Below are positions 1 to 64,000 of a stretch of 64,000 nt of DNA, piece by piece; within the stretch, counting starts at the first letter, position 1; every line of letters starts with the position of its first letter. Source of the DNA: Neoconidiobolus thromboides FSU 785 (lineage: Eukaryota; Fungi; Entomophthoromycota); NCBI GenBank assembly GCA_025603075.1, contig MU626262.1:1-64000 (forward strand), written 5' to 3'. A program made the position numbers and the translations under genes. The notes beneath the pieces are model-generated. The model made no database searches. It saw only the letters and a program-made list of their open reading frames with translations, and had not been told where the DNA came from.

Positions 1-127
1 GCGTTATCGCTTTATTCCATTCTTTACAGCAAATAAGCAAGTTAAATTTATCCTTATCTGTGAGATGATATAAAACCTCTTTTATCATCTTCCTTTCCAA
101 GTTCTCAAATTTAAACGAATTCCTCAT
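1..127 (-). CDS. 5' end of an F-box/LRR family gene (runs off the window edge)
   Basis: Reverse strand from ATG at 127 reads MRNSFKFENLERKMIKEVLYHLTDKDKFNLLICCKEWNKAIT, closely matching the N-terminal F-box of the 800..2137 protein. Not in the ORF track. Confidence 0.85.
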   Translation of the reverse strand, partial: MRNSFKFENLERKMIKEVLYHLTDKDKFNLLICCKEWNKAIT

Positions 128-799
128 ATTGGACCTAGTCAAAGTAAAAAAAATAAAGAAATAAAATGTTATGTTTCTTTATATACTCAATGATGTTTCA
201 TTATGCGTAAGGTGATGAATAAAATATGCATAAATTAATTTAATAAGATTGCTCCATGAAAATTTCGCAGCTGGTTTAGCATGAAGTCATATCTAATTAT
301 AATTTTATGTAATCAATTGAGGGTAAAATTTATAGTCACTAAAATTTTTGTATGGCAAAAAAATTAATAGGGTTAAAAAATGATGCTCATTAACTTTGAT
401 CTCATTATCAAATTCATAGTTTTGGAACAAAGTCTGGTACGCAAAAAGCTACTATCAACAATAACAATAAATTAGCTTTATATGTTTACCATTATATAAT
501 CTAAATCTATTGAAATTCTTCCTCTCAAAGTATTCTTGTAAACACTATAAGAAAGCTTCCAAAAGAGATCTAAACTCTGACAATTTTAAACAATTTAAAT
601 TTATTATTAAAGTATATTCGAAGTAAATTAATAAAAGTTGCTTAGAATAAATATTCCAAAAAACTTAAATTTAGCATAACATTATAACATAACAATATAT
701 CAGATATTTAATTGGACTTTAATATAAAAAGCCATATATTAATTAAATGCAATCTAAAAATAGTTCTTTTTAATTATTTTAGTTTTTTTAATTCAAATA

Positions 800-2137
800 A
801 TGATGGGCAATAGCTTTAGACTTGAGTGTTTGGAAATAAGTATGATTAAAGATGTACTATATCATCTCACAGATAAGGACAAAATTAACTTACTTTTATG
901 CTGTAGAGTATGGAATAAAATAATATTACCTATATTATGGGAAGACATCGTTTCAGATCACCATCACAGGTATAACGAAGAAATGAGGAAAGCTTTTGAA
1001 AAATATGGTCATTATATCAAGCATTTAGATTTCATAAAGTTTCCAAAACTGCCAATTCATCCCTTGATGTATCCAAATAGTAGAAAACTTTTTTTACCTC
1101 TTGAAAATTATCTAAAACATATAGAACATTTTAAAAATATCCCATTAATAGGCCTTTCTTATACAAACTTTGCTGATGATATGACAATCGAAAAATACAT
1201 TTCTGCTAATAAAATATGTATAAAGAAAATATTTCAAGATTTAAGACATATAATAGTTTTAACTCCAAACAAATATTTTACAAAGTCAATAGTACCTTGT
1301 TTACCATCAACTGTTACTTCTCTATTAGTTGGATTTCATACTTACGATAAATCTTCATGTCTTAACTTTCTATTAGATAATTTTAATAACTTAAGAAGTC
1401 TTAGGCTGGTTTCTCTCCATATCAAATTAAGCGATTTTAATCTTCTACTAAACAGGGAGTTTCCCCAATTAAATCATCTACATATCGAATTCATATATAT
1501 AGATGCTTCAAATGGGTTATCTATAAATTTATACAATTACCCAAAACTCAAGACACTTTATTATAGGGAAAACTTCACATTGATATTTAGTGGAGTATCA
1601 CATTTGAAAAAATTAACATTAAATGACACTAATCTATCCAAAACAATAGTAAATAATGAAGTGTTCCCAAAGTTAAATCAATTAACCTTAGGGTTTTGTG
1701 ATTCTATTTCGTCCAAGTGTTTATATTCAATATTTGATATGTCAACAATCACTTATTTAGATTTAACGATAGAAAATTACTTAATATTTCTGGTTAAAGA
1801 AATTTATCCAAAAAAGAATAATATAATAACATTGAAAGTCCGTGGCTTAACTCTAGGGAAAGATTTTATTGATTTTTTGTATATGTTGTGTCTTAATTTG
1901 CAAAATCTTGAGATAGTAAATTGTTGCTTTGATATTAGTATACCTTTTTCAAATCATAAAATGATAAAGGATACTAATTTACAAAATGTCACATTCAAAT
2001 ACATTGTATGTCCCAACTTAAAAAAATTCATAGACCATATTTTAATCTATTTCAAAAACATAAAATCACTTAATTGTATAAGTTTAAAAGACACAAATTT
2101 TTATGCAGAGTATAAAACTGAACCTGACTTCTTGTGA
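800..2137 (+). CDS. Intronless F-box-like / LRR (RNI-like) protein
   Basis: N-terminal F-box-like motif (VLYHLTDKDKINLLLCCRVWNKIILPILW) followed by LxxLxL repeats; 445-aa uninterrupted ORF. Confidence 0.85.
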   Translation: MMGNSFRLECLEISMIKDVLYHLTDKDKINLLLCCRVWNKIILPILWEDIVSDHHHRYNEEMRKAFEKYGHYIKHLDFIKFPKLPIHPLMYPNSRKLFLPLENYLKHIEHFKNIPLIGLSYTNFADDMTIEKYISANKICIKKIFQDLRHIIVLTPNKYFTKSIVPCLPSTVTSLLVGFHTYDKSSCLNFLLDNFNNLRSLRLVSLHIKLSDFNLLLNREFPQLNHLHIEFIYIDASNGLSINLYNYPKLKTLYYRENFTLIFSGVSHLKKLTLNDTNLSKTIVNNEVFPKLNQLTLGFCDSISSKCLYSIFDMSTITYLDLTIENYLIFLVKEIYPKKNNIITLKVRGLTLGKDFIDFLYMLCLNLQNLEIVNCCFDISIPFSNHKMIKDTNLQNVTFKYIVCPNLKKFIDHILIYFKNIKSLNCISLKDTNFYAEYKTEPDFL

Positions 2138-2949
2138 GCAATTATCTGTATTAGAATTTTTATAACTCAGTATTGTAGAATGTTAAGGGATTCCAATTGA
2201 TTGTGTATTTGATATAAAAATAAATTTGGCTTTAATTTGTTTTAAATTTAATATATACCTATCTTATTAGTTTATTTCAAATTGACATTTTTAGATATTT
2301 CAATTATTGTTATTTGTTATTTCATAAATAAACTACTTTTGAAAAATGTTTATTTAAAGTTTAGACTATAAAGCAATTTATGATATCAATTTTTTTCGAA
2401 TATCTAAATTAAAATTTAAACTAAAGTTATAATATAAAACGTTTGAATTTTCGTAACTGAAGATATAGTCTTTTCTTCTAACCTCTGTATTACCTAATGT
2501 AGCTCATAGCAGCTTATATTTTACTCCTAATAGTCTCTATTTTTATCCTCCTTGAATGCAAAAATCCCTAGACAAAACCTGGAACCTTTTTATTAACCTC
2601 TTTTGAAAAAGCAGAATTACATTAGATAAAATTCCATGCATGTTTTTGTAATTGTTATGACTATACTGCACTGTACTAAATGCTAACTTCGAACTCTCTT
2701 TGTTTTGATAGATAAAATTCTTGTAGTTATTCAGTCACTCAAAAGGGTAAAGCATTGGCGTCCATAGTGTTTTTGAGATATTAGATAAAACAGCTTTTGT
2801 TAAAAACTATTGCTGTATGGCTTTCACTATTATCAAATATGATTATCGTTCTATAAAACATAAATTACAATAAGTTACCAACGATTTGAATTCAATATAT
2901 AAAATTAAAAAATTAAAAAATTAAAAAAAGAATAAAAGATCATATTTTA

Positions 2950-3992
2950 CTAAAAATTATGTAATATTTCTCCATATACCGCTAGATAACCATCCGGATG
3001 TGAAACTTTAAATGACCCTGTATTTCAATAATGCTTTGAAACATAGTCAATGAAAATACTTGAATTCAAACTGTGTTAGTTTTAAATGCAGTGTTAGTTA
3101 TAGTATGACTTGATGGCATTTCTCCTCTACTAATTAAAAATGATGGATCAATATTAAATTATAGCCTGATACTTTGGTTTTCTGTGAACTAGAACATGAA
3201 GTATATATAAAACTAAGAAAATCGCTTCTTAGAGTGAAATGTTCAGTATCTAGAATTATCATAATACTACTCTTTTTTGGATGAAGCTCTCTAATTAGAA
3301 GTGAAAAGTTATAATATATTGATAATCTCAAACAGGTGATTGTTGATATATTAAGTATTGGATACAGACACTTAGTTGATACATTAAAGGAGTATTTTAA
3401 CTATAATTTATTTAATTTCAGAAATGTCTTTTTGTTTATAATTTGACTACTTAAAGTGTAATTAAATAACTTTAATTTCTTTAAGTTTGATGTTCTAATA
3501 AATTACACTACTGAATAATCCTAAATATGAAGTGCTTTAATCTCTAAACAACTTCCTAACTTTATATATATCTTCCAGTTTACTTATACTCAAACGCTGA
3601 ATACGAAGTCTTTTTAATTGTGGAAACCGTTTATTTAACATAAAGTTAAATCCTTCCAGCTCAAGGTCAATGTTGTCTAGTTCAAGTACTTTTAGATTAT
3701 CAAATCTATTTATCAAGCTTTCAAAAAATGGCATCTAACTATCGTCAATACATTTTAACAGCAACGATGTAACAGTTGATAATAAATAAGGTCTTGTTGA
3801 TAATAAATAAGGTCTTGTTGATATTACAAAATAATTATCTATGTAATCTAGGTTTAAATAATTAAATCTCAAAATATTTTTTATTAACTTGATTTTTGAA
3901 TACATATTTCACAACTGACATAGAACAAACAAACATTGTATAGCAAAGGCCCACTAATAGAATATCTTGCAGTTGATATATATTTTTTAAAT
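2950..3992 (-). pseudogene. F-box/LRR family relic lacking a recognisable F-box
   Basis: Fragments in shifting frames match the 800..2137 paralogue (LKNIYQLQDILLVG, FDNLKVLEL, RFPQLKRL, LIRELHPKK, FIDYVSKH). Multiple stops and a 21-bp tandem duplication at 3781-3822. Homology runs up to the repeat element at 3993. Confidence 0.8.
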
Positions 3993-4096
3993 ATATGAGG
4001 ATTTTTTTTTTGGTTTCATTACTTTTTCCATTTTTTGAGCGTTATTTGAGCGGAAAGATTGTTAATAAAATTAAACAAAAAAATACATCCCCATAT
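3993..4096 (+). mobile_element. ~105-bp MITE-like element, copy M1
   Basis: ATATGAGG...TACATCCCCATAT ends; core TTTCATTACTTTTTCCA...GAGCGGAAAG...TTAATAAAATT shared with the other copies. Confidence 0.85.
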
Positions 4097-4125
4097 TATT
4101 GTTGTAGATTTATTTTTTAAACCTG

Positions 4126-4238
4126 ATATGGGAGTATTTTTTTGGCTTCATCTTCATCACTTTTTCCACCTTTTAAGTGCTATTTGGAATGGAAAATTTG
4201 TTAGTAAAATTCTTAAACACAAAAATACATTCCCATAT
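4126..4238 (+). mobile_element. MITE-like element, copy M2 (with small internal insertion)
   Basis: ATATGGGAG...TACATTCCCATAT ends; same core; 29 bp from M1. Confidence 0.85.
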
Positions 4239-4515
4239 CAAAGTAATTGAATATATTTTTTAAGTCAACAGTAAAAATTGAAATAATAATTAGTTGAGTC
4301 CAATGCTGTATCAATTTTGATTAAAAGTCACTAATTAATATAAATATCCTGTAATCAAGAGTATAATAACTTATGATATTAGAAGATGATAGAGGATATG
4401 AAATAAATATCAATATTATAAATCAAAAACAGATTTCTTTGTATTTAAAATTAACTCTTAAGACTTAATCAAATTCAATTAACTAATCAGATTAAAAACT
4501 CGTATTATTATAACA

Positions 4516-4554
<39 letters not shown>
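4516..4554. repeat. (AAT)13 microsatellite
   Basis: Perfect AAT run read directly. Confidence 0.9.
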
Positions 4555-4899
4555 TGTTATTTAATAGTAAATCAAATTAATAGCATGATTGCTTATTAAA
4601 CCAAGGAGAGAAAATGAGATATTAAAAAAAGTAACTGAAATTTTAAATTAAAATTAGCAGTAACTAAATTACAATAGCATAATTTAAGACAATTTCAACT
4701 AAATTTTAGTTAAAAGAAACGTTAAGATTGATTGATTGACTTTCGAAACTCTAAAAATAGTCAATAAAGTAAAGTTGAGAAAACAATAAAAACTCAAAAA
4801 AATTCAAAGACTATAAAAGTATATATACAATATTAATTTCTTTTTAACAAAACTAAACTTGATTTAAAAGAAAAGTTGATTTAAAATATTTCATTACGA

Positions 4900-6201
4900 A
4901 TGCTAATATCATTACCTATTGTATGTTTATTTATATATTTAAATCCCACTTATTCTTTAACTGATATTCCATTATCTATTAATGAAACAGATAATCGAAT
5001 TATTGATTATACATCCACCAATGTTACTTTAACTAACCCTTCTCAAACTGTATTAAAAGAAGAAGAGAATGGTGATAATTGGATCGATGATGATGATGAC
5101 GAGGACGATAATGATAATGATAGCGATAATGATAATGATAATGATAATGATAATGATGATGAAGGAGAATGGGATAGTAATGATAATAGACCACCCCATG
5201 AAAATATCGACTATCCATCAAGACCCTTATTAGAACAAATTCCAATTGATATTGATCCAGCATTGCCACCTCATGGTCATCGACCTAATAAACCTCATCA
5301 ACACCAACCAAAACCTTCACATCAGCCCAATCAAGTTCATCAACCAAATCACCATCATGGACATCATCATCATCCCCATCGACCCCATAGAAAAGGGATT
5401 TGTTCTTTTTCTAGAATTGAAAATGAAATTGGTGTATTGAGAATTGGTAATAGATATTCAAATGATTATAGTGGATTTGCATTAAAAAGAGGGAAATTTT
5501 GCAATCGAGGAGAATATTGTCCATATGCTTGTATAGAAGGTTATTATTCATCACAATATATTATTCAACAAAAACATGATTTAAAAATAATCAAACCTGG
5601 ATTATACTGTAATCGAAATTCAAAATTGGAGAAAGGTTTAAATTTACCTTTATGTTTAAAAGGTTATAATAATGTATATTTACGTAGTAATCAAAATAAT
5701 TTATTATGTAAAGCAGTTTATCCCGGGAATTTAGATACTTTAATACCAATTCCATTAGACTATAAAGTAAAATCATTAACTACAATCCCTTTCAATATAG
5801 ATTATAATACATTTTCACTATATTATTTAAATTTGCCTCAATTTAATGAAAAGTGTGAATGGGGTACTAAATATAAGCCAAATGGTAGTTATGCTCCATA
5901 TATAATTAAGATAGCTGAAAAGAATGACGGATTAATTGAATTTATATTGAAATGGAATATTAAGTTTATAGAAAACAATATGAAGTCCAAATATTATCCT
6001 TATTTATTAGATATTAATGTAGCTTGTTTAAACCCCAATAATAATAATCGAGCTTATTGTAATTCAAGATTATGTACATTTACAAGAGATAGTAATAATG
6101 ATTATGTTTGTAAATTATTGTTACCAAAATATTTAAAATTGGTAATTGATTTGAAATCAAATTATAATTTACTTTATGGTAAAAATAATACTTCAAATTA
6201 A
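4900..6201 (+). CDS. Secreted SUN-family (GH132/PF03856-like) beta-glucan-modifying protein with Asp/Asn and His/Pro/Gln linkers
   Basis: Signal-peptide-like N-terminus; motifs C..GEYCPYAC..G, GLYC, LCLKG and CKAVYPGNLDTLIP resemble the SUN-domain CPYAC / GGLYC / CQTVxPGNEAMLIP consensus. Confidence 0.7.
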   Translation: MLISLPIVCLFIYLNPTYSLTDIPLSINETDNRIIDYTSTNVTLTNPSQTVLKEEENGDNWIDDDDDEDDNDNDSDNDNDNDNDNDDEGEWDSNDNRPPHENIDYPSRPLLEQIPIDIDPALPPHGHRPNKPHQHQPKPSHQPNQVHQPNHHHGHHHHPHRPHRKGICSFSRIENEIGVLRIGNRYSNDYSGFALKRGKFCNRGEYCPYACIEGYYSSQYIIQQKHDLKIIKPGLYCNRNSKLEKGLNLPLCLKGYNNVYLRSNQNNLLCKAVYPGNLDTLIPIPLDYKVKSLTTIPFNIDYNTFSLYYLNLPQFNEKCEWGTKYKPNGSYAPYIIKIAEKNDGLIEFILKWNIKFIENNMKSKYYPYLLDINVACLNPNNNNRAYCNSRLCTFTRDSNNDYVCKLLLPKYLKLVIDLKSNYNLLYGKNNTSN

Positions 6202-6322
6202 ACTATTTTATTTTATTTTTGTTTTTGTTTGTTTTTATTTTATTAAAAAAATAGTCGAATTATTTTTATTTTATTTTATTTTATTTTTGTTTTTACTTTG
6301 TTTTATTTTACTTTATTTTATT

Positions 6323-7919
6323 TTATGGTATAAATAACTTCTCTTTAATTTTGACTATCAACGCTCGTACCATAAATTGATCCCTTGCTAATGTTCTAAC
6401 ATTCTATTTTATTTATGTTTTATTAATAAAAATTATTATATCATTTATTATAATTATCTGTTATAATATATTACCTTAAAATAAACCTTTGAAGTAATTC
6501 TTTGAGAACTTAAGGCCATAGATAATTCATGATAAGTATCTTCAAATGCATTCTCCTCAGCAATTAATTGAACTAATCTAATTAAAATATTAGTATTAAT
6601 GTTAATTTATTTATTTAATAAATAAGTAAATAAATAAATTATTAATTAATTATTAATATACTTACTGTTTATACAATTTATTTTTATCAAAACTTAAATT
6701 ATTAATTGTAATTTCAGGTAATTGATTTAAATAATCACAATTTTTTTCTAATATATTGATATTATTGGTTAATATTTTAATATTATCATCAGATTGTATC
6801 TAAAAAAATAAAAATAAAAATAAAAATAAAAATTAATAAATATAATATACATTTAATAAATATAATATATATTATTTTTTCATATAATAATTTACTTACA
6901 TTAATCATTTGTAATTGTCTTATTGAATCATTAATATCATAATTATTTTTATTTAATTTTTGATTATCAATTTCAATTTTATTTCTTAATTGATTATTGG
7001 CTAAATTAAACTTTTCAAATCGATGACTTAATTTTTGATATAATTTTAATTGTAGTTGATTAATATCGCCAATCGGATTATCTAAATCCATCAAATTAAG
7101 TTGATTTTCTTTATTTATTAATATTGATGGTGGCCTTGGCGCTTCAAATAATTTAGGACTTTGCTGACTTTCATTACTACTTCCCTATATTATTTTAATA
7201 TAAAAAATTAAAGTTAATATTATTAATTAATTTTAAAATTAAACTAAATTAAATTATCCTTTACATGTGAATTAGACCTTTCATTATTAGATATATTTTT
7301 AGCCCTGTTTTTTAAATTACTCAAAGATATTCTAGGAGGAATAGGTGGAGGAGGTCGACTTAGTAATGGTGGATTAATAGAAAATATATTCTTCATTATA
7401 TTAATTAATTGTAACAAATTACAGTGATTAAATTTATATGGCCACTCAATTAAATAACTATGCAAAAAATAACCTTCTTGATTAACATGTTTACTAATTT
7501 GAATTTGCATATCTGCTGTTGGATTTAACATTGGTACCGGCGCTACTTTAGGATACTCTTTAGGTAGCCATATTTTGATTGGCATATGATAGACTCGTGA
7601 TTCATAATTGATGGCTATAGTACCAATTAATAATACTAAATATTCCGAAACACTGGGATTTAATGCTAATTTAAGGATAAGTAATTGTTTTTCTTTTATA
7701 TGTAAAATCATTTATTAGAATTGTATTTATTCTTACTTACTTGATAATGTAATGCTTGGTCGTAAAGTGGGATTTTTATTTATAGTTAATATAAGATGAG
7801 AATATACTGTATTATGTTCAGGATATATCTAATTTATTAATAATGTTAATTAATTATGCTTATAATCTTACTGAAGCTATCGAATTCCTTAGCCTATTTT
7901 CTTCAATTGTATGAGACAT
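6323..7919 (-). CDS. VPS23: ESCRT-I subunit Vps23/TSG101 (spliced)
   Basis: UEV domain (GTIAINYESRVYHMPIKIWLPKEYP), Pro-rich linker, coiled coil and C-terminal NVRTLARDQFMVRALIVKIKEKLFIP*; ATG 7919. Confidence 0.9.
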
Positions 7920-8402
7920 GATAATAATAATGATGATAATGATAATTAGTTAAAAAATTTATAGAAATAATATGAAAAATGATTATTTTTTGTAGAAATT
8001 CAATTTGGTCATTTCCAATTTATGAATATTTTGGTGCAATTATTAAGTTTAATTATAGAAATTAAAAATGATTGGCTTAAATTATTACAAATGATGAGTT
8101 TTTAAATTAGTTCATTAGCATTAATTGATCCCTTTTATATGGTAGAATTATAGCAATTTCAGTATGTAAATAAAATAGTACTGAGTATTATTTAAAATAA
8201 ATAATAGAATATTAAAAATCAATATCAGAATAAAATTCTTTAAATATTAAAAAAGTCCAAATCTATAATAATAAATTTAATATGTTTGTTTTTTATAAAA
8301 TAAAGCAAATCAAGTTAATAATACTCTACATGACATTAAAAATGAATTAACATGGAATAACTATATTCTTCAAAAGACACAAGTATCACACCTAAAAAGT
8401 AT

Positions 8403-10580
8403 CTAATTCTGAACCATACTTACTTTAGCTTCTAGTGTAGAATCTAAAGGTAAAACATTACTCCCTGCTCCATTTTCATCCGAAATAATACTATCTAAAT
8501 CATTACTTGTAGCTCCATCGGGTAAATTATTATTATTATTACTTGAGTTATCATTCAAAATATTATTAACATTAGCATCATTGACACCTGGTATTAATGA
8601 AATGTTAGTATTATTATTAGTACCGCTAGTAGGTCGAACAATTGGTGCAATTAATGTGTTAATTGATGGTTTGATAGTACTACTTGGAATAGCATTGGTA
8701 ATGAGGTTACTGATGGGTTTATTACTATTATTTATAATAGTAGATATTACTGGGAGTATAGGAGTGGCAATAGAAGCTTGATTTTGATTTAAATTACCAA
8801 TGACTGCATCTACATTAGTTGAGTTCAGTAAAGAACTACCATTGATAATTGGAGTTGAAGCGGTAGAAGTAACTATAAAGCTAGAAATATCTAACATACC
8901 TGGGGATTTAGAACACTGAATTGAAGATAAATTAAAACATGATATAGATTTGGAATTGTAGTTAAATTTCCAACATTTAGGACATTTCTCTCCAAAACAA
9001 GGCAATTCGGAATTTCCATTTAAATAACAAGTTTTATTTAAATAAAAGGATCTTTTACTATATTGCATTTGAGAAAATAAATTACTTTGATTACTTGTAC
9101 ATTTAAAATTGGACTGGAAATCATAACATTTATAAATCGATAAATTATTATCATATTCCCAACATGATGGACAATAATTCCCTTTACATAAAAATTTAAT
9201 ATCCCCATTAACATAACATCCTTTTTCTAAGATGTTAATCGAGTTATCAATTACGGTTGGTGGTATTGTTGGTAAAACATTATTAACTAAACTACCACCA
9301 GATACTAATTGAACAGCATCATCAACTTGATTACAACTACCATTAATTGTATTAAAACATTGAAAAGTTTGATCAAGATAATTAACATTCCAACAAGGTG
9401 GACAATTAGCCCCTGATTTACAAGGTAAATTTTTATTACCATTAATAAAACAGGATTTATTTTTAATATTATTACTGGTAATTTTAGGCATTAATGAAGT
9501 CATATCTTTGAATCCAGGATTACATTGAGAGTTCACTTTTTTATAACAAGAAAATCGATTATTAATAGAAATCCAGCAAGGGGGACATTTTCCTTTGCAT
9601 GGTATATTGAAATTACCATTTATATAACATATATTTAATGGGTTATATTCTGGTTGAAATTTAAATTCATTATTATTTTGAGTAACTATAGGCAAATAAG
9701 TCACTTGAGGAGGCCTTACTACTACAGTCACAGTAGAAAGTACAGGTTGATAAATAGTATCAGTAATTGTCGGAGGCTTCACTAATTGAGTAGAAACTTG
9801 TAAAGAAATAAATGTATTAGTTTGAATTTGAGTAGATGTAACGGTAGATGGTGGTAAACTAATAGTTTGAGTTTGCAATTGAACAGTGACAGAAGTGACA
9901 GTATTAGTTTGAGTTACAGTGGTAGTTTTAGGAGGTAAAGTAACCGTTTGAGTCTGAGTTTGTAATTGAATAGTAGTAGCGGTTATTGTAGTAGTTGTAG
10001 TACTTGGAGGTAAAGTAATCAATTGAGTTTGTAGTTGAGTTTGTGTTGATAATATAGTAGTAATTTCTGTTTGTGTTTGAATACTTGTTAATGGGGGTAA
10101 ACTTATGGTAGTTGTATGAGCTAAAATTTGAGTTTGAGTATATGTCACTGTAGGTATTGGTAAATAACTAGTTTGTCCATTGTTAGAAGTATAAGTAGCT
10201 ATTACAGTATGGATAGTATTAGTGGGATAAAAGGTTATGGGAAACAAATTTGATTGATTAGATGGAGGAAATATCACTGTTTGTATGTTGTTTCCTCCAT
10301 TATTGTTTATTAAATCATTTGGATTATTACTTCCTATTATTATCGTATTATTATTGGGAAATCCAATATTACCGTTGTTATTATTGTTAATGTTAATTGG
10401 AAAGGTAGTATTAATACCATTATTTATACCATTGTTATTATTGTTGTTATTGTTATTATTATTATTATCATTATTATTATTCGGAAGCAATAAATCATCA
10501 GGGTTAATAATCAGTTGATGTTCCTTAGCAATAATAAAAGAAAATAGTAATAAAAGTGAATAAAATTTTAATGAAAGCAT
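8403..10580 (-). CDS. Intronless secreted mucin/adhesin-like protein: Asn-rich, Thr-rich and four 6-Cys repeats
   Basis: Signal peptide MLSLKFYSLLLLFSFIIA; Thr/Gln-rich segment; four C(Y/F)xNG..C..CPxCW..C(Y/F)..C repeats; 725-aa ORF. Confidence 0.85.
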   Translation of the reverse strand: MLSLKFYSLLLLFSFIIAKEHQLIINPDDLLLPNNNNDNNNNNNNNNNNNGINNGINTTFPININNNNNGNIGFPNNNTIIIGSNNPNDLINNNGGNNIQTVIFPPSNQSNLFPITFYPTNTIHTVIATYTSNNGQTSYLPIPTVTYTQTQILAHTTTISLPPLTSIQTQTEITTILSTQTQLQTQLITLPPSTTTTTITATTIQLQTQTQTVTLPPKTTTVTQTNTVTSVTVQLQTQTISLPPSTVTSTQIQTNTFISLQVSTQLVKPPTITDTIYQPVLSTVTVVVRPPQVTYLPIVTQNNNEFKFQPEYNPLNICYINGNFNIPCKGKCPPCWISINNRFSCYKKVNSQCNPGFKDMTSLMPKITSNNIKNKSCFINGNKNLPCKSGANCPPCWNVNYLDQTFQCFNTINGSCNQVDDAVQLVSGGSLVNNVLPTIPPTVIDNSINILEKGCYVNGDIKFLCKGNYCPSCWEYDNNLSIYKCYDFQSNFKCTSNQSNLFSQMQYSKRSFYLNKTCYLNGNSELPCFGEKCPKCWKFNYNSKSISCFNLSSIQCSKSPGMLDISSFIVTSTASTPIINGSSLLNSTNVDAVIGNLNQNQASIATPILPVISTIINNSNKPISNLITNAIPSSTIKPSINTLIAPIVRPTSGTNNNTNISLIPGVNDANVNNILNDNSSNNNNNLPDGATSNDLDSIISDENGAGSNVLPLDSTLEAKVSMVQN

Positions 10581-11993
10581 ATGAAAGAGATAGTAGTAAT
10601 GTAATGGTTCAAAAAAATCAAACTTTTTTTAAAATAGAGCTATAAAAAGAAATAAACTTTTATTATATAGTATATCCTACTTCAGTATTTGGTATAAAAC
10701 ACTTAATTAATACCTATTTATTATACTACAAGTTGTTTACTTGTATGCCACTGTACTGATTTTTCTTATTTTTCGGTTAAATTTGTTTGAACATTAAATT
10801 AAGTACTTCTTTTAAAATTTAATAAAATGCTTCATATTCTATCGGAGCATTTAATAGCAATTTTATCTTAGCTTGAAAACTACATCTTAATTAAGTTTCT
10901 AAACTAAGTATACATCTGCTGCAATTCTAATGTGGCCCAATTAACTATTCGTTTAAGAAATTTTTTTTGCTAAAATCTGAGTAAATTTGAATCTTAAGCA
11001 CTAAAAAACTAAATAAGCAAATAGCTAGCTCTAAAAACCACCACAATTTAAGTTGCAAGAGAGTTGCAGCAACTATATAACGTTAATTTGTCTATTTTTA
11101 TCTTTATTTTAGTTGAAATTTAAAAAATTTATCAGTTAAGATTCTGATTCAATTGATGGTCATAACCAAATGGCGAAAGAGATACTTTTCACTTGTGTTA
11201 ATATCAATGCACTTGAGCCAATATACTATTAAGTTATGAATTTTTAGTTACTAAGTTTCTAATCATGTTTTTAAACTTTTAATTGTAAAATACAAATTGA
11301 TGAGTTAACAAGTTATAGTAACAATATTATAATATTTGAATTACAATCCGGTATAAACGTGTTTAATTCAATCATCCTATTTTTATTATTTCAAATATTA
11401 TAATATACCATAAACCTATTATTGCTATTCTCTTAATTTTACTGAAATCGGATTTTAAAATTTATCTTCCAACGTTCCAAATTTGATATTATGTGTAATA
11501 GTTTTATAGCATTCCATATTAGTTTAAAATAGTTACCTTGAAAACATTCCATCTTCAGTCGCACGTAATCTATAATAAAATGAAAACTCAATATTAAGTT
11601 TAATTTGCCCACTAAGGGATTTGAACCTGCGTCTCAGAAATAAAGTATAATTCTAAAATGAAATCAACCGTAGCAGCTGCTTTTAAAGATAGCTAACTCT
11701 AACTAGGCCAATTTTCAAATTATAATTAAACTTTGTGTATCATCATTATGGTAAGTAGACATTTCATTAGGAGTATTATTTTGAGTTATACTTTTTCCAA
11801 ATTTTACATTTTATTGGTTAATCGAGGGTTAATCAATAATGAGTGGAATGTGCAGATTTTTGATGAATAAAATTTCAAAAATAAAGACAAATGCAAAACT
11901 AGTTTTAAACTTTTTGTTTTATAATTTATATTAAAAATCATTAATAACTTATGGAAAATCCTATTCAGTAAATAATTGATAAATAATATTAAT

Positions 11994-12098
11994 ATATGGG
12001 GGTGTTTTTTTGGCTTCATTGCTTTTTCCATTTTTCAAGTGCTATTTGAGCCGAAAAATCGTTAGTAAAATTTTTAAACAACAAAATACATCCCTTAT
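11994..12098 (+). mobile_element. MITE-like element, copy M3
   Basis: ATATGGGGGTG...TACATCCCTTAT ends with the conserved core. Confidence 0.85.
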
Positions 12099-12715
12099 TT
12101 TAACATCACATAGAGATGTATAATAATATCTTAGTAATTGTTTAGTATGAACTCAAACTGAATTTATAAAAGATATTTTAAAGATAGAGTTTCAACTAAA
12201 TAAAAATAATATAATTTTAGTAAAAAAGCAAATTATTTTATTACTATATTAATATTTAATTGCTACTAATAATAGTATCATTTCATTTTATACATCTAGC
12301 TTAAACAATATACAAAACAAGTTATACTGTCAATAATTTTGCTATGAAATTATTAGTCTTCTATAATAATTCCAAGCTAATTTTAATTCCCTTAAACTCA
12401 CAAATGATAATAAGCCAACAATCTTCGATTATTGCCAGCTAATTAAAATTAATTGGTTAAAATAGCAAATGACTCTTCACATAAGATTGGATACGTTAAT
12501 AAGAATCAATGAATTTCATTGGTTAATAGACTCCAATTTAAAAATGACAAAAAATCACTAAAACAAGAGTAAGAAATTTAATGAGAATGAAAACTCCAAA
12601 TTTTCTTTATTCATTTATTCATTTATTTTATTAAAGGTAAAGATAAAAAATAATATAAAAAGCGGATTAGTGTTAACTTTAAGCTCTTATTTCTTTTTAG
12701 TAAGGATAAATTAAA

Positions 12716-14312
12716 ATGTCTTCTTTTCGATTTTTACATTTGATACGTCCTTTTGTGAATGTTATCCCTGAGGTAGCTTCTCCAGATAGAAAAGTAAGTT
12801 TAAAATAATCAAAACATTCAAATAGCAGACATTGATTTAACCTTTCCCTTAAAATTAGGTTCCTTTCAATCAAAAGATGTTATGGACTGCCATTACACTT
12901 TTTATCTTTTTAGTATGTTCTCAAATTCCATTATATGGTATTATGTCTAGTGATTCTTCCGATCCACTATATTGGATGCGTGTCATTCTTGCTTCTAATA
13001 GAGGTACTTTAATGGAGTTAGGTATTACTCCTATTATTACCTCTGGTATGATTATGCAAATGTTAGCCGGGGCTAACCTTATTGAAGTCGATTATTCTCT
13101 AAGAGAAGATCGTGCTCTTTTTGGGGCTGCTCAAAAATGTAAGTTTAAAATTTATTTTATATTGCTATCTTTTATTTATTTTATAAATAGTATTTGCTAT
13201 GATTATTACTTTTGGACAAGCTTTAGTATCTGTTATCACTGGACTTTATGGTAGACCAGCTGATCTTGGTATTGGTGTATGTATTTTGTTAGTTATTCAA
13301 TTATTTGTTGCTGGATTAATTGTGATTTTATTGGATGAATTGCTTCAAAAAGGATACGGATTAGGCTCTGGTATCAATTTATTTATTGCTACTAACATTT
13401 GTGAAACTATTATTTGGAAAGCATTTAGTCCAAGTACTTTTAATACCGGTAAAGGACCTGAATTCGAGGGAGCTGTTATTGCTTTCTTCCATCTTTTATT
13501 CACACGTCGTAATAAATTTAAGGCCTTAAATGAAGCTTTATTCCGCTCCAATCTACCCAATCTTTCCAACTTATTCGCTACTGTATTTGTATTTGCTTTA
13601 GTCATCTACCTCCAAGGTTTCCGTATTGAAATTCCAATCAAATCAAACAAAGCTCGTGGTTCAAGAGGTACTTTTCCAGTCAAATTATTTTATACTTCCA
13701 ACATGCCAATTATGCTTCAATCTGCTTTAACTTCCAATGTTTTCCTTGTTTCTCAAATGCTTTATATTCGTTTCCCTGAAAACTTTTTAGTCCGTTTATT
13801 TGGTGTTTGGGAGGTAAACAATAGTATCACTATTATTAGCAATCATATTAATTTTCTTATAGCCAATTGGAGAAAGTACTATGTTAAGTCCAGTATCTGG
13901 TTTGGCTTATTATTTACGTCCACCAAATGCATTTATTGAAGTATTACAAGATCCAATTCACTTTGTTGTTTACCTTGGATTTATCTTAGGAGCTTGTGCT
14001 TTATTCTCACGCACATGGATTGAAATTTCTGGCTCTTCACCACGTGATGTAGCTAAACAACTTAAAGAGCAAGATACTGTTATTGCAGGTCATCGTGATA
14101 CATCGATCTATAAGGTACTTAAAAAAGTCATTCCACAAGCTGCTACCGTTGGTGGTCTTGTTATTGGTTTACTTTCCGTCAGTGCAGATTTAATGGGTGC
14201 TATTGGTTCTGGTACTGGTATCCTTTTAGCTGTTACTATTATCTATCAATACTTTGAAATGTTTGTCAAAGAACAACAAGAAGCTGGTGGGCTTGCAGCT
14301 ATGATGAATTAA
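12716..14312 (+). CDS. SEC61: Sec61 translocon alpha subunit (3 coding introns)
   Basis: [22 protein letters not shown]|[44 protein letters not shown]; canonical GT-AG introns. Confidence 0.97.
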
Positions 14313-14439
14313 GGATTTTTTCACTCTTTTGATGGATTCTATTTTTTAAAAATATAAAAATAAACTAAAATAGCTATTTTTAATAATTATTTATAAAGTT
14401 TAACTTGGAATTTTTTTGTTTTCGTTTTTTAAGTTAAAA

Positions 14440-15642
14440 ATGCAAACTCAATCAGTCATATTAAATAATGGGAGCGTCATGCCTTTAATTGGGAGTAATT
14501 AGAATGATGATATATTACATAATAACATATAATAATAATAATAATAATAATAATAGTTGGCACTTATCGAATGAGAGATAAGTATCAGATTCAGGAAATA
14601 TTAACTGAAGGAATAGAAGTAGGTTATCGATTAATAGGTAATTTTTAAAAACATAACAAAATGCATTTAATATTTACTAAAATAATACAAAAAGATACAG
14701 CTCAAGTGTACAGAAATGAAGAAGTGATAGGTGGAGTTATTGAAGAATATTTAACTAATAATAAGGATAAAATTGAAAGAAAGGATTTGTTTATCACTAG
14801 TAAAATAGGTAATTAACTAAAATTAATAAATAGAATCCAATAAATGATAAAACTTATTTTATTTAGCTCCAAACAACCAAGGAGCGGATAGAGGCTATGA
14901 ATGTAAATTATTATTGTTACTTAAATCAATTATCTAAACAATAATAACCAATAGCTACTTTAGAAACGATAAAAAAATTACGTTTAGATTACATTGATCT
15001 AATGTTGATTCATTGGCCTGGTACTTCAAGGATTAGTCCCCAATCTCCTATGAATTCAGAATATCGAAAACAAACTTATCAAAGCTTAGAACGTTTGTAT
15101 CACGAAGGGATAGTCAAAAATATAGGCATCAGCAACTATACTTTATCACATTTAAAGGAATTATTAACTTATTGTCAAATTAAACCACAAGTTTTACAAA
15201 TAGAATACCACCCTTTATATCAATCGAAAGAAATCATAGATTATTGTAAGGAAAATGGGATACAAATTCAAGCCTATTCGTCCTTGGGAGAAGGGCAATT
15301 GATTAATGATGGTGATGAGTTTTTTAAACAGTTTTTAAAGTTCAATAAAAATTTGTTAAAGGAGAATGACATCAAAGGGCAATTAGTTGGTTTTCTGTTA
15401 AAATGGGCAATGTTAAAAAATATCGTGGTAATTCCAAAAACTAATAGTGTAAAACATTTAATTAGCAATTTTAATTATTTAAATATAGACTTGAATGAAA
15501 ATGTAAGTTTTTAACATTATGTTTCTATAGTATATCACATTAACTTTTTTAGATCAACGAATTTTTCAATAGCTGTATTTATGATAGTAAATATGAATTG
15601 AAATCCAACAAATTTTGTTGGGATCCAGAAACAGTTTTATAA
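14440..15642 (+). CDS. Aldo-keto reductase (spliced)
   Basis: Exons give MPLIG|GTY, DTAQVYRNE, LFITSK, LDYIDLMLIHWPG, IGISNY, QIEYHP, IPKT. Confidence 0.92.
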
Positions 15643-15697
15643 ATAAACATGAAAATGAAAGCAACTTGAAAGTTATTAAAATATAATTTTATTAATT

Positions 15698-16817
15698 TCA
15701 AACTCTATTATACCCATTTCTACGTCTTTTTCCAGAAATAAATGTAACTGAAGAATGAATTAATGTCTAAATTAAAGTTACATTAGTTATTATTATTATT
15801 ATACATAAAAAGCCTACCATTAAATTAGGTATGAAATTTTGCCAAAATTCTACGTTTGGTATTAAATCCCAACCACTATTATTAAGCACATAATAGTTGT
15901 AAAGGATACCAAAGATAAAGTAAAATAATATCAATAATAATATGCTAATAAAACAATAAATGAATAAAACACAAAAATATCATTATTAAAACCTACATTG
16001 TACTAAACGCAATACCAGCTTGAGTAGCCGGGCTATTTCCTGGATCACTAGGTGGAGTTGAGTTATCCCCACTACAAAAGAGTTAACTAAATAAGCAACT
16101 AAAAAATAACACGAAGATAGAAATTACAGTGGACAAGCATATTTAGTAATCCAACTTAAAGTCAATTTACCGTTTTCATAATTTAAAATTTTTGGATCTT
16201 CATTCTATTTTGAAAATTAATATCTAGTATTTCTGCCAAAACCATTATATTGTATTTCTATTTACCTTATCTTTATCACATTGAAACTGTATAAACGTGC
16301 TTTGCTCTTGCTCATCAATAGTTTCCCCAGATAGTGATAGATGTAAGCCTAAATTTTATTATTACCATTATTAATTATATTTGTCTTTACTTACTGTCAA
16401 ATTTACCCTTAATTGCAGTAGTAGATAAGCTAGGTGGCTTTTTATTATTAGCTACTTCAATCAAGCTAATAACTCTAGGTTCGGAATTATCTTTATAATT
16501 GACAATACTTTGGCAGATATAAGTACCATCCCCGCATTGGTCTTTTGCATCTTTTTTATTTTTTGTACCATCACAAATATTAATTTCATAATTAGTTTCA
16601 GTTATCGTTGGTTTTGTAGTTTTATTCATGGAAATCGTATATTCTCTAATGGAAATGTTAATGTGTTATTGTTATATATTAGTAAATATACTTACTTATT
16701 TAAATCTTTAAAATTAAACTTTAAGTTGTCAATTGAGATCTCTTGAGTACAATCCCATTCACATTGAACATTTAAAATTAAATTGAATATTAATATTAAA
16801 ATGAAATTAAAATACAT
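15698..16817 (-). CDS. ATG27: Atg27 / MRH-domain type I membrane protein (spliced)
   Basis: Signal peptide, Cys-containing luminal domain (INIC, QCGDGTYIC, TFIQFQCD, LSWITKYAC), TM helix, GWDLIPNVEFWQNF and a YNRV* tail. Confidence 0.8.
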
Positions 16818-16881
16818 TTTAAAAAAAAGTTAAAACGTAAAAGTTAGAACTCAAACTTTAGTCTTTTTATTCTTTTTAAAA

Positions 16882-18035
16882 ATGAAGTAAAATTTAAAAT
16901 CAAACGTAATATTTTAATCATTAATTAAAACCTTAGCGTAACAAAAGAAATCCAACGTATTAATGAAAAAGAAATTGATTGGATGATAACCCGAGGTTTA
17001 GATGCTTCAGGCTCATGGCATGATGATTACAAACACTCAGCTTATATATTTGTTGGTAGTTTACCATTTGATTTAACCGAAGGAGATATCATTACCATTT
17101 TTTCTCAGTAAGGATATGATAATTATAACGATGATTTATTTATTTCTAAATTAATAGATATGGTGAGATAGAAGACGTCAATCTAATAAGAGATAAAGAA
17201 ACTGGCAAATCAAAAGGCTTCTGTTATTTAAAATATTTGGATCAAAGATCTACTAATTTAGCTGTGGATAACTTAAACTCTATTGAAGTAAGTATAAAAA
17301 AGTAAATTTGTTTCAACTAATTATTAATAATTTAGATCTTAGATCGAAAAATACGAGTAGATCATGTGAAAGATTACAAGCCACCCAAAAGAAAAGGGGA
17401 AGATGGCGTAGAAAGGTTGGACTTAAGTTATAACGCGGCTCCTAAGCTTGTTGAAAGTAAGTAATAAATATAATGATATTTAATTTCGACAGTTTTTAAC
17501 TGCAATTCACCATAGTACCAACCTCAGAAGAAGAAAAGGAAGAAGAAAAGGATAAAGAAAGTTTAATGATTGAAAATGGAATTGATCCAGATGATCCAAT
17601 GGCAGAATATCTTTATGAAAAGTTAATGAAAAAAGAAAAGAAGGCTAAAAAGAGTAAAAAAAGTAAAAAAGAGAAAGAGGAGGATCAATCGAAATCTAGG
17701 TAAATATTTTCATCTGTATTAGTTGTTCTTTCTTTATTTTTATTTTAATAAATTATAGAAAAGACAAACATGAAAGGGATTATAAAGATGATTATGAAGA
17801 TGATTATAAATCTGAAAGAAGAGAAAGAAAGGATCGTAGTAGAGATTCGTACGAAAAAAGGAATAGAAATGAATCAAGACGTAATTATGATAAATATGAA
17901 GGAAGAGAAAGTTCAAAAAATAGATATGATAGGAAAGATAGGTATGATGATTATGATAGATACGAAAAAAGAAATCGATATATGGATGATAAAGATAGCT
18001 ATGAAAGAAGGGACAGCTACGAAAGAAGAAGATAA
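16882..18035 (+). CDS. IST3: RES-complex RRM protein Ist3/Snu17 (RBMX2) with RD/RE-rich tail
   Basis: MN|VTKEIQRINEKE..SWHDDYKHSAYIFVGSLPFDLTEGDIITIFSQ|YGEIEDVNLIRDKETGKSKGF..STNLAVDNLN; the tail is in a different frame from the ORF-track 17770 call. Confidence 0.92.
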
Positions 18036-18629
18036 ATAAATTTGAATTGATGTGTTTTAAATTATTTTATTAAATCAATATTTATGAAGTTTTGCTAGTA
18101 TTGGAATTTTAGTTTTACTCTTATTTACTATTTTCGAATACACATTTTTTTGTTTTTTGGACATTTTGAGTTAAATTTGGTTTGGCTAGATACATGTTAC
18201 TTTATTTAAATGAATAAATTTATAAGTGGCTCGTAATTATTAAAAATAGTTTTAAATTCAAACAGCAGTAAAATAAACAAAGTTAAAGCATTACAATATC
18301 TTTTGTGATTAAGTCATCATTGCCCATACTTTGAATGAAATCATCAAATTCTTGTTTTAATTTTAATTTTAGTTTTCAATACCCAGGCTTGAGAGTCATT
18401 TAAAAATAGTCATCCTGTCAAGCGTAAATACAAAGCAGTTGACAAAAAACAATGTGTTAAAAAATCATAAAAGGGGGAATTTTTTATTCAAAAAAAAGGA
18501 AAATTTTTAAAGGTTCGAACAATTGATTGCCTTTTTGTTTCAAAATCATTGAAAATTCTTAAAGCTATATAAATATTAACAAACACCTTTAATTAATTTT
18601 TTAATTTTATTAATTTTTAATTTGCAAAT

Positions 18630-19515
18630 ATGAAAAAAAGAAGCGTTTGTTGTTGCATTTGTACATTTATAGTTGTTTTAATTTTGCTAGCCGCAGCCGC
18701 TGTTACTGCTTTCTTTTTATGGGCAAGACAACCAAGTGTTGAATTTAATGGAGCCTTACCACCCGAAAACTCCAAAGACTCATTTGTTCTAAATGGCGCT
18801 ACTGATTTTTCTTTTAATTTGAGGCTCAATTTTACCGTGGATAACCCTAACTTTATTGGCGCTACATTAAGCTCAATAGCTGCTGAAGTAAGTTTGAAGT
18901 ATTCTTTGAAAATCTTAAAATTGGTGTTAATAAATTCCTTAGGGCTCTTTACCAGTGAATAAACAAGTAACTTTAGCTACTGGTAGTCTTAAAGATGTGG
19001 GTATTAATAAGCAAGCAAAGACAAACATATTATTTCCTATTAAGGTTGATTATAAATTAAAAGATGATACTGATTTGCTGATCTTAAAATATATTGCGAA
19101 TAATTGTGGACTATTACAAAATACTCAAAGGGGACAATTAGAAGTGAATTATGACTTAAATATCGTGGCTAAAATTGTTGCTATCAATATAAATTTGCCT
19201 ACATTTTCAAATGATGCCAAGTTTGATTGCCCTATTCCGGTAAATATTATTATGATTTATTTTTATTGTTCATGTTTATGTTTATGTTTTTTTAATTAGG
19301 CTGGTACTAAAATACCTGGTTTGGATTTAATATTGAAATTATATAATGGTGGCTTACCTAATAACATTGATCCAAATGCTCTTATTGCTACTTTACAAAA
19401 GCAGATACCGAACTTAGATAGTGTTGACCCAAGTATATTGAATAACATTGATCCGAATACTTTGAATAATATTGGTAGTCAATTAGGACCTATTGCTACT
19501 AAGATATTAGGTTAA
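18630..19515 (+). CDS. Type II membrane protein with LEA_2-like domain (spliced)
   Basis: Cys-rich juxtamembrane segment, TM helix, then P.V.F..NFTVDNPN pattern typical of LEA_2; 3 introns. Confidence 0.7.
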
Positions 19516-19586
19516 AATGAATAATAATAACTAATAAATAATAATTGTAATATAATTTATATAATAAACCATTCTACATATATTTA

Positions 19587-20547
19587 TTAAATGTCAAAAA
19601 AATCGATATGAGCTCCACTTTCAAATTCATTTAAATGGACTAATTGAACTAATTTATCAGCAGAATCACTCATTTTAACTAGTTTATCCTAAATCAAATA
19701 TTAATAATGGAATTAATACATAACAAATACCATTACCTCTTTTTGTAAATTTTGGAAGACTGTTTTTAACTCTTGATCTTTAAGCTCACTACGTAAAATA
19801 ACTTGCATTCTGCCTTCCATAGGGCCAGGAGCATAATTTAAAGTTTTAATATTGGTCTAAATAAAAGGTTAATAAATAAATCACTTATAATATCTCAATT
19901 CTTACCTTCTTTTCTTCTAATGCAACTACCTTTAAAAACATATCTCTAGCTGCTTTTATTGTGCAATATAATGAGGAGTTACACATCGGTGTAGTTGCGG
20001 CTAAAGAAGAAGTATTGATAATGACTTTTTCATCAAAATTGGCATGTTGACTCCATTTTGAGAATAGGTTACTGTAGAAATTTAAAAGTCAAAAAGAACA
20101 ATGGTAAAAAATAAATTCAAATTACCTTAAATAAATGAAGCTAGTCAAGTTAATATTTAAATATTGTTGAATTTCAGCTATTTCCAACTCAAGTGCATTT
20201 TTACTAACATCTCCAAGGGTACCATGGTTATTAAAGAACAGTAACTTTTTAGTTTTACTTGCCTTAAATGCCTCACTGTCTATTGTCTCCCTCACTTTAA
20301 CATTGATATTTTCCCAGTTTATACTATTCACATCTGAGAATTCTAAGCTTGCAATTGGGTTAATTTCGATACTTTTAGTTTCATAATTAGTTTTAAGGTG
20401 GTTTAACTTCTCTTTGTTTCTACCTAATAGAATGAAATTTAACTTTAAGGATTCACTGGAGTGATATTTTTTGATAATGGACTCAAAGATTGCTTGCCCA
20501 AAGCCTTGAGTTACTCCAGTAATTATAATGAGGTAGTAAGATTCCAT
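19587..20547 (-). CDS. Short-chain dehydrogenase, sepiapterin-reductase-like (spliced)
   Basis: ITGVTQGFG, NNHGTLG, NTSSLAA, YCTIKAAR (YxxxK), YAPGPM, ESGAHIDFFDI*. Confidence 0.85.
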
Positions 20548-21077
20548 TCTTTTTTTTAGTAAAAATGAAAAGTTTATTTTTTTTCTCTATTGGTTATGTG
20601 TACATGTCTAAAATAAAATTCCAAAATATAGCTTGAAAAATAATTTTGCATGTATCATAATGTATAAAATCAAATGTAAATAACTGACTTTTATGAGTTT
20701 ATCTATGGCTTCAATCTTGTTTTTATATACTCTAATGGATGCAAAATTATTTTTTAAATACTCCTCTAAAAATTTGCAAAAGCTTCTGAATAAACTTTAT
20801 ATTGGTCATATCTAGAATGTCATTATGAAATGGCCACACTAAAAATATATGTCCAAATAAGTCTTGAAATAATTACAGTATTTAATTATGGAAAATAAAT
20901 TTGCTTAGCAATGATAAGAATTATGAATACTATAAATTGAATAATTTGGTATTTGACTCATTGCTTTTAAATTATGGTTAATTAGGGGTACAATACTTTC
21001 AGCTGAATAATGGATACCTGCTGTTTTATGTCAGTAATCATCATGTATAAGCTGAAGGTGTAACATTAAACCACTTA

Positions 21078-21179
21078 TTATGGGTATGTTTTTTTTGGTT
21101 TCATCACTTTTTCATTTTTAAACACTATTTAAGCAGAAAGATTGCTAGTAAAATCCTTTAAAAAAATATATCCCACTAT
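21078..21179 (+). mobile_element. MITE-like element, copy M4
   Basis: TTATGGGTATG...TATATCCCACTAT ends with the conserved core. Confidence 0.8.
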
Positions 21180-21479
21180 AGTTTATTGTAGTTGAGCACA
21201 AGCAGGAACATCTATAATAACTAAAAGAAGCAAAGTTGAATATGAAAAACATTTTTTTATAGCTTTTTGAAACATGCAGTACTGTTACATAAACTGAAAA
21301 AGATGTTTAACTATGATATAACTAATAACTTTTCGAAACAATAATACACCTTTTTTAATAGCTCATAAATGTTCTTTATATGTTAAAACATTAAACTGAG
21401 AAGATAAAACATTAGAATATAAAAAGAATAATTAAAATTGTATTTAATTTTTATTTATTAACTTTGTTTATAATACTAA

Positions 21480-22721
21480 TAATGTAAATATATAATGATT
21501 GTTATACTTGTATATAACTCCATACCAATTAAATCAATAAATTTGACCGATTTTATACTCTTGAATTGTAGCATAAAATAATCCATAAAAATACCTAAAA
21601 TGAGGCATTTGATATACTTAAATGCTATGCTATATAAGTTAAAATACTACATCGGTGTCAAAATAATAGTTTGTCATTTCGAGGTTTTGTAACGTAGGAC
21701 ACAGTGTATATAAGTACTAAAAAAATTGCTTACTAAAGTTAAATTTAGATAACTAATGTTATTATATTATTATTCTTTTTTAAATAAACATCTTCGATAA
21801 AAACTGATGAGATATAATATATCACTAAGTTTAAATAAGCAATCATTATCATTTTGAATATCAAATATAAATGCTCGGCTGATATATTTTTATAAAACAC
21901 TAAGTTAAGTTGCTTCAACTTTATATCGTTGAAAAGTCAACATTATAGTGGAGAATCAAATTTAAAGGAATTAAGATCAATTAACACTGGTATAACTAAC
22001 TTAGTCACAAATGATCAAATATTTCTAAAGCTCTCCAAGTTTTGGACAATCATTAAGTTGATATGTATTTCTTTAACTTTATTTCTATGCAAACAGTCAA
22101 AATGTAATTACTTTAGTTGCGAAAACTGCATATTTGATAAAGAAGTAAAAACATCCAACTCGATTTGGATATGATTTAATCTGAAATTTTTCAAGCTATA
22201 GAATTTACATAATAAAGCTACCAAATATGTAACTAAATCAAAGATATTATTTTGAATTATTAGTGAAGTAATGGTTGATGATAGATATAGTGGTGTTTCA
22301 AAGTAGCTTTTTGCACGATCAATCTTTAAATGCTTTAAATCTTCTAACACTTCTTTAATACTACCTCTATGAGTAAAAATATAACTATCAGCTCCCTCCT
22401 ATTCTGTCAACCAAACTGCTATAATATAAGCCTATCAGTCCAACATCTTTAAAATGCTCTTTGTTCTTTAAACAACTAACTAAGCCTATACATAGTTTAG
22501 TGTTATCTATGTATATTAATTGTTGATTAATTAATACATTTAATATAACACCCATCTTTTTTAAAACTAGCGTCGATTCATCTTGTAGTATTGGTAGCCC
22601 CGCTTTGGTTGATTCTTTATTAAAAAAGGAGTAACTTGAGCTTGTTTTTATATGGAAGATGTTATAAATAAATTCTACTATGCCCTTTTGGGATTTAAAA
22701 ACTCAAATTCTTACTCATCAT
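21480..22721 (-). pseudogene. Full-length but decayed F-box/LRR pseudogene
   Basis: From ATG-ATG at 22721: HLPYKNKLKLLL, LPILQD, EHFKDVGLIGLYY, INLNDCPKL, VYLKKNNNIITL, LYTLCPTLQNLE, FKYIKC..FKSIK, colinear with the intact paralogues but with many stops and frameshifts. Confidence 0.8.
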
Positions 22722-22774
22722 TTAAATTTGAAGTGAAGTGCTATTTGTTGACTTGTACGTAGGCGTTTCTCTCA

Positions 22775-22853
22775 GTTTCATTACTTTCTATTTTTGAGCA
22801 CTATTAAGCGGAAAAAATGTTAGTAAATTTCTTAAAAAAATACATCCTGATAT
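22775..22853 (+). mobile_element. MITE-like element, copy M5 (left end missing)
   Basis: GTTTCATTAC..GAGCACTATTAAGCGGAAAAAATGTTAGTAAA..TACATCCTGATAT. Confidence 0.75.
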
Positions 22854-22915
22854 ATTATTTCTTAGTTTTGGTATATAAAAGTTATCGTCTATGATAAACT
22901 TTAATTGGATAATTG

Positions 22916-23022
22916 ATATGGGAATGTTTTTTTTGATTTCATTATTTTTTCCATTTTTTAAGCGCTATTTAAGCGGAAAATTTGTTAGTAAAATTCTTAA
23001 ATACAAAAACACATCCCCATAT
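22916..23022 (+). mobile_element. MITE-like element, copy M6 (near consensus)
   Basis: ATATGGGAATG...ACATCCCCATAT; both CpGs intact. Confidence 0.9.
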
Positions 23023-23898
23023 AGTAATTACTATTCCACTTTTGGTTGTATTTTAGTGTTTGAATTCCAAACCATATTAAACTCTCGTTAACAGTTTCAT
23101 ACTATTATTTTATACACACATAGTGATTAAATTGTTACTTTTTTAAAATATAAATTACTACTTTTTATCATAAAAAGGTTATGATTTTTTGTTTAGTTTA
23201 ATATTAGATATCTATCTTTTATCCACTATTTTTATATATGTCCATATCTGATAATAGAAGATTTAATAAGTAATCTAAAATTATGGAAGTACATTTTAGC
23301 TATTATAATATTCAAAAAAAATAGCACAATAACACAAGTTTTTTAATTCTGAGAAAAATCTAACGCATTTTCATAAACTCTTTACAATCTCCCTGATAAC
23401 ATACCCATATTCCTTAATAAAACACTTGGCCATCAATGGATTATCCTTGGGATAATAATGTAACACTTCACTGAAAAAATATCAACTCACTTTTCACATA
23501 CCGTTAAGCAGCAATTATTGGTACTTTGATATCATATCATACCTTGGTATTCGGTCCATGACAAAAAGATCTTTCATTTATGTATTTATTATATTAAAGT
23601 TTGCCTCCCCCTTTTATAGCTTCTGCTCCTGCTTATTGCCATTGTTACCATTCGTAGATCACAATGCTATGGATATGACTGGTTGAAAAGTTAAGTAGAA
23701 ATGACAAAGAAGTGACGGACTGTATATTAATTAAAGGTAGAATAGATTATAAACTATCAAATTTTATTTTTTAGTTATTAGCGTTCTAAAATTCCTGCAG
23801 TTTATTTTTATATTGGCAGCATTGGAGCCACTATGTTTTAAATTACCTTTGATTTATATTCATATTTATATTTATATTTATATTTATATTTATAATTT

Positions 23899-24003
23899 AC
23901 AAGGGTGCTTTTTTTGATTTTGTCACTTTTCTTATCTTTTAAATGATATTTGAGTAGGAAGGTTGTTGGTAAAATCCTTAAACACAAAAATGTATCCCCT
24001 TAT
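23899..24003 (+). mobile_element. MITE-like element, copy M7 (degenerate)
   Basis: GGGTGCTTTTTTTG...GTAAAATCCTTAAACACAAAAATGTATCCCCTTAT. Confidence 0.7.
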
Positions 24004-25913
24004 ATTTATATCTAATTTATTAATTTATTGAGTTTGAAATTTAAGCTTAACTTGGTATTTTTTGATATTATTAAGTCTTAACGGTTTACCACAATAGAAT
24101 TATGGTAGTTTTAGGTAATCTCTAACAGCTTTATTGTATTTCGTATTAAACTATTTGCAAGAGAATGTTTTTTTATTAAGATTTATTATTGCTTTTAATA
24201 AATATTGCTATATTTGGTAATCCTATATTGAAAACATAAAATATATATAAGATTATATCTAGATATGTTTGGACTTAAAAGTAAAATTGGCAAAATTTTG
24301 AAATAAGTAAAGTAAATTAAATTAGTCAATTAATAAACACTTAACACAATTTGATGACTGACACTATTATAATTCATTACTCGAACAAAAACATACCCAT
24401 GAATAAGCTTTGTATAGAAACCCATATTGAGATTTCCTTTCTAAGTTCATTTTTGCACATTTCTATGTAATAAAGGATGTTGGGCAATTAATTAATAAAT
24501 CTCTTGAACAGAAGAAAATACTGTATCAAAATTTAAATTTAAATACCAGTCTAATACAAATAAACTTTATTGATGAAGCGAATTTAATTACTTTTAGTTT
24601 ACCTTTAGTACCCAGACTAGCAAATTTATAAAAAAGACTATATACATGCTACGATTACATTATATATTCTTAATCAATTGACAATATTTTTTTAAGTATA
24701 TAGGAAATACTAGAAAAAGTTGCTCAATAGTAAATTTAAATATAAAAATGTGATATTGAAAGCAAAAACTTTATTTCAACAATTTCTTTATAAGCAATTT
24801 TATAATGTGTTAGTAGCGTTTAATCAATACTTTCCCAGAAAATATATAATTATTTTGGGGCTCAGTCTAATAAGACTTTAAAAAGTTAATAAATTAAATT
24901 TTAAACAACCAATTCTCCACATCCAAAACTTTGGTAGACCAAAGACAAGTATTTTAGACCAAACGATCATTTAACTAGAATTTTACACATTAAGTTAGAG
25001 TTTTATGTAGTTACTTTTGAAAATTTTGGTTTAGACTAAAAGATATATCATGTCTGCAATTATTAAAAGGATTACAGAAAATGAAAGCTTCGGGTGAGAA
25101 ATATCTTATAATCACTGATTTAATTAAATGTTATTAATATTTTAGTGACAATATGAATGCTTGTAAGCTCAATTGATAGAGTTACAGTTTACTACTATTT
25201 GATACTAATTACTAAATATATTATTTTATGTTTTTATACTACAAACTAATTTAAAAAATAAATATTGTATACTAAAGTCAGATGAAAAATAACAGGGTAA
25301 TAATGAGCTATTAACCTTGTCACTAGTATAGTATAATTATTTTTTGGAAAATGATTTTATTTACCATAAATAGAAATATTAGACACATATCATTTTCATG
25401 ACTATGAAACACTAAATTATGAAAAGATTATAAATTTGAGTTTTAGAAATAATAATAATAAACGAAAAGAGAACTTTAAAGATAAATAAATAAAATAGAA
25501 GATAATGAATGCTAAACAAATGTTAAATAATGATGCTGCAAACAATAGTAAGGAAATAAAATATAATCAAAAAGTTAACTTTGAATAGTCAAAATCAAAC
25601 TTAATTTATTAACGGTTATCAAAATTAAAATTTATACTGTTGATTTCTTCAAATCTGATGAAAAATACACTGCTATATATGTCAATTTAACTCACTTTAA
25701 AAAAGGGGTAAAAAAGTTGCTTTGGACTTATTACGATTAATTCTATTTTTTCAATCTTCCCACCCCCTCATCTCTTTTCACTCTATAACACTCTCATTCT
25801 CTCCCCACAATACTACTATTTAAATATTAAAACATTAAAATTCAAGTCAACCTTTTTATCTTAATATTTTTTGATTTTATATATATATTTAAAAGTAGAA
25901 AACTATTTAACAA

Positions 25914-26543
25914 ATGTCGGATTTAGGCTTATTAAATGTATATCAAGATGAAATGATGGTTCAAATGGAAGAAATTGTCCAAACTGAGATCAAAAGAGCA
26001 GAAAAGAAGTATATAGAAGAAAAAGAAAAGCAAATAAGTTTTAATAAGATGAAAAAGAAAGAAGCTAATAATAACAATAAATCTAAACTACAAGGTATAA
26101 AGTTAAAAAAGAGTATTGAAAAGTTTAAAAACAGGTTCTTATTTTCATCTAATAACCTTCAAAATAACCCAACTTCCACCAAGGATATTGTAGATAGTGA
26201 GGCCGATAATTTGAGTGAAAAGATATTAAAGAATATTGAAAACGCACAATTTGTTTCAAGATCCCCAACTTTGAACAGTGCCAAAAATTATGACAGTAAT
26301 AGCTCAACTACTGATTTAGAAGTTTCAGTACCCTCTGGTTACATACCTAATTTAGAAGATATTTTAAACTTAGATTTCCATTGTCGTCGTATTGGGATTG
26401 AGAACTATTACCTAAATGAACAAAATTCGGTTTTAAACCAAGAGTTAGGTTTGGCCCAAGAATCGTTAGCTTCTTTACGTAAAATATTAATCTCTAAATT
26501 GATGCATTTAGATCATTTAACTTCTTTATTGAATTCTAACTAA
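25914..26543 (+). CDS. Hypothetical protein with N- and C-terminal coiled coils
   Basis: 209-aa intronless ORF with heptad-like ends and a Ser-rich middle; no family recognised. Confidence 0.65.
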   Translation: MSDLGLLNVYQDEMMVQMEEIVQTEIKRAEKKYIEEKEKQISFNKMKKKEANNNNKSKLQGIKLKKSIEKFKNRFLFSSNNLQNNPTSTKDIVDSEADNLSEKILKNIENAQFVSRSPTLNSAKNYDSNSSTTDLEVSVPSGYIPNLEDILNLDFHCRRIGIENYYLNEQNSVLNQELGLAQESLASLRKILISKLMHLDHLTSLLNSN

Positions 26544-26897
26544 GTTCCTTGCTGTTTTACTTCCTTCGCTTTACTCCCTTTAGCTTCTCTCTATCCTATC
26601 ATCCCCTCTCTAAAGATTAATCTGAACAGTTAACAAATTTATACAAACGTGATTTCTACTTTATAATATTACTATTGAAAATGACTTAAATAATAATAAT
26701 AAAGTCTTATTTATTTTTATTTATTGTTTATATTTTCACCTTTCAAGGTTATACGTAAAAGCATTCGTTTCATTAATTTTAATTATTTACAAAAATATTA
26801 ACACATGATAGCCTTAAATGTGTAGTTAGGCTATAGTAATATAATCAATCTATTCGTGGTTTTTATTTTTAGAAAAGAATTTGATTCTACATCAAAG

Positions 26898-27579
26898 CTA
26901 TAGTTCTTTATAACTAGGTATAGGCCCAAATCTATCAAACGGATATACTATAAACGAAACTTTTGAAGTAATTAAACCAAGTGGCACCTTAAATAGCATG
27001 TAAATACAAATCATATTAAAAATAATGAATTTACTGGTCCAAAGGAATTAGAATCATTGGAATGAAATGACTCATCTCCTTCAACCCAACAGTGTCCTTT
27101 TGGTATGTATACTATTTCTGGCGGTTGAATAACATTACTTTCTGCTTTAAATGCTTTTAAACTCCTCTTATCTATCTTTAACGGCGACACCAATTCACCT
27201 TCCAAAGCTTTTATCCTTTTTATTAATAATTTATTTGGGTCTGTTGGAGATCTAAATATCATTACATTATATTTATATTGAGTATATAATTGTAATAATT
27301 TAAGTACTTCAAAGTTATTATATCACCCACTTTGTATTTTCTTTCAAAATTTGAAAGCTTATTTAATATTACTATATCATTTTTAAGTTCATTACTATCT
27401 GGGTTTAAAGTTGGCTAAAACGAGATGATATTTAGCTAAGCCTTAGTATTAGTTAATCTTCTTACCTGCATAGAGCGCCCTTTGACTGTAGAAATAGTAA
27501 ATACGTTTTCATTAAATACCCAAATAACTGGAGACCATAAAAATAGTCTTGTAAAGTACGTTTTTAACTTTTGTTTCAT
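26898..27579 (-). CDS. IMP2: Mitochondrial inner membrane peptidase subunit 2 (spliced)
   Basis: VKGRSMQ|PTLNP (catalytic Ser), FRSPTDPNKLLIKRI (Lys), PKGHCWVEGDE..SNDSNSFGP|VPLGLI. Confidence 0.9.
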
Positions 27580-27866
27580 TACAAATGATTTTATAAATTG
27601 AGAATAAATTCTATGAATTTAAATTCCACTTCATTGAATTTCATAAAATAAAAATCTACCAATTATAGTGATTCATTCATAATTTTGTTTGCCAATTAAA
27701 ATTTCCAGTTGTTTTATTTAAAAATCTAGAAAATAATAGCATAACTAAAAAATATGGTTTAAAAAAGTTAGTAATAAACTTGATTAATGATGTCAGAAAA
27801 AATATAAAGCAATTAAGTTAAAAAAAAATTCTCTTTTAAATTATTAAACTTTTGTCAGACAATAAA

Positions 27867-28676
27867 ATGTTATCTAATTTTCCAATAGACTGGAATCCAA
27901 CTATAATATATATATCAGCTTTAAGCATCTGTTTTAACCCAATATTTTGGAATATAGTAGCACGTAATGAATACAAAAATAAGACTTTAACTAAAATAGT
28001 TGGAAACTCAACTACTGCATGTTATTTTTTAGCATTCACTATCTTCAGTTTGGGATTAATTCGGGACTACCTGTAAATTTAATTACAATATGTTTTACCA
28101 ACATAACTTTAATTTTAATTTTAGCTATAAATTAGCCTTAGAATCTCAACCTATTAATCCAATTTTAGACAATCTCTACATCAAAGCTATCGGAGCGCTA
28201 CTTATTAGTGTAGGAAATATTTTTGTCATCACTTCTACTTATAAACTTGGTATTACTGGTACCTTTTTAGGTAATGATTTTTTTAATTAATTAAGCTTTA
28301 TTTATAATATAATAAAGGGGATTACTTTGGTATCTTAATGGATGCACCTGTTACTAGTTTTCCATTTAATGTTAGTAATAACCCTATGTATCATGGCTCT
28401 TCTTTAATATTCTTGGGTACAGGATTGTGGTAATATATCAGATTTTATTAACATATTTACACTGAATTAAATCATTATTTAAGGTATGCTCGTAGTGTTG
28501 GAATAGTTTTAACTGGGTTGGTAGTATTTATCTATTCTATTGCTACTTCATTTGAAAAGTAAGTTTATTTACATAATATTATAACAGAACATTTATTTAT
28601 TTTAAGCCCATTTACCACAATGATTTATCAAAAACGTGATGAGGAAAGAAAGAAGGATGCTAAAAAAGAAAAATAA
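27867..28676 (+). CDS. OPI3: Phospholipid N-methyltransferase (PEMT type, spliced)
   Basis: [22 protein letters not shown]|[35 protein letters not shown]. Confidence 0.92.
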
Positions 28677-28802
28677 AGTTCGACTTTTTTTATTTACAGA
28701 ATAAAATATAGTATATCGTTTTATTAATTATGTGTTATTTAATAATGTATCATTGTAAATAATTTTTTGTATGTAAGCTTTAGCGCATCGATTCGAGCGT
28801 TA

Positions 28803-30176
28803 TCATGGAAATAAAAATAGAGGATGATTAGAATATTTGACTAACTTGTATCTATCGTGCTTTGGAATTATAATTAACTTTATGCTTTTAAAAGATTTCA
28901 ATATATTATCAAGGAAGATATCTAAATTGGAGCTCCAAAAATACCTAAATATTACATTAGTTAAATTGGAGCTCCTTACTATCTTATGATTTGAAAATGG
29001 TATATCAATATCAAACCGGCATCCGGATATGTCAAGGGTATACAAATTGGGACATGACATATATATAAAATTTAAAAAATCGACCCCTAAGGTAGTACTA
29101 TTAACTTTTAATGTTATTATATTGTTGCTTTTTTTTGGATAAATTTCCCTAATTAAAAATAATGGATTGTGATGTGTTAACATATCAAAATAGGTGATTG
29201 TTGGGATGCTAAATATTGAATATAAATGTTTGGATAAGACATTTTTGCAATATTTTAGTGTTAGTTGATTTAGATTTGGGAATATACCTTTGCTTATATC
29301 TTGGTCAATTAAATTACAACCATACAGCGTTAGCTTCTTTAAATTTGATATACCGTTAAATATCAATTTAGAATACTTTAAAATATAAAGCTCTTCAAGC
29401 TTTGGATAATTGTTTAAATCCATACGTATTTCTTTTAAACCTTGCACACCTACATATTCAATATGAAGTTGTTTTAGTTCCGCGAAATGTTTACTTAATA
29501 GCAAGTTAAAGTTGTTTAATGCAATATTACTATTAGTTAACTTGAGTTTCTTTAAATTATTTAATTTATCCAATAAGTCCCAGAAACATACGAAGTCTAT
29601 ATAATGAATATACTGCAGTGTTATTGAAGTAATGGTTGATGGTAAATAAGGTACTATGGACACTACAAAATAACCATCTGGAGAAATGACTTCTAAGTAC
29701 TTTAAATTTTGAAATATTTCTTTGGTACAATTACCACTATCAGAAAAGTAATCACCAATCTCCATGTTATTGGTCTGCTTAGTGTAATAAAGGCCGACTA
29801 ATGGGATGTCCCCAAAGTGTTCTTCATGCCTCAAATAGCCATCTAAAGGCAAATAAAGCTCCATGCAATTTGGATAGATCAACTTGTAAATTGATGCTTC
29901 TGAAAAAATTCTGAGATTTAATTGTTTAATATGTTGACCATATTTTTTGAAGCTCTTATTTATCGCTTTTTCATACCCATAAATAAAACTATGAACCATA
30001 CACTCCCATAGTATTGGATTTATTATATTTTTCCACTTTTTACAGCAGGTAAGTAGATTGACTTTATCTTTAACTGAGAGATGGTATAAAATTTCTCTAG
30101 TTGCTTTTTCTCCGAGGTTCTCAAGTTTGAAACTACTGCCCATATCCAAATCAAACAAAGTGGTAAGCCCAGTCAA
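28803..30176 (-). CDS. Intronless F-box-like / LRR protein
   Basis: 457-aa ORF (true start may be Met at 30143) with ILYHLSVKDKVNLLTCCKKW..PILW F-box and LRRs; paralogue of 800..2137. Confidence 0.85.
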   Translation of the reverse strand: MTGLTTLFDLDMGSSFKLENLGEKATREILYHLSVKDKVNLLTCCKKWKNIINPILWECMVHSFIYGYEKAINKSFKKYGQHIKQLNLRIFSEASIYKLIYPNCMELYLPLDGYLRHEEHFGDIPLVGLYYTKQTNNMEIGDYFSDSGNCTKEIFQNLKYLEVISPDGYFVVSIVPYLPSTITSITLQYIHYIDFVCFWDLLDKLNNLKKLKLTNSNIALNNFNLLLSKHFAELKQLHIEYVGVQGLKEIRMDLNNYPKLEELYILKYSKLIFNGISNLKKLTLYGCNLIDQDISKGIFPNLNQLTLKYCKNVLSKHLYSIFSIPTITYFDMLTHHNPLFLIREIYPKKSNNIITLKVNSTTLGVDFLNFIYMSCPNLYTLDISGCRFDIDIPFSNHKIVRSSNLTNVIFRYFWSSNLDIFLDNILKSFKSIKLIIIPKHDRYKLVKYSNHPLFLFP

Positions 30177-30660
30177 TTGTTTAGTATACTTATGCTTGAT
30201 TTACTTCAATATTTTCTTAAATCAAAATATAAGTTTGAGAACTAAATGCTAGTAAATTTGTGTTAACAAATTAGAAAAGCGAGTTCCATTTTGAGTTTTG
30301 TATTTTCAGTGTAGGATTTCTGCTTGAATAATTTAGTTATTAGCTAAGCTAAATTTTAAACATTAATATGAGTGTGCTTTTTTGCCAGAACTTTAGCGAT
30401 TAATTTTTAAATTTCATATTTAAAAAGTGAGCAACTAGTTGAAAAGAATAGTCATGTGTTAATTTGTTACGAATGCTTAATATGTACATTATATAATTCA
30501 AGGATTTTATCTCGAATTTAAATAGGCTTTTGAATTTATGCATACGCTACTTGACTAATTTGAATGTTTTTAGAAATTAAGCAAATCAGAATTTGCTCTC
30601 AGTACATTGATGATAACATTTATCATCAACAATAGCTTTATTTTCAAAACTCTTGTTACA

Positions 30661-30767
30661 ATATGGGGATGTATTTTTATGTTTAAGAATTTACTAACAA
30701 TTTTTCCACTCAAATAGCACTTAAAAGATAGAAAAAGCGGTAGAACCAAAAAAAAACACTCCTATAT
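30661..30767 (-). mobile_element. MITE-like element, copy M8
   Basis: ATATGGGGATG...ACACTCCTATAT; reverse orientation of the core. Confidence 0.88.
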
Positions 30768-31266
30768 TTTTATCTTTTTTCGAAGCTTTATGACCTCCAA
30801 GTACCTTATTCGACAAAATATAGAAGTGCAAGAAGTCGTAAATGTTGTGGAATTATAGCGTTAATGCTGGGTTTGAGGCTTTTCATTTTACTACCATTAA
30901 AATATTAATCAAATATTCCAAGTATATTTTGAATGGTAAACTGCAACATTATGGATAAAAATGTGAGTGATTTGGATGATGTTTTTAAAATATTTTAATA
31001 CTAAACATTTAGAAGATCAAGGTGTAGTATTTAATTACTCTGTATCAACCTAAGCTCCTCTTCAAAGTTGTAAAACTCTCCTTTAATACTCTAAAAATAT
31101 TTGAAATTTTGTTCACTTAAAAAAATCTTAATTGTGTAACTTTTTTATATCAATTTTCTTAAATAATAAGTGTGATATATCCTATTTAACTATTGTATCT
31201 AGAAACTAAACTTTAAATCAATATAAAATATATCTAATATTCTTTATTTAAAGCATTATTAAAAGG

Positions 31267-32631
31267 CTAATAGCTCTCTGGCCTGGTATTACAGAAAGCA
31301 ATATGAGGATATACAGTATATTTAGCTAATACATACTTCTCATGTCTTGGAATTGGAATTGGAATTGAATTTGTCCGTTTGAAGTGCCCTAGTATGTAAT
31401 CTATAAAGTATGTGGAATTTTTAGAAGATCGTTTATTAAGGAATAACACATTAGTCAAATAAGGGTCATTTATTATTCTATTGTTTGAAAATGGTATATG
31501 GGTGTCAAAATTACAGACCACCACTTCTAGGTTGCATAAATTGGGGGATGAAGTATATAAAAAGCTCAGAAAATCAACTCCTAAAGTGGGCTTTCAAACT
31601 GATAACGTTATTATGCTATTCCTTTTTTGGGGGTAGATCTCTTTAATCAAAAACGATAAATTATGTATTGACAAATTCAAGTAAATGATTGTTGATATAT
31701 TGGATATTGGATATAACTATTGAGACAAAACAGTATACCAAGTCTTTAAAGATAATTGATTTAGTTTTGGGAGCATTACTGTTTGCAACTTGATTCATTA
31801 AATTGCAGGCGATTAATGTTAATTCTTTCAAGTTTGATACACTATTAAGTTTTAATTTCGAATAAGCAGAAATTGCGAACGATTCAAGCTTTGAGTAGTT
31901 GTTTAAATCTACAATTATTTCTTTTAAGCCTCTTGCTGATACAGAACTAAAACAGAAGTCCTCTAAGTATGGAAACTGTCTACTCATTAAAAAAGTATAA
32001 TCTTTTAAGTTCGTATAAACTGAGGTTAGTTTGGGCACTTTTAAGTTGTCAAATTTATTTAATACCTGCTCTAAACATGAAATTGGACTGTAAATACTAT
32101 TGTTTGAAACTATCAATGAAGAAATGCTTGGTGGTAGGTGGGGAATAGTTGATATTACAAAATAAACATTTAAATCACCAACTTCCAAATCCCTTAAATC
32201 TTGAAGAATCCCCTTGACACGAATTTTATGAATAGGAATACATTCCTCAATTGGTATACTATCAATTCAAGTACTATAGTAAAGACACACTAATATCATA
32301 TGTTCAAAATATTCTCTATTTTTTAGGTAATCATTTAAGGATGAGCAGAGGTTCTTACTATGTGATAGCTTGATAAATTAATTGGCATATTTAAATGGTC
32401 TCCAAGGTCTAAATATTTGATATGGTGACCATATTTTCGAAAGCCGTTATACATCCCCATATTATAGTGTTGATTACACCTTGGAGTTATGTCTTCCTAT
32501 AGTATTGGCATAACCACTTTGTTCCATGCTCTGCACCATAAGAGTATATCAATTTTTTCTTTACCTGAGAGATGATGTAGAACCTTTTTAATTACTTTTC
32601 TTCCAAGGCTCTCAAGCTTAAGGTTATTCAT
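31267..32631 (-). pseudogene. F-box/LRR pseudogene
   Basis: ATG 32631 MNNLKLESLGRK..HHLSGKEKIDILLWCRAWNKVVMPIL* has TAG (32497-32499) where paralogues have Trp; downstream pieces (ORF-track 31661..32188 and 31267..31524) are frameshifted. Confidence 0.85.
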
Positions 32632-32949
32632 TTTTATGTGAATTCAAAGTGAAATAAGAGTTTCTTTATCCTCAATCTATATAAAGCTCAACCCAACTTG
32701 ATGTTTCCACATACTAAAACAGTAAATTACAAATCTAATTTTAGTAAGTGTGACTTTCGTTAAACAAAGTTCAATCTTTTGTGAGGTTTACTACAATTAT
32801 ACTCAATTTATACATTCTGACAGTGCAAAATTATTTTTCATTACTTTTCAAAAAATATTTAGAAACTCCAAAAAACTACAATTTATCTTACCAATCAACT
32901 TTATCTCTTGTTAAATTAAACAAAATAAAGTAGACTTTTTTTATCGAAA

Positions 32950-33804
32950 ATGGCAAAGAATCAAGTGAAAAAGGTAAATAGTAGACGAGTATAAAATAAA
33001 CATAGCTAATTGAACTTATATAAGAAAGCAAACAATAAAAATAAAATCGACCTTAAAAAAATAGTAAAAAAGGATGAAAAGGAGGTAAAAACTACTACAA
33101 AAGTACAACAAGAACCAACGATAAAAAAGGTAAAATTAACCCCACTTCAAGAGAAAATGCAAAAGAAATTAAAAGGCGCAAAATTCCGTATGTTAAATGA
33201 AATGTTATATACAACTCGAGGAGAAGAAGCGTATAAAAAATTTCAAAAGGATCCAACTTTGTTTAATGATTACCATGAAGGTTTTAGATCCCAAGTAGAA
33301 AGTTGGCCAAAAAATCCAGTAGATATTTTTATTTCTCAAATTAATCAATGTAAACCAAATACGGTAATTGCAGATATGGGATGTGGTGAAGCTGAGTTAT
33401 CATTGAAAGCACCAAACCATGTTAAAGTTCATTCGTTCGACCTTGTTGCTGCCAACCCTAGGATTACTGCTTGTGATATTACAAATACACCTTTAAAGGA
33501 TTCATCAGTAGATATTGTTATATTTTCACTTTCATTAATGGGAACAAATTATGGGCAATTTTTAAAGGAAGCAAATAGAATATTAAAACCAAAAGGTACT
33601 ATCAAAATTGCAGAAGTAATATCTAGATTTGAAAGTATACCAAAATTTACTACTTTTATGAGAGAGTTTGGTTATAAAATGACATTTAAAGATGAAAGCA
33701 ACAAAATGTTTGTTTTGATGGATTTTGTCAAATTAAACAAGGACATTGGAACCGATTCCATTGAAGCTCCAACTCTCAAACCATGTATCTATAAAAGACG
33801 TTAA
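32950..33804 (+). CDS. RRP8: rRNA methyltransferase Rrp8 (1 intron, 32974-33024)
   Basis: LKGAKFRMLNEMLYT, YHEGFRSQVESWPKNPVD, ADMGCGEA, FSLSLMGTNY, PCIYKRR*. Confidence 0.95.
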
Positions 33805-34108
33805 TACAATTTTGCCAAATCAAAGGACAATGCCCAATAGCAATATTATGAAACAAGAAAAAATAAACTTGATACTCATATTGATCTAAGTAACTATTTT
33901 TGTAGTAGCTTATTTCAATAACTTTATTATATAAAATAGAATAAACGACAGCTTTTGTAAAAATAAAAGTTTAATAATATAAGTTGTAAATCATTTTTAG
34001 TAATTAAATAGCTTATATTTTAATGTATATGTGTATGTGAGCCATAATTTTGTAGTACTGGCTCAAGTGAATAAAATTCAAATGAATTAAATTACATAAT
34101 TATAGTAA

Positions 34109-35122
34109 TCAAGTAAATAAAATGGGCCACAAAGTTAGATGAGTATCAAAGTAAGTGTATGAAAACGTAAATATGATTAGCATCCTCACTATCCAACCAG
34201 ATAAAATGATTATAAAGGGAAATAAATACTTAGTTTCTAAAAATGCTATATACAAAATCAACGATGGTATAAAATTAAATGATTTAAGTACCTTTTAACG
34301 CTTCAACATTAGAAGTAAAAGTTAATAATGCTAATAACCATGAATATTGCAACCCGTGATAATCCCATATTGCCATTGCTACTAACAATAGTTTACCAAA
34401 ATTGGATATTATTAAAGCAAGCGAGACATAATTATACCTTGAAATTATAAATATGAAATTATTAAAAACAAATTATTTTACTTAAATATAGCAAATTTGT
34501 ATCCATAAAAGCATTGTACTAAAAATCGAATAACTATATGGTATAAAAATTGCTCTATTAAAGTAACAACAATAAGTCAAATTATAAACAAAATGCGATA
34601 AAATTACCTATCAAAGAAAATATGGATATGTGGAAGTATTGGATTAATGGTGGCAAATTTAACCATGTACACGAAGTACTTTCGAATATCCTTTCTATCT
34701 GAAACCATTTTATATCTTCAATTATAAATTAATAAACATAAAGTTTAACTGTTAGATAGATTACATATATCAAACAATATGATTAAAACTTCCAACCTTT
34801 TAATTGAAGACTAAAAAATTTAATACAAATCTTAAGACAAAAAATAATATTACTGGTAAACCAACGTCACAATACTCAATCCTATTGAAGATCAAATGTC
34901 GATAAACTTGAGGTTTATGTAAAACCATATCAATTACTAAAATAACTAAATCATGTTCGATATATTTATCAGCAAACCTATGGCATCGAGTCTTTTTTGA
35001 TTTATTAGCTTTTTATTTAAAATAATATCTGGATTTACACATTTAGTCAATACTACATTTCCTTTTCCATATTCTATATATAATCTATTGACCCCATATC
35101 CACACTCAATACATGCTGGCAT
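34109..35122 (-). CDS. ARV1: Arv1 lipid-homeostasis protein (spliced; missed by the ORF track)
   Basis: MPACIECGYGVNRLYIEYGKGNVVLTKC|TRCHRFADKYIEHD..LHKPQVYRHLIFN zinc motif; later ISNFGKLLLVAMAIWDY. Confidence 0.92.
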
Positions 35123-35740
35123 TTTAGATTAATATAAACATTTCATTTCTTTATGACTTAAATTTCTTTTTGAAAGTATACTTTTGCATAGATTTTGCAA
35201 ACTATTATTGGATTAAAATTAAGTTTTTCTTTAAAGCTTGAGCTACCATGCTGAAAGGTTGATGTGAATTTGTATAACAAAATAGAAAAGCAGTAAATTT
35301 GGTGATTATAAAAATCACCATATAAACTTTAGTTTTAATAAATGCAAATTAAAGATCAAAGGAACCTCTATAGTTGACTTCTAGAAAAGCCTAAAAGTGG
35401 GGGATCATTCTCATTACAAACGAGGGTTAACTTAGGTTTGGTTAAAGAGAAATTCATTCCAAAAAAAGATATCTAAAAAAATAGAATTCTCGGCTCCATA
35501 CCAAAAAGCGTTATCCAATTTATATAAAGGATTTTAACATCAATCAAATTTCACATAGTAAATAAAAATACTACATATAGAATATACTTGTTATGAAATT
35601 TTTATTTAGAACTTTTATCCCTAGAAGTTATATTTAACATTTTAAAATTGATAAAAGAGCAAAAGTGGTTTAAAAGCAGTAACTGGTAAGGTTCCATTCA
35701 ATCATATACTAACTCAGATGATTCAATGTGAAAAGTATAT

Positions 35741-35847
35741 ACATGTAGATGTATTTTTTTATTTAGGGATTTTACTGATAATAGCCTTTCCACACAAATA
35801 GTACTTAAAGAATGGAAAAACCAATAAAACCAAAAACACCCCCATAT
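35741..35847 (-). mobile_element. MITE-like element, copy M9 (degenerate)
   Basis: GATGTATTTT...CCAAAAACACCCCCATAT. Confidence 0.75.
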
Positions 35848-35927
35848 GCCAAAATCCTTTTTTTAAAAAACACTTCTATTTTATCACTTGACAACTCTAT
35901 ATTATATATCAGTAATATACTATTAAT

Positions 35928-36290
35928 ATGTTTGATGAGAAGGTTGATAAACTTTTAAATCAAAATGGAATCCAAATTAGGATTTGCTTAGATAGCTATT
36001 ACTGTTACAGTGATAAAGTGGTTACTGATCTAGTTAGAAACAACCTTGAAATTATTTTCATTATACTTGTAATGAGAATCACTATGAACTTTTTAAAGTA
36101 TATGAAACCCAAACCCTGATTTAGAATACAACCCCAATTTAATCATTAATAAAAAGGTGTGAAATCTGGTACTCAGGGTTTGGAGTCAAGAACAGCTATT
36201 GCTGGGTTGACTACACTATAAGTCGAAAGGTCTTAGTTTATGTGACTAAGATAGACTTGGATTATCAGGAATAGCACGTAATAGGTTACA
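35928..36290 (+). pseudogene. Relic of the Cys-repeat GPI-protein family found at 61-63 kb
   Basis: LLNQ..ICLDSYYCYSD..DLVRNNLE then frameshifted HYTCNENHYELFK aligns with FFNQ..ACIDSYCCFGD..DIVTNNLENFFYSICNESYCKVFK of 61151..61804; a second SYCWVDYTIS repeat follows. Confidence 0.65.
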
Positions 36291-36618
36291 AGCTATATAA
36301 GACAAATAGAATAGACAATACTAATGTAAAATCTATGTAAAATACTATTAAGAAAACTTAGTGGCTTTATTAAATGTTCGAGATATCAGGAAATAATTCA
36401 GTTAAAAGCCTCGAACTATTATACTCTGTAAACTCTTTTATACTCTGAAAAGTATAAATATCAAAATGAGAGGATAATATTCTTTTGGATGGAGCTAGAA
36501 ATTCTCATAACAAATCAAAATAAGAACATGGGATTGATTTCCTCTGAGCTCGAGAACACAACAGCTTAGGCGATTGTTATGTTATAATTAACCATGGGAC
36601 TGACAAAGCGATATTTCA

Positions 36619-36725
36619 CAATGGGGATGTATTTTTATGTTTAAGAATTTCACTAACAATTTTTCCGCTTAAATAGTGCTTAAAAGATACAAAAAGTAAT
36701 GAGTCCAAAAAAAACATCCCCATAT
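36619..36725 (-). mobile_element. MITE-like element, copy M10
   Basis: ATGGGGATGTATTTTT...AAAACATCCCCATAT. Confidence 0.88.
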
Positions 36726-36797
36726 AATCAACTTTGATAAAAAATCAATTATTTCTTTAATCAAAATTACTTTAAATCTATAATATGTAATTTTAAC

Positions 36798-36904
36798 TAT
36801 TGGGGGTATTCTTTTTGGTTTCATTACTTTTTCCATTTCTCAAGCACTATTTGAGCGGAAAACTCGTTAGTAAAATTCTTGAACACAAAAATACACCCTC
36901 ATAT
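36798..36904 (+). mobile_element. MITE-like element, copy M11
   Basis: TTGGGGGTAT...ATACACCCTCATAT; inverted relative to M10, about 72 bp away. Confidence 0.88.
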
Positions 36905-37356
36905 TAAAACTAAGCATAACAAAATTTTTATTGTAATTATTAAATGTAAATATTAAAATATAAAAACAATGTTTTTTGTAACTAAAAAGTAAAAATTTTT
37001 AACTATAGTTATAACTATATTTTTATATATAACGTTTCAATACAATAAATTTTTTCAAACTGTTTTTAGCATTGTTTTTTTTAGTAAAATTATTAAGCTT
37101 CTCATATAAATGTTTTATATAACTCATAGCCTATACACATTATTTTTATATTTTATATTTGTTTTAATTATATAAAATATACAAGTATAGAATACTTATT
37201 AATAAATTATATAAAATAATAAAAATAAAGTATAATAATTATTCAAATAACCAGAATACAAATTATAAAACTAGTTTTTGTAATTTATATTATTTTGTTA
37301 AATTATTAAAAGCTATTAAAACTTTTAAATTAATTTACATAAGTAACATTATTCTA

Positions 37357-37442
37357 TTTAAGAATTTTACTAACAATTTTTCTACCCAAATAGTACACCT
37401 AAAAGATGAAAAAATAAGGAAGCCAAAAAAACATCCCAATAT
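37357..37442 (-). mobile_element. MITE-like element, copy M12 (truncated)
   Basis: TTTAAGAATTTTACTAACAATTTT...GCCAAAAAAACATCCCAATAT. Confidence 0.75.
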
Positions 37443-37831
37443 AATGCTTATAAAAGTAATATTTATAACTTTAATAAGGCTAAATTCATAATAAACAATA
37501 TAATAAATAAGGAGTTAGAGCAAAAAATAATAATAAATATATTTCTTATATTTAACAAAAATTATTAATGTAACACTTTAAAGCTTTTTATTAAATTATA
37601 TTCTAATATTATACTTTTCAATGAAGCTATTAAATAATAATATTAAACAAATACTATAAAAAAACATATTTATAGAATAAAGCTCTTATTGATTATAAAA
37701 AACAACATTGATTTGTTAAAAAATCTAATCAGTATTTAATAAAAAAAGACAGTTATAAGTACCAAAATTAAAAATTGGAACCAGTTAATTAAACAGTATT
37801 ATAAGAAATATAACAAAGAGTAGATCATGTA

Positions 37832-37900
37832 TCTTTTAAACACTCTTTAAGCGGAAAAATTGTTAGTAAAATTCTTAAACATAAAAACACACCCCCATAT
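37832..37900 (+). mobile_element. MITE-like element, copy M13 (right part)
   Basis: TTTAAGCGGAAAAATTGTTAGTAAAATTCTTAAACATAAAAACACACCCCCATAT. Confidence 0.8.
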
Positions 37901-38013
37901 ACTAATATTGACTTTATTAAAATTTCATCTCAGTACTCCTGTAGTTAACTATATATTTAAAAGTATGTTAAATATAAAAAAATTATTTTATTATATAGTC
38001 TATAAAAAGTTAA

Positions 38014-38095
38014 CGACAGCTACAGGATTTGAACCTGTGCGGGGAAACCCCATCAGATTTCAAGTCTGACTCCTTAACCACTCGGACAAACTGTC
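38014..38095 (-). tRNA. tRNA-Ser(UGA), intronless, 82 nt
   Basis: GACAGTT acceptor pairing with AGCTGTC, anticodon arm TCAGA-CTTGAAA-TCTGA, long variable arm, GGTTCAAATCC B box. Confidence 0.95.
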
Positions 38096-38245
38096 AGTCA
38101 GCGTTGCTCTATAAGAAAAGAATTTTATTTAATTCACTAGTTATTTTAAAAATAAACAATTCAATCCCAATCCAATGATTAATATTTTCGATAAAATTAG
38201 TCAATTTGAGTTCTCTTTTTTATTCTAAGAAATCGATACATCAAG

Positions 38246-41200
38246 ATGATGACCTCAGACAATGAAAGAAAATTGATGCGGATTTATGGTATTGGATTTT
38301 GGAAATTAACAGTTTAATAAAAGATGATATTAATATTTTATTATTGTATTTAGATCATCTGGAAAGAGAAGATTATAAATCAGCACTTAATGATATGAAT
38401 TTATTATTAAAAAAAATATCAAATCATTACCTTTTGGTAAGCTATTAGTTAATCTTGACATATTAAGTTAATAAATAAATTTATTAAATAAAATTTCTTA
38501 TAGTCTTTTAAAGCGTATATACTTAGTAAATTAAATAGAAGAGAGGAAGCCATAGAATTAGCTTTGAAAGTTAAGAATAATTATCCAAAGGCTATCAGTA
38601 CCATACAAAATTTAAGTATGGTATTAAAAAGCGCAGGAAAAGGTAAGTTTTTATTGAAGTTTTAATTAAACTTATGTTAGTAATATTTGGTATTTTGAAT
38701 TTTAATTAATTTTTTCTCACTTATATATAGGAAAAGATATTCTGGAATTATATGAAAAAGCATACCCTGGACAAGAAAAAGACTTGGAATTTTGTACACG
38801 TTATTTTGAAGCCTTAGTTAAAGAAAAAGATTTTAAAAGTATGCAGAGTTTAACAATTAAATTACATCGTGACTTTAAAGATCGGAAATATTGGTATTGG
38901 GCCATCATGTGCTTAGTTTTGCAAGCGGAGGATTTAAAGAAAAATAATCCTGAAGCTTTTAAAAAAGATATTAGTTATGTATTAGCGGAAAGATATATCG
39001 GAAAAAGTTATCAAGAAAAAAATATTAAAAATTTTGAGGAATTTTATTTATATTATTTAGTTTTGATGGGTCAAAATAAACAGGATTTAGCTTTAAATTG
39101 GTTAACTAATGAATTATCTGAAACTAAAATGATTAAAGATCAATTAAGGTTTACCCTTTTACCTCATTTAATTAGAATGAAGAAATATGATGAGACAATT
39201 GTGTACTGTAAAAAGTTTATTCTGGATAATAGGTAATTTAATAATATAAGTGAATAATAGTAATGTTTTAAATTTGTTAATTCAATTTTCAATTAGTGAT
39301 GATTGGTTTTATTGGAGTCATTATTTAACTGCAGTGGAGAATAAAGTTAAGGAAGAGTAAGCTTTTACTTTATTAAAAGTAAACTTTAAAATAAAATATT
39401 AATAACTTAAATAGCCAAAACGAAAACTTTATAAAAGAAGAAGAAAACTATATTAACAATATATTAAATCAACATCAAAACTCTAAAAAAGCAAAGAGGG
39501 GCCCTTATTTAGCTAAAATTAAGTTTTGGTCGATTATTAAAGGTAGTATATTATTATTAATTAAAAATCTATTAATATGAATTTGTTTATCTTAGAAAAT
39601 ATTTTTGAAATAATGTTAAATTATATCGATAAATTTGGTACTAAGTCATGTTGTTATGAGGACTTATTACCATATATAGAAGGCACATTGGATGAATATA
39701 AAAATGATTGGAGTAATTATTTAGGCAATAAAATTCAATCAATTTCTATTAATAATAATAAGGTAAATTTAAAGTTTAATTTATATTTTAAGTAAATAAT
39801 ATTAATAATGTATTTTGAACTTATATAGCAAAAGGATATTCAAAATTGTCATTTATTATCGAATTTATTTAAAATTCAAAAACTAATTAATAGTCAACAA
39901 ATTTATATAAATGGAAAACTCGATATTAATGTAGAAAAACATTATGATTTGATTCAACAATTAATAGATTTTTACTCAAAAGCACTATTATTAGGTAATT
40001 ATTATTAAAACTAAATAAATTTATAATAAAAGTAATATATTTATTAATAATTTTATTTAGGTCAAGATTTAAATACGAGTGAAAAACAATATGGAGATGA
40101 TTTCATTTTGTTAGCAAGTCATTATCTATTAGAACTATATCATTATGAAAAAGATAGTTATCATTTATTGAGTATTGCATTATTATTAGAATATGCCATT
40201 GTTAAATCTCAATTTAATTTTCATATTAAAATATTTTTAATTAATATTTATATTTTAATTGGTAAGTTAAAAATTATTTAAATATTAAAATTAAAATAAT
40301 AATTTATATTGTTATTATTTAATTAGGGGTCTATCATCGTGCTTCTAAACTTTATAATACATTGGATATTAAACATGTTCAATTGGATACATTGAGGTAA
40401 TTTACTTGTAACTATAATTATTTCATATTACTAATTGAATTCCAATATTAGTTATTTAATAATGGATAATGGGAATAATTTAGCTCATTTTACAGAAACT
40501 TATTCTCATGGTCACAGTTCTACTAGTATTTATTTTCGTAACAGAGTAGAAGTAAGTTAATTTATTGTTTGTAATAATTTACATATTAAATTAAATTATT
40601 TATCTTATTAAATAGACATCGGAAATGTTAGTTCAAGCATTTAAACATGGTACTTATTCCAAAGTAAGAGAGATAACAGCATTTATATTTATATATTTAT
40701 ATTTATATATTTATATATTTATATATTTATATTATAAATTAAGATTGATATTAATGTAATTATTTTATTATTTTATTAGGTCCAAGAATTTCTTCGATTT
40801 CAAAATCGACTAGAAAACTCGTTACAAAAAAATATTAATGAATTTGAAATTTTAAGATCAGAATATCTATCTTCTTTTTTTAATGAAAAGGATTTAATAG
40901 AATTATTAAATTCATTACCAACAGAATTCTTTGAATGGGAAGAAAGTAATTTATTTTCGTATTTATTTTGTTTATTATATTGACATTAATATTTCTGTGT
41001 GTTTTTAGATGATTTAATTGATAATCGAGATTTTGATGTATTTTTAAATTTTAATTTATCAACTATTCCGAATATATCAACTCATTCTTTATTAAAGTTA
41101 TCAAAGGTTACCAATGTAAGCGATTAAGTTGTTTTTAATATTAATATATTAACTACTTTTTTATTTAGCCTAAATTACTTCAATATCATCAATTTGATTT

Positions 41201-41547
41201 ATATTTATTAAAATTATTGTTAAATCAAAAATTTGATTCAATTAATAAAATTCAAGAAAGAATTCAACAATATGAAATAATGACAAAACAACTAGAAGTA
41301 AGTTATCAATAGTTTGTCAGTAAATTAGTATTTATTTATTTAATTTTAGGAAAACAATCAATTATTGCCCATTGAAATTCACTTAAATTTAGTATCTAAA
41401 TATTTGTTACAATTACTAATTGAAGTCAATAACAATGGTAAATTTTTATTGAAATCCATTTTCTTATATTTATAGTTTACATATTATATTTAGATGAAGA
41501 TCGACAAAATGAAATTATTAGTCAAATTAATCAATCATTTGATGGTA

Positions 41548-41580
<33 letters not shown>

Positions 41581-42207
41581 TATATCATTATTTCAATAGA
41601 TACTTATAATTTTATATTAAGTTCATTAAATGGCTTTGATTATGGTAAAGCATTAATTAATATCGTTCATTATTTTGAGGTAAAACAATATCATATCAAT
41701 AACAATGTTAATAATAACGATTTTAATTAATAGAAATTTGCATTAATTTGGTCATTTTCAAAAATATATAAAATTAAGAATCCATATCAACAAGAAAAAG
41801 AAGTAGTTAATAAGGTAGTTTTAATTTTATTCTATTAAATCTATATCATATTAATTTATTTAATTTTCCATTATTTTAGTTAATTTACAAATTAGATAGT
41901 TCTATTAATAATCGAATCTTAACTTCTATAATGGAACTTACTAATTTAATGGAAGAGAAAGTTGACTTATTAAATACAAATTTACCAATTGATAATGTAT
42001 TAAATTCCGTTAAACAATTTATTACTACTTTAGAAGGTGAATTAAAAGTAAGTTTTATTATTATTATTTATTATATATTAATTTAATATTAATTTATTTC
42101 AATAGTTAGAAATCGGTACTAATTTAATTGAACATTTAATTGTGGAATTAAAATTATCAATTAAACAAATATTACATGCAATTAATTTCATAAAAAGCTT
42201 AAATTAG
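38246..42207 (+). CDS. NAA25: NatB N-acetyltransferase auxiliary subunit (about 20 introns)
   Basis: ERKLMRIY|DHLE..LKAYILSKLNRREEA, YWYWAIMCLVLQ, YIDKFGTKSCCYEDLLPY, QYGDDFILLA, LDIKHVQLDTL|SYL, AFKHGTYSK|VQEF. Confidence 0.9.
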
Positions 42208-42340
42208 AACAAAACAAAATAAAAAATAAGAATCAATCATTTTTTATATATTTCATGTCTAGCATTTATTATTTGAATATATAAAAATAAAAACATAAAT
42301 CATTATCAGCATTTAAAAAAATAAGATAAAACAAGTAAGA

Positions 42341-42498
42341 CTAATAATCAGAATCGGAATTAACTTCCAATTCTATTGTAGAATCCATCAAATCTTCAGA
42401 TGATTTGGAAATCATTTTTAAACTATTGTTAATATTAGATTTAATATTTAACAAACAATCATTAGTGGATAAACTACGTTGTCGAAAATTATTAATGC

Positions 42499-42538
<40 letters not shown>

Positions 42539-45227
42539 GTCATTCTGATTATTATTCCCGATACTCCTACTTGATCCTTGTCTTAAATACTGTTGCTTAT
42601 TTAATACTCCATTAAGTGATTCATTTTTTAAATTAGTTTGTAATCTACTTGTATTCCCATTAATAATATTGTTATTACTCCTACTATTATTGATTTTTGA
42701 TAAAGAATCAAATTCTAAATGAATTAATTGTCTTAATTCTTCGGTACTAGTAAATGAAGGTATAGTTGTACAGGAATTAAATTCATCTTCAAATTCACTA
42801 TCTGAAGATAATTCTCTTTCATTATTATTATTACGATTATTATTATTATTATTTAATTGATTTCTAAATACATTAAAAGATTGGGACCTTTCTCTATTAA
42901 TTTTTGTAGGTTTATTATGTGGTTGAGCTGAGAGTATAATACCATTGGTTTCTACTCGAGATATTGTCGTTTTGGTTGGTCGTCTTAAATAAGGTAAACG
43001 TTGTGGTGATTTTATATCATTCATTGTTGAACTTATTTCACAACTTTTCATTGATGATATATTGTTGTTATTGATTACTAAAGATTGATTTATTATACTA
43101 TTTTGTTCATCAAATTTAATGTCTTCTTCATTATCACTTTCATTACTTAAATTATTACTATCACCATTTATTTCTTTTAAATCATTGTCTTCAATTGGAT
43201 CTTTTAATGATATAATTTGACTTGGTTTGTAATCCTCAATATTATTTTGATTATTATTATTATCATTATTATTATTATTATTATTATTAAATTGTAATTG
43301 TTTTAATTTAAATTCTAATTCTTCAATATATAACTGTTGATTAATACATTTTTGTCTATAAGATAAGGGCTGAATACTAGCTATTATTAAATAACTATTA
43401 TTTTCACTATATTTAAAACCTTTAGATATCTAATTTAAATTAAATTAATATGTTATTATTATTAGATTAATATTTAATAACAAATAATAAAATTACCAAT
43501 GAACCCACTCTACAGAATTGTCTAAACCCATTACTATCTCCCACTTTCATATCAAAAGTAAACTCTCTTATTATTGAATCTGATCGATTAGGATGTTTCT
43601 ATATAATTAAATTAAGTTAATTATAAAATATACAATAAAAGATGATTTAATAATTACCAATTCAATACGAATATTATATTTACTTAATTGTATATTTCCA
43701 GATAATAAATGAATCTTTAAACAAACATAACTTGATTTTGTTGTTGTTGATTCTATTATAATATATATATTAGTTATTTAATTTATTATTATCAAATATT
43801 TACCTATTAAACTAGACTCTAATTTCCATTTTAAACCAGAATCAATAATAATATCGGATTCAAATAATGTATCACTATTATTCTCATTAAAACTAAAAAA
43901 ATAAAAATTTTGTTAATTTTATCTTTAATAGACAATCATAATGAACTTACTAACACTCTGGTATATCAAATTCAAACGATTTAAAATTAGGTAAAAAATC
44001 TTTTTCAAATGTCATATCTACATTAATATCATCTCCTGGATTTTGTACAATTACTTGCTCTACCTAAATAATAGTTTATATTAATATTGTTATACTTTAA
44101 AATTATTATACCAATTTACTTTTTTTAATAAATGAATTACTTGTTCATCTGATTGTAATACTTTAACTTTAGATTTATTGTTAACTATCATATCTAAACT
44201 ATCAATAGTTGATAATAGAAAATTGGATTGCTTTATTAAGCTATTTCTTTGAGCTAAAAAAAGAAGAATATTATTAAAATTGATTATAATAATAATATAA
44301 TTCAACTTACAAAATAAAACACGGTGTTTTTCTCTTAATTGTTGTTCTAGATTAGCTTTATATTTATTAATTAAATTAATTAATTCTCTATCAGCCTAAA
44401 AACAAAAGAGAAATTATTAAAGATCTAAAACATAGAAGCAATCATTTTTTACTTACTTCGATTTTGGAACTATTACAATTATGTATTTTTTTATCAATTT
44501 CCTTCACTTTTTTATTAAATTTAACCATTCTCTTTTTTAAAGCTGATAAATAGATTTCAATACTTTCAATTCTTTGCTCATAAATAACTTCAATTTTTTC
44601 GAATTTATGCTCTTTATGCTGATAGAATAAAACCTCATTAATTTTTTCATAGAATTAAAAATCGTTCTAAATCTTACTTTATCCCCAAACATACCACAAT
44701 CCGAGCAGATAGGTATATCACAAGTATGACAGTAATAATTCATAATAGTTTGATGTTCAGTACATGTATCGCTATCTTCCATTCTTGTTGTTAACGCTGT
44801 TTTTAAATGCTATATTAAATAAATAAATCATAATTCTAAATTCTAAATTACCACTTACCTCTTGTAACTCATCAATAAATCTACAAGGAATTAATTGAGA
44901 TTGGTCAATATTAGCTCGACAATGAGGACATTCTTCTTTTTGTTCACGTAACCATTTCTATTATTTTAAAAAATATTTTATTAAAATTGAAAATTGAAAA
45001 TAAATAAAATTCTTTTTCACCTTAATACAAGCTTCACAACAAACTTTGGAACATTTGGGGCATAAATTAGGAGATTTTAAGTTACTTAAACATATATAAC
45101 ATTTAAATACTTCTTCAAACCAATTTGAGTGAATATTGAAATTGTTGATTGTTGATAAACTATCCATTCCTTCACGATCTCTTTTATCTTCTCCATCAAT
45201 TATCCGTTTACTTTTACTAAAGCCCAT
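42341..45227 (-). CDS. TRIM37: TRIM37-like E3 ligase: RING, B-box, coiled coil, MATH and Asn-rich tail (spliced)
   Basis: EEVFKCYICLSNLKSPNLCPKCSKVCCEACIK|KWLREQKEECPHCR; CTEHQ..YYCHTCDIPICSDCGMFG; MATH exons SGLKWKL, SKYNIRIEL, IIREFTFDMKVGDSNGF, SYRQKCINQQLYIEELE. Confidence 0.85.
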
Positions 45228-46338
45228 ACCGATATTAAAATTGGTATTAAATTATTAAAATAAGATTAATACAAAGTTAAAAAGTAACAACATAAGTCAA
45301 AATGGAAAGCTTTTTTAGTTTTATTATGGTGTTATAATTCAAATTCAGTTATAAAATTCTTTTAAAAATAGTAGTTAACGCTTTAGATCGACACACTTTA
45401 TGCAAATTCAATTGGCTAGATTCCAAATTGATTGTATAATAGTTAAATTTAAGGTTATGATTTTTAAACGTGGTAAGTTACTAATCTAATTCAATAAAAT
45501 CTAAGCAATATTTAAAATAGTTTAATTTGTTTTATTTAAAAATAAATGTTATCTTATAATTACGTGAATTGTTGCTTTTTGATAACATTTTCATTATAAT
45601 AATGACAAATTAAAATATTATAAATACTGATCAGAATTAATAGAATAAAATATCAATTTGGAATGTTCTTAAGTGACTGCTCTATTTTTATATCAGTTTT
45701 TTATTCTTTGGTAAAAAGTTATTTTTAAATTATGATAATTGAATTCTAGCACTAGTGTTCTTGTTTGTGCTATTATTACTCAAAATGCACTATTATTTGG
45801 TTATAAATAAATACTACTAAACATTTATTTGTTTATTTATTTGAAATCCATTTATAATGTTAATGAGAATAAATATAAACAAATATAGTTTATAAAATTA
45901 GTTCCTAATTATTAAATGGTATGATAAACTCGATTTTGACTAAGAGAATCCGAATAATGAAGTTTTTTTAATTATAGCACTAATATTTTTATCGAATGTT
46001 AAACTTGGAGTTATTTATAAATATTTAAAATAGTTTAATTATTAACTACCTTACAAATATCTACTTCAACCTAATAAGAACAAAACGAAATAGGATATGA
46101 ACTTGATTGTACTCTTTAAATGCTATGATAGACACAATTGTTAATAATAAAAGTAGTAAAACCCACTATAATAACTACAATCAAATGGAATATGAATTTA
46201 TAAAAACCTAACCTTTACAGAAGAAATAACACTAAAAATAGTAAATGGATGTCCATTTAAGTTTGGTGTTATTGGAGTATTTTAAATAGGTGGTTCCCAA
46301 TTGCAAAAAATTGGCTACAGTCTAAATCTAGATTGAAA

Positions 46339-46420
46339 CGACAGCTACAGGATTTGAACCTGTGCGGGGAAACCCCATCAGATTTCAAGTCTGACTCCTT
46401 AACCACTCGGACAAACTGTC
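46339..46420 (-). tRNA. tRNA-Ser(UGA), identical to 38014..38095
   Basis: 82/82 nt identical by eye to the first copy; flanks differ. Confidence 0.95.
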
Positions 46421-46536
46421 TTAAACTGATAAATATTCCCTAGAATTATTAATTTTAATCTAATAATTTACTCTACAACAATTATAATAAAGGATTATAC
46501 TAAAAACCAGTATGCTAGTATTATCTAAGTATAAAC

Positions 46537-46641
46537 ATATGGGGGATACATTTTTTTGTTTATGAATTTTACTAACAGTCTTTCTGCTCAAATAGCACTT
46601 AAGAATGGAAAAAGTAATGAAATCAAAATACATCCCCATAT
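46537..46641 (-). mobile_element. MITE-like element, copy M14
   Basis: ATATGGGGGATAC...ATACATCCCCATAT. Confidence 0.88.
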
Positions 46642-47494
46642 TTCTAATATGCCTCTAAATTTTATGGATTATATTATAATAATCATCTTTATAACTTTTT
46701 ATTATAAACTCAACTTTTAAGAAGTTATTGAAATTCATTTATTTTCTGAGATTTTAATTCAATTGATACAACTTTTTTTATAAATACATATATTCTAGTT
46801 TTTAATATTATAATTGTTTGTTGAATATTATTGATTTTATTAAATCATTTTTAATGCAGTTATGTCATTTAAAGTTAGGCTATTTTATAAATAAAATAGT
46901 AAGTATTAATATCAAAAAATACAATTTTTTAAAGTTAATTGAATTTTTAAGTACATTAAAATATTAATATACTTAAACGATTTAAAATCAGTATACTCAT
47001 TGTATTTGTTTTCTATTCCTATTATGATTATAATAATATAGTTACTTTTTCAGTATCTAGTAAATTAGTTTTAAGAAAGAGGTTTCAGTATTAGAACTTT
47101 TCCCAGTAAAAACAAATCCGCAAAAATAAAACATTAAGAAATTCTTAAGCCCCTCACTTAATAACTCATTCAGAATTTACTTTTGTTTATATGCTAAATT
47201 TAGTGCTATTTCTCCTTATTGTTAAATTAAGATAAAAGCTTCCCTTATTTACTATCAATAGTTTAAATAGTTCAATATTCAAAAAATATTTATCTACATA
47301 AAAACTTCAAATTTATATTAATTTATCACTAACCAATGGTTAAAACGATAACAAACAAGCTTTAAAATTGAACTAGGACAATAAAACGAAGAATATAACT
47401 TTATATTGAACTCAGAAAAACCGAAAAAAATAAAAAGGGACACTTTTTTAATATTAAGGATGCTGAATACAAAACATAAAAAAAAACGAAAACT

Positions 47495-49239
47495 CTATCT
47501 ACCACAAAATGGAAACAGTTTACCCCAACATGATGTTTTACTTTCTTCATTTTGATCCATATGTGAAGTCGTAAATGGATTCTGTGATTTATTTAAGGGT
47601 GTCGATGTCAATGCAGCAGAATTCATCGGGGTTGCTTGATAGGCACTTGCTTCATTATTTACTTGATAAGATTCCCTACCTTCCATTGGATATTTATTTG
47701 ACACTTCAAACCTAGGTGATATTGGGCTAGAGACCACATTAGGTAATTGATTGATAGGCTTAGGACTAAATGCACTGGTATTATTGCCGCTGGGACCACG
47801 TTGTAAACTTGGTCTGGGGGTATTAATATCGGTATGTTTAGAGACATTCGAAGTAGCACCAATTAATAAGCTTTCATTTTGAGCATTTAAAAGTTTTGAA
47901 GTACCTAATGTAGCTTGTCTGGTTAATTTGTCACCTGAATTAATATTGGATGCTCTATTGATCTTAGTCTCACTCATCTTACCCTTTAATAACATCCAAT
48001 CATATACACCATCATCTAACTCATTACTATTACTCAACACCCTTTCAAATAAATTTATTAACTGATCGTATTCAGGTGTTTCTTCAAACCCTAATTTTCT
48101 GACATAGGTTAAATAAGTTGCAAACTCTTCTGGAAATCCTCGACATAACTCTTCAATTCCTGTTGTTTGTTTCTTTTCTCCAATCTTTTCATACTTTTGT
48201 TTATTTGTAGCTGCTTTTAATCCTTGCCATGGGAGCGATCCTCGTAAAAAGTACATAAAGACATGCCCTAAAGATTCAAGATCATCTCGACGCGATTGTT
48301 CTATTTAAATCTTAATATTCAATTTCATCAACTTATACCCTTTCTTACCTCGTCCTAAATGGGTATTGATACTCATGTATCTAGCAGTGCCACTTAGACT
48401 TTTTCTTTCTCTGTACGGGATGTGCTGCTTTGTTTTTGGATCTCTATAAAACTTAGCCATACCGAAATCAATCATAAACACCATATTAGCATTTGGTGTA
48501 GAGGGATGACCAATCATGAAATTGTCCGGTTTAATATCCCGATAAATTAAACTTTTTTCATGAACTGATTGAACGCGTGCTATCTGGATAAAATATTGAA
48601 TTAATTGAATAGAGTTAATTGGACAAAGTTGTAATTACCATATTCTTAGCCAACATAGCCACCGTTTTAATACTAAATTTGCGTTGGCATAAGTCAAATA
48701 AATCTTCTAAACTTTTTCCTAATAGATCAATGCAAAGTAAATTGTGTTGCCCCTCAGTCCCAAAGTAGTACACTGCTGGGATACCCTCTATTTGAATGTA
48801 AAGTTAATAAATACTGGTCTTTATTATTTATAAATTTAAATATTACCAGTTCCCTGAAGTATTTTATAGGTTCTATATTCGTCTTTTAATTGCGGGGCAT
48901 CAGATTTTTTGGATTCCTAATAACAAAAATCAGTTTATCACTTCATTTTTAACAGTAATGTTATAAATTACAAACTTGATCGCTACAGGTTGGTTATTTA
49001 ACATATTTACCCCTATAATATCAAAGTTAGAATGACATCAAAATGAAAAAGATCTCGATAGTATCATACTATCAACTGGATAGTCACCTACCTTCATAGA
49101 TCACTCCAAAACTACCCTCCCCAATCTTTTTACCCACTCTATAGTGAACACCTATGATGTTTGGTGAGCCCATCCCCATCGCTGAAGAAGCACCCAAGTT
49201 GGCTATCGTATGGTTATTACTCTGTCGATTTACTGGCAT
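47495..49239 (-). CDS. Casein kinase I (Yck/Cki, gamma-like; spliced)
   Basis: VGVHY-like [54 protein letters not shown]|[23 protein letters not shown]; Cys-containing C-terminus. Confidence 0.95.
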
Positions 49240-50550
49240 TTTGTCTTATATGAGTTAAGGTTAAATTATTAACTAATTCAAGGCGGTCGTAGTAATAAAA
49301 AAATAATTATATCAAACTGAGAGTAATGAAAGTGGTAGATTATAGTATTATAGTGTAAAGTATATAATAAAAGTATAATAAACGTAAATAATATTGGCTA
49401 AAAGTAAACGTCAATTGTATTAGTAGTAGTATTAATTGAGCTATTGATGTCAGTGTATAATTCGTAGTGAATTATTTTAAGTTTGGTTGACTACTTTTAA
49501 AAAAAGGGGAGTTGAAATTATAATTTTTATAAAAATGGATCGCTTATTTAATAGCTTAAAATAGAATTAATCTTAAAGAGATAAGGGGACTTTTTACAAT
49601 TTTTAAAATAAAATCATAAAATCACTTATTAAATTCTTTAAAAAATATCAAAATGTTAAAATTAGAATAGGAAAGTTTATGATATTATTATAATGAAATA
49701 ACAAAGAATATTGACGGTTAGCTTCCAAATTTAACTATTTTGAGTAATGGATCTTTATGTGTTTAATCTGTTGAAGAGCTGAATGTTTACCTAGTTATAA
49801 AAACAAACTCAATATCATTGGTTAATTATCCTTGGTTTCTCCATTTTTATTAAAATAAAGTGTAAGGAGGAATTTACTATTACCCAGTATTAAATTATAT
49901 TCAATATTTAAAGTTTGCTAATTAAAGTTTTATGAGCTATTTATCATCATATTTGATGTAAGTTTAAGTTTATTTTTCAAATGTTGATCTAAATACTTTT
50001 TTAATCAAGCTTTTTTAAAGCTATTTAACATAAGCTATTGTAGTTTATTAAGTTGAAATAGTAAAATTAAAATTTAGAAATCATAATCAAATTTTAAAAG
50101 TACTATGATAAAGACTATACTTTAAAATAAGGTAATGGTGGAGTCATCTTTAATTAAGTATTATAAAGTATTAATTAGCTTTAATTTTTGTACCATACAC
50201 AAAATTAGTCCCAAAGTTAAATTAATTTTAATTTCAAATATTAATAGTAAGCACATATTTTAAAAAAATGTAATAAACCAAATATATAAAATCTAATATC
50301 ACATTCATTGTTATAACTACTACCAATTCATTTAAAAGCGCATTGATTCTACTATATTAATAAATTTTCAAAACGCCAAAGTTATAAAAAATCAAGTAAG
50401 AACAAACAAGCAGCAATAAATTAAAATAAAGCCACCAATCAAGCGAAAGCCTATAAGGGAGGCAGGTGGCTTGTTGCACAGGTCAAAAACTAAGTGCCAA
50501 GTGACAAAATATCTTAGTTTAATTAAATAACACAAATTAATATAAAAAAC

Positions 50551-52697
50551 ATGTCGAAAGAAAAAGAGATATTAAAAAAGAGAGGTAAGAAAAAGATGTC
50601 AGAAAAACAAGATGACATCGAACTCGTGGAGTTGATCGCAAGTGAAGATAAAGAAAAAGAGATCTCTATTAAAGGAAAGCCAGACGATACTTGGAACATC
50701 ATCTTATTAATAATCTTATGTAAATTTATTTATTTCCGTAAAAATCAAAGCTCATGACTAACTACTATTCAGACTTACTACAAGGTATACCTGGAGGTTT
50801 AGCCATGGGTTCTTTACCTTACCTACTGAAAGAAAGACTCAGTTATGGAGAGATTGCTCTATTTAGTTTAATAGCATATCCCTACTCATTAAAATTATTA
50901 TGGTCCCCAATTGTGGATTCATTATATATTAAGAGCATTGGGCGTCGTAAGACATGGATAATTCCAATTCAATTTTTCACTGCTTTCCTACTCTATTGGT
51001 TAGGTAATTATACTCAGGGATTATTAGATGGGGTAAGCTTTTGTTATTTCATGTAATAGAAATAAGTTGATTTGGATTAATATTAGGCCAATATGAACAT
51101 TAGCTCTCTTACAATGTTATACGCAATTCTGATCTTTTTTGCAGCGACTCAAGGTAATTTTGATGAGTTAACCAGTTTGAATATTTGGTTTATATTATAT
51201 ACTAGATATTGCTGTTGATGGCTGGGCATTGACTTTATTATCAGAAGAAAACTTAAGCTATGCTTCAACTTGTCAAACTATTGGGTTAAATACCGGATAT
51301 TTTATGTCATTTACCATCTTTTTGGCTTTGAATTCTGCGGAGTTCAGGTAATATTAATATACTTAGTATATAGAAACAGAGTATTTTATTTATTTTTAGT
51401 AATAAGTTCATCCGTACTGTACCCAGCGATGTTGGTGTCTTATCTATTTCTTCGTATCTTTCTTTTTGGGCTGTTGTGTATGTAATTGTCACTTTCATTT
51501 TATTTTTCAAGCATGAAGTAAGGATCTATATACTACTATCTCAAATTAAATTTTAATTTTACTATCAATCAGGAAAATGAAAAAGAAAGCGATGAAATGA
51601 ACGTAACCGAAACATATAAAAAAATGCTTGAGGTCCTTAAATTACCACGTAAATATCTCTCACATAACGATTATATATTCACTAAATCATAATTTAAAAT
51701 AGAAATCCAAAAGTTGATGGTAATTTTATTGATAAGTAAGATAGGATACATCTGTAATGATGCGGTGACTGGACTAAAGATGATTGAAATGGGTTTTAAA
51801 AAAGAAGATTTGGCTTCCATTGTGTTAATCGACTTCCCTATTCAAATGGTTGTAGGCTATTATGCTGCCAAACAATCAAATGGACCCAGACCCTTGAGAC
51901 CAGTAAGTTTATTTGTCATAGTACAATACAGCATAAATGTGTTTACTATTTATTCAGTGGCTATACGCTTCCTTTGCGCGTCTCCTTCTTTCCTTTTTAT
52001 CCATGTTCGTAGTTTACGGTTTTCCTAAAGATGGTGTAACTGGGACATATATCTTCATCGTTATTTTATCCGGAGTAGTTACTTCTTTTACATCGTAATT
52101 TTATTTTTATTATTAGATCATTATTACTTACTTTGTATCTTAATAGTACCGTACAATTTGTAGGAATCTGTGCCTTTTTCAATCAAATTGCAGATCCTTA
52201 TATTGGGGGTACTTATATGACTGTAGGTTATTTATTGTATTTATTTTAAAATTGTTTTATTTTACCAATTATTATTTAGTTATTAAATACAATCTCAAAC
52301 TTGGGTGGCACTTGGCCTAAATTTTTTATATTAGAGGCAGTGGAATACTTTAGCAAAGCTGAGTGTTCAGTAAGGGATGTTTCTGGTCAAAGTAAGGCTA
52401 TCTCTTAATTTTTTTATTTGCTTAATTTATCTTTTACTTTTATAGTACTCTCATGCGTTAAGGAGGAAGGTAAAAAGCAATGTACTGCTCTGAACGGGAC
52501 ATGTACTTTAATTACAGATGGATATTATTTGGTAAATACAGTAACATGTATTTTAGCTTTATTCATTTGGGTCTTCTTCATTATAAGGCAAATCAAACAG
52601 TTAGAAGGTAAACAACTCATTTCAAACCCAAAATTTAAATTAATTAATATTTCAACTAGTTATCCCACCTTCTGAATGGAAAATTCGTAAAGATTAA
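50551..52697 (+). CDS. SLC33A1: Acetyl-CoA transporter (AT-1 family, MFS; spliced)
   Basis: LLQGIPGGLAMGS, YPYSLKLLWSPIVD, GRRKTWIIP, ATQ|DIAVDGWALTLL, ASTCQTIGLNTGYF, GGTYMT|LLNTISNLGGTWP. Confidence 0.9.
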
Positions 52698-52788
52698 ACG
52701 ATATAATTAGATATTATAAAATAAAATAAAAATATATAAAACTTTATTACTTATTACTACTATTATATTTAAAATCTTATGTTATTCT

Positions 52789-53322
52789 TTATCCTTCCTG
52801 ATAAAGATGTACATTGCTATCAAAATACTCTTTAGCGAGTTTATGGTTCATTACGTTGGCTTGAAACATTGTATCGATCAAATCTCCAACAAATGGAATA
52901 ATACCAATAAAGAAGTCCAAAAATACATTAAATAACATTCTAAAAACAACTGCATAAGGTAGCCCTAATCCCGTAAAAGCCAAGTATACCTGAAATAAAG
53001 CTAGCATCAAAGTTATAGGGTCACCAACCCATGGTATGAGGCCAATAATTGCATCTAAGCCAATAGGTATCGGAAAAGGATTAAAACTAAAGTTATCTAA
53101 GGTTTCTGACAGCTTCTTAACTCTTTTTAAGCTCTGTTTAGCAGCACTTCGTTTAATGGTAGATGGATGTTTACGTTCAAATATCTTAAAAACAACTTCT
53201 GGTTTTACTTTAAAATTATTCCCGTTTCTACCTCCCTTTCTGGTCCTTCTACGTGTGTTGTTGCTACTCTCATATTGGTACTCATTTTCCGAGTCTGAAT
53301 CTAATACTTCAATCTTTACCAT
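52789..53322 (-). CDS. DUF4112-family membrane protein
   Basis: LD...GLDAIIGLIPWVGD...M..NV.LD..IG.IP.VGDL.D..F.AN pattern. Confidence 0.85.
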   Translation of the reverse strand: MVKIEVLDSDSENEYQYESSNNTRRRTRKGGRNGNNFKVKPEVVFKIFERKHPSTIKRSAAKQSLKRVKKLSETLDNFSFNPFPIPIGLDAIIGLIPWVGDPITLMLALFQVYLAFTGLGLPYAVVFRMLFNVFLDFFIGIIPFVGDLIDTMFQANVMNHKLAKEYFDSNVHLYQEG

Positions 53323-54701
53323 ATTTTATAAATAAAAAAGTTATAAAGGTGAAGTTTTTTCATGTCATTTATACTTTTTGATTTAACTTAGCCAAACATA
53401 AAAATTAGGTCATAATTTAAAATGACATTGGAAAGGGGTTGGAATTTCTATATTTGGAGAAACTGCTAATATTTTTTTGCATTTAAATGATTTAGATGAG
53501 GTTGAGTAAATTTGAGATGAAATTTAAAGTTAACTATTGATTGGCATAAACAAAATATTTGGTTATAAATAATCAAAGTTTGGAATATGATAGATGAATT
53601 GAGTATAGCTTATAATTTTCTTGTGTAGCATCATTGTTTATACAGCATTTTCAATTCAGCTTTACTAAGTTGGTTTTTGACAGAACCAAAACCAATAAGC
53701 CAGATTTTACAAACTGGTAGCATCAAAGGCAGCCCAGTAAAATTAGATTAGAGGTGCTATAATAGATAGCGATCTTTAAAAAAAAACCATAGCTCCACTC
53801 ACCCTTAAACCTAGAGTTTGAACTAACAAAATATAAGACTATTTGCTGTTCGAATCATTATTTACCAAGATGATTTTAATATTAACAAGCATTGAAAAAA
53901 TAGTAGTAAATTCAAAACAATAACCTTGAGAATTCTTTTTCAATAAAAATTGTAATCAAATTAGTAAAACAGTCAATGTCACGATATACTAATTTCAGAT
54001 GAGTTTTCTATAAACAAAATTTTATATCATATAACGATATTTACAACCGAAATTATTAATGGATAATATATGTTCAACAAAAATGACCTCTAAGTTTCAT
54101 TCATATATTTATTAAAACTAGCATAAACTGGTTCATTTAACTAAAACTTTGAAATTCTATTCAGAATTTGACTGGAATCAGTATCCATTTATCCCTACAT
54201 TTTTGGGCAGGAATTAATTTATTATGAACAATTTGTTACTATGGGTTGAAAATTTTAGCATGGCCTCGATTAAAATGAGCTTATAGTGAAAGAACGCGGT
54301 ATTTTCAGTGACTAATAAGAAAGTGTTATTTTTTATTTTGATTCGTGTTTAGAGAACAATCATAATCAAGACTCTAAAATAAGTCATTTTAGTTATAAGT
54401 CAATAATTGGAAAGTAAATAAATTGTATTTTACAATCATTTTTCATGTTTAAGCAAATTACCAAATATAGTATTGCGGGCTCATCTTCAGCCGTCAATTC
54501 CAAAACTCGAAAAACACATTAACACAAAGAACATTTTTTGATTGGCTAAATAATAACGTATCAAAATTTGACGAATCAAAGGAATCCATTTTCAAACCAA
54601 TGCTCCAGAAAAAAAACATACGATAATTTAAACTCAAAAGCTATAAATAGCCGAAAAACTAAACTCTAAATCACAAAGTTTTTCAACAAAACAAACCAAG
54701 A

Positions 54702-56001
54702 ATGAGCAACCATCAAGCAGATATTGAAGGAGCAAAAAAACTCCATGGAAGCGTCAGCAGCAGCCAAACATTCTTTGAAAAGGTAGCTAATAAAGATAAG
54801 GCATTGGCTTCGGAAATCGCTGATGAATACAGGAGTTTCTGGGACAGCCGTAGAACTGGAGAAGAAGATGAGAAAAACTTGGAAAAGAGAGCTACCAATT
54901 ACACCAAATTGGTTAATGCTTACTACAATTTATCTACCGACCTTTATGAAGTAAGAGTGTTTATTTATTTTAGTAGTTTTTATTTAACTGATCTTTTTAG
55001 TATGGTTGGGGAACTTCTTTCCATTTCGCTCGTATGTATAAAGGTGAAAGCTTATTCCAATCTATTGCCCGTCACCAACACTTCCTTGCTTCAAAGTTAC
55101 GTCTTGCTGAAGGCATGAAAGTATTGGTAAGTTGCACAAGATCCAATAATAGACTCTGACTAATCACATGAATTAGGATGTGGGCTGTGGTGTTGGTGGA
55201 CCAGCTCGTGAAATGATCCAGTTTTCTGGAGCACATGTAACTCATTTCAACAATAATGCTTATCAACTTGAAAGAGCAGCCAGTTATGCCGCTGCTGCTG
55301 GTATCTCTGATTTATGTGCTTTTATTAAAGGTGATTTTATGAATATGGAAATCCCAGATAACACATTTGATGGAGCTTATGCTATTGAGGCTACTTGTCA
55401 TGCACCTAAACTTGCTGGGGTATATGGAGAAATGTTTCGCGTCGTAAAACCAGGAGGTAGAGTTGCTTTGTATGAGTGGTGTATGACCGATAAATATGAT
55501 GAAGCTAACCCAGAACATAAGCGTATTTCTCTTGGTATTGAGGTAATCAAATATGAATATAAATATCTCATTTTTTTATATTTTTAAAGGAGGGCGATGG
55601 TATTGCTAAATTGTTCACTTGTGATGAAGCCTTAGAAGCCTTTAAATCCGTTGGCTTTGAAGTTGAGTACTCTAAAGATATTACTCAATTTACAGGTAAT
55701 GATATCCCATGGTATGTACCATTAGAAGGACGTATTTCAGATGGTATTATGGGATTCTTCCGTACTAAATTCGGAAAATCAGTCACTCATCGTCTTGTAA
55801 GCTATATTATCATATTCAATTGTAAATTTATTAATTTAAATTTAATAGGTTGGCGTTTTAGAATCAATTGGAATAGCACCAAAAGGTACATCTCATATGT
55901 CAGAGGTACTTTCAGTTGCTCAAGATCATTTGATTGAGGGAGCTAAATTAGGTATCTTTACTCCTATGTTTATGTTAGTTGGTCGTAAACCAGAAAATTA
56001 A
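54702..56001 (+). CDS. ERG6: Sterol 24-C-methyltransferase (spliced)
   Basis: YYNLSTDLYE|YGWGTSFHF, LARHQHF, L|DVGCGVGGP, YAIEATCHAP, GIE|EGDGI, FTPMFMLVGRKPEN*. Confidence 0.96.
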
Positions 56002-56369
56002 TATTTTTAACTAATCGAAATTTTAAAATAAAATCTTTATCTATTTATACTGTTTTATCTTATTTTGTTGGTTTTTTACACTAAAACCTTTTAAGCATTA
56101 AGACATTATTTATTTTTGAGCTAGTCATTAAGATTTGTTCGAATTAAATGTTAAATGATGATAAGATATTCAGAAGTAAATATTCTTAGGTATGGTAGTC
56201 TTATACCTCTGAACCTTTTATTTTCATATAAATATTATCATGCTTATACCAATGTTCTATTGGAAATCAAATGAAAAAACCTTTTAACTTGTAAAATAGT
56301 GATCTTAAAAATAAGGCCATATGATTGAGTTTAAATATCTAAATTTGTTAGAAAAAATAAAATTAAACC

Positions 56370-56467
56370 ATGTAGGGATGTATTTTAAGAATTTTATTAA
56401 CAATCTTTCCGCTCAAATAATGCTTAAAAAATGGAAAAAGTAATGAAACCAAAAAACATCCTCATAT
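56370..56467 (-). mobile_element. MITE-like element, copy M15
   Basis: GGGATGTATTTT..CCGCTCAAATAATGC..AAACATCCTCATAT, 49 bp beyond the EF-G stop codon. Confidence 0.85.
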
Positions 56468-56516
56468 AACATATAATTATTTATTCTAATGCTTCTTTCT
56501 AAAATTTTAGATTAAC

Positions 56517-59088
56517 TTATGCTTTACCTTCAGACTTTTTCTTAGCATAATCTTTAACCATATCTTCTTGAACATAAGGTGGGACTGGGGAGTGCTCAAA
56601 ATACTCCATAGTGAACTCACCTTTGCCTTGGGTAGCTGATCTTAATTCTGTAGAATACCCAAACATGTTATTTAATGGTACGCGACATACGGCTTGGAAA
56701 TAATCTTCTTGTACTTCCGAATCAACAATAGTACCTTTACGTCTGTTGATAGATCCCATTACAGTACCTTGGAACTCTACTGGTGCACTGATTTCTACAG
56801 TCATAATAGGTTCTAATACAACTGGGCTGGTTTTAGGGTAAGCTTCTCTGAAGGCATGGAAGGCGGCAGTTCTGAAGGCTAATTCTGAGGAATCTACAGA
56901 GTGAGCAAGACCATCTTCAAGTACTACTTTAACACCTTTAACTCTATGGCCAATCAAAGGACCCTTTTCTAAAGCATCTTGGAAACCCTTATCTACAGCT
57001 GGTATATAATTTTGTGGGATAGTACCACCTACTACTTGATCTAAGAATTGGAATTCAGGTACAGTACTATCTTCATCTTCAGCATTCTCAAACTCAGTTG
57101 GATCAATGGGCTCAATATAACCAATAACACGACCAAACTGTCCAGAACCACCGGTTTGTTTCTTATGAGTATAGTTAAACTCTGCTTTTTGAGTGATTGT
57201 TTCTCTAAATGCTACTTGGGGTTTTCCGGTCACACAATCGACTCCATACTCTCTCTTTAATCTTTCGACATAAATGTCCAAGTGTAATTCTCCCATACCT
57301 GAAATAATGGTTTCTTTGCTTTCAGCATCTAAATGAACTCTAAATGTGGGATCTTCTTTTTGGAATCTATTTAAGGCCTTGGAGAAAGAGCCTGTATCTT
57401 TAGTTTTTGGCGTTAACGATAGTGATATTACTGGGTCTGGTACAAACATTGATGTCTATTATAAAAAATTATTATTGAAAATATGTCATAATACAATATT
57501 TAGCTATTACCATTGAAAGGTTGACTTTACCATCAGTAAAAGTATCCCCAGAAGCACATTCAATACCAAATAATGCACAAATTTCACCGGCACCTACTCT
57601 ATCAACGTCCTAAATAAAAAATATTAGTGTTGAATTACTTTTTGATTTTATGTCATAATAATCTACTTACCTCCATTTCATTTGAATGCATTCTCACTAA
57701 TCTGGCAATCTTGATCTTTTTACCAGTTTTGATATGAGTGACATTGGTTCCTTTAACAAGCTCTCCTTGATAAACACGGACATAGGTTAATTGACCATAT
57801 TTTCCTTCTTCTAGTTTGAAAGCAAGACCAACGAAGTTATTATTCGAGTAAGGTACTAAATCAACTACAGCTTCTTGATTTTTGAGATCCAAGGCAGTAT
57901 TTTTAACCTCAAATGGTTTAGGTAAAAATTTAACGACACCATCCAATAAAGTTTGGATACCTTTATCTTTAATGGCACTACCCATCATTACAGGTGTAAA
58001 TTTCAATGCCAAAGTAGCCCTTCTGATAGCCAACGACAATTGTTCAGAAGTTGGTTCTTCTTCCATTAAAAACAATTCAGCTATTTCATCATCCACATTG
58101 GCCAAATTTTCAATTAATTCCATACGTTTGATCTTTGCTTTTTCCATTAAATCTTGTGGTATCTCTTTAGTAACAATATCTGAACCTCTGTAGCCTTCGT
58201 TATAGATAGCTTTCATTTCAATGAGATCAATCACACCAGCAAACTTATCTTCGGTGCCAATAGGAATTTGAAGTGCTGCTGATGGGATCTTTAATTTTGC
58301 TCGGATCTGTTCCACAATACGGTCTGGATTAGCACCTGCACGATCCATCTTATTAATAAATGATATTCTTGGTACATTGTATCTTTTCATTTGCCTATCT
58401 ACAGTGATAGTTTGGGATTGTACTCCAGATACTGAACATAATACTAATACTGCACCATCTAATACTCTCAATGCTCTTTCAACTTCAATAGTGAAGTCAA
58501 CATGGCCTAGAAGTAGATTTTAATCAACTGGTTAATGATTTTGACTTAAATAACTTACCAGGGGTATCAATAATGTTCAAATTGGTTTCATTCCATTTAC
58601 AATAAGTGGCAGCAGATTGAATGGTGATTCCCTTTTCTCTTTCTAACTCCATAGAATCCATCTTTGCCCCAACGTTATCTTTACCACGTACTTCATGAAT
58701 CTCCTTGATTCTGCCGGTGTAAAATAAAACACGCTCAGTTAAAGTGGTTTTTCCACTGTCTATATGTGCTGAAATACCGATATTTCTTAAGCGATTTAGA
58801 CGTAACTAATAGGAAAAATTAAGTGAATTAGAATATAAAGTGTAATCTTTTTACCCAATCTTTTTCTTCAACACCTTCTGGGGGAGCAGAAATATTTAAA
58901 GAAGGGGAATATGAGGCTGAATAGTTACGAATGGGATTGAATTTATAAATTGAATTAAAATTGTTAGTCATGCTATTGACCTTTTGAGCCTCATTGTAGA
59001 AATTGAGATTGATAACTCTCTTTCCTATTGGATTCGATCTCTTTGAGATGGCTCTTAATGATAGACTGCTTAATCTTCTTAAACTCAT
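56517..59088 (-). CDS. MEF1: Mitochondrial elongation factor G1 (spliced)
   Basis: Presequence, [39 protein letters not shown]|[34 protein letters not shown]. Confidence 0.97.
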
Positions 59089-59696
59089 AGTTTCTATATT
59101 CCCTTCTTTTTTCTATTTCTATTATGTTTTCAAAAAAAAGATAACTTAGTTATTTTGATTTTTTTTAATTTCTAGCTTCGAACTTTTCCCCAAAAATCGA
59201 GTTTTTTGTTGAATTTTATTGGTTAAATTTTATTTGGCTTTCTAATGAAATCAAGCTTTTTTCATATTAAAATGAAAATTAAATATTAAATATTATGCCC
59301 AACAATAGCTAATTATATTACATAAAATTTACATTGCTTTAATGTTCATATAACTATAGATTTTTGATTGATGAGTTGTACATTATTTTAAAGTAAAATA
59401 CTATCTTATACTACTCAAAAAAGGATAAACTAATACCGATCAATATTATTCTCATTAAATTATATAAGTTACTTTATTGATAATTAAATACTTTTAATGA
59501 AATGTTGATGTGCATTAAAATGACCATGATTGTATGACTGTAATTTAAAATAAAAATATGAGAGGAAATATTATTGAAAAAGGAATAACTCACACTAAAA
59601 TTTAAGAAGTACTATATGTTTAAATATTTTTCTTTACGACATTTTAACTAATATAAAAAATCCCTTTAATTGTATTGAATTTATGAAATTCAAAAT

Positions 59697-60420
59697 CTAA
59701 CATTTAATTTCCATATCAGATAAGTCAGTTTGAGATCCTGGTACAATACCATGTTGAGAAGCACGAGTAAATAAACTATAATAGAATAAGATTGAAATTA
59801 AAGCTTTAAAAAATAAGTTACTCTGGTGTACATATTTTCTTGAACCCAATCTTTACAGGCTCTGCTTCTAAAAGACTAAGCAAAAAATAAGTAAATCTTA
59901 ATTTAAAAATCTGTACACAAGTTACCGAATACGAGCTCTTTCTTGGGCTGATTTCAACATAATAACTTGCTTCTGTTTGGACTCTTCTTCGCTTTCTTGA
60001 TGAAATTCAATCCAGCGGGTGATTGGATGATGGCCCTATTAAAAATTTAGTGTAAATTACATTTATTATTTGATCCTATCTAGTTACTTCTGAAAAAAAG
60101 GTGGCGTCAAATTTAGACCAAGCATAGAAACCGGCAATTACATAAATAGAGCGTTTCCACCATGGACTGAAAAAGGTTTCTATAAATGAAAAATAAACAA
60201 TATTCATTTGTAGTTTCAATCTATTGTATTACCCTCTGGATACTTTTCTTCAGTTTTATTCTCACTTTCTGTTGACCCAAATCTCTTGAAAGAGGTAGCA
60301 GATAATAAATTTCGGTTTAGTGACCTTACGCCTAAGGTTGAAATCTAATATTTTTGCTTTAATATGGTATTTCCCTTTTTATTCTTTATCTTTTACTTTG
60401 TTAATATTTAATCCTTTCAT
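59697..60420 (-). CDS. Probable mitochondrial complex I accessory subunit, fungal 17.8 kDa type (spliced; missed by the ORF track)
   Basis: Assembled exons: MKGLNINK|ISTLGVRSLNRNLLSATSFKRF presequence, TFFSPWWKRSIYVIAGFYAW TM, HPITRWIEF, FTRASQHGIVPGSQTDLSDMEIKC* (resembles the GSP.NVP.GSQ.DLS motif). Confidence 0.65.
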
Positions 60421-61150
60421 CTTAAAATTTTGTTAAAATGAATTTTGATTGATTTTGTAATGATCAATCTCAATCTAATCATTTTTTAAACTATGTCCCA
60501 TAAGTTTTAGGGTTAATTTTTATAAATTATCTGGAAATTTTTAGCTGAAAATATCCGTTCTATGTAAATAATTTAAAATGAATAAGTAATAGTTGAGCTA
60601 ATGTTTGATGATTTGTATGAAGCATTCTTAGTTTTATACTATATGTATTTATATTAATTTTAATTTTATCATCCTATTCAACTAGCTAGGCTAAAATAAT
60701 ATAAATGTTCTTGTTTCAAAAGTTTACTAAAATTTTCTAAATTTTTCAAGCTTTATGCTACATAAAATATGGCCAAATCACTGAAGTGAAAAAGACAACC
60801 CTGTATAAAACTGTATAAACTTTATAAAAAATTTACAAGAGGAATGTGTAAAATATTCAAGTGATACGATGTGCATTTTCATGCTAATATTATATAGCAA
60901 CTATATTACATAGAAGACATATTTATGTCATATATACGAAGTTGACGTTTTTTATAAACATAGCTTCATGCTAAATATTCTTTATAACATAAATAAGAAA
61001 AATTATTATTCAGAAAAGGTTTAACAAGAAAATTCATTTAAAAATAATATAAGTGGTAATTTTTAATGCTACATCATGATAAAATATAAAATAAAATAAA
61101 GGCATTTATTTATTAAAAACATAGAAAAATAGCTAACAAAATATTTTTAT

Positions 61151-61913
61151 TCAAAGGATAAAGTTACATAATAAAGAAATCGAAAAAACAAAAGCCAACT
61201 TTGCACTAATAAATGTGTTAGCATTATTCGCTGAAGAGCTACTTGGGTTTGGTATACTTGAGCTTGATTTACTTTGACTTGACCCATTTTGACTTGATTT
61301 ACCTTCATCTAGTTTACTTTCAAACTGGTGATCATTTCCTTTAAAAACTTTACAACATGATTCGGTACAAATATAATAATAAAACTTGTTCAGATCATTT
61401 TTAATGATATCGTCAGAAATCGGACTATCGCCAAAACAGAAATAATTACCTTTGGTTATGACATTTTCAGCTAAGTCGTATTTAAAATCTTTTTTGAAAT
61501 CATCAGCTGATAGATCAATATTGTATTCTTTTGGATTACTTTCATTTGGTCTACTTTTATAACGTTTATTATTTCCTTTAAACACTTTACAATAAGACTC
61601 ATTACAAATAGAATAAAAAAAATTTTCAAGGTTGTTAGTGACTATATCGTTGCTTATTGAACAGTCACCAAAACAGCAATAGCTATCTATACATGCTATT
61701 GATTCACTCGAACTTTGGTTAAAAAATGTCCTCAAATTGTAATCTGATAATTTAATAGTGTAGTTTTTTTCCATACATTTACTTTGAAGTAAGTAAAAAG
61801 TCAATATTTGACAAATTATTGATTCTCAAGTTATTTATATTTCTAATTTATGATGATGTAATGTAACAACCAATAGAACATCAAGATAGTCACTGGACTG
61901 TGACTAGCTTCAT
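61151..61913 (-). pseudogene. Cys-repeat, GPI-signal surface protein (copy A); 5' end apparently frameshifted
   Basis: ORF 61151..61804 has two (D/N)SYxCFGD..I..D...N.L..F.Y.IC.ES.CKVFKG repeats, a Ser-rich spacer and a hydrophobic C-terminal tail. The ATG at 61913, in the same GGTCAAAA context as copy B, hits TGA at codon 8 and is out of frame. It could still be translated from a downstream Met. Confidence 0.6.
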
Positions 61914-62815
61914 TTTTGACCATACTGTTCTATTTACTATTTTACTTTTATGAGTTTACCAAACTAATTTTTATGGTGCTAATGTCATATGAGATTAATG
62001 AAAAAGTGATTTTTTATAAAATCTTGGAAACTAAAGTTGGGTTCTAAAATTGTCAAATTCGATCCTAACTTAAATTCGAAACTAATTGTATTATTCCAAG
62101 TATTTGATGGAATATCGTGTATAAAGTAAGCTGCCATTAGAAAAGCATTTTGGTTTTTACCTTATTATGTTATTTTCAAAAAAGATTCCACTTTAAATTA
62201 TGATATGATAGCATAGCTGATAAGCCGAGTAAAGCATTGATGTGATAAAAAAATGTGTTACTCATCCTTCAAAAAACATACATAGTTGGACGTGTTAAAT
62301 TGTGCTGTTTGTAATAAGTAGTAAGAAAGCTCATTTTTTAGAATCCAAAAAACCACTCCACTTTAATAATCTATGTTAACTATCTAGTATATCTTTTAGT
62401 ATAAGTAATACTCAATAGGCATCTTCATAAATATCTAGAAAGCTGAAAAGCTGGTATTAAGCTAAATTCTATTTTCTAATGCAATAAATCATCTGTTGAG
62501 ATTTGCTTACAGACTTTACTATTGAGTATACATTTTATAGCAACTTCAATATTGAATTGATATAATTTTTCGACACTATTCTTCAAAAGTTTTCTATCAA
62601 ATCCCTCACATTATATTCGAGAGGTTCTACAGAAATAGAAATGCTTCTTTTTATCTGACAACAATGTAAGCATTGTTTTTTATAGCATTAAAATAAATGT
62701 GTTATTTTGATAGATGCTTAAATAAAACTATTTTATCTTGAAGTATAATAGTTGCATATTTTTTGATACGAGATCATGCTTAAACAGAAGGATTTAAAGA
62801 TCAGTATTTTTATTT

Positions 62816-63520
62816 TTATAAAAATAAATTATATATTAAGGAAACAGAAGGAAACAAGACCATTTTTCCATCAACTATGAAATTAATATGGGGGTATTTG
62901 TTTGATTTCATTACTTTTTCCATTTTTTAAGCGCTATTTAGGTGGAAAAACTTGCTAGTAAATTCTTAAACAAAAAAGTACATACTTATATTGTTTACAG
63001 AAGAGGTGCTTGGATTTCGTTTATTTAAGCTTAACTCATTTGGATTTGACTCACTTTCATCAAGTTTACTTTCGAATTGGTAGCCACTTTCTTTGAAAAT
63101 TTTACAATAGGACTCATTACAAGTATTATAATAGGATTTATTGAGATTGTATTGATTGATATCACAAGAGATTGGGTTATCTCTAAAACAGAAATACTTA
63201 TTATTGCGTCTGAATTGTTCATTTAAGTTGTGTTTAAAATCTTTTTTGAAATCATCAGCTGATAGATCAATATTGTATTCTTTTGGATTACTTTCATTTG
63301 GTCTACTTTTATAACGTTTATTATTTCCTTTAAACACTTTACAATAAGACTCATTACAAATAGAATAAAAAAAATTTTCAAGGTTGTTAGTGACTATATC
63401 GTTGGTTATTGAACAGTCATCAAAACATCAATAGCTATCTATACCATTAACATTTGACGATATAATATAAGGACTAGTCAAATAGAAACTAGTAGTTATT
63501 AGATTCAGGACTGCTTTTAT
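62816..63520 (-). pseudogene. Cys-repeat GPI protein copy B, disabled and interrupted by MITE M16
   Basis: Start is ATA (63520), TGA in DSY*CFDD, and the GPI tail is split by the element; the tail resumes at 62885 and ends TAA at 62816. Confidence 0.85.
62886..62991 (+). mobile_element. MITE-like element, copy M16 (inserted in coding sequence)
   Basis: ATATGGGGGTAT...GTACATACTTATAT flanked on both sides by coding sequence of copy B. Confidence 0.92.
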
Positions 63521-63663
63521 TTTTGACCAATATTGTGCTATCTACTATTTCACCTTTATTAGAACTTTAGTAAACTTGATTTTATAGAGTTATTATTATA
63601 TGAAATCAATATAATCATAATTTTTAAAATTCTAGAAAGCTCAAAGAGACTCTAGAAACAACT

Positions 63664-63688
63664 GAAACTAAAAAAAACATCCTCATTT
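63664..63688 (-). mobile_element. MITE terminal fragment M17
   Basis: GAAACTAAAAAAAACATCCTCATT matches one element end; the core is absent. Confidence 0.45.
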
Positions 63689-64000
63689 ATAGAACAAGCT
63701 ATCATTCGAATACAGTGTTGGCAATTTTTCTACTTATTCTTGCTTCGAAAAATCCTGTACTTCAACTTATAACCTAATAGTATAATTGTTAAACTATTTA
63801 ACTTGATGTGATAATTAGGATGACACCTATTCCTCGACAAACACGTGTAATTAAATGGGCTAATTTATACTACCTATAGTGAATATTATGAATACCCACT
63901 TTTTTGAAGTTAATAAATTCTTTTACTTGAGTCATGTATTATAACTATCCAATTTATATTTTATTATACTTGACCTCAAATTAGCTCCTTTGTTAATACC

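Follow-up and report, generated by a model that had tools for sequence, protein, structure and literature searches.

A probable Sola-type family of 99-bp non-coding elements between the genes of Neoconidiobolus thromboides

A 4-bp target duplication of the form AWWT is a hallmark of Sola1 transposons (PMC3845634), and Sola2 elements are likewise flanked by AWWT, with inverted ends of 12-21 bp that have G as their first and C as their last base (PMC3627910, Additional file 11). The closest described systems to the family reported here are the Sola2 elements DFa-1, DFa-2 and DFa-3 of Dictyostelium fasciculatum and PPa-1, PPa-4 and PPa-5 of Polysphondylium pallidum with their non-autonomous derivatives, which make AT-rich 4-bp direct duplications of the AWWT type (ATAT, AAAT, ATTT), have short inverted ends with G...C outermost, and reside in AT-rich genomes (PMC3627910). 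Also close are the non-autonomous Sola1_NA elements of the insects Bombyx mori and Rhodnius prolixus, which are 194-709 bp long, duplicate AWWT or AWDT, carry inverted ends of 28-36 bp starting with GG (GGACCG...), and reach a few hundred copies at most (PMC3845634). A 2017 survey of fungal cut-and-paste transposons recorded one Sola2 case and found Sola1 mostly in Rhizophagus, and Pfam holds no Sola model (PMC5751038). Stowaway MITEs, mobilised by Tc1/mariner, offer a different comparison: they too are small, AT-rich, able to fold back, present in high copy number and situated near genes, but they duplicate TA.

Neoconidiobolus thromboides is a fungus associated with insects. The analysis covered the opening 64 kb of scaffold MU626262.1 from strain FSU 785 (GCA_025603075.1), called the window below, and five stretches on five other scaffolds, about 153 kb in all. 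In the window, repeated rounds of an nhmmer profile search recover 17 copies of a MITE, 10 on the plus strand and 7 on the minus strand. There is a copy for every 3.8 kb, and together the copies occupy 2.5% of its length. The original prediction, made from the window alone, had counted 17 copies or fragments in both orientations at about one per 4 kb, and the profile bears this out. Fifteen of the 17 are full-length; one lacks the 5' third and one is very diverged. With up to one mismatch, the 12-mer end ATATGGGGATGT occurs 14 times in the window against 0.29 expected from shuffles; two further matches to the 12-mer, at 23399-23410 and 32451-32462, are bare 12-13-mers without the rest of the element. 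The five other stretches contribute 23 further matches, giving 40 on six scaffolds, and their density is similar to that of the window, at roughly one copy per 4 kb.

The consensus of 36 copies, almost letter for letter the one first proposed, measures 99 bp between the flanking ATATs and 107 bp with them included, and the copies are homogeneous in length (90-105 bp). The termini read 5'-GGGGATGT...ACATCCCC-3', mostly with ATAT on both sides. The perfect terminal inverted repeat covers only 8 bp (GGGGATGT/ACATCCCC, 8/8), and beyond it the ends continue imperfectly, with about 17 of the 20 outermost positions able to pair as read off the 36-copy consensus. No copy contains an ORF, as had been predicted. 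Past the flanking ATAT the copies share no sequence, and the expectation of unrelated flanks therefore also held; a longer right end, extending past ATAT in four copies, was convincing for the L013 pair only.

The fungal element has the type of duplication, the short inverted ends, the outermost G...C and the AT-rich host genome of the DFa and PPa Sola2 elements, and differs from them in its length of 99 bp, its lack of a coding part and its fungal host. Its end GGGGATGT is unrelated to the DFa and PPa ends (GAGG, GAGC, GAAT, GTT(T)AAA), and its first 11 bases match none of these D. fasciculatum and P. pallidum termini within one mismatch. With Sola1_NA it shares non-autonomy, the duplication and inverted ends that start with GG; it is shorter than any of these, has 8 perfect terminal bases where they have 28-36 bp, and is estimated to number in the thousands within a genome of about 25 Mb. 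Its ends differ from those of Sola1_NA as well, and the Repbase rule, under which members of a family have termini that align over positions 1-11 with at most one mismatch (PMC4455052), does not join it to any of these published Sola ends, with which only the outermost G...C is held in common.

The flanks of the copies are more informative. The same 4-mer stands on both sides in 20 of the 36 full copies: ATAT in 13, ATTT in three, and ACAT, ATTA, ATAC and ATCT once each. None of 100,000 shuffles reached the seven matched flanks other than ATAT (shuffle mean 0.72), and inverted-complement matches were absent among the 36 copies. Because seven non-ATAT flanks match, none is inverted and the shuffles never reach that number, we conclude that insertion of the MITE yields a 4-bp direct target duplication. 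The tabulation of flanks that had been suggested also brings out a target preference, with A at the first position in 32/36 left and 30/36 right flanks and T at the second in 34/36 left and 31/36 right. The original prediction had left the choice between a 4-bp AWWT duplication of Sola1 type and a TA duplication within ATAT. The first part stands and the second does not, since a 4-bp direct duplication excludes TA and fits the Sola AWWT hallmark, which is that of Sola1 and Sola2 alike.

The exclusion of TA bears directly on the most familiar alternative, a Stowaway-like Tc1/mariner/pogo MITE with ends T-GGGG...CCCC-A that duplicates the TA within ATAT. The ATAT flanks would suit such an element equally, and at ATAT even an empty site could not discriminate it from one with a 4-bp duplication. 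However, five of the seven matched non-ATAT flanks (ATTT three times, ACAT and ATCT) have TT, CA or TC rather than TA as their middle dinucleotide, so that the middle pair of the duplicated four bases is variable; the remaining two, ATTA and ATAC, also match at their outer positions, and parallel mutations on both sides would be needed every time. We regard this explanation as extremely improbable. It is likewise unlikely, though less so by far, that the MITE belongs to another or an undescribed superfamily with 4-bp duplications. Ginger1 and Academ also make duplications of this length. The Sola assignment depends on how long the duplication is, on which bases make it up and on the outermost G...C; the terminal sequences are unlike the published Sola2 ends, and Ginger2 targets AT-rich 4-bp sites (PMC3845634). 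Yet Ginger2 prefers TATA (PMC3845634), whereas the MITE takes ATAT, ATTT and similar sites with A first and mostly T last, and ends that are perfect over 8 bp and imperfect over about 20 bp resemble the 12-21-bp ends of Sola2 (PMC3627910).

A quite different possibility is that the repeat is no transposon but is maintained by selection, either as a structured RNA gene in dispersed copies or as a hairpin with a regulatory role; small-RNA precursors and terminators would be examples. The palindrome is real, as the original prediction had it, in near-consensus copies: their DNA hairpins reach -12.8 to -14.2 kcal/mol and fold better than shuffles (z -2.8 to -3.7). The copies are intergenic, in many cases at a distance of a few hundred bases from the end of a gene, and are found in RNA-library contigs. 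Old copies, however, no longer fold (z -0.5 to +1.5), pairing among copies is no better than with shuffled partners (83.9% of cells paired, against 84.5% in shuffles), and the covariation score of 0.144 does not exceed the 0.154 of shuffles. The RNAalifold energy of the consensus fold is almost nil (-0.45 kcal/mol), and Rfam has no match to the MITE even at E<=1. Since there is no covariation and the fold is lost in older copies, the hairpin is inherited and not under selection. This, together with the mixed orientation and the target-site duplications around the copies, makes a selected RNA or regulatory hairpin very improbable.

The MITE fits the Sola superfamily in type. The window was predicted to hold no autonomous partner, and none was found there; the proposed search for long elements with the same inverted ends and a transposase, extended to the five other stretches, also came back empty. 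Because no transposase or longer element with the MITE's ends is present in the six stretches, it is the DNA hallmarks alone that the assignment draws on, and for the same reason Sola1 and Sola2 are not separable here. A non-autonomous DNA transposon, as had been predicted, agrees with the short length (MITEs stay below about 800 bp), the lack of coding capacity, the inverted ends, the 4-bp duplication and the high copy number, and judged by these DNA hallmarks the 99-bp repeat is very likely a non-coding, non-autonomous cut-and-paste MITE of Sola type. Its mobility we infer from the target duplications; which transposase acted, and that it worked by cut and paste, are presumed in the following scheme. 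The short inverted ends GGGGATGT...ACATCCCC would have been recognised by a transposase whose gene lies outside the stretches read, a 4-base staggered cut would have been made at an A-T-W-T-like site, chiefly ATAT, where the MITE was inserted, and repair of the gaps after insertion would have doubled the four bases. The family would then have amplified to thousands and, now old, would persist only where insertions lie between genes. The pairing of copies, one palindrome that reaches into the flanks, the vicinity of tRNA genes and gene ends, and the presence of copies in RNA-library contigs would leave room for a family that is more than dead DNA. It might still move by local hops, grow palindromes through repair primed by the hairpin, or supply a compact fungal genome with hairpin small RNAs or regulatory modules, but we consider this unlikely.

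Several observations describe the family at the scale of the genome. In contigs from two other strains (more than 5,000 contigs), the depth summed over near-consensus copies reaches about 100,000, where single-copy sequence has about 50, which suggests that the MITE is present in thousands of copies genome-wide. The copies are 77-95% identical to the consensus and have decayed in a star-like manner with a transition:transversion ratio of about 4:1; the family is old and its copies decay neutrally. In the stretches with gene calls, each of the 33 copies lies between genes, though 46% of the bases there are genic, and in the gene-called parts of the window 57% of ATAT sites lie within genes. Copies occur in pairs far above chance, head-to-head pairs among them, and the palindrome of one pair extends 20 bases into the flanks. 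Five copies at 35744-37898 could be compared with strains X3 and/or X4: every bridging contig contains the copy concerned, and these two strains showed no difference in presence. Further afield, the nearest genome in the protein collection is that of Entomophthora muscae (Rrp8 62% identical), a species too distant for intergenic DNA to be aligned; 21 kb of it contained no copy. Among metagenome contigs the most conserved 19-mer had 10 matches, all by chance and confined to the seed.

The MITE is real but ordinary, a known kind of transposon rarely recorded in fungi and not a new kind of system. According to the published repeat analysis, in which MITEs and Sola go unmentioned, the N. thromboides genome is for the most part non-repetitive and has 13.5% repeats (PMC11105155). 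At one copy per about 4 kb, the family would account for an estimated 2.5% of the genome of about 25 Mb. Recording a Sola-type MITE would usefully amend the annotation and would add a fungal record for a rare superfamily, and its copies could serve as ready markers for strain typing and for studies of insertion and selection in a compact genome.

All window copies were located by the nhmmer profile. Two form a tandem pair on the plus strand, at 3997..4092 (E 1e-22) and 4132..4236 (E 5e-22), each between ATAT and ATAT, the second with an internal 6-bp duplication. The copy at 11998..12095 (plus; E 5e-26) lies in a divergent intergenic region between called genes at 8403-10580 (minus) and 12716-14312 (plus), and that at 21083..21176 (plus; E 3e-17) has the flanks TTAT/CTAT. 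An old copy with 80% consensus identity at 22762..22852 (plus; E 6e-15) is followed by a near-consensus one at 22920..23018 (plus; ATAT/ATAT; DNA hairpin z -2.8) and by the oldest full copy, at 23902..24000 (plus; 77% identity; flanks TTAC/TTAT), which sits in a (TTTATA)n microsatellite and has lost its fold (z +1.5). The copy at 30665..30763 (minus; ATAT/ATAT) lies about 520 bp upstream of an F-box-like gene (28803-30143, minus). The copy at 35745..35843 (minus) occurs in strains X3 and X4 too. Near-consensus copies at 36623..36721 (minus) and 36802..36900 (plus; also in X3) stand head to head, and the former adjoins a 463-bp TG...CA repeat (36158-36620). An old copy at 37344..37437 (minus; also in X3) has a decayed right end.

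At 60705..60801 (minus) lies the very diverged family member, recognised by nhmmer (E 5e-12) and by alignment. The copy at 62890..62987 (plus) marks where two Cys-repeat paralogues cease to be similar; as a paralogue empty site this locus is not clean, the sequence on the other side of the element being unrelated. The copy at 56373..56462 (minus) begins 55 bp past the stop codon of an EF-G-like ORF (56517-57449, minus) and is probably within its 3' UTR. Other copies are found near tRNA genes: the 5'-truncated copy at 37828..37898 (plus; profile positions 30-100) is 115 bp from a tRNA-Ser(TGA) gene at 38013-38096, and the copy at 46541..46637 (minus) lies 120 bp on the 5' side of a second tRNA-Ser(TGA) gene, at 46339-46420.

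The repeat is a real, very dense and old MITE family that carries a 4-bp duplication of the AWWT type. This is a known kind of element but one rarely recorded in this lineage: in the literature searched, the account of N. thromboides is of a mostly non-repetitive genome and names neither MITEs nor Sola (PMC11105155), and a 2017 survey of fungal genomes found Sola2 once (PMC5751038). In the AT-rich window (G+C 19-31%), the terminal 12-mer given in the original prediction occurs 14 times against 0.29 expected, and an iterated nhmmer profile recovers 17 copies (10 on the + strand, 7 on the - strand), bearing out the proposed family. Fifteen of the 17 are full-length; one copy (37828-37898) lacks its 5' third and another (60705-60801) is very diverged, while the 12-mer matches at 23399 and 32451 are bare 12-13-mers without the rest of the element. 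The consensus from 36 copies, 99 bp running GGGGATGT...ACATCCCC with ATAT on either side, is essentially the one originally proposed, and the sequence outside the four flanking bases is unrelated from copy to copy, also as predicted.

Further stretches of the same assembly, reached via paralogues of an F-box-like gene family, contain the element at comparable spacing: four copies in 19 kb of L015 and 19 matches in 69.6 kb of L016-L019 combined, giving an overall 40 matches over about 153 kb from six scaffolds, a density of one per 3.8 kb. When contigs of two other strains, X3 and X4, were placed on 32400-38399 (more than 5,000 contigs), their summed depth over near-consensus copies was about 100,000, compared with a single-copy baseline of about 50; this depth cannot be read strictly as a copy number, yet it means thousands of copies genome-wide. 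With the genome size set at about 25 Mb after the strain contig sets, extrapolation puts the family at roughly 2.5% of the DNA, in agreement with its share of the window.

The ATAT flanks fit both duplications originally suggested, a 4-bp AWWT duplication and the TA duplication of Tc1/mariner/IS630 elements, in which T...A would be the outermost bases of the element. Only copies with other flanks discriminate, since with an ATAT flank even an empty site cannot separate the models, and the window holds too few of these for a test (TTAT/CTAT, TTAC/TTAT). Among the 36 full copies, however, the left and right 4-mers are identical in 20, 13 of them ATAT and seven not (ATTT three times, ACAT, ATTA, ATAC and ATCT), and an inverted-complement relation occurs in none (0/36). 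When the right flanks were shuffled 100,000 times, seven or more non-ATAT matches never arose (mean 0.72). The four flanking bases therefore arose by direct duplication upon insertion and lie outside the inverted repeat. Because the middle dinucleotide of the matched flanks is not fixed to TA, the Tc1/mariner/IS630 model is rejected, and of the two the 4-bp AWWT model stands; tabulated over the 36 copies, the preferred target starts with AT, continues with either A or T, and mostly finishes with T.

Such tetranucleotides point to Sola. AWWT duplication is a hallmark of Sola1, and Sola1 MITEs with ends that start with GG are described (PMC3845634), and Sola2 of two dictyostelids has AT-rich 4-bp duplications (AWWT; ATAT, AAAT, ATTT), 12-21-bp inverted ends (PMC3627910) and termini with G first and C last (PMC3627910, Additional file 11); Ginger2 also uses 4-bp sites, with a preference for TATA (PMC3845634). 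Our element shares with Sola the length and type of duplication, short ends and G...C termini, but its terminal sequence differs from published Sola ends by more than the single mismatch that Repbase allows over eleven terminal positions (PMC4455052). Given this mixture of agreeing hallmarks and mismatched ends, we file the family, on its DNA hallmarks, as putatively Sola-type, with Sola1 and Sola2 undivided. A Sola model is absent from Pfam (PMC5751038). As predicted, no autonomous partner lies in the window: solo termini, long elements with MITE ends and transposase-like ORFs are all absent from it, as they are from the MITE-rich, gene-free parts of L017 and L018.

A structured RNA would be another reading of the fold-back. 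Near-consensus copies do form DNA hairpins better than shuffles (-12.8 to -14.2 kcal/mol, z -2.8 to -3.7), but a consensus RNA fold computed from 19 copies is close to zero in energy (-0.45 kcal/mol), pairing cells of the full structure stand at 83.9% against 84.5% with shuffled partners, double changes are rarer than in shuffles, older copies have lost the fold (z -0.5, +0.4, +1.5), and Rfam gives no match, not even when the hotspot is searched at E<=1. Structured RNA is thus rejected, and the hairpin is a legacy of the master copy that decays freely, as transposon ends would, rather than a selected feature.

Identity of the copies to the consensus is 77-95% (median 88%); the first 19 have a mean K2P distance of 0.15 and a transition:transversion ratio of about 4:1. 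The two CpGs of the element (GCGC and GCGG, alignment columns 59-60 and 71-72) are changed in 41% of cells, against 18.5% at other C/G positions, almost always to TG, CA or TA, a decay compatible with cytosine methylation or a general CpG mutation bias. The presence/absence polymorphism that had been suggested as a check was not seen at bridged sites, since each of the five copies at 35744-37898 is found in X3 and/or X4 whenever a contig spans it. At 37547, both strains have 21 additional bases bounded by a 9-base direct repeat, ATATTTAAC; the reference strain has undergone a small deletion here, unrelated to the MITE.

All 33 copies in gene-called stretches are intergenic, although 46% of the bases there are genic; for the 10 window copies taken by themselves, the probability of such a result is about 2e-4. 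Target availability is no explanation, as 57% of ATAT sites in the gene-called parts of the window lie inside genes. The simple reading is that insertions into genes are selected against in this genome, whose 43-53-nt introns may be why a 99-bp element is not tolerated there. RNA contigs give an Arv1-like gene (34109-35122, - strand) six introns, all of 43-53 nt.

Copies also cluster, 15 of 31 having a neighbour within 250 bp (6.25 expected, P = 0.004). Pairs are tandem (3997/4132 and 22762/22920), head-to-head (36623/36802; L015 4915/5026; L018 18100/18238) or, in L017, tail-to-tail (15057/15161, span 15057-15251) with a single ATAT in common, as expected if the second copy hit the target duplication of the first. 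Pairs in which each member has its own matched duplication, such as ATTT and ATAT in L018, are separate insertions. In the head-to-head pair of locus L013/L015 (4899-5147), however, the palindrome extends 20 bases past the ATATs into the flanks (AAAAAGTATAGTCATT... versus ...AATGACTATACCTTTT, one mismatch), so that this pair resembles a copy and its flank duplicated in inverted orientation rather than two independent insertions.

Two tRNA-Ser(TGA) genes (38013-38096 and 46339-46420), identical over 84 bases, each have a MITE copy at a distance of 115-120 bp, on the 3' side of one gene and the 5' side of the other; with two genes, this is no more than suggestive. Two Cys-repeat paralogues (62700-63080 and 60950-61330) are similar exactly as far as the MITE at 62890-62987, with unrelated DNA beyond it; the second gene no longer has its C-terminal hydrophobic tail. 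This is no simple insertion from which an empty site could be recovered.

A second repeat, of 463 bp, starts TGTGAAAT and finishes ATTTCACA (TG...CA, 8-bp inverted ends), with copies at 36158-36620 in the window and 12183-12643, 18895-19358 and 20904-21349 in L018. Strain contigs cover it to a depth of up to 85,000, where single-copy DNA has about 50, and it is plentiful in RNA-library contigs too. Its flanking duplications are not clear-cut, TAAA/TAAA in one copy and imperfect in the others; for two of the four, the distance from the end to a MITE is at most 14 bp. Possible identities for this repeat are a solo LTR and a larger inverted-repeat element. The F-box-like family (800-2137, 28803-30143 and 31661-32631 in the window; also L015, L016 and L018), with dead relics near 2884-3543 and 21755-22287, has 22 cluster representatives at E<=0.001 in a global library, most without a Pfam hit, and is lineage-specific, expanded and turning over. 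Finally, the 5.5-kb scaffold MU626746.1 overlaps window positions 1-194 (L016 1-194) at 100% identity in reverse orientation, and probably joins the window's scaffold at this 194-base overlap.
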